From a virus (Duplodnaviria; Caudoviricetes), in the IMG/VR virus record IMGVR_UViG_3300020577_008200, positions 9,037 through 73,036 of that record: 64,000 nucleotides of DNA; one strand, given 5' to 3'. Position 1 is the first letter of the stretch; the number at the start of each line of letters is the position of its first letter. A program made the translations under genes and the position numbers. The notes below the pieces were generated by a model, which did not search any database, had not been told where the DNA came from, and saw only the letters and a list, made by a program, of their open reading frames with translations. Positions 1 to 64,000 of the stretch are shown here, one piece after another.

Positions 1-2
1 TT

Positions 3-2723
3 TTTGGTTATTGGGAAAATTTATTGGGTTTTGGAGGGTCTAAGATTAATGATAGTGGGATGCCGTGGTATTTAATAAGACAGGGTTTATTAAATATAAT
101 TAATTCTCCAATACAAACGAATTTTGGCGGACCTTTAAAATATAAAGGTTATTCTTATAATTTAGATTTGAGCCAATTACCAACTACCTCGAATTCGTAT
201 CGTGTTGGAGGTGGTACAAATATGAGTTTGATGGCTATCATTCAAAATGTTTGTGATGAAAATGCTTTAGATTTTTTCGTTGATATGACTCCGGGTACTA
301 GAAATATTAGAGTTAGAACTGTAAGTAGAAGGTTACAACCTCCAGTTGGTTATATTCAACAGTTAATAAATGAAAATTTAGCAACTGGACTATGCGTTAA
401 TAGTACAGTTGGATTGGAAGCTAGAAATGAAACAACTTCAGCCTTTGTAGTTGGAGGCGAAGTTACTACTATATATGAAACATCTTCTAATCATACTGTT
501 CATCAATATTTTGGTAAAGATGTCAATAATAATCCAATTATAGGAATTGGAACTGATTATTCTATGACAGCTTTATTAAATTCTTCTGAAGTTAAAGATA
601 TAATTGGAACTAATGGGTATTATTGTTCGGCATTAGAAATGTCTTGTGCTTTAGCAGATATTAATACTTGGTTAAATTATATGTATGCTTTAAAGCCCAC
701 ATTTTCAGATATGATAGGTATCATTTCTCCAAATGTTAATCCAGCTATAAATATTTTGCATGGGCCAGTAGTTCCAGTTTTCCCAGCAGATACTTTAAAT
801 TTAGCTCCTAATTTTGTAGCCGCTGCTTCTGGTATGAGCGTAGAAGATATTTCTAATTATATTATTCAACGAATGTATAATTTTGTTCAAAAAATTTCTC
901 AAGAATTTTTGGGTAAAAAATATTTAATAGAAATACCTTTTATGTTTACTCAAACTGAGTCTGAAACAGGGAGAATTTTACATAGCTATGATGTTACAAA
1001 CGCTGGATATATAGAATCTGGAGTAGCTCCGTTGGGATTATCGTCAATATTTGCTGATAATTTTAAAACTTCTGATAATAGATATGAGCCTATGGCGGTT
1101 CAAGCAGCTTTATCTGGGGCTGATTTAAGTAGAATTAATACTGGCGATTATTTAGTAGATATCTATGGTGGCGGGAAAATTTATATTAAAATATCAATTG
1201 ATGAAGAAATAGTATTTTTAGATGAATTAACTCCATGTGTAGTTGTTACGGTAAATAATCCTATATATAATGTTCCTATTGACGCTACTGGCGCTGGAAT
1301 CGCAGAAATTGCAGCTATTTTCCAAATGAATACTGTAGACTGTGCTAATTTAATGAATAGTTTAGGAGCAGGAAATTTCTTCGGAAAGATATCTCCGTTA
1401 CCAGTCAGCCCTACTGGATGGGCTATACCTCTTAAAAGTAATATATTAAGTTATGGACCGTGGTATAAAATTGGGGCTTATGGAAAAGTTAATTTTATTC
1501 ATGACTCAGGATTAGTTCCGTGGAATTATGGTAATTCTACTGTAATGGATTTAGCCGCGAGAGCTAAAGTGGAAGAAGCTGTTAGTTATCAACAACAAGC
1601 TGAAAGCGGGTCAATAGAATTGGTTGGTGCGCCAATATTTAATATTGGAGACCAGCTTCAAATTTCTAGTAACGCTTTATTAGGACCGTCTCTAACTGGT
1701 ATGGATATTAGATATAGTGATAAAGGAGTTACAACAACTTATAGAATGCAAACTTTTTCAGCTAATAGACTAGGAACTCATTATAAAGGTGAAGTTGAAA
1801 GATATAAAAAAGCTGCTTTATTAAATAATAAGTTAAATAGAGATGCTAGACAATTATGGAGAAAAAGCCTTTTACCTAATCCGAATTTAGCTAATATAGA
1901 AATATCCACTTTAGCCTCTTCGCAATTAAGAGGTTGGCCTGGACAATTTCAAAGAAATTCTCCTCATGCTTATCTTATTGGTATGGTAGATAGTGACGCA
2001 GAATTTTCTGATTTAAGAAGAACTTCGGTAACAACTACTTCAGATAACGAGTTTATAACTTCTATTAATATTAATTCTGACTATTATAATAGAACAGCGG
2101 CGATGTCTTTAACTGGAATTGTTAGACCTTTTAGTACCATGTATAACCATGAAGAAATGGCTTGTTATGAATTGCCAAACCCTTCTTATACTGACGCTAT
2201 AGATGGCACTTTTTTAAATCCTTTTAAAGTTAATAATGATGTTGAAATATATATACATGGAAATAGTTACAGCGATGCCCATTCATATTTAAATGATGGG
2301 CCAGATGAAAATGTTAGAGGATTTGCTCTCAGAGGCCCGTTAATATTAAGCGGCTGGGGCTGGTGTACTGATGACGCATTTGTTCCTAACTCAAACCCAA
2401 CCGATTTGAGTGGTGGGGAACTTACGAATTATTTAAGAAAATCTTGGTACTGGAAAACGGGAGCAGTTGACCTATTGTGGGATGACGAGCGCAAAGTTTG
2501 GACCCCTCACGGTTTCATGTGTGGAAAAACTATTGGGGCTATTCCTAGTGGAAGTAGTGGTTTAGTTAAACTATGGTCAATAACTGGAGAGATAACCGGG
2601 CGAAAGAAAGATAGAACAGTGTATAATTTTTTTAGCAGAACAGTGCCGGCTTTAACTAAAATTCAAGCGTGTTGGAATCCAGATATTACCGCTTGGGTTA
2701 TTATAAGTGCTGACTGTCCATAA
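3..2723 (+). CDS. Large putative virion (tail/baseplate hub-like) protein, 5'-truncated by the window edge
   Basis: The frame is open from position 3 (TTT GGT TAT TGG...), so the TTG at 24 is probably not the real start. Beta-rich, Gly/Asn-rich composition. The segment GSIELVGAPIFNIGDQL...LTGMDIRYSDKGVTTTYRMQTF resembles tail hub proteins. Function is inferred. Confidence 0.5.
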   Translation, partial: FGYWENLLGFGGSKINDSGMPWYLIRQGLLNIINSPIQTNFGGPLKYKGYSYNLDLSQLPTTSNSYRVGGGTNMSLMAIIQNVCDENALDFFVDMTPGTRNIRVRTVSRRLQPPVGYIQQLINENLATGLCVNSTVGLEARNETTSAFVVGGEVTTIYETSSNHTVHQYFGKDVNNNPIIGIGTDYSMTALLNSSEVKDIIGTNGYYCSALEMSCALADINTWLNYMYALKPTFSDMIGIISPNVNPAINILHGPVVPVFPADTLNLAPNFVAAASGMSVEDISNYIIQRMYNFVQKISQEFLGKKYLIEIPFMFTQTESETGRILHSYDVTNAGYIESGVAPLGLSSIFADNFKTSDNRYEPMAVQAALSGADLSRINTGDYLVDIYGGGKIYIKISIDEEIVFLDELTPCVVVTVNNPIYNVPIDATGAGIAEIAAIFQMNTVDCANLMNSLGAGNFFGKISPLPVSPTGWAIPLKSNILSYGPWYKIGAYGKVNFIHDSGLVPWNYGNSTVMDLAARAKVEEAVSYQQQAESGSIELVGAPIFNIGDQLQISSNALLGPSLTGMDIRYSDKGVTTTYRMQTFSANRLGTHYKGEVERYKKAALLNNKLNRDARQLWRKSLLPNPNLANIEISTLASSQLRGWPGQFQRNSPHAYLIGMVDSDAEFSDLRRTSVTTTSDNEFITSININSDYYNRTAAMSLTGIVRPFSTMYNHEEMACYELPNPSYTDAIDGTFLNPFKVNNDVEIYIHGNSYSDAHSYLNDGPDENVRGFALRGPLILSGWGWCTDDAFVPNSNPTDLSGGELTNYLRKSWYWKTGAVDLLWDDERKVWTPHGFMCGKTIGAIPSGSSGLVKLWSITGEITGRKKDRTVYNFFSRTVPALTKIQACWNPDITAWVIISADCP

Positions 2724-2736
2724 TGAGGGAAAATGA

Positions 2737-3357
2737 ATGGCAAGTATAAGTTTTTATGCCGGTGAAGATTTTAATATCTATGATGTTAGTGCTTCCGGTT
2801 TAGGGTTTTTCGGAGGAGGGTTTGGGATATCTATTCCAGTCGGAACTGGTTATAATACTAGAACTTTTATAACTAACTCAGTTGGAACTATAGAAGGACC
2901 AGAGGTAGATAATGTTAGATATGTTTCTAGTACAGGAGCAGTTTTAGGACAAACTGGAGTTCCTATATTACTAACGCAAATTCCTAACTATCTATCCACA
3001 TTGAATGTTAGATTTACTCATTCAACAGGTGTTAGGACCATGAATTCTGAATTCAGAATTTTTGATAGAAGCAATATTAATAATCCTCCGAGTGGAGTTA
3101 CGTGTAAAATTGCGGAAATTATTCATCCTGCAACTACACAAACTAATGTTGGTTCTGGGGACGCGACCTGGGTATTAGGTAGTGGAAGTGGGTCTAAACT
3201 TAGTTTAGTAGACAGTCCTGGTACTAGCGGTCTTAGCCCATCAGGTATTAGCACTATAGATAGTAGACATGATTGGTATGTAGCTATCACAGTATCTCCA
3301 GATACAATAGGAGCGCATACTAATTTCGGAGCTTATGTGAGTTGCGAATATTTGTAA
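2737..3357 (+). CDS. Putative virion structural protein
   Basis: 206 aa, G/S/T-rich and beta-strand-like. GAGGG SD upstream. Co-oriented with the upstream structural gene. Confidence 0.5.
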   Translation: MASISFYAGEDFNIYDVSASGLGFFGGGFGISIPVGTGYNTRTFITNSVGTIEGPEVDNVRYVSSTGAVLGQTGVPILLTQIPNYLSTLNVRFTHSTGVRTMNSEFRIFDRSNINNPPSGVTCKIAEIIHPATTQTNVGSGDATWVLGSGSGSKLSLVDSPGTSGLSPSGISTIDSRHDWYVAITVSPDTIGAHTNFGAYVSCEYL

Positions 3358-3429
3358 TTAAAATGTGAATAAAATTAGTGGTTTGAAATTAAGTTCTACT
3401 ATTAGATGAGAATTTAATTGGAAACAAAA

Positions 3430-3451
3430 TAGCCGTCAATTAAGACGGCTA
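3430..3451. terminator. Intrinsic terminator between convergent gene blocks
   Basis: TAGCCGTC-AATTAA-GACGGCTA is a perfect 8-bp stem, followed by TTTTGTTT on the - strand, at the +/- strand switch. Confidence 0.75.
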
Positions 3452-3468
3452 ATTATATTGTTTTCTAA

Positions 3469-3993
3469 CTATCTCCAACCGAACATTAATTTTACAGCTT
3501 CTTCTAATAATATTTTAATTATTTTCCCCTCCCCCATACTTATTACGTGCTTTACATTAACAAGCGTTCCATCTTTTTTCTTGGATGATAATCCTAACCA
3601 ATATACATCGCCGGCCTTTTGGAATTTAAGAATAGTATTCCCTAAAGGTGTTTGGTGAAATACGGACCCTCCTTTTCCATCTTTAGCTGGCATTCCAGCA
3701 AATTCCTTAGTTCCATCCAATACACAGAGAAGTTCTCCAACATCTAAAGCTTCCATTTTAAATGTAACTTTTTTATTCTTATCTGTCCAAGCGAAACTAG
3801 CATTTCCCTCAGAGTCAAGTCCAGTTTGTTGAGCGGATTCTAGGAAAAGGTACACATGATGCCTTCCCTGCTTATCCGCTATTTTAATTTGCAGACGCGA
3901 AGCGGCTCCTGAACCCGATTTGTTCGGCTTATAAATTCGATATTCTGGAAAATAAATAGTTTCCATTTTTTGTTTAACATCTTTTTCATTCAT
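3469..3993 (-). CDS. Whirly-like ssDNA-binding protein
   Basis: Motif order matches the plant Whirly domain: IYK..., FAWTDKNKKVTFKMEALDVGEL (cf. YDWxKKQVFSLSVTEIGxL), VFHQTP (cf. FFHDP), C-terminal helix ending MFGW (cf. LIGW). Confidence 0.6.
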   Translation of the reverse strand: MNEKDVKQKMETIYFPEYRIYKPNKSGSGAASRLQIKIADKQGRHHVYLFLESAQQTGLDSEGNASFAWTDKNKKVTFKMEALDVGELLCVLDGTKEFAGMPAKDGKGGSVFHQTPLGNTILKFQKAGDVYWLGLSSKKKDGTLVNVKHVISMGEGKIIKILLEEAVKLMFGWR

Positions 3994-4127
3994 TTACTTG
4001 CTCCAGTGTTATTTCACCCTCTTCACATTGTATAGTGGTGGGTATATACGGAAAATGAGTTTTTTCATCAATATAGGTAATCGTTAGCCTTTTTAAATCA
4101 AAGGCCACTATATTATCCACGATATTA

Positions 4128-4964
4128 TTATTTAGTTTCACCCGGTATTTCATTTTTAACATCCCATGAGGTATCCCAATATGTGGCCCAACTATCAGAC
4201 CAACCTTTAATTTTTTCCGGCTTGCTCTCTGGTTTTTGTTGGAAGCTGCTCAAAGCCCCAGACATTTTAATAGCTGTTGCGTATGGAACTTCATTAATAG
4301 TTCTATACTTATTTCTACCCATATTAATATATTTCATTAAATGAATATCGTTTCGCTTTGCTATATTCACTAAGAAGTTAATTTGAGCTAAAGTTATCTT
4401 TCCTTGTTCAGTAGGATTATCCGCAATTGGAGCTACGGTAGTTACCTCTTCTGCTGCAATGACTCTCTTCAACATTAGAGCTTTTCTTAAAGCTCTAGCT
4501 TCCGCTCTAGTAGAGGCGGTGGAGCTAGCGAATCTGCGATATTCAGCCTCACAGTTTTGCTCATTAACATCTGCTACTTCTTTGAAGTATCTATCTTCTT
4601 TACTATATTCGTCCAATTCTCGATACCATTTAATACCTACTTTGTGTTCTACAGTAGCACAAAAACCGTTCTGAGTAGTTGGGGCTTGAATTACATTACA
4701 CTCACTTAGAAAAATATCTCCTAATAGTTTTCTAGCAACTCTTCGCAAACCGTCTACAGTAGGATTACCATCCATTAGCTCGTCTTCACCAAACTGCTTT
4801 AATACGAAATCAGACCAAGTTTCGTCTACCATAAGTGGGTCTGACAACTCTTCTGCTAGTAATGATTCTTTTCTTTCTCCTGAAAGAATAGGAAGTTCTT
4901 CATTAGCCTCTAAAGAGTTTAAATTGACTGAGTCTAAAACACCTACTTCATTTTCGTCACCCAT
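4128..4964 (-). CDS. Rad52/Sak-like single-strand annealing protein
   Basis: PTVDGLRRVARKLLG...ASSTASTRAEARALRKAL resembles the Rad52-fold helix motif. Small C-terminal helical domain (ITLAQINFL). Confidence 0.5.
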   Translation of the reverse strand: MGDENEVGVLDSVNLNSLEANEELPILSGERKESLLAEELSDPLMVDETWSDFVLKQFGEDELMDGNPTVDGLRRVARKLLGDIFLSECNVIQAPTTQNGFCATVEHKVGIKWYRELDEYSKEDRYFKEVADVNEQNCEAEYRRFASSTASTRAEARALRKALMLKRVIAAEEVTTVAPIADNPTEQGKITLAQINFLVNIAKRNDIHLMKYINMGRNKYRTINEVPYATAIKMSGALSSFQQKPESKPEKIKGWSDSWATYWDTSWDVKNEIPGETK

Positions 4965-4966
4965 TA

Positions 4967-5740
4967 TTACATTACCTCAATTTCAATAAGACGTTTATCT
5001 TCTTCCGGGAAGTTGGATTTAATACAGTTTAAGGTATCTAACACCTTTGTCAAGACTTTTCTTTTATGTATTTGAGAAATACTCTTAACTAAATGTTTAA
5101 CTCTAATTACTACGAAACCGCCATTGATTAACAAACCGTTCTTCTTATTATCTGAAACTAAATGTTTAGCTAAATTTTCTTCACCCCAAATTGGGTAAAA
5201 GTGTGCCGGTCCATCAACTTCTATTACAGTATTTAATTCTGGTATATAGATATCCATTTCTAGTTTTTCACTAGCTACTAAGTGTGTTCTATGGAAATCT
5301 GGTTTATAACCATTTCTTCTAAGCTCTATCACTAAGAATCGTTCTAATTTGGACCCGAATTCTGCGGACTCTCTAACAGCTTCCGAAGCCGCTTTTCTAA
5401 ATTCTTCTCTTTCATCATCAGGCATACTTTCCCAATTTTCCTTAGCAATTTGGGAACGCCTTGCTCTTTCATTCTCGCTCATATCCTGCCACTGTTTAGC
5501 GATAGCTTCACTTATCTTAATTTTAGTAGCTTCGGAACGTTTTTTCCCTTTAGTTGGATGATTATGTCTTCCGCTTTCTAAAGCATCTTTTTGAGCCTCA
5601 CTCTTATCTCTCATCTTAACACCGGCATCAGTCAAGATTCTCCTAACCTTATTTGGGTAGGTGCTAAATTCTTTAGCTATAGCGTAAGTGCTTTTTTTAT
5701 CTATTATGCAAGCATTTATCACATATTCTTCAGCAGTCAT
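4967..5740 (-). CDS. Homing endonuclease-like protein: NUMOD3-like repeats plus a DUF559/Vsr-like PD-(D/E)XK domain
   Basis: KGKKRSEATKIKISEA (NUMOD3-like) and LEMDIYIPELNTVIEVDGPAHF. Confidence 0.7.
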   Translation of the reverse strand: MTAEEYVINACIIDKKSTYAIAKEFSTYPNKVRRILTDAGVKMRDKSEAQKDALESGRHNHPTKGKKRSEATKIKISEAIAKQWQDMSENERARRSQIAKENWESMPDDEREEFRKAASEAVRESAEFGSKLERFLVIELRRNGYKPDFHRTHLVASEKLEMDIYIPELNTVIEVDGPAHFYPIWGEENLAKHLVSDNKKNGLLINGGFVVIRVKHLVKSISQIHKRKVLTKVLDTLNCIKSNFPEEDKRLIEIEVM

Positions 5741-6201
5741 TTTGTTATTTCCAGTAATTTATCAATATTGAAATCTTCTATAATATATTTTACTTTAGTG
5801 TTCCACATACTTTCGATTAGTTTAGCATGGTTTTTACATCTTGCAATTAAAATTAATTTTGGATTGGAATAAATTTCTTCTAATTTTGAGTAATCTTTAT
5901 CAATTAAATTTATCCATTCCAAATCCCAAATGTAAAAGAATTTATTTCTTATAGTAGGAATTCGGATAATATCTTGAGCCGAATTTAAATTAGTCGCAAT
6001 CACAGGCCCGTCATATCCCCACATCTCTACTGATTGCATACAAGAAAATTTAGGGTCTAATGAATACTTAATTAGATTTTCGTAGAAACCAATAATATCA
6101 GTTTTATATTCTTTTTCCAAATATAGATTTATATTATTTATAATAAGATAGCTTAATTGACTAGCCCCGAAACTAGAAACAGCTATTCCTAATTTTCTCA
6201 T
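5737..6201 (-). CDS. Glycosyltransferase-associated hypothetical protein
   Basis: 154 aa, GT-B N-lobe-like (FFYIWDLEW), translationally coupled within the GT cluster. Confidence 0.4.
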   Translation of the reverse strand: MRKLGIAVSSFGASQLSYLIINNINLYLEKEYKTDIIGFYENLIKYSLDPKFSCMQSVEMWGYDGPVIATNLNSAQDIIRIPTIRNKFFYIWDLEWINLIDKDYSKLEEIYSNPKLILIARCKNHAKLIESMWNTKVKYIIEDFNIDKLLEITK

Positions 6202-7079
6202 TTTATCTCCAGTTGGTTGAACACTTGGTTTATACGATGTTCGTAAGTATGGTTATCTAGAATCCAGTTAGTAGAAATTTTACCAATTAATTCTTGATAA
6301 GTTTTGACAGTATCAACCATACAGTAATTACCAAAAAGATTTTCGTATTCTTTATTAGCTCCCAATATTAAACATCGTCCTTTACAAGCTAATATCTTAA
6401 ATATACGTTCGCTAGGTGAATATCCTTTATTATTAGTAACGCTGAGATTCAAATCTGAATTTGATATTATATTACAAAATACATCGTTGTTAGTTATAAT
6501 TCCCAGATGATTTGCTACTGACCAATTGCCGAAACCGTAGATTTTTATTCCAAAATCTAAATATGGATAGATATATTTTTTAATATTCTCCTCTTTGGAG
6601 GGTTCCCACTGGCCGATGAAGCTTATTGGAGAATAATATCTATTATCTATATCTTTTGGTTTAAAACGGGTGATATCAGCAGCGGGTAAGCAGGAGAAGC
6701 ACCTTATACCACTCCAATAAGGTAGGTAGTTTTCAAAATTTTGACTAAACATGGTTTGATATTTAGATTTTAATTGATTTACATATTTTTTTTCATCTTC
6801 AGTAGCATCTTCGTAATCATTTAGAAATATAATAGCTTTGGTTTCATCAAATTTGCTATCTAATAGAACTTTAGTTAATGAGCGTGTTAAATCTCGACTG
6901 TGGCACCAGAACACATCAGGTTGGTAAGTATCAAAAATATCAAAAGAAGATATATTTTCATTACCGTTCCACATTCTCACATCACAATCTTTCCTTAGAG
7001 ACAGAGCGTTACTCCAACCGAGGGAGTGGCTTTGAATGTCGGGTGTGGTTGCCTTTCCTGCAAAAATTAATATTTTCAA
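6198..7079 (-). CDS. CgeB-like (GT-B) glycosyltransferase
   Basis: ISFIGQW...KIYGFGNW...SERIFKILACKG...NHTYEHRI. Confidence 0.7.
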   Translation of the reverse strand: MKILIFAGKATTPDIQSHSLGWSNALSLRKDCDVRMWNGNENISSFDIFDTYQPDVFWCHSRDLTRSLTKVLLDSKFDETKAIIFLNDYEDATEDEKKYVNQLKSKYQTMFSQNFENYLPYWSGIRCFSCLPAADITRFKPKDIDNRYYSPISFIGQWEPSKEENIKKYIYPYLDFGIKIYGFGNWSVANHLGIITNNDVFCNIISNSDLNLSVTNNKGYSPSERIFKILACKGRCLILGANKEYENLFGNYCMVDTVKTYQELIGKISTNWILDNHTYEHRINQVFNQLEIK

Positions 7080-7780
7080 AATTTTCCTTCCCCGGCTAAT
7101 TTTTCAGCCTTTTCAATATCTTTAGAGTCATCTATTTCTTGGATGAACATACTTGGATTTTCATATACTTTTAATTTTAAATTATGTTTACTAATCATTT
7201 TATTAAGTATTTCATAAGTTAAAAATTTATCTTGATAAGAACGGTTTACTATAGCGTTAAATAAGTTCATATCTTTGTAATCTAAATACAGTATATGCGC
7301 CCATTTTTTAAGAATTGAATATGAAAAGTTAACAACTGCTTCATTTTCATATTTAACTCCTATTTCCATTGAGTCAAATTGGTCATTCGTATCTAAAACA
7401 ATTCCACTTTTATCGAAATTTAAATTTTCAATTGTTTCTTTATTAAATATCAAGTCCCCATATACTATCAGGTAGTTATTAGCCGGATATTTTTCTGCTG
7501 CTAAAGATATGCTTTTAGCAACATTAGTTGTTTTGTATTTATAGTTTAGTAAAACTTTTATTAGTTTTGAATCTAATTTTTCTTCTATATAAGTATTAAC
7601 TTTTTCATACTCAAATCCGGCAACTACAACTATTTTGGAATTGGGATATTTATCTGTTAATATTTTAATTTGTCTATGTATTAAATTTTTATCTTCTATT
7701 ATTAGAAGAGATTTAGGGCCGTAAGATTTCATTCTTCTTCCTAAGCCTGCCGCTGGTATAATTATTACTAAATCATCCAT
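7076..7780 (-). CDS. Nucleotidyltransferase (LicC/sugar-phosphate NTase family)
   Basis: IIPAAGLGRRMKSYGPKSLL signature, YGD, C-terminal EIDDSKD. Confidence 0.85.
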   Translation of the reverse strand: MDDLVIIIPAAGLGRRMKSYGPKSLLIIEDKNLIHRQIKILTDKYPNSKIVVVAGFEYEKVNTYIEEKLDSKLIKVLLNYKYKTTNVAKSISLAAEKYPANNYLIVYGDLIFNKETIENLNFDKSGIVLDTNDQFDSMEIGVKYENEAVVNFSYSILKKWAHILYLDYKDMNLFNAIVNRSYQDKFLTYEILNKMISKHNLKLKVYENPSMFIQEIDDSKDIEKAEKLAGEGKF

Positions 7781-8387
7781 TTGTTTTTACTCTTTTAATT
7801 GTATCTGACAGAATGATATCTTTTGAAATTTTGAAATCTTCTATTTTAGTAGTATTTTCTTTTTCAATATTGGAATAAAGAATTTTTGGTAAGTGATATA
7901 GAACATATTTTTCACTAATTCTTAACCATATATCCCAATTTTCTAACACGTTTAGATTTGGATTATAAGAGCCGCATTTATCAAACACTTCTCTTTTAAA
8001 GAGTGCTGTATTTGGTATAGTATAACCATCAGTTATCTTTTTTCTATCGAATGATGTTAAGTATTGTGGAATATTATTATCATTGATGATATTAAAATAA
8101 TCAGTGTAAACTGCTCCAACATAGACTGAATGATTAATTATAGTTTTGAGAGTGTCTTCAATATAAGTAGGAAATAATATTTGCTGACCTTCTATTAATA
8201 GAACATAATCAGTTTTAGCTATAGTTTCCAAACCTTTATTAATAATTTCAGCTTTATTATGATTTCCACCTATTGAAATAACTTTTAAGTTTTTATAGGT
8301 TTGAGACTTAATACTACTAATACATTTTTGAATTTCTTCTTCAGTATTATCTTTATTAATAATAATTATTCCTACTGAATTATCCAT
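7773..8387 (-). CDS. GT2 family glycosyltransferase
   Basis: CISSIKSQTYKN...IINKGL...GAVYTDY...ENWDIWLRI. Confidence 0.8.
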   Translation of the reverse strand: MDNSVGIIIINKDNTEEEIQKCISSIKSQTYKNLKVISIGGNHNKAEIINKGLETIAKTDYVLLIEGQQILFPTYIEDTLKTIINHSVYVGAVYTDYFNIINDNNIPQYLTSFDRKKITDGYTIPNTALFKREVFDKCGSYNPNLNVLENWDIWLRISEKYVLYHLPKILYSNIEKENTTKIEDFKISKDIILSDTIKRVKTNG

Positions 8388-9183
8388 TTAATATCTCTTG
8401 ATAGCTTTTAATTAGAAAATGTTGATTATTTTTATTAGCCAAATATTTTACTTTATCTTGTAAAGAGTTTAGTATTAAAGTGTCGTCTTGACAATCTTCA
8501 TCAATTTTTGAGGCACGAATTGGATAGTTGCCTTCTAGATTTTTGTGTAATGGAAAATAAACAAAATCACCTATTTTATTTGTAACTATTAAAAATCTTT
8601 TTAATTCTACGTTGATAGCTTCATCTATATTAGCAACATACTCTTCATCTAGATTAGTTCCACTTTCCAGAATTAGATAATAGTCAGTCTTAACTTTATC
8701 TAAAGAAGTTTCTAAAGCGAATCTATCATTACTTAACATTCTATCTACTCTGAACGGTAGTTTTTGATTTTTAAGCTGTCTGATTAAATTTGGATATTTT
8801 ATTTTGTTAGAGGTGCAGTTTAAGACTATCAATGAAGGTTTTACTAATTGTTTATTTAAACTTTTTAAAGTTATTTCTAAAGCAGAGCTATCTACATCTG
8901 TAATTGGGATTATAACTTCATAATTAACTAAAAGTTCTGCCCTAACTATTAGAGGGAGATTTATTTTATTTTTACCTTCAGCCCATTGTGAAGGACGTTT
9001 AGCAGAACAGAAGCGTCCTTTAACAATCATAGTTGGAGTATTAGGATTTTGTCTTGGATGATGTATATCGTCAATAAAACTTATTTCTGCTCCATTTTCT
9101 TTGAATTTTTCATATCTTCCTAATGAGCATTCTAAGTCTCCATCGTAAAATACACATCCTTTGCATTTAGTTTCAATTTCCAT
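8380..9183 (-). CDS. Hypothetical protein with a Cys-rich N-terminus and a degenerate GT-A-like domain
   Basis: CKGCVFY...CSLG; YEVIIP...TLKSLNKQLVKPSLIVL. Confidence 0.45.
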   Translation of the reverse strand: MEIETKCKGCVFYDGDLECSLGRYEKFKENGAEISFIDDIHHPRQNPNTPTMIVKGRFCSAKRPSQWAEGKNKINLPLIVRAELLVNYEVIIPITDVDSSALEITLKSLNKQLVKPSLIVLNCTSNKIKYPNLIRQLKNQKLPFRVDRMLSNDRFALETSLDKVKTDYYLILESGTNLDEEYVANIDEAINVELKRFLIVTNKIGDFVYFPLHKNLEGNYPIRASKIDEDCQDDTLILNSLQDKVKYLANKNNQHFLIKSYQEILNG

Positions 9184-9656
9184 TATATTCTTTGTGCCTC
9201 TATTACAAAATTATAATCTTCAAAATATTTCTTAGTTATTTTAAGTCCTTTAGACTTTAGAGCTTCCTCTAAGGATATGATATTTAAACCACATTTTCTT
9301 AGGTTCCATTTTCTATCTTGTCCACCAAATAATAACTCGTTTAGTTTTAATAGGTTAATATCTCCTCTAATGTAAGCTTTATAACTTTCATCCAGGTCTA
9401 TATCTGAAATGTAAATAGTGCCATTTTTGCGAAGTTTACTAATCCAATTGTTTAACATATTATCTACTTTGTTAGAATCAAAGTAGGTTAATATTTCATG
9501 AACTCTTATTTCTTCACATTCATTATCATCCACATATTCATCTAAATTTGAGATATCTGTTTTGATTCTAGCATCTCCAACTTCCATCATACATGGGTCA
9601 AGATTAAGATAGCCGGACAATACATTTCCATTATCTATAAGTAAATTTACTTTCAT
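9183..9656 (-). CDS. Truncated class I SAM methyltransferase-like protein
   Basis: GYLNLD...EIRVHEILTYF...WISKLRKNGTIYI resembles the Methyltransf_11-like proteins of glycosylation loci. Confidence 0.6.
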   Translation of the reverse strand: MKVNLLIDNGNVLSGYLNLDPCMMEVGDARIKTDISNLDEYVDDNECEEIRVHEILTYFDSNKVDNMLNNWISKLRKNGTIYISDIDLDESYKAYIRGDINLLKLNELLFGGQDRKWNLRKCGLNIISLEEALKSKGLKITKKYFEDYNFVIEAQRI

Positions 9657-10642
9657 GCTCTGCTTGTCCCCTTATATACTATATTAGTAGCTTGACTGAA
9701 TATCTGATTCCAATTAGAAACAAATTGTTCTACTGAGTGATTAAGAAGTATTTGTTTGTTGGCTCTTATTCCTATTGTTCTAAACCATTCTTTATTTTTA
9801 ATATAAATTTCTGCATATTTTAACAGATATTCAGGATATTTTTCGTCAACTAATAAACCTGTCTTTTTATGAGTAATAACTTTATTAATTTCACAGTTAT
9901 CTAAAGCTATTACTACAGCTCCAGTATACATAGCTTTTAGAACTTGTGTGGGTTGAGGAACAGATAATGTTGGGTTGATATAGATACTAGCTTTATTAAA
10001 CTCTTCAATTTCATCTTGCCAATGAATATGTTTAGAAATACCAGGATTGTGACCAATAATTTTTATTGGCAACTTTATGTTATGGAATAATTTCCAGTAG
10101 ATTCCAAACCCATGACTATTTCCTTTTCTTTTCCAACTGTTAATAGCTGTTAGTATTGTTTTACTTTTATTTTCGTTATAACTATATAAATGTTGATTGA
10201 TAGCATTATTTATAATAGTATATTCATTTTCTTTAAAACCCCAACTTTTAGCCTGTTCGTGAGTAACAAATATATTAATATCACCTGAAATTTTTTCATT
10301 ATTATATTTATCAGGATATTCCTGTTCTACTATAACTAATGGGATATGTAATTCTTTTGATATCACAACACATTCTTTTAAATGTTTCTTTCTTCCTAAA
10401 CATAAAATTAAATCAAAAGTTATTCCATTCCCTTTTATTTTATTTATCTCAGTGTAATTTTCTGGGATTAAAGCAACGTCGTTTCTCCATCTTTCCTGTC
10501 TTAAATTGAGAGCGAAAAAGTTATGGTTGGTTTTGCAGAGAAGGCTCTCGTATTCCTCACTGGTTGTGAACAGTAAAATATTAAGCGGCTCTCCATTTTG
10601 ACGAGTAGCCGCTCTAATTATTGAATTTACCGCTGAAGACAT
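9653..10642 (-). CDS. GT4-like glycosyltransferase
   Basis: ASIYINPT...VLKAMYTGAVVI...VITHKKTGLL. Confidence 0.75.
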   Translation of the reverse strand: MSSAVNSIIRAATRQNGEPLNILLFTTSEEYESLLCKTNHNFFALNLRQERWRNDVALIPENYTEINKIKGNGITFDLILCLGRKKHLKECVVISKELHIPLVIVEQEYPDKYNNEKISGDINIFVTHEQAKSWGFKENEYTIINNAINQHLYSYNENKSKTILTAINSWKRKGNSHGFGIYWKLFHNIKLPIKIIGHNPGISKHIHWQDEIEEFNKASIYINPTLSVPQPTQVLKAMYTGAVVIALDNCEINKVITHKKTGLLVDEKYPEYLLKYAEIYIKNKEWFRTIGIRANKQILLNHSVEQFVSNWNQIFSQATNIVYKGTSRA

Positions 10643-10679
10643 AGAAATTACCTGTGTTTAAATTAGTTTGGTGTAACTA

Positions 10680-10708
10680 ATTATACCACATTTTTTACTT
10701 ACCGTCCA
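10680..10708 (-). promoter_or_regulatory. Sigma70-type promoter with extended -10
   Basis: TGGACG-17 nt-TATAAT with a TGn extension, about 40 nt upstream of the ATG at 10642. Confidence 0.65.
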
Positions 10709-11417
10709 GTAGTTTCAAGATTTTCCCGATGAGTCCATTTCGGACGATATCGCTTTCATCTAGTTCTACCACTCCTATATCTTTATCTTCGTTGAACAAT
10801 CTATCCGCTGTTACAGAGAATGCGCTTCTACTTCCTATTAAATCCTCTTTTCTCCACAAGTCAGTTTGTTCTCCATCACCAGTTATAACCATCTTAGAAT
10901 CTTTACCCATTCTGGATAATAACATTTTAATTTGAGTCATAGTACAATTTTGAGCCTCATCAATTACGACGAACATCTCGTCAAATGTAACACCTCTCAT
11001 AAACTCGCAGGTGTCAATAACTATTTTATTTTCTTTAACTAAATCTGCTAACTCTCTTTCTCCAATCAATTTACTGAAAAGTTGATAGAAAGCGGCCATA
11101 TGTGGCCCTAATTTATCTTCCTTTTCTCCAGGTAAAAAACCTATAGGACGCCCACATTCTTGTAATGGACGAATTACTAATAATTGTTTATACTTATTAG
11201 CCTTTAGATATTCTAAACCTTTAGATAAAGCAATATGTGTTTTTCCAGTTCCAGCAGGCCCATCGCATATGATAAATTGGCAGTGTTCAATAGTTTCTAG
11301 ATAATATTTTTGACCTTCAGTTAATGGTTTGGTTTTATTTTTGTCAAGTTTTTTCTTAAAGAATTCTTCAGTCTTTTTATCAAAAACTTCACGTTCAGGA
11401 TTATCAAACTTACTCAT
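10695..11417 (-). CDS. phoH: PhoH-like ATPase
   Basis: GPAGTGKT, GFLPG, FMRGVTF, IDEAQN, GDGEQTD, IVRNGLI. Confidence 0.93.
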   Translation of the reverse strand: MSKFDNPEREVFDKKTEEFFKKKLDKNKTKPLTEGQKYYLETIEHCQFIICDGPAGTGKTHIALSKGLEYLKANKYKQLLVIRPLQECGRPIGFLPGEKEDKLGPHMAAFYQLFSKLIGERELADLVKENKIVIDTCEFMRGVTFDEMFVVIDEAQNCTMTQIKMLLSRMGKDSKMVITGDGEQTDLWRKEDLIGSRSAFSVTADRLFNEDKDIGVVELDESDIVRNGLIGKILKLLDGK

Positions 11418-12516
11418 AGAGTATCCTTTTAATTTGAGAACCTATCACTTCATGTGAGTAATCAAAAACTTTATTGATACCAGCTTCCGATTTCAATTCT
11501 CTTTTTTTATGGTTTTCATAAGCTTCACGCATACACTGTCGAAGATGAGGTATCGAAATAGAACCCCAAAGTTCTTTGCCATAAAATAGCTTGGCCGGAT
11601 TATCTTGTAAACCAAAAACGGGAGTTAGGTTGTAATCAACCTTCCATCCCGTTTCGTCATCTATGTAATCACTATAGCCACCATAACCATTAACAATTGG
11701 TGTTTTACCGAAACCCATACTATCTATACACGGAATTGAAAACCCTTCACCATATGACGTAGAAACAAATACGTTACAGCTATTATGTATACTATAAATT
11801 TCATTATCAGACAAATACTCACTTGGAAGAACTATTTCTTCTTTTGTTTGTCCTAATTTTAGACCGTCTTTTAATTTTTTAATAAAATCTCTACTATTTA
11901 TATTTTCATTTTTTGTATCTAAGAGAAATTTTATTACTATATTAACAGGCTCATTTTTATCAAATTCTAAATGGAATGCTTGAACAAAAGCCCCGAAGTT
12001 CTTACGACGAGAGAAGGAACCAGAGATGGAATAGAAAAGGAAGTCAGTGTGCCTTTCCTGCTCAATTTGTTTGTAGGCTGGATAACTTTGCAAAAATACA
12101 GAAGTGTCGCAACCGAAGGGAACAACTCGAATAGGTTTCCTGATACCGCTCACTTCACAAGCTCGTTTAACAAAATTAGATGGAACCCAAATTTCATCCA
12201 TCATATTTAAACGTTCTGGCCACTGTGACATTTTAAAATCACTAGTATGATAGTTGACATAAGCTATGTTCTTTTGAAACTCACCTTCATAAATTAACAT
12301 TTCTGGTGGAACGTGTTGGATGATTACATCAGTTCCTTTAATCTTTTTGCTTTCTAATTCCAGAAATTTTTCGTCTAATTTTCCTTGAAAGTCATTAAGT
12401 TTAATAGGTCTAATACAAATATTCTCTCCAGTCTCATTTAGAGAAGATATAAGATTCAGAGAACCTTTAGAGGCACCAGTACCATCCCGATATGGACCAA
12501 TATATAATATACTCAT
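11410..12516 (-). CDS. GT4 glycosyltransferase
   Basis: DEIWVPSNFVK, RRKNFG, FVSTSYGEGFSIPCIDSMGFGK. Confidence 0.88.
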   Translation of the reverse strand: MSILYIGPYRDGTGASKGSLNLISSLNETGENICIRPIKLNDFQGKLDEKFLELESKKIKGTDVIIQHVPPEMLIYEGEFQKNIAYVNYHTSDFKMSQWPERLNMMDEIWVPSNFVKRACEVSGIRKPIRVVPFGCDTSVFLQSYPAYKQIEQERHTDFLFYSISGSFSRRKNFGAFVQAFHLEFDKNEPVNIVIKFLLDTKNENINSRDFIKKLKDGLKLGQTKEEIVLPSEYLSDNEIYSIHNSCNVFVSTSYGEGFSIPCIDSMGFGKTPIVNGYGGYSDYIDDETGWKVDYNLTPVFGLQDNPAKLFYGKELWGSISIPHLRQCMREAYENHKKRELKSEAGINKVFDYSHEVIGSQIKRILYE

Positions 12517-12969
12517 TTATTTAACTTTCCTGTCCCTATATAATCTCTTATTATTATTTACACAATTCATTATTCTCTCATTGTTATCAGAGAATATATT
12601 TTCGTAATCGGATGGAGCATACCATAGTCTAGTAGCTATGATAAAAACTAAATATGATTTAATATAGGGAGACCTATTAATTTTAGCCGCATCTTCAATT
12701 GTTATATATCTATCACTATCTATAATTTCGATTGCTGCAAATATCGGGATACTATATATAGTAGACTTATACTCAAAAAATTTCTTTTTTAATATTTCTT
12801 TACTTCTAAAACGTATTTCCGGGTCTGAACTGTGGACCCCATATTCAATCATATACGGAATAGTTTTTGGGTTAATATTATAGCTTAGATATTTAGTAGC
12901 ATTTTCTCTAGTGCAGAAATCATTATCTCCGAGAAGAGAAATTATAAAAATAATTATTATTTTTGACAT
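12517..12969 (-). CDS. Hypothetical protein with a hydrophobic N-terminus
   Basis: 150-aa ORF in operon context; MSKIIIIFIISLLG. Confidence 0.55.
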   Translation of the reverse strand: MSKIIIIFIISLLGDNDFCTRENATKYLSYNINPKTIPYMIEYGVHSSDPEIRFRSKEILKKKFFEYKSTIYSIPIFAAIEIIDSDRYITIEDAAKINRSPYIKSYLVFIIATRLWYAPSDYENIFSDNNERIMNCVNNNKRLYRDRKVK

Positions 12970-12976
12970 TGTAATA

Positions 12977-13001
12977 TAAGCCTGTATTTTGGACAGGCTT
13001 A
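12977..13001. other. Intergenic stem-loop
   Basis: TAAGCCTGT-ATTTTGG-ACAGGCTTA is a 9-bp perfect stem with no clear U tract. Confidence 0.5.
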
Positions 13002-13010
13002 GTAAAAGGT

Positions 13011-13346
13011 TTAGATTTTGTAATATCTGCTGGCTCTGTCAACCAAACTTGTAACTGTATACCTAAGACTATTTGGAATTTCTGTACTTTTTTGAACAAA
13101 TTTTACAGAATTCAACTCTACAGAATTATTAATAGCTTTGTTAATACCAATTTGTTTGTCAAAATTTTCAAGTGTGGTATTACATTTACTCCAGCCAACT
13201 TTTACCTCATCGTTTTGTTTATAAGCTAGTGCTAGTCCGACTGGACGCCCATGTTTATCACGAAGATATTGGACTAGAAACTTTGGACCCAAAACCTGTT
13301 GATTTTCCTTTTTACAATTTTCGATGTATTCATTTCTATTATTCAT
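13011..13346 (-). CDS. Conserved phage hypothetical protein
   Basis: 111 aa; VKVGWSKCN...FDKQIGINKA. Confidence 0.55.
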   Translation of the reverse strand: MNNRNEYIENCKKENQQVLGPKFLVQYLRDKHGRPVGLALAYKQNDEVKVGWSKCNTTLENFDKQIGINKAINNSVELNSVKFVQKSTEIPNSLRYTVTSLVDRASRYYKI

Positions 13347-14974
13347 AACTTTCCTCTTTTCTTTTCAAAAATATTTTTAGCGTTAGCAATATTTATTAAA
13401 TGATTTGCTAAAGTTTCTCTAGTAAATTCTCCATAAGCGGCGTATGATTCAGAACTATGTTCTTCGTCTACTAACATATTTGGCAAACCTTTTAAACAGG
13501 CTCCTAATCCCAAATCTCTAGTTAATCTGATAGCTAAGTAACTATTTATTAACTCTGGGCGTCCAGCTATGTTAGCAAAAGCCCAATTTACAAATTCTTT
13601 ATCACTCATACCGCTTGGAGGATTCATGTTTGGCACATTTATCTTAGCTGGTAAATCCCACTTGTCAAGAGGAATCACGGAATCGAAATAATTTTCCCAA
13701 ATTTTACTAGTTTTTTCCCAGGTGTAATGGGTTAACACACCTTCTCTAGCTTTTACAGCATACTCGAAATGTTTTTCTTTTGGCATTTTGAAGAAGTTTA
13801 TTAGTAAATCAACTAAATTAGAATTGTCTGGTAAGGCACGATAAGACTCTGTTCCACTATCTCTAAACATTCTGTGTACTTTAATAGGGAAACCGCCTAA
13901 TTTTCTAACCACATCAGACATTGCGGAGTAATCCACAGCTATAACTGGAGTTCCGGACGCAGAAGATTCTACCATAGGCATTCCAAAACCTTCACAATTT
14001 GAGTATTGAACATATACATTCATTAGCGCATATATTTCGTTTAATACATGTGGAGGTATTCCAGCTTTAATGTTAGGTAAAATTGCGCTATGTGAACCGC
14101 ACAGACGACAAGGAGCCTTGCCGTCTTGAAAGAATGATGGATATATTTCTTTACAATTTAGACAGAAATAAGTAAAGTAAGTTCGATGTGCTATTCCATG
14201 TTCTTTTAGTAAACGAGGTATATCCCAACCTAAGTCCGGATAAGCGCAATGTAAATAAAGATAGGATTTACTAGCAATCTCTTTTGGAGCCTGTTCTAAG
14301 AACAAAGCAAAGCTTTCCATTAAATCAGGATAAAGTTTTCTAACCTGATTTCTCATTACGCTTCCAATAATAAAACTGTCTTCTGATAAACCAACTCTTT
14401 TTCTAACTTCATCTTTTTTCAAAAATTTATAGTTTACTAAGTCTGCTCCCGGTGGAGCAGCGCACTTAAGATTAGAAGGATTATTCATTTGTTTTTTGAG
14501 AACATCCAAGCCCCAATCTGTATAAGTGAAAATAGCATCTGCACTGGCAAAGTTACTTAACCAATTATCATTTTGTGGAGCAGAATCAACTGTGGGCATA
14601 TAAGCATAATTAAAATATGGTCTAGCTGGAGAACGTTCTATAAATTCATCCATCCACGGGTCACGAATAGAGAAAACGCAATCTGGTTTGAAATCTATAC
14701 ATACGTCATCAAATAAATATTCTCCCCATTGATTAGTAACTTTACTATGATAAATTTGTTCAGTTATTTTATCATTCAATTTTGGAATAACGGGATAATA
14801 TTTCCACGGTAAAACGCTAGCTCTATTATCTTCTGGACTTCCGTATGAAGCTAGTTCTGCAATCTCATATTTATTAGTATCTTGTAGTCTACGCAAAACT
14901 TCATAACCGTATGTAGAATAACCAGTCGAAAGAAGAGAACTTTCATTAACCATTAAAAGACGTTTTTTTCTCAT
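13343..14974 (-). CDS. Large GT4 glycosyltransferase with an inserted CxxC...CxxC zinc motif
   Basis: STGYSTYGYEVL, RNQVRKLYPDL, CLNC...CRLC, SNCEGFGMPMVESSASGTP. Confidence 0.88.
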   Translation of the reverse strand: MRKKRLLMVNESSLLSTGYSTYGYEVLRRLQDTNKYEIAELASYGSPEDNRASVLPWKYYPVIPKLNDKITEQIYHSKVTNQWGEYLFDDVCIDFKPDCVFSIRDPWMDEFIERSPARPYFNYAYMPTVDSAPQNDNWLSNFASADAIFTYTDWGLDVLKKQMNNPSNLKCAAPPGADLVNYKFLKKDEVRKRVGLSEDSFIIGSVMRNQVRKLYPDLMESFALFLEQAPKEIASKSYLYLHCAYPDLGWDIPRLLKEHGIAHRTYFTYFCLNCKEIYPSFFQDGKAPCRLCGSHSAILPNIKAGIPPHVLNEIYALMNVYVQYSNCEGFGMPMVESSASGTPVIAVDYSAMSDVVRKLGGFPIKVHRMFRDSGTESYRALPDNSNLVDLLINFFKMPKEKHFEYAVKAREGVLTHYTWEKTSKIWENYFDSVIPLDKWDLPAKINVPNMNPPSGMSDKEFVNWAFANIAGRPELINSYLAIRLTRDLGLGACLKGLPNMLVDEEHSSESYAAYGEFTRETLANHLINIANAKNIFEKKRGKL

Positions 14975-15049
14975 TATATCCTATTAGTAAAAAAGCCCCG
15001 CCTAAGATTTATATAGACAGGGCGGAAGGAGATAGACTGGCTGAACAAA

Positions 15050-15085
15050 TTGGCAGGGAAGGATGTGATGTGCCTTCTCTGCAAA
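15050..15085. repeat. Tight convergent motif pair (near-palindrome) just 3' of ssb
   Basis: TTGGCAGGGAAGGAT-GTGATG-TGCCTTCTCTGCAAA. Confidence 0.75.
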
Positions 15086-15499
15086 TTAAAATGGTGGAGG
15101 TGCCTCAGTGCTTTGAATATTTTTTTGTGGAGTGGTTTTGGCTTTTGGTTGAGTTTTTGCTGGTGGAGCATTATTAGTAGTATCATTTTCGTCAACAGCT
15201 TTTCTGTCTACGAACCAAAAATCACTAACGGTAATCTTGTGCTTACTTCTTTTGTCACCATCTTTTTCCCATGTTTCAAACTTAAGTTTACCTTCTAGTA
15301 AGATTCTAGAACCTTTTTTGAAATATTTTTCTAATACTTCAGCACGATTACCCCAACATTCACAATCAATGAACATTGTTTCTTCTTTATCCTTATATTT
15401 TTCATTTACAGCAACACCAAACTTTGCTACTTTATGTTCCCCAACATCTTTTACCTCAACGTCTCTAGTTAGATTACCCATTATCGTACTCTTATTCAT
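15086..15499 (-). CDS. ssb: Single-stranded DNA-binding protein (OB fold)
   Basis: MNKSTIMGNLTRDVE...FIDCECWG...KGSRILLEGKL; C-terminus PPPF. Start refined to the ATG at 15499. Confidence 0.93.
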   Translation of the reverse strand: MNKSTIMGNLTRDVEVKDVGEHKVAKFGVAVNEKYKDKEETMFIDCECWGNRAEVLEKYFKKGSRILLEGKLKFETWEKDGDKRSKHKITVSDFWFVDRKAVDENDTTNNAPPAKTQPKAKTTPQKNIQSTEAPPPF

Positions 15500-15543
15500 A
15501 ATAACCCTTTTTATAATTGTGTAGATAGCTTTAGCTACCAAAT

Positions 15544-15747
15544 TTATTCTTCAATCTCAAATACATTAAGTTCTACTTCTGCTCCAGTGACTATATTAAC
15601 AGTATCACTCAGGTCATCTTTAAACCATACTTTGATTTTCTTTTCTAATTCTTCTATTGCTGTTGGGGTTGGTAAAATTTTATGTTCTAACGAGCCAATT
15701 TTCCAATGTCTGATTTTCATATTTTCCCTAATTAAATTTGTGAACAT
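15544..15747 (-). CDS. Small hypothetical protein
   Basis: 67-aa ORF filling the gap between dnaE-C and ssb. Confidence 0.5.
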   Translation of the reverse strand: MFTNLIRENMKIRHWKIGSLEHKILPTPTAIEELEKKIKVWFKDDLSDTVNIVTGAEVELNVFEIEE

Positions 15748-16337
15748 TTCTTAACTTCAAAACTTCCCTTTTTACCGAATTCACCTTCTAGTAAAACGTT
15801 GTTACCTTCTGACAAGATATCTTTATATTTTTTATAAGTATCCGAAAATACACATACATCAGATAGAGAGCAGGTAGCATCTGATACTACCAGAAAAGCC
15901 ATCTTTTGTCCAGTATAATTTCCTATTTTCTTAATAGTAGTTACTCTGACAGCTTCAATAGTTACTGCTAAAACTAACCTTCCTTTTCTTCCAGATAAGG
16001 CTTCTTTACAACTACAGTTAGCTTCGCTAATATCACAACCATCAACAATAGAACAATTAATAGCTGTGCCTAAATATTTTTCTTCATTATAAGCAATCAT
16101 ACTTGGAGTATCATTCATACTAATTATTGGAGAAGTAAGTAATTTTACTTTGTCTTCCAAAATAGCTACCCGTTTTATATTAGCGCATCCACCTCCATCT
16201 TTTTTAGGTTTGGCGGCAGCTTCAATAGCATGTACTATTTCAGTAAATTTTGAAGAAGATTCTTTAATCCATTCTTGCTCTTTATCTGTTAAATCTGAGT
16301 AGGCTTTATATTCTTCTAACATTCTAGTTCTTGACAC
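15732..16337 (-). CDS. dnaE: DNA polymerase III alpha, C-terminal piece (OB-fold domain)
   Basis: EEKYLG...QKMAFLVVSDATCSLSDVCVFSDTYKKY...NNVLLEG. It has its own AAGGAG SD and GTG start, 15 nt after the stop of the middle piece. Confidence 0.8.
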   Translation of the reverse strand: MSRTRMLEEYKAYSDLTDKEQEWIKESSSKFTEIVHAIEAAAKPKKDGGGCANIKRVAILEDKVKLLTSPIISMNDTPSMIAYNEEKYLGTAINCSIVDGCDISEANCSCKEALSGRKGRLVLAVTIEAVRVTTIKKIGNYTGQKMAFLVVSDATCSLSDVCVFSDTYKKYKDILSEGNNVLLEGEFGKKGSFEVKKCSQI

Positions 16338-16352
16338 AACTATCTCCTTTTA

Positions 16353-17447
16353 TTAACTTTTGGAAAAGTTGTCCATGTAACTAAGTGCCCCAACCTCTAT
16401 TAATCTCTCCATAGTGGTACTACTGACCTGTGGAGACACAAAAACTAAAAATTCATACCAAGATAAGTCTTCTATTTTTTTACCATAAGTTTCTTCAGCA
16501 TTTATAATTGCTTGTCTAAGTTTATCAACTTGAGCATCTCCAATTCCTTTTATATCAGCTAGGCCAAATTGTACTTTAACCCCATCTGTAAAGAAATGTT
16601 TTTTCATACTTCTGAGGTCTGGAGTTAAAACTTCTACATCCATTAATTTTGCTTCATTAATTAACTCTCGTATTTCCTGTAAAGGGTCTTGTTTTTCTTG
16701 AGCGTAACGTAAATAAGATGTAAAAAATTGAATCGGAAAGTGGGCTTTACAGTAAGCTGTCCAGTAACTATTCATAGCATACGAATAAGCGTGGCTAGCA
16801 TTGAACGAATATCTTTGACTTTCTTTAATCCAACCGAAGATTTCTTTAGCCTGTTCCTCGTTGACAACATTCGCTTTCTTAACACCTTCAAAGAACATGA
16901 CTTCCACTTTTGCCATTTCTTCTGGTAACTTTTTACCAATAGCTTTACGAAGCATGTCTGCTTCTTGCATTGTAAAGTTAGCTAAATCTCTAACTATAAA
17001 CATAGCTTGTTCTTGATAAACTAAAATTCCATAAGTCTTTTCTAGAATTGGTTTTAAGGAAGGATGAAGATATTCTACTTCTACCATTCTATTTTTTCTT
17101 TGGCAATATAATTCTGTAAGACTCAGCCCGGTTTTAGCGTCAATACTTTTAGTACAACCGGGTCTTAAAATAGCTCCTAAATCAGCTAGGTGTTGTATAC
17201 ATTCAGGTTTTAATTTTTTAACCCACTGTCTACCAGTTCCTTCTAGTTGGAATACTCCTTTGACTAAACCTTTACCTAACATATCCCAAACATACATGCA
17301 TTCTAAAGGGACTTCCGCAATATTAAATTTATGAAGTGGCGGAACTATTTGATTCTTTTCATAGTATTCTAATGTTTTACCCTTTTTCGCTATCATCTCT
17401 TCATTGATATTAAACTTACATCCGCACTTCATTTGATAAATCTTCAT
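16353..17447 (-). CDS. dnaE: DNA polymerase III alpha, middle piece (fingers + HhH)
   Basis: GVFQLEG, LRPG, ILEKTYGILVYQEQAM, ADMLRKAIGKK, YSFNASHAYSYA, FGLADIKGIG. Confidence 0.92.
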   Translation of the reverse strand: MKIYQMKCGCKFNINEEMIAKKGKTLEYYEKNQIVPPLHKFNIAEVPLECMYVWDMLGKGLVKGVFQLEGTGRQWVKKLKPECIQHLADLGAILRPGCTKSIDAKTGLSLTELYCQRKNRMVEVEYLHPSLKPILEKTYGILVYQEQAMFIVRDLANFTMQEADMLRKAIGKKLPEEMAKVEVMFFEGVKKANVVNEEQAKEIFGWIKESQRYSFNASHAYSYAMNSYWTAYCKAHFPIQFFTSYLRYAQEKQDPLQEIRELINEAKLMDVEVLTPDLRSMKKHFFTDGVKVQFGLADIKGIGDAQVDKLRQAIINAEETYGKKIEDLSWYEFLVFVSPQVSSTTMERLIEVGALSYMDNFSKS

Positions 17448-18195
17448 GATAAGTCTCGCCGTATAAGTTTTTCAGATGTCGAAATGGATAGCCATTGGGA
17501 TAGTGCTTGGGCCATTCAATGGGTAATTGAGGTAATGGTTGAAAGGCTACGCCATCACTTATTAATTGATTACTTATTTTCAATGCTTCATCTTTATGAG
17601 AAGCGGAATCAGTTAGATATTTATACGGTTCATCTACGAATTTTTGAATCTCAGGATTAAATTTTCTACAATAATGTGAGCCAATATAAGTTTCTGTTCT
17701 AATTGTTGTGCTTTCATTATACTGAAAATCCTTGACTTTGTCAAGGGGAATATCAAATAATTCCCACATATCTTTTGAATTACCAATAAACATGTGGTCC
17801 CGAGGATGAAATGGGAAACGGGGATAAATGCTAAGAGTTAGTATATTATTATTAATACGTTCAGTACAATAGAAATACCAGATTTTATCTAAAGGTACAA
17901 ACATATCGCTTCGTATTTTCATTACTACTGAGGAATGAATTTTATTCATACCGGCGAGCGAAGTTACTAATTGAAGATTACGATTTCCTAAACCGGGGTT
18001 GGAAGGATAATCTGATAGAACTAATTCATCTATATCCCAATCTCTATAGAGAACTTCATTCTCTTTCCAGGTAGAAAAAATTACTCTATTTACAAAATCG
18101 TAGTCTCTATATCTATTAATGAATTCTCTTGTGTAAGAATATACTGGACCTTGTATTAAAACGTCTATCATTTGATTCTCACGAAAGTGGTACAT
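17416..18195 (-). CDS. WavE-like lipopolysaccharide synthesis protein
   Basis: IDVLIQGP...IFSTW...NRNLQLVTSLAG...KIRSDM...FHPRDHMFIG. Confidence 0.75.
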   Translation of the reverse strand: MYHFRENQMIDVLIQGPVYSYTREFINRYRDYDFVNRVIFSTWKENEVLYRDWDIDELVLSDYPSNPGLGNRNLQLVTSLAGMNKIHSSVVMKIRSDMFVPLDKIWYFYCTERINNNILTLSIYPRFPFHPRDHMFIGNSKDMWELFDIPLDKVKDFQYNESTTIRTETYIGSHYCRKFNPEIQKFVDEPYKYLTDSASHKDEALKISNQLISDGVAFQPLPQLPIEWPKHYPNGYPFRHLKNLYGETYHEDLSNEVRM

Positions 18196-19214
18196 TTAGA
18201 TAAGGATTTAATATCGTCTGTTCCAATATAGGTACAAGTAGAACGTAATCCGCCCAATATTTGATTGATTATATTTTTAACTGGACCCTTGTATTGTATT
18301 TCTACAGATTTACCTTCTGGGGAACGATGTTCTGCAACCCCACCATAATATTTATCCATACATTCTTTACTGCTCATTCCATAAACACGAAGAGATTTTT
18401 TAACATCTTTATAATTTTCGTAACCGTTTCCAGGTAGTCCGTCATGAACTGGTTCATAAGTCCATAATCCTTCACATTCATCAGTTCCACTTAACATATT
18501 TCCTAGCATCACAAAATCTGCACCGGCTCCAAAAGCTTTAGCAATATCTCCAGATGTTTTACATCCACCGTCACTACAAACATGTCCTCCACAACCATGT
18601 GCAACATCACTACATTCAATAATAGCACTTAATTGAGGATAACCAACTCCGGTTACTTTACGAGTTTCACAGAATGCTCCCGGTCCAATTCCAATTTTAA
18701 CTATATCCGCCCCATTTACTAACAATTCTTGTGTCATGTCTCCAGTAGCTACGTTACCAGCCATAATAATAGCTTTAGGAAATGATTTTCTTACTTCTTG
18801 AACTCTATTAACAAAATATTTAGTATATCCATTAGCTGCGTCAATACAAATTCTATGGATGTAAGTCTCATCTTTCATATATTTTAGTTTTTCAAAATCA
18901 CCATCTGTGATACCAATTGTACAGAAAGCTTGATTAATTGGATTCTGTTTGAAAAAACTAATTAATTGTTCCGGCTTGTAGAACTTATGAAGACATGTAT
19001 ATAAACCTTGTTCAGATAATGCTTTTTCCATTGCTATTGTGCCAGTAGTATCTAAATTTGCAGCAATGATTGGAATACCGCTCATAGTACATTTTGCGTG
19101 TAGCATTTTAAAAGTTCTATATAGATTAACATCCGCTCTACTTCCAGTTTCACTCCTCTTAGGACAGATTAAAACATCATCAAAATCTAACTTAACTTCG
19201 TTTATAATTCTCAA
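18168..19214 (-). CDS. guaC: GMP reductase
   Basis: KLDFDDVLICPKRS, IDAANGY, KIGIGPGAFCETRKVTGVGYPQLSA, SDGGC, YGMSS, EGKSV. Confidence 0.92.
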   Translation of the reverse strand: MRIINEVKLDFDDVLICPKRSETGSRADVNLYRTFKMLHAKCTMSGIPIIAANLDTTGTIAMEKALSEQGLYTCLHKFYKPEQLISFFKQNPINQAFCTIGITDGDFEKLKYMKDETYIHRICIDAANGYTKYFVNRVQEVRKSFPKAIIMAGNVATGDMTQELLVNGADIVKIGIGPGAFCETRKVTGVGYPQLSAIIECSDVAHGCGGHVCSDGGCKTSGDIAKAFGAGADFVMLGNMLSGTDECEGLWTYEPVHDGLPGNGYENYKDVKKSLRVYGMSSKECMDKYYGGVAEHRSPEGKSVEIQYKGPVKNIINQILGGLRSTCTYIGTDDIKSLSKCTTFVRIK

Positions 19215-19677
19215 TTAATTCTCCGCCAAATGTACTAGTATATTGTTCAGCATCTTCTGAACTTGGCATCCAGTCTTTAATTTCTTGTAAGGCTTCTGGT
19301 GAAATCCATAAATCTTTGTATTTATCCCCTGAATAATATTTATCACCCGGAACAGATGGAGTTTTTATAACTATAAGTTCACTATCTTCTACAAATTCTA
19401 TTCCATAAACTTGATTTGGTTCTGTGACCCAGATAAAACCTTGTTTAGCTTCAATAATCCACTGTTTACCATCAACTATTTTCATAGTGTCAAATTTTAT
19501 TTTACCTTTGATTAGATAGTTAATTTCAGTCATTTTTTTATGGAAGTGCCCATCACTTTTATCGCCAGCTTTATGTTTCAAATGTCCAACTTCAAAAGCT
19601 TCGCTTATAAATGCGGAAGGATAAAAATTACCAATGAACCAGCCATTTTTCATCCAGTCAATACTGTATAAAAGCAT
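19192..19677 (-). CDS. Cupin-domain protein
   Basis: GWFIGNF...HFHKKMTEINYLIKG...VIKTPSVPGDKY. Confidence 0.75.
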   Translation of the reverse strand: MLLYSIDWMKNGWFIGNFYPSAFISEAFEVGHLKHKAGDKSDGHFHKKMTEINYLIKGKIKFDTMKIVDGKQWIIEAKQGFIWVTEPNQVYGIEFVEDSELIVIKTPSVPGDKYYSGDKYKDLWISPEALQEIKDWMPSSEDAEQYTSTFGGELIENYKRS

Positions 19678-19695
19678 AACTATTCTCTTTTGTTT

Positions 19696-20880
19696 TTAGT
19701 TTCCATTTTTCATTAAACGACATTGATGCCGGCCTCCATCGAAAGTTTCTTCGGTTAGTGAATAGATAACATCTTCTAATTTTCTAGTTTCCGGAAAATC
19801 ATGTGCAGATAGAGCAAAGAAGTTGGCCGCATTATGTTTGATAGCATAACCAGCGTGATATTCATCTTGAACCAAAGCAGAGCGAATTCCTGGTATTTTA
19901 TTAGCACAAATATTAATACCCTGTCCGCTACGACAAATTCCTAAACCAAAAAATGGTCTATTATTAAGGACAAACTTTGCAGTAGTTTCTACATAAGTAT
20001 TATAATCACAATCTTTATCATTATAACAACCAAAGTCTATATAAGGAATTTTATTTTTTTCCATTATTTTCTTGATTTCATCTTTTACTTTAAAACCAGA
20101 ATGGTCACTACATAACGCAAAAGCTCGCGGTTTAGCTAGATATTTGAAAGATACTTCCTCAAAAAATTTGAATTCTTCGGGCGTCCCCATAATATGAATT
20201 TTGTCGATTTTTCGATATTCGACCTCATCTGAATTTGTTATTCTGTTATAGAGAGGAGCAATATGGGCTTCACCACTAGGATTATATTGGCTTTTTACTG
20301 ATACACTATTCAGATACGCCCATGCATGTTCAGCAAATAATTTGCAACTTTGAAAACAGTAGACTCCGACATTAGCTAAATTACTAGGTCTAACCACTTT
20401 TTCCCAAACAGAAGAAACTAAATTTTTATCATTTATATCTATATAACTATAGTTAGGACTATTAGATTTAAAAACTAAAGTTTGACCCGCAGTTTTAAAG
20501 TCATAGTTATTTGGTTTAAAGATTGGTGTAAAAGAAATATCGGGACAAAGTATAATTAAAGGATTTTCATCATCCGGATTAATGCCAGCTAACACGGTTT
20601 CTATTGCCCCTTTAGTTTCTCGGTGAAGCTTAGTAACACCAATATCTTTACCGAACTTATATTGCAACCATTCAAACATACCGAAATCCCGGATATGTTC
20701 TTCTCTTACTACAAATTCTATTTCGCATTCTGTAGTATCAATAGATTGCATAGACCATTCTAAAATACTTCTATCTCCACAAATCAACATAGGTTTGGGA
20801 AGTTTAAAACCTCCGGCAGTCATGCGAGAGCCGCGACCAGCTAGAGGGACTACTAACTTGTACGGCTTAGATGTTCTCAT
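19696..20880 (-). CDS. Sugar nucleotidyltransferase fused to an RpiB/LacAB sugar-phosphate isomerase
   Basis: N-terminal VVPLAGRGSR...LPKPML...GTPEE. C-terminal CSDHSG...CRSGQGINICANKIPGIRSAL...HNAAN...FDGGRH. Confidence 0.88.
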   Translation of the reverse strand: MRTSKPYKLVVPLAGRGSRMTAGGFKLPKPMLICGDRSILEWSMQSIDTTECEIEFVVREEHIRDFGMFEWLQYKFGKDIGVTKLHRETKGAIETVLAGINPDDENPLIILCPDISFTPIFKPNNYDFKTAGQTLVFKSNSPNYSYIDINDKNLVSSVWEKVVRPSNLANVGVYCFQSCKLFAEHAWAYLNSVSVKSQYNPSGEAHIAPLYNRITNSDEVEYRKIDKIHIMGTPEEFKFFEEVSFKYLAKPRAFALCSDHSGFKVKDEIKKIMEKNKIPYIDFGCYNDKDCDYNTYVETTAKFVLNNRPFFGLGICRSGQGINICANKIPGIRSALVQDEYHAGYAIKHNAANFFALSAHDFPETRKLEDVIYSLTEETFDGGRHQCRLMKNGN

Positions 20881-21619
20881 TGACTTCCTTTAACCATTGT
20901 AATACTTTAGTATGCGCATACTCTTGACTATTTTTGATATAAGATTCCGGATTATTCATTCTATGTTCAATGAAGTAACCAGCAAACCTATCACCAGCGC
21001 CCACCGTAAAAAGAAAATTTTCTTTTTGATGCCAATAATGACTAACATTTATCCCGTCTGACCCGCAAGTATCACCAAAGAGATGAGACACGTCTTTGAT
21101 TTTTTTGGGTTGGCAGGCCACACTTCCCTGCGAAGAATGCTCAACGAGCCATCCTGAAAAGTTGGAACTTGGTTCAAACAAAAAATGTTTTAAAAGGTTT
21201 TGATTATCTTCATTACTTAAAAAAACATAATCGCAACAAGCAATATTATTGTAAGCTTTTGATAAATCAAATGTAAAGTAATGTTTAGTTAAATCACAAG
21301 ACTTTATCTTTGCTTCTACTTTTGTAAAGTCAATATTAATCAAATTAGCATAAGCTAAATGAACCCAACCGTAACCAGCTTTACTATACGGACCTTCTAC
21401 TGGACATTGATATCCTTTATCAATAGTTGATTCTGTCCCATGATGAGTTATTAGAATATTAGCGGTATTCTTTTTTAGAGCAATTTTAGTACCCTGTTTA
21501 ATATTATGAATTCCACCATCTTGAATTATTCTTTTATATTTTCCATCATAATTAATGATATCAATAATATCTAAGAATTCATTACCAATAACACAAAGCT
21601 TATCTTCATTAAGATTCAT
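20867..21619 (-). CDS. PfkB-family carbohydrate kinase (divergent)
   Basis: TVGAGDRFAG signature; YVFLSNED. Confidence 0.7.
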   Translation of the reverse strand: MNLNEDKLCVIGNEFLDIIDIINYDGKYKRIIQDGGIHNIKQGTKIALKKNTANILITHHGTESTIDKGYQCPVEGPYSKAGYGWVHLAYANLINIDFTKVEAKIKSCDLTKHYFTFDLSKAYNNIACCDYVFLSNEDNQNLLKHFLFEPSSNFSGWLVEHSSQGSVACQPKKIKDVSHLFGDTCGSDGINVSHYWHQKENFLFTVGAGDRFAGYFIEHRMNNPESYIKNSQEYAHTKVLQWLKEVNENI

Positions 21620-22553
21620 AAGGGTATCTCTGAATTATTTTATCTTTGACTTGTTCATAGAGGGCGTCAATTACTCCATCTCCACCATTTCGGTTAAGAA
21701 TAGTAGCATTTTGTTTAACAATACTAGAGGCATTTTGAGGACAGTAGGGATGACCAACTACATTTAAAGCTGATAAATCATAGTAATCATCTCCCACATA
21801 AGCTATATCTTCTAATTTAAACTTGTATTCTTCTGCTATTTTCTCTATAGCAATAGCCTTATCTAACTGTTTAGAATAATTTCTAGCATTGAAGAATGGT
21901 AAACTTCGACTTAGAGCCATCCCGGAGTTGAAGTTGTCCCCGCTAAGTAATAGAACTGGTATACCAGCGGACTTAAACCGTTTAATTGCAGTAAAGTCTC
22001 TATCACAAAATTCTTTAGATAATACATTGTGTTCACTATCATAAGTTTTTCTTCCGTTAGTTAGGACTCCATCTACATCTAGAATGAGAAGTTTGAAGGC
22101 TTCTCCTATTTTTTCGTTGTCATATTCAAGATTTGGATAATTCGTAATTATTCCATAAGCTTCACAAGTTGTTGACCAATCTAAATCTACAACAATATCT
22201 TTATTTCCAAAATCACGACATTTACCAGAATTTTGATGCCAGATTCGGTAACCTTGAGAGGTAATACTCACATCATCTAAACTTTGAAAGAAGGAATGTA
22301 TTTGTTTATATCTGAGTAAATATTCAAAAGTCTGCCATGTTTTAGCATGTGCTAAAATACGACTGTCTTCTAAAAATTCTCTAACAATTTCATCTTTTGG
22401 CTCATCATGACCTAAGTAAAGTTTACCATCTTTTAGGCGAATGTCAAGTTCTACATTATATCCTTTGTTAAAACAGTTCCATGTTGCTATTTTAGTATTT
22501 TCTAAATTAATATTAGAGCCGTTTTGATTAGCCCTGTGTGCATAAACTTTCAT
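21609..22553 (-). CDS. GDPD-like domain fused to a KdsC/YrbI-type HAD phosphatase
   Basis: N-terminal YAHRAN...EN...VELDIRL...LYLGHD. C-terminal LDVDGVLTNG...FCDRD...LLSG...YVGDDYYDL...GGDG. Confidence 0.85.
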   Translation of the reverse strand: MKVYAHRANQNGSNINLENTKIATWNCFNKGYNVELDIRLKDGKLYLGHDEPKDEIVREFLEDSRILAHAKTWQTFEYLLRYKQIHSFFQSLDDVSITSQGYRIWHQNSGKCRDFGNKDIVVDLDWSTTCEAYGIITNYPNLEYDNEKIGEAFKLLILDVDGVLTNGRKTYDSEHNVLSKEFCDRDFTAIKRFKSAGIPVLLLSGDNFNSGMALSRSLPFFNARNYSKQLDKAIAIEKIAEEYKFKLEDIAYVGDDYYDLSALNVVGHPYCPQNASSIVKQNATILNRNGGDGVIDALYEQVKDKIIQRYPYES

Positions 22554-23520
22554 TTATCACCTTTCCATAATCTTGGTATAAATTTTCCCAACTCCACTCT
22601 TTATAGAGAGGTTCTAAAGGAACCGTTCCATTTTGGATTATAGTTTTTAGTGTATTTTTACATAAACAAATACTTGGTTCAACCTTATGAACATGATGAA
22701 ACATACCATCATTACTCACCGCAATAGGGCGACCGGCAGCAATCGCCCAATCTATTACGCTGGAACAAGCATTATGTGCCACACTATTGCGATACATAAA
22801 AACATTAGCTGTATTTTGAGCCAACCAGTATAATAATTGTTGAGAATCTAAATATTCGTGAGAAAATTCTAATTTAATTCCGTGTTTAACTGGAATTTTT
22901 TCTAGCCTATTTCTCATAGAATAGGCGTAAGACCCAGAACTATCTACAATAGTATTCAATGGAAGACGAATTCTAACTGTAGCCTCATCAAATTCTTCGT
23001 TAACCTTATGAACTACCTCATCAAAACCTTTGTGATTAAAACCAAAGCCAAAAGTCCCGATAGTATTTTCTAGAACTGGAGCTATTTTATAGTAACCGTT
23101 TTCATCTCTAATCATATTTTCAGGATAGAAAAACGGTATAGGTCTTCCTACTTTGTAATCAATTCCATTAGAGATATAGGTTGGGTCAGGATGTAATATT
23201 ACAGTATTATTAAATATCTTTCTTTCGTCATGCATGATAACAGCAGAAGGCAGTTTTGTGGTGGTTATTACATCGTTATTTAACCAGCTCATAGTTAATG
23301 GATGGTGGTTGTAGATTACAAAACAGTAAGACTTATTTTTTAATCTTTCATATAAATCTTCTGGTTTAGACGCTTCTACACATTCGTAATAGTAAAAATC
23401 TTGTTCATTATCAATCAGTTTATTATAGGATATTTTAAATAATATTCTTCCAGTCCAATAACCGAATTCATAAACGCCACATTGGGCTTTGGGCTGAACT
23501 ACAAAAAGAACTTTTTTCAT
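22528..23520 (-). CDS. GT-B-like glycosyltransferase
   Basis: QCGVYEFG...IGTFGFGFNHKGF...SSVIDWAIAAGRPIAV. Start refined to the ATG overlapping the upstream TAA. Confidence 0.65.
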   Translation of the reverse strand: MKKVLFVVQPKAQCGVYEFGYWTGRILFKISYNKLIDNEQDFYYYECVEASKPEDLYERLKNKSYCFVIYNHHPLTMSWLNNDVITTTKLPSAVIMHDERKIFNNTVILHPDPTYISNGIDYKVGRPIPFFYPENMIRDENGYYKIAPVLENTIGTFGFGFNHKGFDEVVHKVNEEFDEATVRIRLPLNTIVDSSGSYAYSMRNRLEKIPVKHGIKLEFSHEYLDSQQLLYWLAQNTANVFMYRNSVAHNACSSVIDWAIAAGRPIAVSNDGMFHHVHKVEPSICLCKNTLKTIIQNGTVPLEPLYKEWSWENLYQDYGKVINESLCTQG

Positions 23521-23612
23521 TACAGAATCCAAATAAGAATACAAACTATTATTACAAATATTAAATATACTAAATCATTTTTGCAGTTACATTTATGATT
23601 ACATTGACTCAT
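23520..23612 (-). CDS. 30-aa Cys-rich single-pass membrane peptide (not in the ORF track)
   Basis: Reads MSQCNHKCNCKNDLVYLIFVIIVCILIWIL. Fills the intergenic gap; its TAA overlaps the next ATG (TAATG). Confidence 0.55.
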   Translation of the reverse strand: MSQCNHKCNCKNDLVYLIFVIIVCILIWIL

Positions 23613-23618
23613 TTTTTC

Positions 23619-25847
23619 TCACATTATTGGTGTAAAATATGGTTCTTCTTTACTATCGTCCCAAGACCAATATCCAGGTTCCGGCATTGCTACTAAGAAT
23701 TTCCCACCTCTTTTGAGATAGTCAACATGTCTTTTTAAAAAGAAATTAGTAAAGTGCCACGGGAGTATGAGTAAGAAATCCGGCTCTTTAATAAATCCCT
23801 CAGTTTCACTAATGATTGGTATATCAGAACCAATAGCGTATTTACCAAATTTATCTTTGCTAACTTCTAATATATAAGGAATATCTTTGTTAGTTAAGTT
23901 ACACATTTGTAAAAATGTGTTACCTTTAGTAGATGCTCCAAGTCCGAAAACTGTTTTACCACATTTGTTTATTTCATTAATAAAATTAGTAGTAACTTGG
24001 TTAATTTTTGCTATTTTTTCATTAAACTTTTCCCAATATCCGAGTTTGAATATTTCTTTCTCGTCTTCCATTGCCTTCAATGCAGTAAATGTCACTCCTC
24101 GTTGGGCACCAATATGTTGAATGTAAAGTCTGACGGAAGCTCCGTTGACATCATTGTATTCCAAATCAAAGATTTCCATATCATGTTTAGCTAGTAATTT
24201 TTTCATTACTTCCAACGTGTAATATCCTATATGCTCAAAGCATATATTATCATAGGCATTAGTTTTAATAGTACACATCAAGTCTGTCATTTGAACAACC
24301 CAAATCCCGCTCTTACATAAGTATTTTTTAATACTTCTGATAAATTTATCCGGGTCTTCTAAGTCATAAAACATAGCAATAGAAGTGATAATATCAAAGG
24401 GCAAAGAATAATGTATACTATCGTCAAAGTAATTATTGATAAATATATCGCAATTGTTGATAGCGTACCCAGCGAGGTTATTAGCCGGGTCGTAACCTGT
24501 CTTAAAGAATTTATCTGGGTAGAACGATAAGAGCGTGCCATCGTTACAATTATGAACTCCTATATTGTTTGCTATATAAGCGTTTTCATCTTCAACTTCA
24601 AAGTTGTAAACATTAATATTTTCTACTTCTTCAAATGAATTATTTTTAACTCTAACAAAAATAAAATTATCATTTGTTTTATACAGACATCTATCTTTAT
24701 CTTCTTCTATAATTCCTGGTTCTAATAAAGATATTTTTTGTCCACTTATAGTTAACCTATAGGAGTCATTAACGAAATGTATATTCGTTGATATTCCTAA
24801 CTGGATTAATAATTGTTTTATTCCATAAATTAGTTCTTTTGATACTGATGTTACTATGTATTGATAACCACCACTAGTCATATATCTGAGATGACCATCT
24901 CCCCTCATATAATGTTTAATTAATTCAATTTTACATTCATCTGACCAATTATAAATTTCTTTATTTATGAATTTATGATGAGAATATTCCCCAAATAATC
25001 TTTTAACTTCTGTGGCAAAATCTTTAGAATAAATTCTTAGGTCAATAGTATTTTTTTCAGGACGAATAGATTTTGTTGTATTTAAACCTAATCTTTTTGA
25101 TGCATCCTCTAATTGTTTAATATAATGTTCTTCATGAATACCTAAGCATAAATTAATTCCACAAATTAACGGTTTATGGGAATGAATATATGAGCCTTCA
25201 GCTAAAAACCAGCCATATATTAATAATCTATCTTTATCTATTTGCAAATTTTTGCTAGACTTTATTCTTGGAATTGAAACATATTCTCCTTTTTTGAAAT
25301 CTTTAATTTGCTTATATTCTAATTTATCATTAAGAATAGGATGTTCTTCAGTTGCAGATAAGTTAAATCCATGCATAGTAGATAAATTATAAATTTTACC
25401 AGTATATTTTCTAGTAAAAGTTTTTAAAACTTTACATTCTTTATTATTTGGAGTTAAGACATAGTCTCCCTCTTTAATATCTTGAATATTTTTTGTAGAA
25501 TAATCTGACATTCTAATTTTAGTATCAGATGGAAAACATCCAATATCCATTACCCGTTTATACGACTGAGGACTTTTAGCTAGTGACTTCGTCACTATAT
25601 CTTGGAGAGCAGTTACCATCGTATTATTCAAACCGGAACGATACCAGTATTCTCTGTACATATTATCAGGTTCTAACACGTTTGTCAACTGGACAAATTC
25701 GCATTTGGGACACTGAGCTAAGGCTAGTTCTTCTGTATCAAATTTTACTTTATCTTCTGGTTTGTCTAAAAATAAAGAAGGATAAATATCTCCTAAATTT
25801 ACCACAGTATTTTCATATTCATTTTTACATAAAAAACATTTTGTCAT
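23619..25847 (-). CDS. NDP-hexose C-methyltransferase with an intein
   Basis: N-terminal Zn site (CFLC...CPKC...YWYRSG). SAM motif DIG|CNDGTLL is interrupted by the intein. YDNICFEH, GASTKGNT, LPWHF. Confidence 0.9.
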   Translation of the reverse strand: MTKCFLCKNEYENTVVNLGDIYPSLFLDKPEDKVKFDTEELALAQCPKCEFVQLTNVLEPDNMYREYWYRSGLNNTMVTALQDIVTKSLAKSPQSYKRVMDIGCFPSDTKIRMSDYSTKNIQDIKEGDYVLTPNNKECKVLKTFTRKYTGKIYNLSTMHGFNLSATEEHPILNDKLEYKQIKDFKKGEYVSIPRIKSSKNLQIDKDRLLIYGWFLAEGSYIHSHKPLICGINLCLGIHEEHYIKQLEDASKRLGLNTTKSIRPEKNTIDLRIYSKDFATEVKRLFGEYSHHKFINKEIYNWSDECKIELIKHYMRGDGHLRYMTSGGYQYIVTSVSKELIYGIKQLLIQLGISTNIHFVNDSYRLTISGQKISLLEPGIIEEDKDRCLYKTNDNFIFVRVKNNSFEEVENINVYNFEVEDENAYIANNIGVHNCNDGTLLSFYPDKFFKTGYDPANNLAGYAINNCDIFINNYFDDSIHYSLPFDIITSIAMFYDLEDPDKFIRSIKKYLCKSGIWVVQMTDLMCTIKTNAYDNICFEHIGYYTLEVMKKLLAKHDMEIFDLEYNDVNGASVRLYIQHIGAQRGVTFTALKAMEDEKEIFKLGYWEKFNEKIAKINQVTTNFINEINKCGKTVFGLGASTKGNTFLQMCNLTNKDIPYILEVSKDKFGKYAIGSDIPIISETEGFIKEPDFLLILPWHFTNFFLKRHVDYLKRGGKFLVAMPEPGYWSWDDSKEEPYFTPIM
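24549..25538 (-). mobile_element. Intein (330 aa) with LAGLIDADG endonuclease
   Basis: Starts CFPSDTKI; block B ATEEHP; LAGLIDADG-like GWFLAEGS and HYMRGDG; ends VYNFEVEDENAYIANNIGVHN; +1 residue is Cys. Confidence 0.93.
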
Positions 25848-26893
25848 TAGACTTTCCTTAATAGTTCTTTCCAATCGTTTAAGTTTCGTTCAAAAGAAAA
25901 GTGTTTAATAGCGGCCTTGCGACCGTTTTCAGAAATACTTTTAGCTAATGTTTTATCTTTAATTAGCAGGAGAAGCATCTCACGCAATTCCCTAATATCA
26001 TCGCTCCAGAAACCTGAGACACCATTTTCAATAAATTTGTGTGCTTCAAAGGTAGGCATATCTTCTCGCGGACTTCCTATCTTTGGACCTACTGAAACTA
26101 GTGGAATACCAGTAGATAGAGCTTCCATAAAAGAATATGTAAATGGGCCGGGTTTAGTGCAAGTAGAGAAGTATACTCCGGCTCTCTTTCTTAGATTATG
26201 AAGTTCCGTAGGAGTTAAATTTCCAGCGGAAAATTCAATATCTTCATTCTCGAAGCCGCCTACTATTCTATTCATTCCCTGAGTAACTAAATTATATTCC
26301 GGCCAAGCTGCATGTTGACCCCGTTTCTTCATCCATTTATTAATAGTGAGAACGTAATCATCTTCGCCGGTCCAACCTTTGTATAATTCAGTATCTACGA
26401 ACGGACGAATAATAGCGTCGTTTTTTGCTAAGCGATTGATATATCTTTCAGTTGGTGAGTATGCTACAGTCTTAGTATATTTAAGATATTTACTAAAATG
26501 CATTTGAGGTTGACCAATATATCTCATGATAATTGGTTTACCTTTAATAGATTCCCAATTCAAAGTTAAATTTTCTTCAAAGTGAGCAATAACAACTAAA
26601 TCAAAAAGTTGAGCAAAATCTTTTTTAACTCTATTATAGTAAGCCCCGAGAACTTCATTAATAGTTAAAGTGTCAAACTTTTTAACTAATCCTTCATAAT
26701 TGTGGCCAGCTTTATATTTTTCTAATAATTCTTCATCAAACTTAATATTCAAAGCCCCATCTTTAGTTGGATGTAGAGGTTTTCGAGGGTCTATATAGTG
26801 CCCAATAGAAAAAACTTGGTGACCAAGCTTATCTAATACTGTTAACTCGTCCGCTTCTAGCGTTTCATGGCAACTTAGGTATAGAATCTTCAT
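25847..26893 (-). CDS. GT4-like glycosyltransferase
   Basis: FSIGHYIDP, YSFMEALSTGIPLVS, FIENGVSGF. Confidence 0.8.
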   Translation of the reverse strand: MKILYLSCHETLEADELTVLDKLGHQVFSIGHYIDPRKPLHPTKDGALNIKFDEELLEKYKAGHNYEGLVKKFDTLTINEVLGAYYNRVKKDFAQLFDLVVIAHFEENLTLNWESIKGKPIIMRYIGQPQMHFSKYLKYTKTVAYSPTERYINRLAKNDAIIRPFVDTELYKGWTGEDDYVLTINKWMKKRGQHAAWPEYNLVTQGMNRIVGGFENEDIEFSAGNLTPTELHNLRKRAGVYFSTCTKPGPFTYSFMEALSTGIPLVSVGPKIGSPREDMPTFEAHKFIENGVSGFWSDDIRELREMLLLLIKDKTLAKSISENGRKAAIKHFSFERNLNDWKELLRKV

Positions 26894-27240
26894 TTAATTT
26901 CCATTCCAGTTACCGGGTCATATCTAGTAACGTCAGTTCCATCTGGGTCGTAATAATCAAAAAATTCTGTAATATAACAGTCTGTTAAAGATGTGAGTCT
27001 ATTATAATAAGTCGCTGGAATATTAATATAATCTCCATCTTTCAGAACTTTGTTGAAAGCATTATAACATAGAGAACTGTCTCCATGATAGACTACAAGT
27101 TCTCCTTTGTCAACCATAATTATCTTATTTTTCTTTTCATTTCGATGCCAACTTGTGGAGTAGCCCTTTTTAATAAAAAGTTTTTTCCCTAATTTACCGA
27201 TATGTTCTTCCCATCCCCAGGGTTTAGACTTGAAACTCAT
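26890..27240 (-). CDS. Cupin (mannose-6-phosphate isomerase C-terminal-like)
   Basis: KPWGWEE...KKGYSTSWHR... Confidence 0.65.
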   Translation of the reverse strand: MSFKSKPWGWEEHIGKLGKKLFIKKGYSTSWHRNEKKNKIIMVDKGELVVYHGDSSLCYNAFNKVLKDGDYINIPATYYNRLTSLTDCYITEFFDYYDPDGTDVTRYDPVTGMEIK

Positions 27241-27878
27241 TTAAAACAATCCTTGAATAATGTTTTTGCTGAAATGCTACGATGGAACTTTAGGAATCTA
27301 GATATAATCATAGCTGTATGTTGCGTATCAACTAGAGCATCGTGAGCATTATCTTTACTAATTCCAAGAAAGTCTCTTACCGTATCTAGTTTATAGTTCT
27401 CTGGCTCAGCCATATTTTCAAACCAAAGAAAACAAATATCCATTAGGTCAATCATATCTCTACGGTGAAATAGAATTGGTTTATTATTTTTGTCTAATGG
27501 TCCATATAGATTACACATTCGTTCTACTATATGTTTATCAAAATTCTTAATATTGAAGCCAGCGGAAATTGGGGCACCAAAAGGAGTTTTACTTTTGTTA
27601 TATTTATTGACATATCTGGTAAAAGCTTCCCAAGCCTCCTTTTGAGAAATACCGTCTCTCTCTACGACCTCTCTTTTAATTTTATTTACCGCCAGAGCTT
27701 CATCTTGAACATTTGTCCAATTAGTAGGCTTTATATAAGTCTTGAATTCAGAAGAAGGTTTTATTTCTAAAGTCCGAGCATCTAATACAATAGCCGCTAA
27801 TTGCAGTGGTTCGCATGTAAAAGGGTCTGCTGAACCAGTTTCAAAATCATACACGACAACGTCGTTCTTATTTAACAT
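27237..27878 (-). CDS. DEDDh 3'-5' exonuclease (DnaQ-like)
   Basis: YDFETG, GFNIKNFD, HDALVD. Confidence 0.9.
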   Translation of the reverse strand: MLNKNDVVVYDFETGSADPFTCEPLQLAAIVLDARTLEIKPSSEFKTYIKPTNWTNVQDEALAVNKIKREVVERDGISQKEAWEAFTRYVNKYNKSKTPFGAPISAGFNIKNFDKHIVERMCNLYGPLDKNNKPILFHRRDMIDLMDICFLWFENMAEPENYKLDTVRDFLGISKDNAHDALVDTQHTAMIISRFLKFHRSISAKTLFKDCFK

Positions 27879-28304
27879 TCAATTTTTCTCCGTAGATTCA
27901 ACCACCGGAGAGGCTGAAGGATTTGGATTTTCTGGTTGTGTGGTGCCTCTCTGCAAATCTTCCGAAGCAGTTCTATCAACCAGCGTCAGTTTGGAACTGC
28001 CATCAGGAAGGTTTTCAATGGACAATAGTTTATTATAATCTTTATCTGTCACAATGTCAAATAGAATTTTATCTAATAAATATTCACCATTATGTCCTAA
28101 TGTAATAGCAGCTAGAATAGCATATTGTTGAACTTGCAGATTTTTTAATTCTTGTTCTTTTCTTGCTAGTTGGTCATCTTTGATTATCAGATACTCATCT
28201 CTTAATTGACACAACCTAAAAATAGTAATAAAATTTTGTTCTAAATCTTTAAGCTTCGCTTTTTTAATTTTATATTGATTGTATTTTCTAGATATCCAAC
28301 TCAT
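27879..28304 (-). CDS. Hypothetical protein
   Basis: 141 aa; its low-complexity C-terminal tail carries a motif copy. Confidence 0.55.
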   Translation of the reverse strand: MSWISRKYNQYKIKKAKLKDLEQNFITIFRLCQLRDEYLIIKDDQLARKEQELKNLQVQQYAILAAITLGHNGEYLLDKILFDIVTDKDYNKLLSIENLPDGSSKLTLVDRTASEDLQRGTTQPENPNPSASPVVESTEKN

Positions 28305-28307
28305 GTC

Positions 28308-28706
28308 TTATCCTTCAATTATATTTGATATTTTTTTAAAAAGCGTGAGCGTTTCTTCTTCTAACTTCTTTCCCCGAATTAATAAGTGATTAGCTGCATA
28401 CCACGGGATAAGAATTTTATTTCCAAGAACGAAGTTCTTTCCTAAGTAATCTTTCATCTTGAAACTTTTAGGTAGTTTCAAAAGTAGTCCGGTAGGAATG
28501 GCTCCTAAGCTAATTATAACGTGGAAGTTAGCATTTTGCAACCTATTTTCTAAAGTATCATCCCATTTAGCAAAGCAGAAGGCTCCATCATGTATTCCAG
28601 ATTTCAGTAGTAATTTCTTAACATAATCACCTTCTCTAAGATTAAAGGAAACTTCACCTATTTTTTGAGTTAAAGGAACGTTACTAACTACGCATATTTC
28701 TTTCAT
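28308..28706 (-). CDS. Truncated uracil-DNA glycosylase-fold protein
   Basis: VIISLGAIPTGLLL...IPWYAANHLL matches the family-4 UDG C-terminal half. The N-terminal catalytic motif is not seen. Confidence 0.5.
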   Translation of the reverse strand: MKEICVVSNVPLTQKIGEVSFNLREGDYVKKLLLKSGIHDGAFCFAKWDDTLENRLQNANFHVIISLGAIPTGLLLKLPKSFKMKDYLGKNFVLGNKILIPWYAANHLLIRGKKLEEETLTLFKKISNIIEG

Positions 28707-28730
28707 ATGTATTCCTTCAGGAATAGTTTA

Positions 28731-30758
28731 CTATTCCCCATTTATCTCTCCTGTTTCAAGTAATTCTTGCACACCCATAATTTTATCTAAACAGCCCAAA
28801 CTTAGAATGTCAAATTTAACTAATCCCATCGCTTCTAAATCATTCATTTCCAAACCAGCAATCATCAGATTATCAGATTTTTTATCGTAGACCATTGGGC
28901 AAACTTCAGCTAAAGTTTCCGGCGAAATTATTATACCGGAAGCATGGGTGCCTTGAGAACGTTTAGTTCCTTCTAGTCTAATAGCTTGTTCAAATAGTTT
29001 GGCTAGTGGCCCGTCCAAACTTCCATCTTCTTTCATAACACACCACTGACTTAGCTCTTTAGCATTATTTTCTAAAGCCCAACCAATGATACTAGCTTCA
29101 CCAGTTTCTTCTCTCATTAACTGCAATTGGTCTATAATTTCAGCTTCTTGTGGAATACATTCTGTAATTCTATTCATTTCCTCAAAACTACAAGCTTCAT
29201 GAACTCGAAGCACATCTTTTAAAGCTCCTCTACCTTGCATACGGCTGAAGGTAATCATTTCAGCTACTTTGTCTGAACCCCATTTTTTTCTAACATATTC
29301 TTTAACTTGAGGACGTTTCATAATAGGAAAATCAGAATCAATGTCTGGTAAAGCTATTCTACCAGGAGAGTTTCTACCGGAATTGTAAAAACGTTCCCAG
29401 AGTAAACCATACTTAATTGGGTCTACCACTTTATCAGTGATACCAATTAAAGAAGAAACCATACTTCCACTACCAGACCCGCGACCGGGAGACATTAAAC
29501 AGCCTAAATCTTTTTTAGCGTAAGAACAATAATCTTGAACAATTAAAAAATAAGTTGCTAAGAAACCTTCAGTAGATTTAATAACGTCTAATTCTTTTTT
29601 AACTCTATCTCCATATTCTTTATGTTGTTCTTTGGGTATATCTTTAACTATAATATCTTTCCAGCCTTTAATAACTAACTCTCTTAAATATTCATCCGGA
29701 GACATTTCTTTAGGACAGGGAAATTTAGGTAAAGAAGGTTTATTAAAGATATCATACTCTTCGCACATTTCAGCTATATTGAGAGTATTTTGAATTTCAT
29801 TAGCTTCGTACAGACCTTCTAATTCTGTGTATTCCGGAACATGATAATTATTAGATTTGAAGAAACGTCCTAAATTAACATTATCTTCCTGACTTAGCTT
29901 ATCTTTAACTTTAGAAAGAGTAGTTTCCATATTATTACAGATAATTACTCTTTGGTCAATAGCATCTTCCTTAGAAGAGTAATGACTATTAGCAGATGCT
30001 ACGCAGTTAGCACCAGTCTTTTTAGAGAGATATCTCATAGCATCAGCTAGAATTTTAGTCGCTGGTAGATTCTTACTATCTAATAGTTCTACCGTAAGAT
30101 AAAAATTCTCTTTACCAAATATATCTTGGTATTTTCCAATTAACTCTATAGAATTTTTAATCCAATTTTCATCTACTAGCATTTTAGCTTCATCATAACT
30201 TTTAGCTTCGTAGGTGTATTTAGATTTTTCTCCAAAGATTGTATTAGCTATATCGGAGCCTAAGTGCCCGCTAAATGCAATTAAATCTTGATAGCCGTTA
30301 AATTTTCCTAAATCTAGGCGAGGTTTTTTATAAAAATTATTTGGGTTATTAGATTTTGAAGTTAAAGAAATGAGAGATTTCCAACCATTTTTATTTTTGG
30401 CTAGAACACACATATTAGAAGTTTTAACATTATCTTTGTCTTGGATTTGAGACGGCTTTGTCGAGAGGGAAAATTCGCAACCAATAATGGGTTTAATTGG
30501 ATTTTTCTTGTATTCCATACAACCATTATTAACACGACATTTTCCTTTACCGCTTTCATGCTCATTCTTCTGTCTTCCACAGGCGCAAGCCTCTTTCATA
30601 GCTTTCATGAAAGGGACGACTGAGGCCACATTAGCATATTCGGTAATGGCTGCCGATTTGTAACCTAGTTTGACTGTACGCTCGGCAATAGCTGATGGCT
30701 TGCTTAGACCAATTTGTAGTGAGTAGTGAGAGTGGCAATGGAGATTAACAAAGTTCAT
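28731..30758 (-). CDS. dnaE: DNA polymerase III alpha, N-terminal piece (PHP + palm/thumb)
   Basis: FVNLHCHSHYS, PGRGSGSGS, LPDIDSDF, HASGIII, GLVKFDILSL. Ends about 20 residues after the third catalytic Asp. Confidence 0.94.
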   Translation of the reverse strand: MNFVNLHCHSHYSLQIGLSKPSAIAERTVKLGYKSAAITEYANVASVVPFMKAMKEACACGRQKNEHESGKGKCRVNNGCMEYKKNPIKPIIGCEFSLSTKPSQIQDKDNVKTSNMCVLAKNKNGWKSLISLTSKSNNPNNFYKKPRLDLGKFNGYQDLIAFSGHLGSDIANTIFGEKSKYTYEAKSYDEAKMLVDENWIKNSIELIGKYQDIFGKENFYLTVELLDSKNLPATKILADAMRYLSKKTGANCVASANSHYSSKEDAIDQRVIICNNMETTLSKVKDKLSQEDNVNLGRFFKSNNYHVPEYTELEGLYEANEIQNTLNIAEMCEEYDIFNKPSLPKFPCPKEMSPDEYLRELVIKGWKDIIVKDIPKEQHKEYGDRVKKELDVIKSTEGFLATYFLIVQDYCSYAKKDLGCLMSPGRGSGSGSMVSSLIGITDKVVDPIKYGLLWERFYNSGRNSPGRIALPDIDSDFPIMKRPQVKEYVRKKWGSDKVAEMITFSRMQGRGALKDVLRVHEACSFEEMNRITECIPQEAEIIDQLQLMREETGEASIIGWALENNAKELSQWCVMKEDGSLDGPLAKLFEQAIRLEGTKRSQGTHASGIIISPETLAEVCPMVYDKKSDNLMIAGLEMNDLEAMGLVKFDILSLGCLDKIMGVQELLETGEINGE

Positions 30759-30923
30759 TAATATTCTCTCACTTATATAACAAATTCACACATGAAAAAC
30801 ATTGACATTTAGTTTTCTTACTACATTTTTGGCAAACGAAGCAGTGATTACCATTATGAGTAATTCGGATGTAGTAGTGGTAGCAAAAGAACTTTTTCCA
30901 AAAGTTCATAAAAGTTTTAAACA

Positions 30924-31094
30924 TTATTCTTCCTCACACTCCGGACAACACATAGTCCCACCATCTTCATCATCGTACACCCAACCGTTTCCTTGACACA
31001 TATCACAGTAACATTCATTAGCGACTTCGTCGCTATTCTCTATATCTATTTTGTCGTCTTTATCATCGTCCATTGCTAGTGCTACTTCTGGCAT
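30924..31094 (-). CDS. Small acidic zinc-ribbon protein (not in the ORF track)
   Basis: MPEVALAMDDDKDDK...CDMCQGNGWVYDDEDGGTMCCPECEEE; TAATG coupling to the next small ORF. Confidence 0.6.
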   Translation of the reverse strand: MPEVALAMDDDKDDKIDIENSDEVANECYCDMCQGNGWVYDDEDGGTMCCPECEEE

Positions 31095-31552
31095 TGTAAT
31101 TCTCCTCTTATCTTCATAATAAGTTTTCCTAAATTATTCTTTCCTACTCCAATTGGACATTGTCCCCACCACACATCATGCCACTGGTTGCCCTCTATAA
31201 TCTCTACATTACCAGTATCAATTAGTTTTTTATGTAGTTTTGGATTTAACTCTTTAGAATATTTTTGGCGAAGACAATATTCCATTACTGTAAGTTTAAT
31301 ATCTTCCCAATCTTCTCTAATATCTTTTTTACGATTTTTATAAAAACGTTTAGCTTCCGTAGGAGTCCCACGAGATATCATATCTCGAAAAACCATATTT
31401 TTAGTTTTGGCGGCTTGGTAAGCATGTTCCACAGTTGGGTATTTATTATAGTCTGGTGAAGGTAGCTCTATAGGAGTTTCACAGTCATGAAAATTTGATA
31501 GCCAAGAATGCTCACCACGAAATTTGATGATATTTCCTAGTTCATCAGTCAT
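31082..31552 (-). CDS. NADAR (YbiA-like) family protein
   Basis: WLSNF...YPTVEHAYQAAK...LRQKY...LIDTG...IEGNQWHDVWWG...GKNNLGKLIMKIR. Confidence 0.92.
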   Translation of the reverse strand: MTDELGNIIKFRGEHSWLSNFHDCETPIELPSPDYNKYPTVEHAYQAAKTKNMVFRDMISRGTPTEAKRFYKNRKKDIREDWEDIKLTVMEYCLRQKYSKELNPKLHKKLIDTGNVEIIEGNQWHDVWWGQCPIGVGKNNLGKLIMKIRGELQCQK

Positions 31553-31768
31553 TTATAAATTCTCAACTTTCTGGGGTATTAAATTACACATTTCAAAACG
31601 AGGTAATTCCGGTTCCGAAACTAACTTTGGCCCATCTATATCTCGCCATCTTAAGTAGCCATTATATAGTGTAGCTCGGTCAAAGTCAACAAAATTCTGT
31701 TCATCTTCGTTCCAAAATTTTTTGTCGTCAAAATAGGCGGAAAGTTTAAAGTAAAATTTTTTGTACAC
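31553..31768 (-). CDS. Small hypothetical protein
   Basis: 71 aa, abutting its neighbours. Confidence 0.5.
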   Translation of the reverse strand: MYKKFYFKLSAYFDDKKFWNEDEQNFVDFDRATLYNGYLRWRDIDGPKLVSEPELPRFEMCNLIPQKVENL

Positions 31769-32011
31769 TTAGAATCCTTCATTTAATACTTTAGTTATAA
31801 ATCTTTTTTCATGTTCATTCCAAGCTTCAAGAATAAATTCATCGCAGGTATTTTTTAGAGTAATCTCCCCATACCATTTGAAAGCATCAGAATTTTCATC
31901 TCTCATTAATTGATTATAAGTTTCCGCTGTAATTACACAAACCTTATCTTTTTTATCACCTTCTAAGAATTTAATTGTATGGTATTTCATTAATATTTTC
32001 CCCAAGTACAA
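31769..32011 (-). CDS. Small hypothetical protein
   Basis: 80 aa; shares a W(Y/K)GE(I/V)TL segment with the upstream ORF. Confidence 0.5.
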   Translation of the reverse strand: MYLGKILMKYHTIKFLEGDKKDKVCVITAETYNQLMRDENSDAFKWYGEITLKNTCDEFILEAWNEHEKRFITKVLNEGF

Positions 32012-32250
32012 TTTGTTAAAAGAATTGGACTTTGGACAGTTTTTGTCTCATTCATCCTTATTTCATCTTCCGTTTCATATACTTCATTTATTACTTCGGT
32101 TGTTAAGGTAACTTCACCTTTCCAAAGAAATGTATGATAACCTTCTTGTGGTTCACCATTAACATAAGAATAGTATTGCTTTTCGGTTAAAGCTAAGTAT
32201 TCCGGGGTGTCATTTTTAGTACAAGCAAATTCTACTAAGTTAAATTTCAT
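31990..32250 (-). CDS. Small hypothetical protein
   Basis: 86 aa; AGGAGA SD. Confidence 0.55.
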   Translation of the reverse strand: MKFNLVEFACTKNDTPEYLALTEKQYYSYVNGEPQEGYHTFLWKGEVTLTTEVINEVYETEDEIRMNETKTVQSPILLTNCTWGKY

Positions 32251-32254
32251 AGTT

Positions 32255-32365
32255 CTATCTCCTATTCATATACTCATTAATGACAGCTTTTTGAAGTATA
32301 TATTTTGCTAGACCAGCCGTGACTTGTTCCAAGTCTTTATCTGAAAGTTCATCCTGATTATTCAT
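32255..32365 (-). CDS. 36-aa peptide with a double-glycine-type leader (not in the ORF track)
   Basis: Reads MNNQDELSDKDLEQVTAG-LAKYILQKAVINEYMNRR. AGGA SD; exactly fills the intergenic gap. Confidence 0.65.
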   Translation of the reverse strand: MNNQDELSDKDLEQVTAGLAKYILQKAVINEYMNRR

Positions 32366-32367
32366 AT

Positions 32368-33459
32368 TTATCCTAAATGCTCAATAGTTAATTGGGACCA
32401 GCTCTCAAATTGCTCTACATGCTCTAGAAGCCAATCATAATCGAACCAGCTTCCTTTGTCAAGAGCTTCGTCATGAAAATTCAAAATTGAATCGCAATTG
32501 ACTTCAATTAAGTGTATTACTCCAAAATGCACTCGTCCCACAGCGTTAGAATTATCGTAAATTAAGCCGAGAACTTTATTGTCAATAGAATATTTTTCAC
32601 CCGTGTTTCCATTAATTCCATTTAAATCAAAATCTACTTCTTCTTTAAGTTCTCTAATCATTCCCGCCTCATAAGAAGCTCCCGGCTCACCATCGCATGG
32701 ATTTAAATGTCCACCCACTCCTAAACTATATTTATCATGTAGCCGTGATTCTCCACCCTTCTTAGTTCTCTTATAGACTAAGAAATTTTTACCACATTTA
32801 AAAACACAGTAAGGGATTAATTGAAGAAAATTTTCATTCGTCTCCGCTTCATCTCTATCCATATAAGTTAGAGAAGAAAGGAAGATTGGATTTTGCAGGA
32901 AAGGCACCCCATCACAAAAAGACTCAGAGGGAGAGGAAGGTGGATAAGGCAACTGGCTTGATGAGCCTTCGGAGTTTTGTTGTGGGCGATTGCCTTCTCT
33001 GCTTATATTTGTCGTACAAACTCCGGTGAAGGCACCAAGTTTTTCAAACACGCTGCGGGGAAACACAAGAACTTTCTCTTTTTCTGGCATATCATTTATC
33101 TCTTTAAGTTTATTGGAAAATTTTTCTACTATTTTTCTAGGTAAGATAGATTCGTTAGTTAACCACGCCGGTACATAATCTTTTGCATCTTGTAATAATA
33201 TTCCTCCTGTTGCCGGTGGAGTTTGATACTGTTGGCTTTTATAGATAATCCGAATTGGTTCACCTTCCATATTAACCTCTGGTATTGGATACGGATATTG
33301 ATTCGGAATACTGTGTCCGTATTCTTCTTCTTTAGCTTTAAGAAGTCTCTTAAATTCTTTCATTACTTCCGAGTTTTCATTCTTCTTCGGCTCTTTTGAA
33401 GAATATTTTGAAGGAACGTGTTTTTGAAAAGCATCTATCGCCTCTTTAGGCCAACACAT
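32368..33459 (-). CDS. Nudix-family phosphoesterase (YmaB/COG4112-like) with an N-terminal extension and an internal low-complexity insertion
   Basis: EKVLVFPR...MDRDEAETNENFLQLIPY...GESRLHDKYSLGVGGHLN...RELKEEV...VGRVHFG...FESWSQ. Confidence 0.82.
   Translation of the reverse strand: MCWPKEAIDAFQKHVPSKYSSKEPKKNENSEVMKEFKRLLKAKEEEYGHSIPNQYPYPIPEVNMEGEPIRIIYKSQQYQTPPATGGILLQDAKDYVPAWLTNESILPRKIVEKFSNKLKEINDMPEKEKVLVFPRSVFEKLGAFTGVCTTNISREGNRPQQNSEGSSSQLPYPPSSPSESFCDGVPFLQNPIFLSSLTYMDRDEAETNENFLQLIPYCVFKCGKNFLVYKRTKKGGESRLHDKYSLGVGGHLNPCDGEPGASYEAGMIRELKEEVDFDLNGINGNTGEKYSIDNKVLGLIYDNSNAVGRVHFGVIHLIEVNCDSILNFHDEALDKGSWFDYDWLLEHVEQFESWSQLTIEHLG
32892..33005. repeat. Convergent motif pair bracketing an in-frame insertion in the Nudix gene
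   Basis: TTTGCAGGAAAGGCA ... TGCCTTCTCTGCTTA. Confidence 0.8.
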
Positions 33460-33661
33460 AAGCTTCGCTTTCTAAAAAGTCTGCAAGTTTATTTCTAGCT
33501 TGGTCTAATAAATTTACAGTTTCGGTTAACGTTATATGGCACCCTAAAGCTTCTACCATAGCAATACATTTTCTAATTTCATTTTCTTCTTTAGTAGTTT
33601 CATTTAAGTCTTGCCGTCTATTCCAGCCATATTTACTTAATTTTGGTAATGGTTTTCTCAT
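33446..33661 (-). CDS. Small hypothetical protein
   Basis: 71-aa ORF. Confidence 0.5.
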   Translation of the reverse strand: MRKPLPKLSKYGWNRRQDLNETTKEENEIRKCIAMVEALGCHITLTETVNLLDQARNKLADFLESEAYVLA

Positions 33662-33852
33662 TTATTCCTTATTAATTTTCTCTAATAATCTATCTGTTAA
33701 CATTCTCATTCCTATATCGTTCATTCTCTTAATCATTAGTTTAAATTCTATTTCATCCCAAACTAATTGACGAAGCTTTCTAGCAGATTCTTCAGTAGTC
33801 ATATATCTTTCCAGTTTCGTTTATAAGCAAACATTGGAATATAATTATTCAT

Positions 33853-34338
33853 TTATTTAACCATAAATACATAAGCTAAGTTAATATAAAGTTGACTCGC
33901 CTCATCTTCAGAAATGTTATATGTTCTGCTATGAATAGTAGTTTCATCATCCAAACCTTCTTCATTAATCCATTTTTTACCTTCAACTACAGCTAAATTA
34001 ATATTTTTCATCTTAAAATTTTTAATAAAGAAATAGTAACCTTTGTCTGTTTTGTGCCAGTACAACTTAGTTCCTTTTAAATTAGGAAGTCCGCAAAATA
34101 AATTGGCATTACACTCTTCTAGTTTCCAATCTCTTTGTCTTAGTTTATTTTTTAAAGCTGCTTCGACCTCTTTTTGAGTTCTTAAAAAGAAATTTTCTTT
34201 TTCTGTTAAGAGTTCTCCATCAAAAACTACTTCTTTTTTAATTTCTTTAGGTTTACTAGTACAACTGCAACCAAATAAACTTCCTAGCCCTAATAAAGCG
34301 AAGCCTCTTCTATCCATTATTATTTCTCCATGTTTCAA
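33853..34338 (-). CDS. Hypothetical protein, possible Tat/lipoprotein signal
   Basis: MDRRGFALLGLGSLFGC. Confidence 0.5.
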   Translation of the reverse strand: MKHGEIIMDRRGFALLGLGSLFGCSCTSKPKEIKKEVVFDGELLTEKENFFLRTQKEVEAALKNKLRQRDWKLEECNANLFCGLPNLKGTKLYWHKTDKGYYFFIKNFKMKNINLAVVEGKKWINEEGLDDETTIHSRTYNISEDEASQLYINLAYVFMVK

Positions 34339-34822
34339 ACCAATAATTATCTTGATTTACATTAGTGTCGTAGACACACATTTCTAACTCTAAACTTTGA
34401 TTCATGCACCAATATTTAAAGAGTTCTAATTCTTTATATTCTCTAAGTGTACATATCATTTTTCCACTTTTAACATTACGACTCATTGGCCAAATAGGAG
34501 GCATAATTTCTAATGGGAACAAAGGTGGGAAGTGAGACTCAACATAAACTGTGTCTTTTAAATACTGTTCGTACCACGGACATTCAATTTTCACTCGTGT
34601 TACATTACAAGGTAAGAGTTGATTTACAAGTTTATCTACATATTTTTTACAACTGAGATAGTTCTCACTTTGGTGAACTATCGAAGTCATATGTTCGGTT
34701 GTAATAATTTCTTTTTTTGGATTTAGAAGTTCTATTTCAATAGTTTTTATTCCAAGTTGTCTTCCGACTTCGTGGATATATTTATTGCCGGTAATATGAA
34801 TCTCAAAAATTTCCATTAGCAC
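34310..34822 (-). CDS. Hypothetical protein
   Basis: 170 aa; FEIHIT...RVKIE. Confidence 0.55.
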   Translation of the reverse strand: MLMEIFEIHITGNKYIHEVGRQLGIKTIEIELLNPKKEIITTEHMTSIVHQSENYLSCKKYVDKLVNQLLPCNVTRVKIECPWYEQYLKDTVYVESHFPPLFPLEIMPPIWPMSRNVKSGKMICTLREYKELELFKYWCMNQSLELEMCVYDTNVNQDNYWFETWRNNNG

Positions 34823-35028
34823 GCTCCAACAATAACTTTTCCATTATTTACTCCGTAGTTCCACAATAAATTCAGCTATTTCTTTAGCTGTACTTGCCAA
34901 CATTTTTCTTGGAGGATTTATTAATGTGTTCCGAAATATTCTAATTAAATCTATTTCTTTTATCTTTTTTTGATTATCCATTAACGCAATTCTTTTCATT
35001 AATTCTGTCATTTTATCTGGCTTTCTTC

Positions 35029-35057
35029 ATTTTACATGTGTAAATATACTTTGTCAA
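35029..35057 (-). promoter_or_regulatory. Sigma70 consensus promoter
   Basis: TTGACA-17 nt-TAAAAT, driving a short ORF that starts at 35011. Confidence 0.8.
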
Positions 35058-35080
35058 CCTATTTTTTTGGAGATTTTCAA

Positions 35081-35770
35081 ATGTTTGATTTTACTAATAT
35101 TTATCATTGTTATATACTGGGTTTACTTTGGGGTGATGGTTATGTTTGTAAATATAAACATAGAAATAATTATTATAGTTTAAGATTAGAAACAGAAAAA
35201 CAAGACTCTATTCAATATGAAGAAATTTTTAATTTAGCTAATATCCATTATAGTAAAAATTCTAGGTCTAGACCAAATAGAAAAGAACAGCAGACCATAA
35301 ATATTTCTTCTACTGAAATTTTTAATTTTGTAACTAAATATAAGATGGATGAAAAATCTTTTATTTCTCCAGATTTAATGTTATTAGAAATACCTATTGA
35401 AAATCATCATTATTGGTTTAGAGGTTTCTTTGATGCTGACGGCTGTTTATATTCTAAAGGAAGCTGTACGCAACTATATTTTTCTGGTTCTTACACTCAA
35501 GACTGGAATTTTATTGAGATTATGTATAAAAATCTTAATATTAATTATAAAATCCAAAGAATAGAAGGGTCGAAAAGTAGCTATTCTTGCATTAGATTAA
35601 CTAATAGATTAAATATTACTAAAACTTTAAACTATCTTTATAATGGAATCATGTTTGGATTGAGCAGAAAACATAATAAGTTTTTAAATCTACTAGAGAA
35701 ACCACACCATAATCCATATAAGAAAATTAATATTGAAGAAATGAATAATTTAATAAAGACTATGAATTAA
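35081..35770 (+). mobile_element. Free-standing double-motif LAGLIDADG homing endonuclease, antisense to its neighbours
   Basis: YILGLLWGDGYV and WFRGFFDADGC; GGAG SD before the ATG at 35081. Confidence 0.88.
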
Positions 35771-36468
35771 ATTTCAATCACTGTAACTTCTTTCTTATAT
35801 GGCTTATATGATGCGTCTAAATAAGACGCATTTACTATTATTGTAGAGCCACGTTTATATACTCCTCTTCCTTCATGCACATGGCCGCATACATACAACT
35901 TAGGTCGTATTTCTTCAATCTTTTTTAACATGGAGGGTGAACCTACATGTTCTACTTCTGGATATTTCTCTTCATTTTGCCAAGTTCTAGGATAAACTGA
36001 ATCCCCATAACCGTATGCTGGCCCGTGACACACAATTACATCAGTATCTTTGGGAATTAGTTCCCATTTTTTAGCTAAATCAGGTTCATCTAAATTGAAG
36101 GCCCAATTATAAAATGTTAATTGGTGAGGAGTTCCCCAGATTTTAATACCATCTATGGTAATAGAACTATCCTGTAAATAGTATATCTCGTGAGGTTTAG
36201 TAAGCATCGGATTTCTTAGGTAACTAAAATCTAATCCCTTTTCCAAAACCCAATCGTGGTTCCCGCCGATAAATATGATAGCTCTGTATTTACTTTCTAG
36301 TTTTTTGAGATATGGCATAAACATATGATGTATCCATTGTTGTTGAAAACTAATAGAATGGTCATAAGTTGGGCAAATATCGCCTGAGTGGAGTAAAATG
36401 TCTCCATCTGGTAAGTCAGTAGGAAGAAACCCGTGGGTATCACTAATGCAAACGAATTTGGTAGTCAT
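35767..36468 (-). CDS. Calcineurin-like metallophosphoesterase
   Basis: ISDTHG, HSGDI, GGNHD, CHGP, CGHVHE. Confidence 0.92.
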   Translation of the reverse strand: MTTKFVCISDTHGFLPTDLPDGDILLHSGDICPTYDHSISFQQQWIHHMFMPYLKKLESKYRAIIFIGGNHDWVLEKGLDFSYLRNPMLTKPHEIYYLQDSSITIDGIKIWGTPHQLTFYNWAFNLDEPDLAKKWELIPKDTDVIVCHGPAYGYGDSVYPRTWQNEEKYPEVEHVGSPSMLKKIEEIRPKLYVCGHVHEGRGVYKRGSTIIVNASYLDASYKPYKKEVTVIEI

Positions 36469-36489
36469 TGTATTCCTTGATAGTGAGCG

Positions 36490-36894
36490 TTAGCGAACTA
36501 TCTCCCCTTCTGGGGAAATAATTCTATAAACTGTCCCTGGGTCTCGATGTTCTTCCACATATTTTTTAGCCTGTTGAAAGGTTCCAAATTCTAGATTTCC
36601 ATCGTGTCCAGAGTAATCTGGAATGAAATTTGGGCCTTCATCTTGAAGTTCATAAAGAATTCGGAAACTATTTCCAGTAGCGTAACCTAAACTTGGGGCA
36701 AATTTATTTTTTAACCAAAATTGCCCAGTTCTGACCATTCCACTATCGTTAGCTAAAATTTTAGGCATCCCTTTGTTTTCTATAGGAAAACTTAATAGCT
36801 CTTTTAATTCATCCAATTGTTCTTGTAATGAAGCTAATTCGTTTTCTAAACGTTCTTTTAGAGCTAGTAAATACTTTTTGTACTTATCGTTCAT
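36490..36894 (-). CDS. Hypothetical protein
   Basis: 134 aa; coiled-coil N-terminus. Confidence 0.55.
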   Translation of the reverse strand: MNDKYKKYLLALKERLENELASLQEQLDELKELLSFPIENKGMPKILANDSGMVRTGQFWLKNKFAPSLGYATGNSFRILYELQDEGPNFIPDYSGHDGNLEFGTFQQAKKYVEEHRDPGTVYRIISPEGEIVR

Positions 36895-36907
36895 TTAAAC
36901 TCCAATC

Positions 36908-37207
36908 TTAGTTTTGACCATATAAACGTTTCCTTAATTCTTCCTTATCTATAGGTAACCAGCCAGCATAAGAAGAATTAAACTTCATTGCAATAATTCT
37001 CACTTTACCACCTAGTCTATTAAAACGGGCTTCATGTTTTTCCGCATCTTCTAAGCTATGCATATCAAAACTAATTTCTTCTCCATGTTGGTCTATTCCC
37101 TCAACACACCAAATAAATTCTGGAAAGTTTTTAGTGAATTTAGACTTATTTTCCTTCATTAGCTCTTCCCGCACCATAACCATAAGCATCGAATGATGAT
37201 TTAGCAC
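36908..37207 (-). CDS. Hypothetical protein (true start probably downstream)
   Basis: ORF track entry. Confidence 0.45.
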   Translation of the reverse strand: MLNHHSMLMVMVREELMKENKSKFTKNFPEFIWCVEGIDQHGEEISFDMHSLEDAEKHEARFNRLGGKVRIIAMKFNSSYAGWLPIDKEELRKRLYGQN

Positions 37208-38177
37208 GTTTAATCATAACACGGTCCATCCCCAAAGTCAAGAGTTCTTTCCCGATATTTTGGCAAATACTTTTTTCCTTATATTCTTCCTTAATAATTT
37301 CATTGTTATCTAAGTCATGTGTTCCAAAATAACAAATTTTCTTATTAGTACAACTCCAATGGGGGTATTTCTTTTTTGGTCTAAAAGTATTCCGAATTAA
37401 ATTAAATCTTTTTTCCAACATCTTTTCTGTTTTTTCTAAATCATCATCATCATAGCACATACTAATAGGTCCACCATCATTAATATAAAATATAGTTACT
37501 ATTATTTGTTTAACGTTAGGAAAAATATGACGAGCGGCGTAATAATACATTCGGAGTTGGCTATCCGAACAAAGTTTATCGTAAGTTTTTTCTTCACCTG
37601 TATTAAAATCTTTTCTTTTACCCGTTTTATAATCTACCATTTCGTATATATCATTTCCTAAATCCACCATTAAATCCATCGTACCCTTAATAGCCAGTGT
37701 TCCTTTTAGGAGTTTACCATCTGGAAGTTTATATTCATACTTAGCCCACGGCTTATTTATCTCGAAATCAAAATAAGTTTCTGGTGAAACTATACTTTGA
37801 TTCATTGGATTAAACATCCCATTATTATATTCTAAAGCAACTTTAAACCATTTTTTACAATCCCATAAGTCTATTTCTTGCCAATTATACATAGTTGATT
37901 TTTTTGAATAGTAATCATAAGCTAGTTCGATACATAAATCTGGTGTTAGCTCAGATAGATAAAATTTTCCTAGTTCTCCATTTGTGATAAATTTCTCTTT
38001 ATTCTGCTGAGCTAGTTTTATACTAGCGAGCATCTCAAGTCCCTTATGAACAACACTTCCTTTTTCGGCAGCTAAGTTAGCTTGACTTCTATATCCAAGA
38101 ACGTAATCCAAAAAATATTTCATCTCACATTGAGAAAAACAATTGTATGAACTAGACCGAAGGTATGTGCAAATCAT
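37146..38177 (-). CDS. PD-(D/E)XK exonuclease (AddB/Cas4/RecB-like) with an Fe-S-type Cys arrangement
   Basis: SSYNCFSQC...GTMDL...MVDYKTG...QLRMY...WSC...C...C. Confidence 0.85.
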   Translation of the reverse strand: MICTYLRSSSYNCFSQCEMKYFLDYVLGYRSQANLAAEKGSVVHKGLEMLASIKLAQQNKEKFITNGELGKFYLSELTPDLCIELAYDYYSKKSTMYNWQEIDLWDCKKWFKVALEYNNGMFNPMNQSIVSPETYFDFEINKPWAKYEYKLPDGKLLKGTLAIKGTMDLMVDLGNDIYEMVDYKTGKRKDFNTGEEKTYDKLCSDSQLRMYYYAARHIFPNVKQIIVTIFYINDGGPISMCYDDDDLEKTEKMLEKRFNLIRNTFRPKKKYPHWSCTNKKICYFGTHDLDNNEIIKEEYKEKSICQNIGKELLTLGMDRVMIKRAKSSFDAYGYGAGRANEGK

Positions 38178-38180
38178 TAG

Positions 38181-38558
38181 TTAACTTTCAAATTTATTAA
38201 TAGCTTCTAAAACCATCTTCATAGAATAGCAACGTGTAACTCTATTATCATTATAGAACATAACACCTTCTATTTTTTCTCCTAATATAATAATTTGCTT
38301 TTGCTTCGCAGTGGCGTAACCAAGCTCAATATGGCTTCCTCTGCCGGCCGGTAAAATCATTAGAAATAAATCGCAATCTTCTATTCCTTTTAATTCAGAG
38401 TCAATAGCCCATTGTCTATATTCAGCACAACTTTGAATCTTTTCTTCATCAAATTGAGTCCAGTCGCAAGTAACTTTATGTCCGAAATAACTTAGGAAAG
38501 CTATTGTGCTGGATACTAATTCTTTATTTTTTAAACCACTAGCAACGTAAATTTTCAT
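38181..38558 (-). CDS. Nucleoside 2-deoxyribosyltransferase-like protein
   Basis: KIYVAS...ELKGIEDCD...GRGSHIELGYA. Confidence 0.8.
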   Translation of the reverse strand: MKIYVASGLKNKELVSSTIAFLSYFGHKVTCDWTQFDEEKIQSCAEYRQWAIDSELKGIEDCDLFLMILPAGRGSHIELGYATAKQKQIIILGEKIEGVMFYNDNRVTRCYSMKMVLEAINKFES

Positions 38559-39268
38559 GCTTCGCCCCTTTTTACTTTATCATATTCATTTCCGCAAACA
38601 GAACATATTCTAGAAAAACATAGGCAGGTTCCACTTATATTTTTATTACAAGTTTTGCAAAATCTTCCTCCTATGCATTTTTGATGTAAAAGTAAAGTGC
38701 CTCTAACTTCCATATCTTTACCATTTTGAAATCCACAAGGTATCATACCAGTCATACCAAAATAAGACATTGGTAAATTAGCAAACTTGGCTAGTCTTAG
38801 TATTTTATCATGGAACTCTTCTAGAGTTCCGTTGTTCTCAATTACAATATCGCATTCCTTAGATGTAAACTTAACTGTTGGGTCTGGTGGTACTGTTTTA
38901 TTTTCTACCCACACAATTAGGTCTACCAAATTTTCTTGACGACAAGCTATTATTTCTTCATAATCACGGATACCACCGCTTATCTCACCATTTTCTAAAG
39001 CCATTCTAATTAATGTGGTGGGACCATTAGCTCTTACTTCATTTCCGATATCATACCAGATAGTTCTCATCTCATTTGACTCATGCCGTCTAGCATAAGC
39101 TTCTTCTTCACTTAAGCCCAGTCTTTTTGCCACCTCTTTACAAAGATACTTACTAGTAGTACCAGCATTTTTAAGAGCCGTAATTTTAGCTAAATATTTA
39201 CAAGCCGTATCCTTTCCTGCTCTCCCATTCCCAACGAATAACACTTTAGGCAAATCTTGTATTGGCAT
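38555..39268 (-). CDS. Deoxynucleoside monophosphate kinase
   Basis: VGNGRAGKDT P-loop, GIRDYEE, IVIENNGTLEE. Confidence 0.75.
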   Translation of the reverse strand: MPIQDLPKVLFVGNGRAGKDTACKYLAKITALKNAGTTSKYLCKEVAKRLGLSEEEAYARRHESNEMRTIWYDIGNEVRANGPTTLIRMALENGEISGGIRDYEEIIACRQENLVDLIVWVENKTVPPDPTVKFTSKECDIVIENNGTLEEFHDKILRLAKFANLPMSYFGMTGMIPCGFQNGKDMEVRGTLLLHQKCIGGRFCKTCNKNISGTCLCFSRICSVCGNEYDKVKRGEA

Positions 39269-39269
39269 A

Positions 39270-40472
39270 TTAAAATTTCTTCCTTATCTTTTCTAACAGA
39301 GGACGTAGTTCATTATTACATATTTCTTCATTCCAATCCCCAGGGTCATTCACTGAGAATTCCGGGATATACAAAGTAAAACTTCTTTCTATTTTTTTCT
39401 TAATAGAAGCTATCGCTTTTCTTCCTGGCTCATCCATATCTAAAATTACTATTACGTTCAAAGCTCCGCTTGTCTCTATCAATATTTGTTGCTGTTCGCT
39501 TAATTCTGTACCGAATAATGCAACAGAATTATGAATTCCTAATTCTTCCAACTTCCAAACATCTGCTGGACCTTCCACTAAAATAATAGTCCCGGAATTA
39601 TGAATGAATTTAGCGGCATTCCATAGGTTATATAAGTGTTCACTAATATTAGAATTAGAGCTATTTTTCCATTTGGAGTATTTGAGAACTGCATATTGTT
39701 CATTAGTAGGGCAATCATAAGTTATATTATGCCACAGGTGACATTTTTCACATTTAGGATGAATAGTACGTCCAGTACAGCATAACATTGTGTCCCCGTC
39801 TTGATTATAGATAGGAACAACTACTCTCTCATACATTTCTCTATTAACATTGGTACAAAGCCCCACATCATAACTGTCCAGCGTAAGTTTTTTATAACCT
39901 TTATCCAAAAAGAATTTAGCCGGGATATCTAGGTTCTGACGAACCTGTTTTCGACTAATACCCGACGCTTTTTTAAGTTCTTGTTTAGCAAGCACTTCCA
40001 TTTGGGCCACAAATTTCTTTTTAGCTAATGCTTCATTATCAACTTTAATATCTTCTAACTTGATATCTAAAAATTTACAACACCAGTCTATTGTTTTGGT
40101 ATAGTCGAAGACCTTTTCTTTTGGTTTATTAACATTCCAACCATGTTGTTTAGATAATACTCCACGAATGAAACCAATTAGTGTAGGTTTAAATATTTGA
40201 TGACACTGATGAGTGCGGCATTTCCAAAAACCTTTGACCGTATAACCATCTCGGTAGAGACTTACTGCACTTTTATTATCTCCGTCATGAATTGGACAAC
40301 GTCCAATATACATTTTATTACTTTTACTTAAAATTACTTCTAAAGCAAAAAATAATTCATCATAGGAATAGCAGAGCATATCAGTTAAAACTTCGATTCT
40401 ACCTTGCTCATAGTATAATCTTCTGGGGTCAGGGATGAAATCCCTGTTAGAAGTCTGGGGTTTCTCCTTCAA
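39270..40472 (-). CDS. dnaG: DNA primase (DnaG-like)
   Basis: CPIHDGDN...WKC zinc finger; TOPRIM motifs LVEGPADV and LDMDEPG. Confidence 0.9.
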   Translation of the reverse strand: MKEKPQTSNRDFIPDPRRLYYEQGRIEVLTDMLCYSYDELFFALEVILSKSNKMYIGRCPIHDGDNKSAVSLYRDGYTVKGFWKCRTHQCHQIFKPTLIGFIRGVLSKQHGWNVNKPKEKVFDYTKTIDWCCKFLDIKLEDIKVDNEALAKKKFVAQMEVLAKQELKKASGISRKQVRQNLDIPAKFFLDKGYKKLTLDSYDVGLCTNVNREMYERVVVPIYNQDGDTMLCCTGRTIHPKCEKCHLWHNITYDCPTNEQYAVLKYSKWKNSSNSNISEHLYNLWNAAKFIHNSGTIILVEGPADVWKLEELGIHNSVALFGTELSEQQQILIETSGALNVIVILDMDEPGRKAIASIKKKIERSFTLYIPEFSVNDPGDWNEEICNNELRPLLEKIRKKF

Positions 40473-41910
40473 TCTTTATCTCCCCATGTTTTTTGTTTTT
40501 ATGTTGGTTACGATGTAATTCATTGCGAGTTTCACCTTCTACAATTTTGCCTATCTCACCGAACATTTGCATATTGATATAGTCACCAGATTCCATACCC
40601 GCTCCGTGACGAGCGATAATTGGTACGAGCTTCCTATTATAATCTTTGTCTGTCAAAGGGCTATCTTCAGCAATTTCTTCGTCGCTCTTGGGTTTGAAGA
40701 TAGTAAAGTTAGAGCAAAGCCAAATAATTCTATCAGAACCGGAAGCTACATCTGTATCTTCTTTATTAATCCCGTCTCGGTTTAATTGAATGAATGAAAG
40801 GAATGGTACACTATAACGAACCGCAAAATTATGCAAGCCTGTCATCTGAAAACCTAGAACTTGATATTCTTGCAGATTTTTAGAGATGGCATCGCTGGAC
40901 ATCAATTTCAAATAATCATAAATGATAAGACAGGGTTTAGCTTCACCATTATCTTCCAACCCAACTGTTTTCATAATCCATCTTCTCATGATGGATACTA
41001 TTTCCTCGAATGGAAAGCCGGCAATAGATTGGTAATCATATGGCATATTTCGGAGTTTGTCAACTGCTTCTTTGACAGCTTGAGCCTGCTTCTTATCTTT
41101 AGCAAATTTACCAGTTTCCAAAGTTTTAATTGGAACCCCAGACATAGTTGCAATCATACGATTCCAATGGTCCTCTTTAGACATTTCGGTATCTAAATTC
41201 AGAACTGGAATTCCTAATTTACCAGCTACATGTAATGCTACATTATCAGCAAATAAAGTTTTTCCTACTTTAGCTCTTGCCCCAATCATATTCACAGTCT
41301 TTTTCCGAAAGCCTCCGCCAATAGCTAAATCATACATAGGATAGCCAGAAGATATACCAACATTTTCCACTGGATTATCGGATATATGTTTAATATAAGC
41401 ATCTAAGCCAGAACCCATTCGTTGAGGCCCATCAGCTTTACCTTCTGATAAACCGAGAGCAAAATCATAAACTGGATTCTCCATCATAGCGAGAATCTTA
41501 TCTATAGGCTCATCACCATTAACTTGTGAAAGTTCATCTTTGATAGTATCTACTACTACTGAACCTTCACGAGCAATTTGGAGTTTACGAATTCTCTTAG
41601 CCATGCTTCTAACGTTTTCTAACTTAATTGGAAAATTCATTACTGCTCGACGATGCTTCCTTTCATGATCCTTTTCTAAAAATTTATTAACTCCTAATGA
41701 GTTAGCTGCTGAAAATAATGTGGCAACATCTACAGAACCATTAGTTTTATCTTTAAGTAGATATTCTAAACATCTAAATAATAATTCATTGCTATCATTA
41801 GTAAAAGTTGAATTGTTAATGATATCCGCAACATCTGTATAAGCACTACTCCCATATTGAAATATACCTGCTAGAACAGCTTTCTCTGACGCAATATCAC
41901 AATTATTCAT
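40447..41910 (-). CDS. dnaB: Replicative DNA helicase
   Basis: GARAKVGKT, LDTEMS, IIYDYLKL, FIQLNR, ARHG. Confidence 0.93.
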   Translation of the reverse strand: MNNCDIASEKAVLAGIFQYGSSAYTDVADIINNSTFTNDSNELLFRCLEYLLKDKTNGSVDVATLFSAANSLGVNKFLEKDHERKHRRAVMNFPIKLENVRSMAKRIRKLQIAREGSVVVDTIKDELSQVNGDEPIDKILAMMENPVYDFALGLSEGKADGPQRMGSGLDAYIKHISDNPVENVGISSGYPMYDLAIGGGFRKKTVNMIGARAKVGKTLFADNVALHVAGKLGIPVLNLDTEMSKEDHWNRMIATMSGVPIKTLETGKFAKDKKQAQAVKEAVDKLRNMPYDYQSIAGFPFEEIVSIMRRWIMKTVGLEDNGEAKPCLIIYDYLKLMSSDAISKNLQEYQVLGFQMTGLHNFAVRYSVPFLSFIQLNRDGINKEDTDVASGSDRIIWLCSNFTIFKPKSDEEIAEDSPLTDKDYNRKLVPIIARHGAGMESGDYINMQMFGEIGKIVEGETRNELHRNQHKNKKHGEIKIEGETPDF

Positions 41911-41912
41911 TA

Positions 41913-42686
41913 CTATCTTCCTCTATTTCTTAAGATACAACCATCACATTGATATGTTGTTTTATCGTCACCTTCTAGCCTTCCGGGAGCCATCTTAGAA
42001 CTAATTTTATATCTGCGATTGCATCCTCGACATGTGACAATAACACCGACATCTGGAGGTCGTTTTTGAATAAATTTATGGGCTGCAATAGAATTCTTGC
42101 TTCTAACTTTATTATCAAATAAAAGAGTGTCTTCGGCAGCGTAAGCTTTATTATCTACAAACTTATTAACACGCTTCTTAATTTGAAACTGTACTCTGGA
42201 ACATTGTCTTCCACCAGTTGGTGTACTATCTGAACCATCTAAAGGTTGCTCATTGAAATTAGTTGGTAAAATTAATTTTGTTTTATTAGCCATAGTTGGC
42301 CCAGGAAGAATTAAACTATTTTCTAGAACTGGTTCTTCATCGACGGAGTTTGCAGAGAAGGCACCGTCATCAACAGGCTGTTCAGAAAAATTTTGTTCTT
42401 CTATCAACTCTTCTGATGGTAAATCATTTTCATAATCATCTGGTAATGGAGAAAAAGTTCCCTCTAAAGATGTAGGAGAAGGCTCTGGGCGAGCCGGGGA
42501 ATCTGTTTCTGTAGATGTGTGGTGCTTTCCCTGCAAATCCGAGAAAACGGTTTTCAATTTTTGAACGTGTTCATCGGTGATTTGAGAAGGTTCAAGTTTT
42601 TCACCTGTTATCATGGAGTAACCTTTGGAGATTTTAGTCATATCTCCAGCAAGGATACCCTGTTTAATTAATTCTAATGCGCTCAT
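41913..42686 (-). CDS. Hypothetical protein with an acidic low-complexity linker and a C-terminal CxxC...CxxC
   Basis: CRGC...CDGC; the linker holds a convergent motif pair. Confidence 0.6.
   Translation of the reverse strand: MSALELIKQGILAGDMTKISKGYSMITGEKLEPSQITDEHVQKLKTVFSDLQGKHHTSTETDSPARPEPSPTSLEGTFSPLPDDYENDLPSEELIEEQNFSEQPVDDGAFSANSVDEEPVLENSLILPGPTMANKTKLILPTNFNEQPLDGSDSTPTGGRQCSRVQFQIKKRVNKFVDNKAYAAEDTLLFDNKVRSKNSIAAHKFIQKRPPDVGVIVTCRGCNRRYKISSKMAPGRLEGDDKTTYQCDGCILRNRGR
42349..42537. repeat. Convergent motif pair in a linker region
   Basis: TTTGCAGAGAAGGCA ... TGCTTTCCCTGCAAA. Confidence 0.8.
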
Positions 42687-43174
42687 ATTTTTCTCTTACT
42701 CTGTTGATATTCTGAAAATCTATAGGAAAGTGCATCACACTTAGCCGATAAATAATTGATTTGGTCTACTCTGGCTTGTGCTTGTGTTCTTAGACTTTCT
42801 AGTGATAAAGCAAAACTATTATCTTTGATAGCTAACATTTTTCTTTCTGGTGCTGACCCAGCAGAGTAATTCTTCATTTCTCCTAGAATAGCTCTATCAA
42901 TCTGAGCCGTAGCCCAATTCATTCTTCGTAATTCTATATTTATACTTCTTTGTAAATAAAACGAATATTGTCCAAGTGTTATACTAGCTATTGCAGCATC
43001 TTCTCCTGACATACATCTTATATCATCCTCTGACATTGTCAAATATTTTTCCGCTTTTATATCTGGATTACCATTTTTAATTCCTAATCCTTGTTCATAT
43101 TCCAATAGTAATTCGTCTACTTTAGTTGCTAAGTCATTCGCCGTATATTTTATTGATTTCTCTTCGCCATTCAT
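42683..43174 (-). CDS. Helical hypothetical protein (possibly UvsY-like mediator)
   Basis: 163 aa, predicted helical, between the RecA and DnaB genes. Function guessed from context only. Confidence 0.35.
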   Translation of the reverse strand: MNGEEKSIKYTANDLATKVDELLLEYEQGLGIKNGNPDIKAEKYLTMSEDDIRCMSGEDAAIASITLGQYSFYLQRSINIELRRMNWATAQIDRAILGEMKNYSAGSAPERKMLAIKDNSFALSLESLRTQAQARVDQINYLSAKCDALSYRFSEYQQSKRKI

Positions 43175-43544
43175 CTTCTGTTTCCTTGTATGAGCAAATT
43201 GCGAGATGGATTTTATTCAACTGGCACCAGTCTGCTTTGACTGAGTCACGTTTTTTAGAGGCAATAAAACCATTAGTGCTACCATGAAAATGAGGAACAT
43301 ATTCATAGTGCTGTCTACCATGTGCTTCCACTATTAAACCTAATTGTGGTAGATAGAAATCGGCGTAAAGCTTAGTTCCAGGTAAAGGGACTTCTTCAAG
43401 AAGCTTTTGTCCTGAAAACATTGATTTTAATAGTGCCCTAATACTAACATGTAGCTCACTTCTAGGTTTAGTTTCATTAAGAGAAGCTTCATATCCTACC
43501 AGATACCAACTATATTCTTTTCCGTCTAAACCTTTGACTTTCAT
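43134..43544 (-). CDS. Small DUF559/Vsr-like endonuclease
   Basis: LYADFYLP...IVEAHGRQHY...KRD..K..WC. Confidence 0.7.
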   Translation of the reverse strand: MKVKGLDGKEYSWYLVGYEASLNETKPRSELHVSIRALLKSMFSGQKLLEEVPLPGTKLYADFYLPQLGLIVEAHGRQHYEYVPHFHGSTNGFIASKKRDSVKADWCQLNKIHLAICSYKETEDEWRREINKIYGE

Positions 43545-43738
43545 GGTATATACTCATCACAATCTAAACATCTTTTACCTATTATCATTTGATTAATTTC
43601 TCCATATTCGTCAATCGTATTTTTATGCTGGCATTTCTTCCGAATTTCAAATAAGGCGTCTTGTAAATTAATAATTTTTTCTCGAATATAATTAACTTTA
43701 TGCCTTGTAAATGAAATAGATTCAGTATTAGTAGTCAT
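43541..43738 (-). CDS. Small hypothetical protein (CxH...CxxC)
   Basis: 65 aa. Confidence 0.5.
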   Translation of the reverse strand: MTTNTESISFTRHKVNYIREKIINLQDALFEIRKKCQHKNTIDEYGEINQMIIGKRCLDCDEYIP

Positions 43739-43955
43739 ATTCTTTAGGCTCTACTTGGTCTTGAGGATGTTTGGAAGGTTCGTACCCGGTATATTGATGA
43801 CCTTCACAAGAATAAATGCAATACCAATTATCTTCATCGTCTTTGTATTCATCTATACAATTAACTTGTCCCCAACAAGGTTCATCTCTAGTATCAAAAC
43901 TTGAATAACACTCTGCATAAGTATTGTCATAGCTTGGTAGTCTATAGTAGCTCAT
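43728..43955 (-). CDS. Small Cys/Tyr-rich hypothetical protein
   Basis: 75 aa. Confidence 0.5.
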   Translation of the reverse strand: MSYYRLPSYDNTYAECYSSFDTRDEPCWGQVNCIDEYKDDEDNWYCIYSCEGHQYTGYEPSKHPQDQVEPKEYDY

Positions 43956-45001
43956 TTTACCCCCAACATTGTATTTACATCTTTTTCCAATATTTCCAAC
44001 CAGCCCGGATTTGCTTTTAAAAGTTGATACAACTTTTCTTCACCTTGAGCCTTATATCTCTTTTTATTTTCTTCGTTCCATTCTTCGATACCTAGTGTGG
44101 TTAAATGATTTTGTAAGAAGGAACAAGTAAACCAAGAACCAGCTTTTTCAATTAAACCTAAGTCAGTTCCCAATACAATAGATTCTTTAACCTCATCAAT
44201 ACCTTTTCCGTAACGGATATAGGAAATACATTCTTGATGTGGAGGTATCCCTAATGCGGAACACTCTACTTCCCAAGTTAACATGTTACCTACTCTCTTA
44301 CCTTCTTCTTCCCAAGCTTCTTCTTTACGACAACGTAGTTTAACATCTACTTGATACTTAATACTATTTCCACCTTTTTCCTGAACAGCCGCTCCATAAC
44401 CACTAGTATTAGCCATTAATTGCACAATACCAATTACTATATTTCGTTTTACTGGTACTACTGCCGCCATTTGTCTACAAAATTGTGATAGGAGTAATGC
44501 TCCACCGCCGCGAGTTGAAGTTCCAACACCTTCCTGAATTTCTTTTTCATGGCATAACATAGAGTAGGAATCAAAGATAACTACACACTCTTTATGATTC
44601 ATAAGAATACGTTCAGCTATATTTAGATAGTCTTGTGCGGATAATATCTTATCTTCATCAGAACCTATTACTGTAAATTTTTCCTTATCAATACCAGCAC
44701 CACTTATATTCATTTCTTTTAAACGGCCTTCAATATCAAGATAGTAAATATGCTTATTTCCATATTTTTCTTGTTGGCATTTAGCCGCAAAATGTAGTGC
44801 TGTAGTCGTCTTTCCACACTTCTCTTTTCCAACAAAGTTAACCCAACTTCCTTCTGGAATACCTCCAGTGACTAAATTTAGAGAAGGTCCAATTGGTATA
44901 ATACGCTTTTTCTTTTTAAGGAAATCAACTCCACTAGTAGCAAGTTTATCACCAAAATCCTTCTTAATTAATTTTAGAACATTATCTGTAAATTCATTCA
45001 T
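43952..45001 (-). CDS. recA: RecA/UvsX recombinase
   Basis: GKEKCGKTT Walker A, YLDIEG, VIFDS, EKGGNSIKY, IEKAGSWF. Confidence 0.92.
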   Translation of the reverse strand: MNEFTDNVLKLIKKDFGDKLATSGVDFLKKKKRIIPIGPSLNLVTGGIPEGSWVNFVGKEKCGKTTTALHFAAKCQQEKYGNKHIYYLDIEGRLKEMNISGAGIDKEKFTVIGSDEDKILSAQDYLNIAERILMNHKECVVIFDSYSMLCHEKEIQEGVGTSTRGGGALLLSQFCRQMAAVVPVKRNIVIGIVQLMANTSGYGAAVQEKGGNSIKYQVDVKLRCRKEEAWEEEGKRVGNMLTWEVECSALGIPPHQECISYIRYGKGIDEVKESIVLGTDLGLIEKAGSWFTCSFLQNHLTTLGIEEWNEENKKRYKAQGEEKLYQLLKANPGWLEILEKDVNTMLGVK

Positions 45002-45477
45002 TAATCTAAATCTCGCAATCTGGCTTTAACTGATTTACCTTCTACAAAAGCTTCTCTTGGTTTTTCTTCAGTAGTTGTTCGTTCAATTGGTGTGTGATTT
45101 GCAGAGGAGGCACCCTCATCACGCTTCTTTAACTTGTTCAATTTCTCTTGTTCTAGTTTAAAATCATCGTCTAACCATTTAGCCTTTAATGAATAACATT
45201 TCCAATTTTTCTTAAGTGCAGCTATAATAGCCGCCGGTTCATACATCTTTAATAAACTAGTAGCAGTAAGTAACTGCATTAGATACGTTTTTTTCCACTT
45301 ATCTGTATTCCAGAATTTAACTGGAAGTACACATTTTTCTTTCATTGCTAAACGTTCACAGACTAACTCTGCTATGTAATTTTGCGGTGTACAATAGCTA
45401 TTTTCTTCCCCATACTTTGATTTATAACGTGAAGCTTCGCTTTGTTCCTGAGCCATTTCTTGCTCCATTAAGTTCAT
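45001..45477 (-). CDS. Hypothetical protein
   Basis: 158 aa. Confidence 0.6.
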   Translation of the reverse strand: MNLMEQEMAQEQSEASRYKSKYGEENSYCTPQNYIAELVCERLAMKEKCVLPVKFWNTDKWKKTYLMQLLTATSLLKMYEPAAIIAALKKNWKCYSLKAKWLDDDFKLEQEKLNKLKKRDEGASSANHTPIERTTTEEKPREAFVEGKSVKARLRDLD

Positions 45478-46171
45478 AGTAACGTTCTAAGAATCGTTGC
45501 TCAGCCATTTCTGGTTTTTGAGCTTTAATTCTTTTTTCAATAGGTTTTATAGTTTCATCAAAGCTATCCATAATAACCTGAGTAGTTAATAAATCTCTAG
45601 CTTCTGTTACCAAAGCTATATTATCAGCTTTCTTAATTTCGTTATGATTAGATATGAAATCCAATTTAAATTTTTCAGCTATCGCTTGCTCTAACTTATT
45701 TTCAACGTCTTTAAACTCAACCATAAAACGTTTTACTGGCCGAATCATATCTCCAATTATTGACTCTGTTGCATCATGAAGTAGTCCCTCCATTGCAATC
45801 TCAGGACTAACTAGTTTACTCACTAATACTGAGTGTTGAGCTACACTATAAAATCGTTTAACATGTCCATTAAAACGACATATCATGGATAAGGCACGAG
45901 CAATATCAATAATATCAATGTCGTCAATGTTAGGATTAAAAACATAAAACTTCTTACCAGTGTAAGTTGATATCCAACCGTCTCTCTTATCCTTCATTCC
46001 GTAGCAACAACCATTTTCTTCAACTGGCTTGAATTTTTCATGAAGCTTTTTATATTCGTCGTCTTTAAGCCACTCTTTTTCAAGTTCTTTTAATTTATGA
46101 GTACCACAACATATATTTTCATGTAAATGTAATGTATCATCATTTGTTATTATTGGTAATTTATCACTCAT
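45422..46171 (-). CDS. HD-domain 5'-deoxynucleotidase (YfbR-like)
   Basis: TYTGKKF...DIARALSMICRFNGH...YSVAQHS...LLHDATE...GDMIRP...KKAD. Confidence 0.88.
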   Translation of the reverse strand: MSDKLPIITNDDTLHLHENICCGTHKLKELEKEWLKDDEYKKLHEKFKPVEENGCCYGMKDKRDGWISTYTGKKFYVFNPNIDDIDIIDIARALSMICRFNGHVKRFYSVAQHSVLVSKLVSPEIAMEGLLHDATESIIGDMIRPVKRFMVEFKDVENKLEQAIAEKFKLDFISNHNEIKKADNIALVTEARDLLTTQVIMDSFDETIKPIEKRIKAQKPEMAEQRFLERYYELNGARNGSGTKRSFTL

Positions 46172-46496
46172 TTTTATATCTTCTCTTTTCCGGTATACTC
46201 ATAGATTGAAAAGACCATCCTAGTTTTTTAGAGCGAAGCTCTAATTGTTTGTGTCCAAACGTTCTCATAAATCTACGAAGCTTCTTATGTCCTTTAATAA
46301 AATTTTCTTTAGAATATACACATCCTTCTGGCGTATCTCTATTATCTTTAAGCCCAAAAGATGAATTTCCGACTTCATCTTTCTTAACTACCATTGATAA
46401 GCCTATTGGATGAAGTATAGTTCTATTGATTTCAAAAAGTAAACCGCTTTCTAATATAAAAGCGGCGTCCATTTTTCTATCTTTCCATTCTTCCAT
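46164..46496 (-). CDS. Hypothetical protein
   Basis: 110 aa; GLLFEINRTILHPIGL. Confidence 0.6.
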   Translation of the reverse strand: MEEWKDRKMDAAFILESGLLFEINRTILHPIGLSMVVKKDEVGNSSFGLKDNRDTPEGCVYSKENFIKGHKKLRRFMRTFGHKQLELRSKKLGWSFQSMSIPEKRRYKNE

Positions 46497-46497
46497 T

Positions 46498-46911
46498 CTA
46501 GTTCCTTATCAAGAAATCTTCTGGTACAGTATGTTCTTTAATAACATCTTCATCAGCTAGGACAAGCTCGGGAACTTTAAAAGTTTTTCGATAAATTAAG
46601 TTACTCTTAATGTAGCCAACTATAAAAAAATTTAGACTCCCACCACCTAAAAATTGAACTATTTTATTTCCAAAGAAATAGCCGTCAGTCTCAATTCCAT
46701 TGAATACGTTTATTATATTCGAGCGAAATTGCAAATGCAAGTTAATAATAAAAACTTTTTCAGACTTTATATACTGTTTTAGTCTCTTCCATGCTATAGG
46801 TTCTATACAACCTTCTCTGTTATCGTCTTGATAGACAGAAATTCCATTGGATAAGTCAGCAATCCATCTAACTTTTTCTTCAATAAATTCGTCGGGCTTT
46901 ATGCATATCAT
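46498..46911 (-). CDS. Hypothetical protein
   Basis: 137 aa. Confidence 0.55.
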   Translation of the reverse strand: MICIKPDEFIEEKVRWIADLSNGISVYQDDNREGCIEPIAWKRLKQYIKSEKVFIINLHLQFRSNIINVFNGIETDGYFFGNKIVQFLGGGSLNFFIVGYIKSNLIYRKTFKVPELVLADEDVIKEHTVPEDFLIRN

Positions 46912-46912
46912 T

Positions 46913-47347
46913 TCATCTTCCGGTTGCTGGAATTACCGAATCACTATATAGAGATTGTCCACCTTTTACTTTTTGTATTTCATCTGAAATCATACCTGCT
47001 GAAGCTGTCATAGCGGTAAATGTGCCACGTCTAGCAAATGCTTCTCTAAGAATAGATTTATTTTCTCTAGCCTTAATAACTTCTGGCTGTTTTACTTGAG
47101 GAGTATCTAAATCTAAATTTGGCAGAGAAAGCACAGGGTCAGAAGAAGAGAGAGTTGCCGAGTCAAGGGAGTCGGGCTTTGTTTTTTGTGAGGATTGCCT
47201 TTCCTGCTCATATTTTTTTTGAGCTTCTACCGCCATGTAGACTTCAATTAAAGTTTTCCCCTTTTTCAAAATATGGGCTAGTTCTTCGCTAGTTCTATCT
47301 AGATTAGCGTCAATATAAAATTTATCCGCAATATTTAACTCATCCAT
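46913..47347 (-). CDS. Hypothetical protein with a low-complexity linker
   Basis: 144 aa; the linker coincides with a convergent motif pair. Confidence 0.55.
   Translation of the reverse strand: MDELNIADKFYIDANLDRTSEELAHILKKGKTLIEVYMAVEAQKKYEQERQSSQKTKPDSLDSATLSSSDPVLSLPNLDLDTPQVKQPEVIKARENKSILREAFARRGTFTAMTASAGMISDEIQKVKGGQSLYSDSVIPATGR
47119..47210. repeat. Convergent motif pair in a linker region
   Basis: TTGGCAGAGAAAGCA ... TGCCTTTCCTGCTCA. Confidence 0.8.
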
Positions 47348-47736
47348 TAGTACATCTCTCTTTCAGCATTTCTTAAGTAAGCCTGATTCTTAGTTTCTAA
47401 GAATTTTAGATAAAGCTTAAAACAATTTTCATTAACTTTAGAGTAAGAATAGTAATCTTTACCTCTAGTTTTATCGAAACCTCTAGTTTCTCCATCTTTA
47501 TACCAAATACTATTTGGATTTAGTAAGTGGCTGGCGTCTGCGCCCATGTTACATTTTTTAATATAATAATTTGTTTCTTCCGGTTCATCAATAATAGCTT
47601 TAACTCTAATAACATCTTTAGTTTCACCATCGGAACTATCGTTTTTATTTATTACTAATTTAGCACAAGATAAGAGGTCATTAGTGCCGGCTTTAAGCTG
47701 TTCCCCATTTAATCCGTACTTCTTTTCTATTTTCAT
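47347..47736 (-). CDS. Hypothetical protein
   Basis: 129 aa. Confidence 0.55.
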   Translation of the reverse strand: MKIEKKYGLNGEQLKAGTNDLLSCAKLVINKNDSSDGETKDVIRVKAIIDEPEETNYYIKKCNMGADASHLLNPNSIWYKDGETRGFDKTRGKDYYSYSKVNENCFKLYLKFLETKNQAYLRNAEREMY

Positions 47737-48101
47737 TTATATTTCTCCGTTACAAATAAAGAAACATCTTTTCCTTGATATTTTATCATTTGTATATCTA
47801 CTATATTTACAATTGGAATTACATCTTCCGGGTTACCATTAGGATGAGGAATATCATGTCCTTTAGGATGAAAACCTCCAGTTACTTTAGTTATATAACT
47901 TTTATCCTGACAATAACAACAAGACGCCTGAATCAACCATTCTAAAGGATGACCGTTTAACGTTTCTTTAGGGCGAGTATGCCATACTTCGATTAATGGT
48001 TTATCACAGTTACTACACTTAATAAGTGTTACACCACCATTTTCTAAAGTCTCGCTAACCTCTTTTACTTTATCTTCTTTTTCATAAATTATTGAAGACA
48101 T
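47733..48101 (-). CDS. Hypothetical zinc-binding protein
   Basis: CSNC...CCYC. Confidence 0.55.
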   Translation of the reverse strand: MSSIIYEKEDKVKEVSETLENGGVTLIKCSNCDKPLIEVWHTRPKETLNGHPLEWLIQASCCYCQDKSYITKVTGGFHPKGHDIPHPNGNPEDVIPIVNIVDIQMIKYQGKDVSLFVTEKYK

Positions 48102-48274
48102 TTCTTTACCTCTTTTATAAAGTTTTCGGCTTTCTTTTTAAGTTCCTGTTCTGAATTTCCATCAAGACTAAATATTTTAACTTCATCGGATATTGCGGGA
48201 GGTAAACATTCTCCCTCTTCGTTGAGATTATGGGTTTTAAATCTAATGGAAATTAACGTTTTAAATTTACTCAT
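48089..48274 (-). CDS. Small hypothetical protein
   Basis: 61 aa. Confidence 0.5.
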   Translation of the reverse strand: MSKFKTLISIRFKTHNLNEEGECLPPAISDEVKIFSLDGNSEQELKKKAENFIKEVKKCLQ

Positions 48275-48307
48275 TTTATCCTTTCATCTGGGCGTGGCGA
48301 AGCTCCA

Positions 48308-48706
48308 CTATTTTTGCCCTGTTTCTATATACTTTCTAATATTACTTATCTTTCCTAAATCTAATTTTTCTCTCCAAGCAGGTTTTGGTCCGTTAGTTGA
48401 GCGAATAGCTTTTCCACCTACTTTTTCCGCCATTTCTTCTCTAGCTTTACGAATTGCCTCTTTTTTTCTTTCCGCTCTTTCACTTAACTCCGCTTTACCA
48501 ATTCTTTGAGTATTTCTATCTGCTTGCCAGTGAACTGTGGTAGGGTCTTGTTTAACAAAAAAGGTTGGGCATCCTATTATTTGGAAAAATTGTTCCGGGT
48601 TAGAACAATTGCAGAATTCGCATTTGGTTGGCAAATCATCTTTAATAGATTGATTGACTTCGTAAACTAATTCACATTTTTTACAAGCAAAATCATATGA
48701 TACCAT
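48308..48706 (-). CDS. FmdB-family zinc-ribbon protein
   Basis: YDFACKKC...FEV-like...CEFC. Confidence 0.75.
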   Translation of the reverse strand: MVSYDFACKKCELVYEVNQSIKDDLPTKCEFCNCSNPEQFFQIIGCPTFFVKQDPTTVHWQADRNTQRIGKAELSERAERKKEAIRKAREEMAEKVGGKAIRSTNGPKPAWREKLDLGKISNIRKYIETGQK

Positions 48707-48730
48707 TATTATTTCCTTTTACAATCTTCA

Positions 48731-49738
48731 TTAATAATCTTCCACTAAATTTGATGTTTGATACTCAAGAACTCTTTTTTCAAAAAAGTTTTGCATTTTA
48801 GGCAAATCTATAGTTTCGCTCATCCACATAAAAGGATTTTTCGCATCTTTATAGAGTACAGGAAGATTTAAATCTGTCAAGCGTCTATTTGCAATATATT
48901 TAATATATTCTAAAAACATTTCGGAATTCAGACCTAAGATACCACGAGGTAAAGCTTCTTCCGCATATTTTACTTCTAAAGCTACAGCTTTTTCAATATG
49001 TTGAATACTTTCCTTTTCAAATTTTGAAGTCCATAATCCCGGATATTGGTATCTTAATTTGTTAATTAAGGTAGTGCCAAATTTGATATGTATTGATTCG
49101 TCTTTTAAAGTGTAGTTAATTTGTTCAGCTATTCCTGGAAGTTTATTTTGTCTTCCGAAACTGAGTAGCATAGCAAAGCCGCTATAGAAGAAGATTCCTT
49201 CACATATAATATAGTAAGTAAAAATGTTACGAAGAAGTTCCTGCTTTCCTTCTAAAGTATTAATATCAAAGTCTTGACGATTGATATCTGAAGTAATTTG
49301 CATCAAAAAATCATCTTTAGCTTTAATAGCTGGAATATTTTGATAAGCCTCATAAACCTCTTTAATATCTAAGCCTAGACTATCGCAAATGTAAACTATT
49401 GTTAGATTATGTAAAGATTCTTCATAGTTCTGACGGCTTATATATTGTCTAGCTTCCGGGTCTGTAACGTATTTAAATATACTTAAGAGTAAGTTATTAG
49501 CAACTAGACTTTCTGACCCAGCAAAAAAACCTAGACACCGTTTTACTACCAAACGTTCGTCATCAGAAAGAACAGTTGAAGATTTCCACTGTTCAATATC
49601 CTTTTGCATACTGACTTCAGTAGGCATCCAGTTATTAGCGCAACCAGTGAGAAACAAATCCCAGGCCCATTTGTTTACATGTGGTAAGATTTGATTTACA
49701 CTGGCTATATCGTTACTAATTAATTTATCTGTTTTCAT
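48731..49738 (-). CDS. nrdB: Ribonucleotide reductase small subunit, class Ic-like
   Basis: NNWMPTEV, FFAGSESLV, EESLH, EGIFFYSGF, DESIH, NFFE. Confidence 0.92.
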   Translation of the reverse strand: MKTDKLISNDIASVNQILPHVNKWAWDLFLTGCANNWMPTEVSMQKDIEQWKSSTVLSDDERLVVKRCLGFFAGSESLVANNLLLSIFKYVTDPEARQYISRQNYEESLHNLTIVYICDSLGLDIKEVYEAYQNIPAIKAKDDFLMQITSDINRQDFDINTLEGKQELLRNIFTYYIICEGIFFYSGFAMLLSFGRQNKLPGIAEQINYTLKDESIHIKFGTTLINKLRYQYPGLWTSKFEKESIQHIEKAVALEVKYAEEALPRGILGLNSEMFLEYIKYIANRRLTDLNLPVLYKDAKNPFMWMSETIDLPKMQNFFEKRVLEYQTSNLVEDY

Positions 49739-49742
49739 TCCA

Positions 49743-50030
49743 TCATTCCATATTAGAATAATCTAAAATACGTTCTTTTTTATTAACATAAATTCTTAAA
49801 AATTTACTAGAAAATACCGATTTAATATTTTCTAACTGTTTCTTATACTCATTTTCGTGGCAGGTTACTGTGCCGTGTATCCAATCTAATTTATCATCTG
49901 AGTAAGAAAAATTAATTTCATATTTTGTTTCCGGCATTTTAGAACTCCACTGGCTTATTTTCATCCACACTCTTCCAACGAAGCACACAACCATTAACTC
50001 CAGGAGCCGGCACACAATGAGCAATACCAT
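49743..50030 (-). CDS. Small hypothetical protein (start uncertain)
   Basis: ORF track entry. Confidence 0.35.
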   Translation of the reverse strand: MVLLIVCRLLELMVVCFVGRVWMKISQWSSKMPETKYEINFSYSDDKLDWIHGTVTCHENEYKKQLENIKSVFSSKFLRIYVNKKERILDYSNME

Positions 50031-50301
50031 GACTATCTACTACTCTATGAGTGGCTCCACCATTTCTCATAACCACAGATTTAGGATTTTTAATTCGGTA
50101 TGCAGTATCTCGACCTGGAAATTCGTATTCTCTCCAAAGTTCAATACCTTCTAAGTTTTTAACTGTATATTCGTTCTTGATTTCAACTTTATCTTCCATA
50201 TTATCTCCTAATTTCTTCATTATTAAATGTTTAGTAATATCAAAATTTTCAAAAGCTCGGTATAAGAAGTTTAATTCGTCCTGACTCAATTCTAAGAGCA
50301 T
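49939..50301 (-). CDS. Hypothetical protein
   Basis: ELWREYEFPG...YRIKNP...THRVVDSHG. Confidence 0.55.
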   Translation of the reverse strand: MLLELSQDELNFLYRAFENFDITKHLIMKKLGDNMEDKVEIKNEYTVKNLEGIELWREYEFPGRDTAYRIKNPKSVVMRNGGATHRVVDSHGIAHCVPAPGVNGCVLRWKSVDENKPVEF

Positions 50302-50312
50302 GTTTATTCCAT

Positions 50313-50504
50313 TTAAACTCTTCTATTTTGTGGAACTTTCTCTATAAGAAAGTTTTGCATTTCATTAAAATTTTTCAAAGCCTTTTTAATGGATTCTAAT
50401 TCACTATCTGTGACTTCGGCGGATAAATCATATTTGTTACTTGGTTCTTCATTAAATTCGTATACTGGCCATTTTTCATCGTATGTTATATTAATTATTG
50501 GCAT
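50313..50504 (-). CDS. Small hypothetical protein
   Basis: 63 aa. Confidence 0.5.
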   Translation of the reverse strand: MPIINITYDEKWPVYEFNEEPSNKYDLSAEVTDSELESIKKALKNFNEMQNFLIEKVPQNRRV

Positions 50505-52945
50505 GATTCACAAATTCCCCCATTCTTCATAGCTTCAATTGAACAAACAGTTGGAGTTTTACTCACTGTTGATTTTTCTACTTTGCTAGCTCCGCGACTT
50601 CTTAAGTAGTAAGTAGTCTTGAGACCTTTTTCATAAGTATACATATACTTTTCAGCTAGATGTTTGAGACTTGGGTTGTCATTATAAATATTGAAACTAA
50701 TTCCCATATCAATCCATTGCTGTCTAGCTGCTGTGGCATCTACTAAGTAATGATAATCAATATCAAAAGCTGTCTTAGATTGCTTCTTTAAATCTTCTGG
50801 TAAATTTAATTTACTAATATCTCCATCCACCTGTTTAATTGCGGTTAGTAACTCTTCACTCCAAACTCCTAATTTCTTAGCTTTTTCCACAAACCATTCA
50901 TCAATCATGGTGAATGAACCACTTAATGTACCATAAGTGAAGAGAACTGAATAGTCAGGCTCAATACTTTGTCTACATCCAGCTATGTAACTAATTGTAG
51001 CTGTTGGAGCAATTGCTCTGACACTAGCATTTCTCATACCATGAGATATTACTAATTGCCGCAAAGCATTCCATTTAAAATCACTTATCTTGTTTTTAGG
51101 AACATCTTTAGTTTTACCACGTTCTTCAAAGAGTTTATCACACATATCTTGAGGAAAGCTCCCTTCGGACCATGTAGAACCTTCGTATGTAGAAAATACT
51201 CCACGTTCTTTAGCTAGTTTACAAGACGTTTTAATAGCATGATAGGAAACAAATTCTTCTAATTCACTAGCTAATTCTACAGCCTCTTGACTTTCATATG
51301 GAATATCTAAAGCATGAAGCACATCCACGAAACCCATTTCGCCAAGCCCAATTGGTCTATGGTCTAAATTAGATTTTCTTCCTTCTGGCGTAGCATAGAA
51401 ATTCAAGTCTATATTGTTATCTAACATTCTAATCATAGTAGCTACAGTTTTAGCTAATTTATTTTTATTTAACTTCCATTTACCAGTTTTTTCATTATAC
51501 TCTAAATGAGCTTTATAATTAGGAGAAGCTAGAGTGCAAATTGCAGTATCACCAATAGAAGTTTTATTTCCATCTTTATCATATGAACTACTAGTAGTAT
51601 GTCTAATTACCTCTGTACACAAATTACTACTATGAACTACACCGGCATTACTATTAGAATAACAGATGTTAGAAGCGTCTTTATATGTTATCCAAGGGTG
51701 TCCGGTTTCAGATAGCGAAACTAATATTTTCTTATAGAGAGACTTAGCAGAGAAAGTCCTCCATAACTTTATTTCGCCTTTCTGAGCCTTTTTAACATAG
51801 TAATTATAACGTTTCTCGAATTCCTCGCCGTACAAATCATGTAAGTCTGGGACTTCATCAGGTGAAAATAGATACCAGTTTTCGTCCTTAGTCACCTTCT
51901 CCATGAATAAGTCCGGTATCCAAACCGCAGTGTTCATATCATGGCATCGGCGTCTATCATCACCAGTATTCTTTCTTAAATCAATGAAGTCTTCAATATC
52001 TATATGCCATACTTCTAAGTATGAACACCCGGAACCTTTCCGGAGTCCGCTTTGATTCCAGGAGACTAGCACATCATTAAATATCTTCATGAATGGGATT
52101 ACCCCGCTAGAAGTTCCATTAGTTCCTTTAATATGTGAGCCGGCTCCTCGTACTGGAGTCCAGTCTACTCCCAGACCTCCAGCATATTTACTTAGTTTAG
52201 CTTGGTCATGCATTGACCCCATAATACTATCTAAACTATCACCTACTGTTGAAAGGAAACAGCTAGATAATTGTGAGTGAGTAGTCCCACTGTTGAATAG
52301 TGTGGGAGTAGAAGGCATTCCTAAGAACTGAGACATTACTTCGTAAAACTCTAAAGCTTTTTTATCCTTATCTTTCTCATTAATAGCTAGCCCCATAGCA
52401 ATTCGCATGAAGAAGGCTTGCGGAGTTTCTTTTTTTATACTGTCAATATGAATAAAATATCTATCGTAGAGAGTCTGAATACCTAGATACTTAAATAGAT
52501 TATCTCTGTCTATATCTATTTTTTCAGATAAAAATTCTAAATCAAAAGTCAAAAGTCTCGGGTCAAGTCGGCCAACCTCTACCAATTCATTGACATTTTC
52601 GATAAATGATTGCCGGTACTGTTCTTCAAATAATTCTTGTTCTACTCCACAACCGAATACTTCTTTGTATATATTATTTAATAGCAAACGGGCTGCAACA
52701 AAAGAATAATTTGGTTCTTTTTCAATTTTACTCTTAGCGGATAAAATCAAAGCTTTGTCAATTTCAATAGTTGATATTTTATCAAACAACTGAACATGGG
52801 CATCCAGAACAACCTCAGACGCGGAGACATCGGTGAGGCCGACACATGCCCTTCCTGCTGATTTATTTATTTTATCTAAGTTTAGATTTTCGAGTGAACC
52901 ATCTCTTTTAGTAACTAGAATATTGGACATGAGTGAAGCCTTCAT
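50495..52945 (-). CDS. nrdA: Ribonucleotide reductase large subunit with an ATP-cone
   Basis: VTKRDG ATP-cone, PSTPTLFNSG, QLSSCF, SSNLCTEV, CTLAS, AIAPTATIS, C-terminal CESCQ. Confidence 0.95.
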   Translation of the reverse strand: MKASLMSNILVTKRDGSLENLNLDKINKSAGRACVGLTDVSASEVVLDAHVQLFDKISTIEIDKALILSAKSKIEKEPNYSFVAARLLLNNIYKEVFGCGVEQELFEEQYRQSFIENVNELVEVGRLDPRLLTFDLEFLSEKIDIDRDNLFKYLGIQTLYDRYFIHIDSIKKETPQAFFMRIAMGLAINEKDKDKKALEFYEVMSQFLGMPSTPTLFNSGTTHSQLSSCFLSTVGDSLDSIMGSMHDQAKLSKYAGGLGVDWTPVRGAGSHIKGTNGTSSGVIPFMKIFNDVLVSWNQSGLRKGSGCSYLEVWHIDIEDFIDLRKNTGDDRRRCHDMNTAVWIPDLFMEKVTKDENWYLFSPDEVPDLHDLYGEEFEKRYNYYVKKAQKGEIKLWRTFSAKSLYKKILVSLSETGHPWITYKDASNICYSNSNAGVVHSSNLCTEVIRHTTSSSYDKDGNKTSIGDTAICTLASPNYKAHLEYNEKTGKWKLNKNKLAKTVATMIRMLDNNIDLNFYATPEGRKSNLDHRPIGLGEMGFVDVLHALDIPYESQEAVELASELEEFVSYHAIKTSCKLAKERGVFSTYEGSTWSEGSFPQDMCDKLFEERGKTKDVPKNKISDFKWNALRQLVISHGMRNASVRAIAPTATISYIAGCRQSIEPDYSVLFTYGTLSGSFTMIDEWFVEKAKKLGVWSEELLTAIKQVDGDISKLNLPEDLKKQSKTAFDIDYHYLVDATAARQQWIDMGISFNIYNDNPSLKHLAEKYMYTYEKGLKTTYYLRSRGASKVEKSTVSKTPTVCSIEAMKNGGICESCQ

Positions 52946-52998
52946 TAAAACTTTTCCTTATTTAAAAAATGGGATAAGGAATAACTACCCAGAGACAC

Positions 52999-53469
52999 TC
53001 ATTTAAATGCAGGTTCTAAGATGATTTCTAGGTAACGCTTTATGTCTTTATAAACCCGACTTTTAGTATTATATTTATACTTATCAGCAGCCGAACCTTT
53101 AACCCATTCCCAGATACCAGAACCAAATTCTTCACTTCGGGCTTTCCAGTCGCAAGTCATTTCAGCTAAGTAAACTTCACTCATTAATTCGATACCACGC
53201 CACGCTTCCGGATGGTGAAGATTTATAGTATTGTGGTGTGTTAACGCAGCTTTAAATAGTTCCGGTTTTTCTTCTTTAGTCTGGCTGTCTAAGTATAGCC
53301 ATTCAATTCCTTTAAACTTAGAATTATCGTGAATCATACTATTAGCTATGAGTTCTACACCTAAATCTTCGTAACCATCTTTAATGAAATGTTCACCAAG
53401 TATTAAACAATTATCTTGCACATTTTTAATATGTCTCAAAAGTCCATCTAATTTACTATCTTCGTCCAT
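52999..53469 (-). CDS. DUF5662-like HD-type protein
   Basis: HIKNV...HDNSKF...HHNTINLHHPE...EMTCDW. Confidence 0.7.
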   Translation of the reverse strand: MDEDSKLDGLLRHIKNVQDNCLILGEHFIKDGYEDLGVELIANSMIHDNSKFKGIEWLYLDSQTKEEKPELFKAALTHHNTINLHHPEAWRGIELMSEVYLAEMTCDWKARSEEFGSGIWEWVKGSAADKYKYNTKSRVYKDIKRYLEIILEPAFK

Positions 53470-53483
53470 CTTTACCTCAAATT

Positions 53484-53508
53484 AAAAAGACGTGACTATT
53501 CACGTCTT
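53484..53508 (-). terminator. Intrinsic terminator
   Basis: AAGACGTGA-ATAG-TCACGTCTT followed by TTT. Confidence 0.7.
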
Positions 53509-53509
53509 A

Positions 53510-53538
53510 AGTATATCACATAGTATAAGCTATGTCAA
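53510..53538 (-). promoter_or_regulatory. Sigma70 consensus promoter with extended -10
   Basis: TTGACA-17 nt-TATACT with a TGn extension. Confidence 0.85.
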
Positions 53539-53545
53539 GCGGAGC

Positions 53546-54346
53546 TTAAGGATATTTTTCAGAATTGTTAAAAATCCATTTTGTATTATTTTTAGAAGAC
53601 CATTTAATTAGTTCTCTGATGGGAGTGTATATAGCTATATTAGAAGAATATTTACCATACGTCATTCCAATATATTTACCATATTCATTAAACATTCCAC
53701 TTCCTGAACATCCTTTACCAACAGAAATATCATAGGATAAATCACTAGGTCTATAAGCTTTCTGTCTAACTCCATTTACAGTTCTTCCTAGTTCTACTTT
53801 TCTATTAATTTCACCTATAGTTCCAGTAGCACTACTAGTTAACCCTGGAGTTGATTCATATTCTAGGAAATTAGCAACTGCTATAATTTTAGTGCCTCTT
53901 GGTAGAATATTATCTTCTAAATAAAATTCTGTATTTCCAAATATATCTGGTGGACTTTCAAGTTTAAAAATTACTAAATCTAATATTTCATCATATGCAA
54001 AAACTTTAGCTTTTACAAATACCTCTTTATTAATTTCATAATTTTTATCTAAGAATTGTTTGTATATTGTAAAATTGTAAAATTTTTCAAATTCCATATT
54101 CCAGATTTTGAATCTAACTCGTTCTTCTGGATATATGAGATGAAAACAGGTGATAACATAAACATCTTTATCTCTGATAACAGAGACTCCGGAGCCTCTA
54201 ATATCTCCGGAACCAGAAGCTATTAAAACACATGATTTATCTATTTTTTCAATAATATCTGGTAGATTTTTAACATCGTTTTCCCCTGCTATCATAAATA
54301 GAGGGGATATTAGAACTGCTAATAGAAATGTGGCGACGTATTTCAT
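53546..54346 (-). CDS. Trypsin-like serine protease with a signal peptide
   Basis: Catalytic triad: ITCFHLI (His), DLVIFKL (Asp), KGCSGSG (Ser). Hydrophobic N-terminus. Confidence 0.85.
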   Translation of the reverse strand: MKYVATFLLAVLISPLFMIAGENDVKNLPDIIEKIDKSCVLIASGSGDIRGSGVSVIRDKDVYVITCFHLIYPEERVRFKIWNMEFEKFYNFTIYKQFLDKNYEINKEVFVKAKVFAYDEILDLVIFKLESPPDIFGNTEFYLEDNILPRGTKIIAVANFLEYESTPGLTSSATGTIGEINRKVELGRTVNGVRQKAYRPSDLSYDISVGKGCSGSGMFNEYGKYIGMTYGKYSSNIAIYTPIRELIKWSSKNNTKWIFNNSEKYP

Positions 54347-54355
54347 ACAAAGCCT

Positions 54356-55216
54356 TTATTGTGATAATCTATTACCGCATTTTCCACAGAACTTATCACT
54401 TTTTCTAGTGATTTTCTTACCACAGTTGGAACAATACGAATCTTCACTTGTAGTATGAGCGGTAGGGTTGTAGCCCTTAAGTACCAATAATATTATAACC
54501 GGATTTTTACCTTCTGTGATAAATTCTTCAGTTCTGAATGTTTGGTTAGTTGTGGAGCCTGATACTGTGCAACCAGTTTCACCTTTAGGAAGTTGAATAC
54601 CTCCAGAAGTTTTTTCTTCGTTACAAAAACTAGCTAGTGGGACTCCTCTTGGAATAGAATTACAATATGTTTCTTCCCCATCTTCTGGGAGACTTTTAGA
54701 CCCACAATCAGTAAAATTTAAATATTTTTTATAAGGATGCTGCCATCCGTTATCTTTGCGCCACGGATTAGTTGGATATGGAAAAAATGGAATTGGTTCT
54801 GGATATGTACCTTCTGGCCATTGCTTAGGTTTAATAGCTGGATTACTTAGAAATGAATCTCTTTCCAATTCCCATTCTACTCTAATAACACCGTTTCTTC
54901 CATCTTTATATTTAGTTTTGCCACTATCAACAGCTTGTCCGCTTTCTATAGAGACAAATTTGAAAGCATATTGTTTATTTACAGGATTTTCTATTATAAC
55001 TGAACTTTGACCATTCACTATAAAACCACCATCACTAATATTTTCATCATCAATGAAAACTTTAGCTAAAGCTCTCTTATAATTTTTATTTTGAAGTTTG
55101 ATTTTGTATTCAGAATTGAAAGGTGTTAAACCTTCATTGTTTTTTTGAATTGAAATTGGTTTGCCGTAAACTAAAATGCTAACTACGAAACCTGCTGAGT
55201 AAATACTATTTTGCAT
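54356..55216 (-). CDS. Hypothetical protein with a C-terminal zinc ribbon
   Basis: EYKIKLQN...NGVIRVEWELE...CSNCG...FCGKCG. Confidence 0.7.
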   Translation of the reverse strand: MQNSIYSAGFVVSILVYGKPISIQKNNEGLTPFNSEYKIKLQNKNYKRALAKVFIDDENISDGGFIVNGQSSVIIENPVNKQYAFKFVSIESGQAVDSGKTKYKDGRNGVIRVEWELERDSFLSNPAIKPKQWPEGTYPEPIPFFPYPTNPWRKDNGWQHPYKKYLNFTDCGSKSLPEDGEETYCNSIPRGVPLASFCNEEKTSGGIQLPKGETGCTVSGSTTNQTFRTEEFITEGKNPVIILLVLKGYNPTAHTTSEDSYCSNCGKKITRKSDKFCGKCGNRLSQ

Positions 55217-55297
55217 ACGAATTTTTCCTTTTTATTAAACTCTCACCGTCATTGAGCAAAAATTTGAGACTGTTCGCTCAGTCTCGACGGATACTTA

Positions 55298-55326
55298 ATC
55301 ATATCACAGAAAAAGAAAGAAGTCCA
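55298..55326 (-). promoter_or_regulatory. Sigma70-type promoter with extended -10
   Basis: TGGACT-17 nt-TATGAT with a TGn extension; the -35 lies in the terminator stem. Confidence 0.6.
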
Positions 55327-55341
55327 GTCGAAACTGGACTT
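55307..55341 (-). terminator. Intrinsic terminator with a UUCG loop
   Basis: AAGTCCAGT-TTCG-ACTGGACTT followed by CTTTCTTTTT. Confidence 0.8.
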
Positions 55342-55360
55342 TTGAACAAATAATTATAAA

Positions 55361-55651
55361 TTATCTATAATAGCAACGTCCACCAATACAGTAAACTTGA
55401 GGAACATAAACTGGCTGAACTACTCTATAGTTATAATAACTATAATTATATGTTGGTAGCACATTAGGATACACAGACATACTATAATTGTAATTATAGT
55501 AAGAGCCAAAATTATATTGCGGAACAATTAAAGGTTGTGCAACTAATTGAGGTTGAGCAAAACAAACTCCGTTTCGACATTGGGCTTGAGATACAGAGCT
55601 AATCCCAATTACTAAAACTAAAGCAACTAAAATCTTATAAAGAAAATCCAT
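55361..55651 (-). CDS. Secreted Tyr/Asn/Val/Pro-rich peptide with terminal CxxGxC motifs
   Basis: Signal peptide ending SQA; CRNGVC...CIGGRC. Confidence 0.7.
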   Translation of the reverse strand: MDFLYKILVALVLVIGISSVSQAQCRNGVCFAQPQLVAQPLIVPQYNFGSYYNYNYSMSVYPNVLPTYNYSYYNYRVVQPVYVPQVYCIGGRCYYR

Positions 55652-55663
55652 TTTACTAACTCC

Positions 55664-57646
55664 TTAGATTAATTTGAATAAAGCCTTTTCAATATCATCT
55701 TGTCTTCCTGGGAAACCCTGAAAGTTTGATATTGAGAAACATTCTCCAGTTCTCATCATATTTTCCATAACACTCTTCTTAACTCTTAAAGTCCCAACAG
55801 GCAATTTAACTCCTGTATTAAAATCTTTAAGTGTTCCCATTACGTCTCCCCAGCTATTAAGAATAATAACATAAGGGTCCGAATATTCATCATCAATACC
55901 TATTACACAATTGTGAACCGTTATTCCATTTAATATATAAGAATGAACATCTTCGACTTCAAAATTATAAACTAGTCCCTTATAATTTTCAAATTCAACT
56001 GAGTCCACATTCATAGAATAATAATTATTTTTCCATCTATTAAATTTTGGAGTTACATTTTCGTTATTTTCAAACCATTCTATTACATAGACTTTATTCC
56101 AATTTTTAGCATAATCCGACTTATGAATTCTTTCTGAAACATATGGTTTTTCACCAAAAGATAATAAAATAGAGTGTATTTGGTCTATTAATTTAACACT
56201 AGTATTTACTATTCTCTTACAATTCTTGCTATCTTTTACTAAATTTCCATCTCCATCAAAAATTCCTTTAAGTACCTCTTTTAGATTCCATTTTCCATTA
56301 AATAACCATTCTGGTAATACTTTATTAGTTTTCTTATTAAACCATTTAATCATACTATTTGCTAAAACCGAAGAATATGTTATTATTCTAGTATAATTTC
56401 CTTTATATTTTACATGAGGTTCTAAACCTAATTTTTCAATAGACTTACAAGCTCTATCTATTTCTTCAATTTGATGAGAACCTAAAGTTATTACCATTTT
56501 ATGATTTGCGTCAGCACCACCATCCGCTACATATAAACCGAATAGCCACGCTATATCATCATCTTCTATTAATCTATTTAATTTAGACTCCTTAATCCAT
56601 TGAGGAGTTTCTATATTATTAGATAAGTTTATTAATGGGCAAACAACCTTGTCTCCCTTTTTAACATCTTCAGCATTTATCCAGTCAAAAGTAATATCTT
56701 CATCTTCTTTAGTGTATTTACATTCATCGTTTTTCATTATTAACACTGGATGATTTTTTGTAACCTTAATTGCTAATGCTCCTTTAGCCTTAATTACAAC
56801 TATTTCTTCGTCTACCTCTCTTTGAAACACTTCCGTTACCTTATGTAAAGCACCATCATTACCATAAACATTATCCCCTATTTTCACATCCTCAATATAA
56901 GATGTTAACTCTGATTTAACTACACTATTAGGTAGACCGCACATCTGGTGGCCCCAATTTCCGCTAGCTTGGTGAAAACCAGTTGAGTCTGGAGTCATGG
57001 TAAAACCTTGATTGCTAGCAATTGTACATGGATATCCATTACAGATAGCATTCAATAATTTATCCCAAGTATCAATTTTAGCAGCAGATTTAACTAAATG
57101 TTTTTGTCCTAAAGGCTTCCATTTATTTAGATATTGGCTTCCATTAGAACTTCCCCAAGATTTAGCTACTGAACCGCTATATGGAGGCAAACCTTCGGCA
57201 TCAGAATTAATGATTCCATATTTAACAACTCCATCTGCCGCCCATGAGCCAAGAGAACCATCTTCCGAACCTAATTGATTTCCACCAATATCAACTCTAC
57301 TAATTCCATAGATATATGGCGGGAAAACTTTGGTATAAACTTCATTTTCGCCATTCAGTAGAATTTCACAACACATTAAATGTTCAATCGCATTCTTCAT
57401 ACCAAATGAGACACAGTCGCCTATTTCTTGAGGATAGTTTTCGGTGTCCTTACCAAGAACTTTTCGAGTAATATCAAATAACATCATACGTCTACTGGCA
57501 GCACCAACCACGTTTCTTAATTGAAATCTTTTGAAAGATTTACTATTTTTAAGTAAATTCCATTGATATTTAGCGGTATCTTCACCTAACCAACCTTTAA
57601 TACGTCCTGTTTGATAGTCTTTTTGTAACATAATTGACATTTTCAT
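55664..57646 (-). CDS. Papain-like (C1) cysteine peptidase with an intein
   Basis: QEIGDCVSFG (Gln/Cys), WGHQM|CVIG (His), IILNSWG (Asn). Confidence 0.88.
   Translation of the reverse strand: MKMSIMLQKDYQTGRIKGWLGEDTAKYQWNLLKNSKSFKRFQLRNVVGAASRRMMLFDITRKVLGKDTENYPQEIGDCVSFGMKNAIEHLMCCEILLNGENEVYTKVFPPYIYGISRVDIGGNQLGSEDGSLGSWAADGVVKYGIINSDAEGLPPYSGSVAKSWGSSNGSQYLNKWKPLGQKHLVKSAAKIDTWDKLLNAICNGYPCTIASNQGFTMTPDSTGFHQASGNWGHQMCGLPNSVVKSELTSYIEDVKIGDNVYGNDGALHKVTEVFQREVDEEIVVIKAKGALAIKVTKNHPVLIMKNDECKYTKEDEDITFDWINAEDVKKGDKVVCPLINLSNNIETPQWIKESKLNRLIEDDDIAWLFGLYVADGGADANHKMVITLGSHQIEEIDRACKSIEKLGLEPHVKYKGNYTRIITYSSVLANSMIKWFNKKTNKVLPEWLFNGKWNLKEVLKGIFDGDGNLVKDSKNCKRIVNTSVKLIDQIHSILLSFGEKPYVSERIHKSDYAKNWNKVYVIEWFENNENVTPKFNRWKNNYYSMNVDSVEFENYKGLVYNFEVEDVHSYILNGITVHNCVIGIDDEYSDPYVIILNSWGDVMGTLKDFNTGVKLPVGTLRVKKSVMENMMRTGECFSISNFQGFPGRQDDIEKALFKLI
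55910..56941 (-). mobile_element. Intein (344 aa) with LAGLIDADG endonuclease
   Basis: Starts CGLPNSVV; block B VTKNHP; GLYVADG and GIFDGDG; ends VYNFEVEDVHSYILNGITVHN; +1 residue is Cys. Confidence 0.92.
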
Positions 57647-58416
57647 TTCACCTCTTTTAGACCGGAAGAAATACCTTTAAATACATCTACATAGTCTTGT
57701 TTTGTCTTAAGTTTACCGTCAAGTTTAAGTTGATATAGGTAGTCTTGTAATTTATTAAAGAACTCATCCCACTCGGCTACTGGAACGTTAACACTAGCTA
57801 AAGCTTGTCTATTTGCTTCTTTAGTATCAGCTAGAGCCTGTTTCGTTTTATCAACATCTAATTCTGTGCCGGCAGCAATTTTAGCTGACATGCCACCAAA
57901 CGAATCTGCTAATTTAGAGGCAGCTAAAGCTTTAGTTTCCGTTTTTACAGTTTCATTTACAGTTCTAGTTATAAATTGAGGAAATGTTTCCAAAGATTTA
58001 ACTGTTATATCAACGTCAAATAGTTTATTGTAAACTAATACTTGATTTATTCTTCCTAATCTATCAGTATATAGATATAAATAACTTACACTAGCAAAGA
58101 CTTTATATTTATTTTCAGTAGAATTAAAGGTTACAAATTTTCCATCATTTTTGAAATCTTTATTAGTTAACAACCCGTCTTTATTAACAATAAATACTTT
58201 CCAACTTACTGAGTTACTAGAATAATTAGGAGGTTTAGTTCCTATGGGAGAAAGATTTAATTTTACTTCCTTACCCGATTCAACACTTAAATTACCTTCA
58301 ATCTTTTGAGATGGTACAACCAAATCAGCAGAGAAAGCACTGCCTACACTCGAAAATACTAACGTTAGAGCCACAAGGGAGGCGGTGGAAAACTTTTTGA
58401 GAACGACTTTTAACAT
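57643..58416 (-). CDS. Secreted/exported hypothetical protein
   Basis: Signal peptide ending AFSA; Ig-like N-terminal part and helical C-terminal part. Confidence 0.65.
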   Translation of the reverse strand: MLKVVLKKFSTASLVALTLVFSSVGSAFSADLVVPSQKIEGNLSVESGKEVKLNLSPIGTKPPNYSSNSVSWKVFIVNKDGLLTNKDFKNDGKFVTFNSTENKYKVFASVSYLYLYTDRLGRINQVLVYNKLFDVDITVKSLETFPQFITRTVNETVKTETKALAASKLADSFGGMSAKIAAGTELDVDKTKQALADTKEANRQALASVNVPVAEWDEFFNKLQDYLYQLKLDGKLKTKQDYVDVFKGISSGLKEVK

Positions 58417-58436
58417 GGTGTGCCTTTTCCTGCAAA
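58325..58436. repeat. Convergent motif pair spanning a start codon and signal-peptide region
   Basis: TCAGCAGAGAAAGCA ... TGCCTTTTCCTGCAAA. Confidence 0.75.
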
Positions 58437-58437
58437 T

Positions 58438-58650
58438 TTATTTTAATAATTTATCAATTTCATCTGTGTTATTAAAATTCTTAGCAATATTTGCTAGTAA
58501 CACAAAACTTTCTACTACATGTTCTTTAGCTAATAGTCCATTTACTATATTTAAAATTTTTACAGCTAAAGTATATTTTGGGTCAACATTAGATGTTCCC
58601 AATTGGACAATATCTTGAATCAATGCTACATACTGTTTAGTATCCATCAT
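58438..58650 (-). CDS. Small helical hypothetical protein
   Basis: 70 aa. Confidence 0.5.
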   Translation of the reverse strand: MMDTKQYVALIQDIVQLGTSNVDPKYTLAVKILNIVNGLLAKEHVVESFVLLANIAKNFNNTDEIDKLLK

Positions 58651-59152
58651 ATTTCTTTCTTAATAAGGTTAAAGCTTTTTTAATTTTGTTTTTGGCCGTT
58701 TGTTTACTAAAACCGTTTTTATGCCCTATTTCTTCCATAGTCATGCCGTTATAGTAATAGTCTATTAAAATTTCTCTATCATCATTATTTAGCAATTCTA
58801 AATAATCCAAAATTTCTTTTTTAACATCATTTTTAGCTTTTTCATATTTACTTTGAGATTCATCGTAATCTTCGTTTAAATTTACCATTGATACAGTTTT
58901 AATATTTCTTTTCTTTTCTTCTAATTTTCTAAGGCATTCCCAATTCACAAATTTATACAGTGAAGAAGTAAACTTTTGTCTTCCAGGCTCATGTTTTTTT
59001 AGACAGTTCCATAAAGCCTGAAGTCCGCAATCAATTAAATCATCATAATCTATTTGCTTAGAATATTTTCTAGTAACACTATTAATCAGTTTAATATTAT
59101 CACTATTTTTGTAAGCTAGCTCGAACTCTTCGTTTGTTATTGTTTTTGACAC
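58637..59152 (-). CDS. Sigma70-family (ECF-sized) RNA polymerase sigma factor
   Basis: Region 2 DLIDCGLQALW...KFTSSLY; region 4 GMTMEEIG...SKQTAKNKIKKAL. Confidence 0.85.
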   Translation of the reverse strand: MSKTITNEEFELAYKNSDNIKLINSVTRKYSKQIDYDDLIDCGLQALWNCLKKHEPGRQKFTSSLYKFVNWECLRKLEEKKRNIKTVSMVNLNEDYDESQSKYEKAKNDVKKEILDYLELLNNDDREILIDYYYNGMTMEEIGHKNGFSKQTAKNKIKKALTLLRKKYDGY

Positions 59153-59807
59153 TTAATTTTCCTTTATTGTTTTTAGGAAGTTCGGTATCAAGAATTTTAT
59201 CTATTATTCTTCTTTCGATTGCTTCCTCGGCGTTTAACCATAAACCTTTATCCATATCTGATACAAATTTTTTAATCTGTTTGTCAGTCTTAAGTCCCAT
59301 TCTTTTACCTATCATTTCATTTATTATTTTATTTTTTTCTTTAATAAAAGCCGTCATCTTTTCTTGGTAGTCTGAATAATCTTGTCCTAATCCGTAAGAA
59401 ACTGGATGTAGCATAATACTTGAATTAGGTCTAGCATATCTATATCCAATTGACCCCATGATTAATATTAGGGCTGCGGCAGAATAAGCTTTCCCGGTTA
59501 CAATTGTACTAACTGTGATTCCGCTATTTTGCACAGCCATCATTTCGTCTATAATTGATAGCTCTGCGTCAACCTCTCCTCCACAACTATGTATAATTAA
59601 ATGAATAGGCTTATCATTTTCTTCAGCAAAGTAATGAAGTTGAGAAATCACTGAGATAGCACTATCCTCATTAACATCTCCCCATAAATAAATACGTCTA
59701 TTTTGAGCAGCATTTTTATTTAAGATACTAGTAAAATTATAATCTTTTTCTTCAATCTCGAAATCTTCATTTTCTTCATTTTTACCAAGATTTACAAATT
59801 TGCGCAT
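59103..59807 (-). CDS. clpP: ClpP-like protease subunit
   Basis: RRIYLWG, IHSCGGEV, GKAYSAAAL (Ser), IMLHP (His), WLNAEEA. Start refined to 59807 (GGAG SD). Confidence 0.88.
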   Translation of the reverse strand: MRKFVNLGKNEENEDFEIEEKDYNFTSILNKNAAQNRRIYLWGDVNEDSAISVISQLHYFAEENDKPIHLIIHSCGGEVDAELSIIDEMMAVQNSGITVSTIVTGKAYSAAALILIMGSIGYRYARPNSSIMLHPVSYGLGQDYSDYQEKMTAFIKEKNKIINEMIGKRMGLKTDKQIKKFVSDMDKGLWLNAEEAIERRIIDKILDTELPKNNKGKLSVKNNNKRRVRASLQK

Positions 59808-60360
59808 TTGGATACTCCAATAACTTTTTTTCAACCACTTCTTTACTATCATTACCAAAAAGTTTTATTTCTTCCTTTTCTGTGATAGCAATGAACCAAT
59901 GTTTGTATTTGGCTTGCATTTGCTGTTTAATAGCATCGAGGTGATTTTTGGGCTGCTGAATTGGAGTCTGATTTGGCTTTTGGGTGTCGTCATTAACACA
60001 TAAAACTTTTTCGATTTCTTCCTGAATAGCTTCTTCTTCAAATAATTTTCCAAAAGCTAATCTGGCTCTATATCTAGTGAATACATCTAAACCTTCGATT
60101 CCGTCCACTTTATTTAAAGTGTTACAGACTGGCTCACTCAAATTAAAGTTAGTATGCATCATCCAAAAATTATACAATTTACTAGGATTACCGTGTTCTG
60201 TGATTGGGATAATTCCCATTGGACCGATAATCATTTGATTGATGTGGGTATCTTTCTTAACATTTTTATTTTTCCAATTATCGGTATCCTCATCATCTTC
60301 ATCATCTTCAACATCAAATGGGCTGTTCCATTTTTCCCATTTAATTCTCTTTTTTAGCAT
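59782..60360 (-). CDS. Hypothetical protein
   Basis: 192 aa; FWMMHTNF...VFTRYR. Confidence 0.6.
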   Translation of the reverse strand: MLKKRIKWEKWNSPFDVEDDEDDEDTDNWKNKNVKKDTHINQMIIGPMGIIPITEHGNPSKLYNFWMMHTNFNLSEPVCNTLNKVDGIEGLDVFTRYRARLAFGKLFEEEAIQEEIEKVLCVNDDTQKPNQTPIQQPKNHLDAIKQQMQAKYKHWFIAITEKEEIKLFGNDSKEVVEKKLLEYPNAQICKSW

Positions 60361-61204
60361 GGATTTTACTCCTAGATTTTATGATAGTTTTACTATCAAA
60401 GACGACACGATTTTCGTTTTGTAAGAACTTGCGATATTGTTTCCACCCTCTAAGGTTACCACAGAATTCGGGTTTGTCAAGGGCGATTGCACAATGTTCA
60501 AAGGGACTCATATGTCCAGATTTAATCAAATTATTATGTAATTCTTTATCTTTTTCATAAGAAATTTGATTATCAAATGTCATATATGACAATCTGGCAC
60601 AACGGGCAGTACAAACTTCTAAAAGTTTATCTATTGTTGGATAATCTTTTGTAAATTTATCTGAGAACGGTAGATGCCATTCTCCAACTTTCAATTGATT
60701 AGGAACACTATTTTGATAACATCCCAACATTTGAAATGCTAGTTCCTGAATTTCAGGCTGAGCATCAATATGCGCTCTAAGATTAAAAAAATTACCATAT
60801 TCAGTAGCAGTACATATAACTGTAATGTGAGTGTAAGGCTCTAGTATTCGATTGACTAGTTGTTTATGAAGATTGAGCTGGTTCAATAATTTAGCATAGC
60901 GTACCGCTTCCATACGAGACTGATTCCAACATTGTATAGCTAACTCTTTATCTATTCCAGTTAGTTCTTCCATTGCCTGCATACCTTTTTGGTTTTTACC
61001 CCAAAACATAGGCATAGCTGGTGAAGATTCAGCTTCTTGAATTAGATGTGTGACTGGACGAGCGCGAGATGAAGACGCATTACGAGAAAACATTCTGTGA
61101 GTCATCATTTCGCCATGAACCATTCTAGGATATGTGAGTAGAAAGCTTGTTAACCTATTACCAGAAGGATTCACACTATCACATATTATTTTGGCTTCTA
61201 TCAT
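60341..61204 (-). CDS. thyX: FAD-dependent thymidylate synthase
   Basis: THRMFSRNASSSRA, NRILEP, FFNLR, CARLSY, HMSPFEH. Confidence 0.88.
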   Translation of the reverse strand: MIEAKIICDSVNPSGNRLTSFLLTYPRMVHGEMMTHRMFSRNASSSRARPVTHLIQEAESSPAMPMFWGKNQKGMQAMEELTGIDKELAIQCWNQSRMEAVRYAKLLNQLNLHKQLVNRILEPYTHITVICTATEYGNFFNLRAHIDAQPEIQELAFQMLGCYQNSVPNQLKVGEWHLPFSDKFTKDYPTIDKLLEVCTARCARLSYMTFDNQISYEKDKELHNNLIKSGHMSPFEHCAIALDKPEFCGNLRGWKQYRKFLQNENRVVFDSKTIIKSRSKIHAKKEN

Positions 61205-61470
61205 AATATCTCATCAATATCACATAAACTAATAACTCTTTCCCCAGATTCAACATTGCAAAAAATGTTTCCATAAGAATCAACAGATTTAACTGTAGCA
61301 TCTTCTTCCGGAAGATATTCATGCTTGATGGTATAAATTTTACTCAACTTTACTTTTCTACCAATTAATAATTTAGTAACTAATTTATTAAGAGTATTGA
61401 TTTCGACTTTTAAGTCACAAATTCTTTCATAATTATAATCAATAACATCATCACCGTCCGAATTAGTCAT
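61201..61470 (-). CDS. Small hypothetical protein
   Basis: 89 aa. Confidence 0.5.
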   Translation of the reverse strand: MTNSDGDDVIDYNYERICDLKVEINTLNKLVTKLLIGRKVKLSKIYTIKHEYLPEEDATVKSVDSYGNIFCNVESGERVISLCDIDEIL

Positions 61471-61471
61471 A

Positions 61472-61867
61472 TTATCCTCTCACTTTAAAAACTGCTAAAG
61501 GGCTTATTAATGGACTATTAACTTCTTCTGCTAATTTCTTCTTTCTTTCAACCAACATATTTTCCATCATCCCAAACATAGTTTGAACTAATTCTTGAGA
61601 CCCGGTTCTATTTCCTTGATTAGTGATGGATGGAATTATATATTGAAGCATCTCTTCCCGAAAGAAGTTAATAACTAATTTAGAATAATCTTGAGCAATA
61701 GTTACTAACTGTTCTTTAGAATTATATTCTGGCCAACCACAAACCACTTTTACATTTTTATCTTTAGAGAATAAGAGTGATAGAGTACACCCATTGAAAG
61801 TGAAACTACTTCGCTCATCCTGTTTTACTTCTTCTTTTTTCTCTTCTTTTCGTTTAAAGAATCTCAT
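61472..61867 (-). CDS. Hypothetical protein
   Basis: 131 aa. Confidence 0.55.
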   Translation of the reverse strand: MRFFKRKEEKKEEVKQDERSSFTFNGCTLSLLFSKDKNVKVVCGWPEYNSKEQLVTIAQDYSKLVINFFREEMLQYIIPSITNQGNRTGSQELVQTMFGMMENMLVERKKKLAEEVNSPLISPLAVFKVRG

Positions 61868-62432
61868 TTTTACTCCTTAGAATATTTATTAATTCTCTTA
61901 TAGATACAGGTTCCATATCATCTATACGATGAAATATTGAATCAAGTATAAAGTCCTGTTTATAAAGATACATGCAAGAGTTATCGTCTCCACCAGCAGT
62001 AATAGTTTTAAAAGGTTTATTTTCTTCACAAAACTTTTTAAGGCTAGTTACACTAGTTAACCAGATTGACATTGGATTAGTAATAACATGACACCAAATA
62101 TCTGCTGTAGTAGCCGTCAAACCGCTTGGAGTTCCACTTTTGGAATTGAAAAACTCGATAGCTATATTACCGGACTTAGCTGCATACAGGTCATATTTAA
62201 CTTCAAAAGTGACAGTGTCTTTATTATAGAATGTCGCCTGCACATCCCATTCTCTTTTTTCTTTCATTTTTTTAGCTGGATTCAATATGCTGGGTAGATT
62301 AGCTTTTTCCAAAACATTTTGTAATAGCTTTTCTCCTTGAGTGCCAATTGCTAGACTAATAGATATACTTTTTTTGGGAGGTGACATTTTATACTTCCTT
62401 ACCACAGATGTTACATTCAGTAGAACTATCAT
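61854..62432 (-). CDS. Putative PD-(D/E)XK nuclease-fold protein
   Basis: WDV...FEVKYD...SGNIAIE...SGLTATTADIW. Confidence 0.55.
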   Translation of the reverse strand: MIVLLNVTSVVRKYKMSPPKKSISISLAIGTQGEKLLQNVLEKANLPSILNPAKKMKEKREWDVQATFYNKDTVTFEVKYDLYAAKSGNIAIEFFNSKSGTPSGLTATTADIWCHVITNPMSIWLTSVTSLKKFCEENKPFKTITAGGDDNSCMYLYKQDFILDSIFHRIDDMEPVSIRELINILRSKNEIL

Positions 62433-62700
62433 TATTACCAGAAGGGTCTGGATAATAAGTAGTTAAATGATGTTTACAGGAAGCCTGAATTCTAGAAATT
62501 TCATCATTCTTTTCTTGAATATGTTTTCGGAAATTTTTTTCATAATCCCGTTTATCTTTTTCTAGTTCGTTCATTTTACTTGAAATTCTTTCAGCTTCTT
62601 CTAAAATGTCTAGAATTTCTTTGGCTATAACATTAGGAGAGCTAGCTCCTTTTTGAAAGTATGTGCCAATTATATTAGAAACTATTTTAAGTTTGTCCAT
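62389..62700 (-). CDS. Hypothetical protein
   Basis: 103 aa; C-terminal CKH...CNICG. Confidence 0.55.
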   Translation of the reverse strand: MDKLKIVSNIIGTYFQKGASSPNVIAKEILDILEEAERISSKMNELEKDKRDYEKNFRKHIQEKNDEISRIQASCKHHLTTYYPDPSGNNDSSTECNICGKEV

Positions 62701-63254
62701 TATGGAGTCCTTGAATTGTGGTGGTCAACTGGCTTATAGAATGTTTTAGTTCTTTTCATAACATCTTCAACTTCATGAACTGATAACGGTGAGAAGTTAT
62801 GGCAATCTACACCAACATCAAATGAAAATGAGTGTGGGTCATCAGGAAGAGTCCCGTGACTATGTCCGTAAAGAGAATAAGAACCGTGACTTGAATGATT
62901 CCAAACTTTTAGAGCATAGTGACAAAGTATTATATTTTTACCATATCCTCTATAGTTATAGATATCATACGTTTTACTAAATAAAGAACAAAAATCTTTA
63001 TCGTAATATCTATCGTGATTTCCAAATATTAGAACAATATTCTTACACTTCAACTGTTCACGAAATGTTCTAGCAGAAGCTTTTCCTCCCATCGCAAAAT
63101 CACCCAAATGATAAAGAGTATCATTTTCACCAACTTTATCATTAATATTTTTAACTAACGCTTTATTCATTTCAGCTACATCAGCAAATGGACGTTTGCA
63201 ATATGTAATGATATTTGAATGATTATAATGAGTGTCACTAACGAAGTAGTCCAT
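62700..63254 (-). CDS. Calcineurin-like phosphoesterase (phage type)
   Basis: SDTHYNH, HLGDF, GNHD, LCHY, YGHSH, FDVGVD. Confidence 0.92.
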   Translation of the reverse strand: MDYFVSDTHYNHSNIITYCKRPFADVAEMNKALVKNINDKVGENDTLYHLGDFAMGGKASARTFREQLKCKNIVLIFGNHDRYYDKDFCSLFSKTYDIYNYRGYGKNIILCHYALKVWNHSSHGSYSLYGHSHGTLPDDPHSFSFDVGVDCHNFSPLSVHEVEDVMKRTKTFYKPVDHHNSRTP

Positions 63255-63275
63255 GATTATCCTAATAATTATTTA

Positions 63276-63998
63276 TTAAACGTCTTGCTCCCACGGAGCA
63301 TCCCCTTCTTGTGTTACCTCTTCATCCCAAGTTATATCTTTAATCTTTTGTTCTTCAGTTACTATGACAGCATCAGGTCCGTCAAAACTAATCGGCTCGT
63401 CGTCTTTAGTCTTTTTCTTGCTGCCTTTCCCTTTGGGTACTCTTGGAGTTTTCTCTTTTGGAACCTTTGGAGCAACTTCCTTTTTCTCCACAGGCAATTT
63501 AGACAAATTGAATGTGGATACCGAGAACAAATTGACGAGCTTAGTAGGTATATTTTCATGCTTATCTACTTGTAAATCAGCGAAGTAATCTGCGGAAAAT
63601 GCTCCCATTCCACTTCGCTTAGTTGGACCGGAAAAATTACCATCTAATGGATTAGAAAAATGTCTCTGACAAATCTCTACCATTTTATTAATATCGTCTT
63701 CGTTAGCTTCTTCTCTCTGACAAGCCGCCAATCTATAAGCTAACATATTACCAACACCGATTAACATAGTAGCACTACCTTTAGTCCCAGAAGGAGGCGG
63801 GCACAACTTCATACCACCATTTAATAGATTGGGAGCTTTTTCAAGTAGTTTTTCATAAGCAGTAGCGATACATTTAGCCAACCAAGTTTCATCTCTATTG
63901 GCCCATTTTGCAATCTTAGCTCCACCGACTAATGAGGTAGCTATATCAGAAGCACCTTTGGCACTTAGAGAAGCAATAGGAACTCCTGAAATTCCACT
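63276..63998 (-). CDS. Hypothetical protein, 5'-truncated by the window edge
   Basis: The frame stays open to the window end upstream of the TTG at 63881. Confidence 0.55.
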   Translation of the reverse strand, partial: SGISGVPIASLSAKGASDIATSLVGGAKIAKWANRDETWLAKCIATAYEKLLEKAPNLLNGGMKLCPPPSGTKGSATMLIGVGNMLAYRLAACQREEANEDDINKMVEICQRHFSNPLDGNFSGPTKRSGMGAFSADYFADLQVDKHENIPTKLVNLFSVSTFNLSKLPVEKKEVAPKVPKEKTPRVPKGKGSKKKTKDDEPISFDGPDAVIVTEEQKIKDITWDEEVTQEGDAPWEQDV

Positions 63999-64000
63999 GC

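Follow-up and report, generated by a model that had tools for sequence, protein, structure and literature searches.

Which factor would use a short oriented word scattered within and between the genes of an AT-rich phage genome, and why do its copies face each other in pairs? These questions are raised by the stretch of DNA analyzed here (the window, 64,000 nt) together with the 9 kb upstream of it on the same contig.

A polar word enriched across the genome

An initial annotation had listed 20 copies of the word in the window, 15 of them exact, each with a T three bases before GCAG. All 20 copies were located where expected (Table 1), and the T is present at three bases 5' of GCAG in 20/20. 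The exact word, TNNGCAGRRRARGCW, occurs 15 times versus 0.06 expected from dinucleotide shuffles, i.e. ~250-fold more than by chance, which agrees with an earlier estimate of fewer than 0.1 copies. The enrichment also survives the codon-preserving control that had been proposed, in which synonymous codons are shuffled while every protein sequence and the codon usage of each gene are preserved. This 15-mer, a motif that was defined post hoc, was then expected 1.75 ± 0.78 times (maximum 5 in 300 runs). The five relaxed copies are 15050+, 27943-, 51744+, 52847-, and 58422-. Four more copies, forming two convergent pairs (genome positions 100/114 and 6895/6933), are found in the upstream 9 kb, so that loci are distributed across the whole 73 kb at a density of ~1 copy per 3 kb.

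The word consists of a weakly A-rich lead, followed by T-N-N-GCAG-RRRAR-GCA and by a C-rich, G-poor tail often containing YCAC, and the 15-mer has an information content of ~20 bits. Word units coincide with GC-rich islands. In the 22 copies analyzed, which divide equally between both strands, positions 8, 9, 10, and 12 are A or G in 22/22, and position 11 has 20 A, one G, and one T, the sole exception to purine. This near purine-only variation points to constraint rather than neutral decay. The C-rich tail reaches significance on each strand (P ≤ 2e-4), also where it runs counter to the G>C bias of coding strands. The peptides quoted earlier from different frames (FAGKA, EQERH, LQGKH, SREGN, and SAGRA) are correct, and the word indeed occurs in all reading frames and on both strands. 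Together with the enrichment over codon-preserving shuffles, this supports a DNA-level signal rather than a peptide motif.

Table 1. Copies of the word in the window, with positions counted from its first letter
Feature	Position	Strand or arms	Span (nt)	Context
Orphan, TAAGCAGGGAAGGCA	3860..3874	-		Exact; codon 40 of ORF 3469-3993; degenerate pyrimidine partner CCTTTTCC 11 nt downstream, inside a GCGGAT...ATCCGC inverted repeat
Pair F	6687..7064	6687+ / 7050-	378	Glycosyltransferase-like ORF; interior is ordinary AT-rich coding sequence; 7050- is 12 nt past the stop of the upstream gene
Copy, TTTGCAGAGAAGGCT	10532..10546	+	1533 (nominal, with 12050-)	Codon 33 of ORF 9653-10642
Exact copy	12050..12064	-		Codon 151, glycosyltransferase domain of ORF 11410-12516
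Pair A	15050..15085	15050+ (relaxed) / 15071- (exact)	36	Minimal intergenic hairpin, directly after the stop of ORF 15086-15541
Exact copy	25963..25977	+		Antisense within conserved ORF 25847-26893
Variant, TTTGCAGAGA-GGCA	27943..27957	-	1995 (nominal, with 25963+)	1-nt deletion; C-rich tail
Pair D	32892..33005	convergent	114	NUDIX-like gene 32368-33459
Pair E	42349..42537	convergent	189	Acidic disordered linker of ORF 41913-42686, adjoining dnaB
Orphan, exact copy	45098..45112	+		Poorly conserved C-terminal part of ORF 45001-45477
Pair B	47119..47210	convergent	92	ORF 46913-47347, without homologs; interior translates as low-complexity peptide
Relaxed copy, TTAGCAGAGAAAGTC	51744..51758	+	1118 (nominal, with 52847-)	Inside nrdA; weak member
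One-mismatch copy	52847..52861	-		Conserved ATP-cone of nrdA; no C-rich tail; may be a chance match
Pair C	58325..58436	58325+ / 58422-	112	58422- (1-nt insertion) lies in a 21-nt gap after a small ORF; 58325+ encodes the signal-peptide end (SAFSAD) of the ORF 57643-58416 protein

Head-to-head pairing of the copies

All eight close pairs (≤400 nt) are convergent, with no divergent or tandem pair, a result reached by none of 20,000 shuffles of placement and orientation, and only 2/23 neighboring copies share an orientation (P = 3e-5). The convergent rule put forward by the initial annotation was thus borne out. Its count of nine pairs in the window was too strong. All nine spans were reproduced, and 3860- and 45098+ are the sole copies without a partner, but the three longest "pairs" (1.1-2.0 kb) span conserved genes and may be pairs in name only, which leaves six or seven short pairs as secure. 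Among the short pairs, spans range from 29 to 378 nt. The corresponding arm spacings, -1 to 350 bp, are hard to reconcile with direct contact between proteins bound to the two arms, a point against the protein-site reading favored below.

An orientation rule of this kind could operate at the level of RNA, since the purine arm of a convergent pair precedes the pyrimidine arm in every transcript. A Shine-Dalgarno-like purine arm would then pair with the pyrimidine arm in mRNA and control translation, processing, or stability. Host-type translation signals are common in this phage (Shine-Dalgarno sequences at 44/75 starts), and 58422- forms the Shine-Dalgarno region of ORF 57643-58416, its partner lying 97 nt inside the gene. 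However, as had been proposed, the partner arms show no co-variation: they are no more alike than random copies, and G.U is not favored over A.C on the transcribed strand (8:9). Pair A alone folds in a clearly non-random way (z = -4.35), no other hairpin folding better than shuffles, most pairs lie within translated ORFs, and there were no Rfam matches. When positions 1-20000 of the window were scanned for terminator-like sites, a real bidirectional terminator was found at 3430-3451; pairs A and F were not among the sites found and do not fit intrinsic terminators. We therefore consider an RNA-level element highly improbable.

Short intragenic segments bracketed by inverted repeats are also what would be expected of recombination sites at which an invertase flips the segment between the arms, as in intragenic invertons or a shufflon. 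This is hardly credible here. Inversion of pair B, C, D, E, or F introduces at least one stop codon in each case, no invertase gene was found, and contigs of four runs, in which rare forms could be missed, contain no strand-switch joints at the arms. A coding switch was ruled out by the stops in all five inverted forms.

Alternatively, the copies might be polar sites at which a nuclease or helicase translocating along DNA is attenuated or loaded, following a Chi-, KOPS-, or Type III-like logic, with the two orientations serving enzymes that arrive from either side or facing breaks between the copies. In favor of this, the word has a polarity, nearly every locus across the 73 kb has copies in either orientation, and the phage encodes RecA and a PD-(D/E)XK nuclease. 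Type III and Type ISP restriction enzymes follow a rule of convergent, variably spaced sites, and the purine core of the word is similar to the SpoIIIE/FtsK guide words GAGAAGGG and GGGNAGGG. Nevertheless, known Chi and KOPS words, of 5-8 nt, carry far less than ~20 bits, strand or replichore skew is absent, a strict plus-then-minus order would be superfluous for such a function, and Mod/Res, AddAB, and RecBCD genes were not found in the contig. This explanation is improbable in our view. A Chi-like site as such appears unlikely: no known Chi resembles a word with ~20 bits per copy over 15 nt and 22 copies evenly divided by strand.

Copies within genes and in a diverged relative

Most sites are intragenic, and at least six copies or pairs are overlays that leave the length of the underlying sequence unchanged. 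For example, 25963+ corresponds to a same-length patch of ~20 nt that reads EMLLLLI versus SFISTVL in the ortholog of L020 (58% identical), 45098+ leaves the length as it is in orthologs, pair C shows no insertion relative to homologs, and 12050- adds no length compared with the glycosyltransferase family profile. Compared with homologs, inserted sequence is seen only between the arms of pair D. These arms specify the conserved peptides SREG and FLQN, and the 84 nt separating them encode an additional segment of ~30 aa that homologs lack.

Recurrence in relatives could be assessed in L024, the one close relative with usable DNA (DnaB 81% identical), a check that had been proposed with the initial annotation, and sites were indeed found at the same gene positions. 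The exact word occurs twice in its 15.7 kb versus 0.01 expected, once at the pair D site. Pairs D and E are at matching gene positions in both genomes, with interiors that vary in length or resist alignment. For pair E, both arms are found in L024 and the linker between them is unalignable. In L024, the NUDIX hairpin encodes SREGTLLQN with zero insertion, and the copy at 8692- is an overlay without length change compared with the window's ortholog. Across three lineages, the arms in the NUDIX gene are separated by 0, 24, and 84 nt, and the pair D arm retains AGC for Ser and GGC for Gly. For three of the four arms that L024 shares, conservation is confounded by conserved peptides (SREG, LLQN, and SDLQG), and the orthology of the fourth is ambiguous, with an alignment offset of 27 nt. 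The word is absent from L020, L025, and L026 (DnaB 60-71% identical).

The main rival to protein-recognition sites, a real possibility though not the one we expect, is that the word belongs to a family of very small, selfish palindromic repeats now in decay, of the REPIN-doublet, Rickettsia palindromic element (RPE), or Coxiella MITE type. Such repeats would have been copied into the phage, some in frame, by an enzyme that acts in trans and comes from the host or from phage sequence outside the contig; it would bind its repeats at the 15-mer end, and the interiors would have diverged or expanded later. Inverted doublets with conserved outer ends in GC-rich islands of an AT-rich genome fit this scheme, as do the extra NUDIX interior of lineage-dependent length, the longer mutual similarity of some arms, and a lineage-restricted word whose copies differ by gain and loss between L024 and the window. 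Moreover, intragenic REPs and REP units in opposite orientation have been described (PMC3733652). Against this, the 15-mer is not itself a hairpin (single copies with their tail fold at z -1.2 to +0.3), the interiors share neither sequence nor size, with no repeat family beyond the arms, and there are no target-site duplications, the flanks TNN ... NNA not being direct repeats. The same-length overlays are not insertions, and the nearly purine-only R positions suggest constraint. The ~50 ORFs scanned on this partial contig include no recognized transposase, RAYT (HUH-Y1), recombinase, or reverse transcriptase, and a search for a bacterial genome carrying the family found none. Inverted doublets are thus present (8/8 close pairs), as are the inverted ends of a MITE, but the self-complementary hairpin unit of 20-40 nt is not. 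A classical MITE or REP was ruled out by the lack of target duplication and of a common interior or size, and by the mostly length-neutral copies.

Two observations fit a duplicative repeat better than the protein-site reading, namely the growth of the NUDIX interior from 0 to 24 to 84 nt and the longer similarity of certain arms (7050-/47196- and genome 100/15050).

Candidate function and comparison with known systems

The word appears to be a lineage-specific polar recognition sequence, and its copies look like a set of candidate protein docking sites rather than a known element. Our preferred reading, held tentatively, is that they may be dispersed polar sites recognized by a protein, acting as head-to-head pairs and kept by selection or by a conversion-type drive. 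A sequence-specific factor would read single copies, most likely as double-stranded DNA, and the functional unit would be two head-to-head copies at spacings from overlapping to ~0.4 kb, possibly 2 kb. Most copies overwrite pre-existing sequence, coding or not, at unchanged length and with genes left intact, and lie where proteins tolerate change, i.e. in linkers, loops, gene ends, and signal peptides. Selection or drive would then hold the copies as the interiors drift and vary in length. The initial annotation had listed Chi-like sites, loop anchors, and enzyme loading sites as candidate roles. As a working role, we suggest that the pairs are dispersed two-part sites at which a protein of DNA transactions (recombination, repair, replication, or genome organization) would dock or be loaded. 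The reading of the word by a protein, the joint action of the pairs, and the purpose of the system are what we infer from the arrangement of the sites. Pfam and PHROG scans of ~50 ORFs revealed no obvious candidate for the reader apart from an ECF-like sigma factor, LAGLIDADG endonucleases, and a NUMOD3 protein.

A more specific version, which we regard as doubtful, is an undescribed phage cis-site system in which a factor acts only on head-to-head pairs of the 15-nt polar word. Its action might, for example, be to make or process inter-arm breaks or loops, and these would seed recombination-dependent replication or exchange. Inter-arm segments would turn into hot spots at which length changes, thereby accounting for the growth of the NUDIX loop, and short-patch conversion would carry the word onto any tolerant sequence.

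A strong benefit or a strong drive is implied, considering that the word alters several codons at once in conserved enzymes, obeys a strict head-to-head rule, and recurs in L024, a relative with saturated neutral sites. Words of this dispersed, oriented kind (e.g. Chi, KOPS, uptake sequences, and REPs) have each led to part of the machinery that handles DNA, and we know of almost no such words in lytic-type phages besides promoters and operators. Identification of the reader would reveal a new mechanism of phage genome maintenance or counter-defense, or a new way in which small repeats colonize genes. The word could also serve as a lineage marker for this uncultured freshwater phage group.

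Among known systems, the sites would share their behavior with uptake sequences or with the asymmetric operators dispersed in P1, and not with a transposon, an RNA hairpin, or a switch. To our knowledge, Type III and Type ISP restriction enzymes are the sole classes that require two asymmetric sites head to head at variable distance. Their sites are 5-7 bp long and phages avoid head-to-head pairs of them, whereas the present word is a 15-mer enriched in that very arrangement, in a contig where no Mod/Res genes were found. Integron attC sites resemble the pairs in that two short inverted cores with purine/pyrimidine degeneracy (GTTRRRY and RYYYAAC) bracket a poorly conserved center of variable length, but they sit at the ends of gene cassettes and require the IntI integrase, whereas the phage sites lie within genes and an integrase was not found. 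REP/REPIN, RPE, and Coxiella MITEs share with the word inverted doublets, conserved ends, and GC-rich sequence in an AT-rich genome, and palindromic repeats within genes are in part translated (PMC3733652). A REP unit is, however, an inserted hairpin with a GTAG or CGTC tag whose copies are alike over their full length, whereas the word is not self-complementary, its interiors are unrelated, and its copies are mostly same-length overlays.

Some P1 C1 operators form overlapping inverted pairs. They have an asymmetric 17-bp consensus and comprise 22 sites dispersed over the phage genome (PMC8546580). They lie at promoters and bind a known repressor, in contrast to a word found mostly inside ORFs at widely variable pair spacing; an operator set of the P1 type was rejected for this mostly intragenic location and for the lack of a recognized repressor among the scanned ORFs. 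Uptake sequences (USS in Pasteurellaceae and DUS in Neisseria) are likewise short oriented words, strongly over-represented across the genomes of one lineage, and their copies sit on coding sequence without length change, as in the phage. They are 9-12 nt long, occur ~1 per kb in cellular genomes, are linked to competence, and are mostly unpaired, whereas the phage word is a 15-mer with a tail whose copies are nearly all paired head to head; we know of no uptake-like process for it. Uptake sequences are found within and between genes, often as inverted pairs (PMC2346458). What the phage word has in common with them is an over-represented, oriented word that lies on coding sequence free of indels and recurs in a relative.

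The phage contig and its genes

The stretch belongs to a single contig of 73,036 bp (33% G+C), of which the window spans 9037-73036. Because it is without terminal repeats and starts within an open reading frame (ORF) of >2,070 aa, the contig is probably a partial phage genome. That ORF weakly resembles internal-virion and tape-measure families. Neither a capsid nor a terminase gene was recognised on the contig, and relatives extend to 117-177 kb. Cultured phages gave no megablast match, the DnaE fragment is ≤30% identical to any cultured phage, and clusters at 90% contain near-identical strains only. A riverine metagenome is among the sequencing runs containing the stretch.

From window position 3469 on, the minus strand carries almost all genes. 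Replication and recombination genes were recognised (split DnaE, DnaB, primase, RecA, and PD-(D/E)XK nuclease), together with NrdA, NrdB, ThyX, ClpP, an ECF-like sigma factor, and several glycosyltransferases. Two genes bear inteins, and there is a free-standing LAGLIDADG gene. DnaB in L024, the closest relative with DNA (DnaB 81% identical), has 838 aa and a LAGLIDADG intein; DnaB in the window has 487 aa and is intein-free. A bidirectional terminator with a perfect 8-bp stem (TAGCCGTC...GACGGCTA) and T-rich tails is placed exactly at the junction of the convergent plus-strand and minus-strand gene blocks. The space separating the ECF-like sigma gene from a secreted-protein gene is occupied by a small ORF of ~65 aa, which stops 21 nt ahead of the latter gene's ATG. 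Also over-represented, and unrelated to the 15-mer described below, is the palindromic word TTTAGCTAA / TTAGCTAAA: dinucleotide content predicts 2.7 occurrences on the whole contig (both strands), and there are 17.

Coordinates of features (window positions unless another source is named)
Feature	Coordinates	Strand
ORF >2,070 aa, upstream of window	genome 1-6210	
Overlapping hairpin, upstream of window	genome 100-128	
Bidirectional terminator	3430-3451	
Start region of glycosyltransferase-like ORF	6980-7079	
Intein-bearing gene	23619-25874	
Intein-bearing gene	55664-57646	
NUDIX-like gene	32368-33459; L024:14791-15384; L019:990-1766	
Free-standing LAGLIDADG gene	35036-35770	opposite
DnaB gene	40447-41910; L024:3683-6199	
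Second haplotype	41937-42336	
Secreted-protein gene	57643-58416	
Small ORF, ~65 aa	58438-58640	minus
ECF-like sigma gene	58637-59152	

Enrichment and orientation of a polar 15-mer

Copies of the polar 15-mer are named by window start and strand, and two head-to-head copies (arms) make a pair. The pattern TNNGCAGRRRARGCW has 15 matches in the window versus 0.06 expected from dinucleotide shuffles. The initial annotation had proposed a check against a codon-preserving shuffle; with synonymous codons permuted within each gene, which keeps all protein sequences and per-gene codon usage, 1.75 ± 0.78 matches were left (maximum of 5 in 300 runs), so the word is not explained by protein sequence or codon bias. 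The five relaxed copies listed by that annotation (15050+, 27943-, 51744+, 52847-, and 58422-) were recovered, and its nine spans were all reproduced. Two further convergent pairs, one of them a 29-nt overlapping hairpin, lie in the 9 kb of contig that precede the window. The motif was defined post hoc, after inspection; L024, with 2 exact copies in its 15.7 kb versus 0.01 expected, is an independent replication of it.

The 15-mer has an information content of ~20 bits. At positions 8, 9, 10, and 12, all 22 copies have A or G, with zero transversions; position 11 has A in 20 copies, with a single G and a single T. The three bases preceding the invariant T avoid C. Read on the copy's own strand, the 20 nt 3' of the word are rich in C and poor in G (P ≤ 2e-4 on each strand), and YCAC is frequent in this tail. 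The tails of 3860- and 25963+ are alike with a P of about 0.004 that is lost on correction for 276 comparisons; ancestral coding sequence makes up the 25963 tail.

All eight pairs of <400 nt are convergent, with no divergent or tandem pair, a result reached by 0/20,000 random placement or orientation shuffles, which bears out the convergent rule proposed from the sequence alone. The three long "pairs" (1.1-2.0 kb) proposed with it do show the same plus-then-minus order, but they span conserved genes and are not demonstrable as units. Across the full contig, same orientation in neighbouring copies is limited to 2 of 23 (P = 3e-5). We consider it improbable that the copies are Chi-like polar sites.

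A stem formed by the arms, in RNA or DNA, was rejected. Partner arms are no more similar than random copies, in keeping with the lack of co-variation noted earlier, and an arm duplex has about one mismatch per 10 bp. Wobble pairing is not favoured because the transcribed strand has 8 G.U oppositions and 9 A.C oppositions. A fold better than that of shuffled sequence is confined to the 36-nt intergenic hairpin (z = -4.35); longer pairs have z values of about -1.7 to +0.1. No pair qualifies as an intrinsic terminator in window 1-20000, which holds pairs A (15050/15071) and F (6687/7050), and Rfam and tRNA scans were empty. An RNA-level element is very improbable. Invertible segments seem highly implausible: a coding switch was rejected, as the inverted segment of pair B (47119/47196), C (58325/58422), D (starting at 32892), E (starting at 42349), or F gains stop codons in every case, and the arms were free of joints, skips, and strand switches in the contigs of four runs, from which rare forms could escape. 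Also rejected were a sigma-54 or phage-RNAP promoter (wrong GG/GC spacing, no conserved upstream block, half of the copies antisense) and, on sequence form, a CRISPR repeat.

Relation of the copies to the phage genes around them

The relation of the copies to the phage genes in which they lie is the most informative line of evidence. Outside pair D, same-length overlay is the rule. At 25963+, ~20 nt are replaced in a gene 58% identical to its ortholog in the related phage L020, giving EMLLLLI for SFISTVL with both flanks conserved and no gap. L024 8692- has CAFPAD in place of TQFDEE in a deoxyribosyltransferase gene, again with no gap, and its YCAC tail is formed by conserved Cys-Asp-Trp codons. 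Copy 45098+ lies within a variable C-terminal stretch whose length is unchanged, and 12050- is inside a glycosyltransferase domain that matches its profile without extra length. One arm of pair C is a Shine-Dalgarno region and the other a signal peptide end; homologs align from their N termini, and no insertion is present. The start of the glycosyltransferase-like ORF, called as TTG at 7079, is doubtful: ~95 nt downstream is a GTG or ATG that has a AAGGAAAG Shine-Dalgarno. Were this start used instead, copy 7050- would be intergenic.

Pair D lies in a NUDIX-like protein of 363 aa, compared with about 200-260 aa in homologs, and ~30 extra residues align exactly between its arms, which code for the conserved peptides SREG and FLQN. 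At this site, L020 (distant, syntenic) has AGC AAA GAA GGG CAT GTG TTG CTG CAA AAC. L024 has TTAGCAGGGAAGGCA-CT-CTCCTGCAAAA, i.e. an exact copy and an overlapping partner, encoding SREGTLLQN with zero insertion relative to the family, whereas L019, another related phage, has degenerate arms with 24 nt between them and the window has 84 nt. This DNA series therefore places the arms on ancestral coding sequence and limits growth to the DNA between them. The enzyme loop from SREG to (F/L)LQN, longer by 0, 24, and 84 nt across three related phages, is a clean stepwise expansion series within a compact enzyme.

The site of pair E is an acidic disordered linker found in all relatives; a word search gave no homolog of the pair-E protein. 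In L024, the left arm is present with a 1-nt deletion, and a right arm, TTTGCAGGGAAGGTC, is ~190 nt away across an unalignable linker. Among the four arms shared with L024, conservation of three is confounded by conserved peptides. Over deep divergence, the word recurs at the same gene positions, with copies also gained and lost. Relatives with DnaB 60-71% identical have zero copies and L024 has copies, so the word is confined to a narrow lineage in a comparison sample made up of a single close relative with 15.7 kb of DNA and a 2-kb fragment.

Near pair E, two sequencing runs (X1 and X2) contain a second haplotype, ~8% divergent in blocks 41973-42048 and 42189-42336 and with identical flanks. 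The latter block stops 13 nt short of arm 42349+, and its edge may be a recombination patch boundary, in a single case with other bubbles away from arms.

Recognition sites, palindromic repeats, and known systems

IMG/VR pattern scans for the word with its tail and for short hairpin pairs gave single, unrelated chance matches only. In 185,000 prokaryote genomes scanned for short hairpin pairs, we found at least 120 scattered single hairpins, no genome with the family, and no host or donor. Protein-anchored searches for relatives of the genes of pairs D and E, in viral contigs and JGI metagenome contigs, returned nothing new. A classical mobile element was rejected, target-site duplications being absent and interiors alike in neither sequence nor size; the roughly 50 ORFs scanned yielded no transposase, RAYT, recombinase, or reverse transcriptase.

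Dispersed recognition sites fit the observations better than insertions do, these being ~20 bits with purine-restricted variation, independent constraint on each arm, same-length overlay on tolerant gene parts, and persistence amid diverging surroundings. Such sites would be upheld by selection, or by drive converting short patches. With somewhat less than an even chance, we favour reading a word pair as a two-part site at which a putative DNA-transaction protein would dock or load. The main rival, a tiny palindromic repeat family of the REPIN or RPE kind (PMC3733652), is rather unlikely; it would accommodate the grown NUDIX interior, the GC-rich islands, and the few arms similar over greater length (7050-/47196-; genome 100/15050), but same-length overlays, purine-only variation, and the absence of a mobilising enzyme argue against it.

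The closest analogue of the word in behaviour is provided by bacterial uptake sequences, over-represented oriented words that occur within genes and as inverted pairs (PMC2346458). Another is phage P1, with its 22 dispersed asymmetric C1 operators (PMC8546580). The system is unusual in combining a strict head-to-head order with spacings that range from overlap to hundreds of bp. To our knowledge, head-to-head geometry at variable spacing is required by Type III and Type ISP restriction enzymes alone. Neither the defining genes nor the site sizes of these enzymes or of integron attC sites are seen on this contig. The attC design is one of "conserved inverted cores, free centre", and this design is common to attC and the phage pairs.
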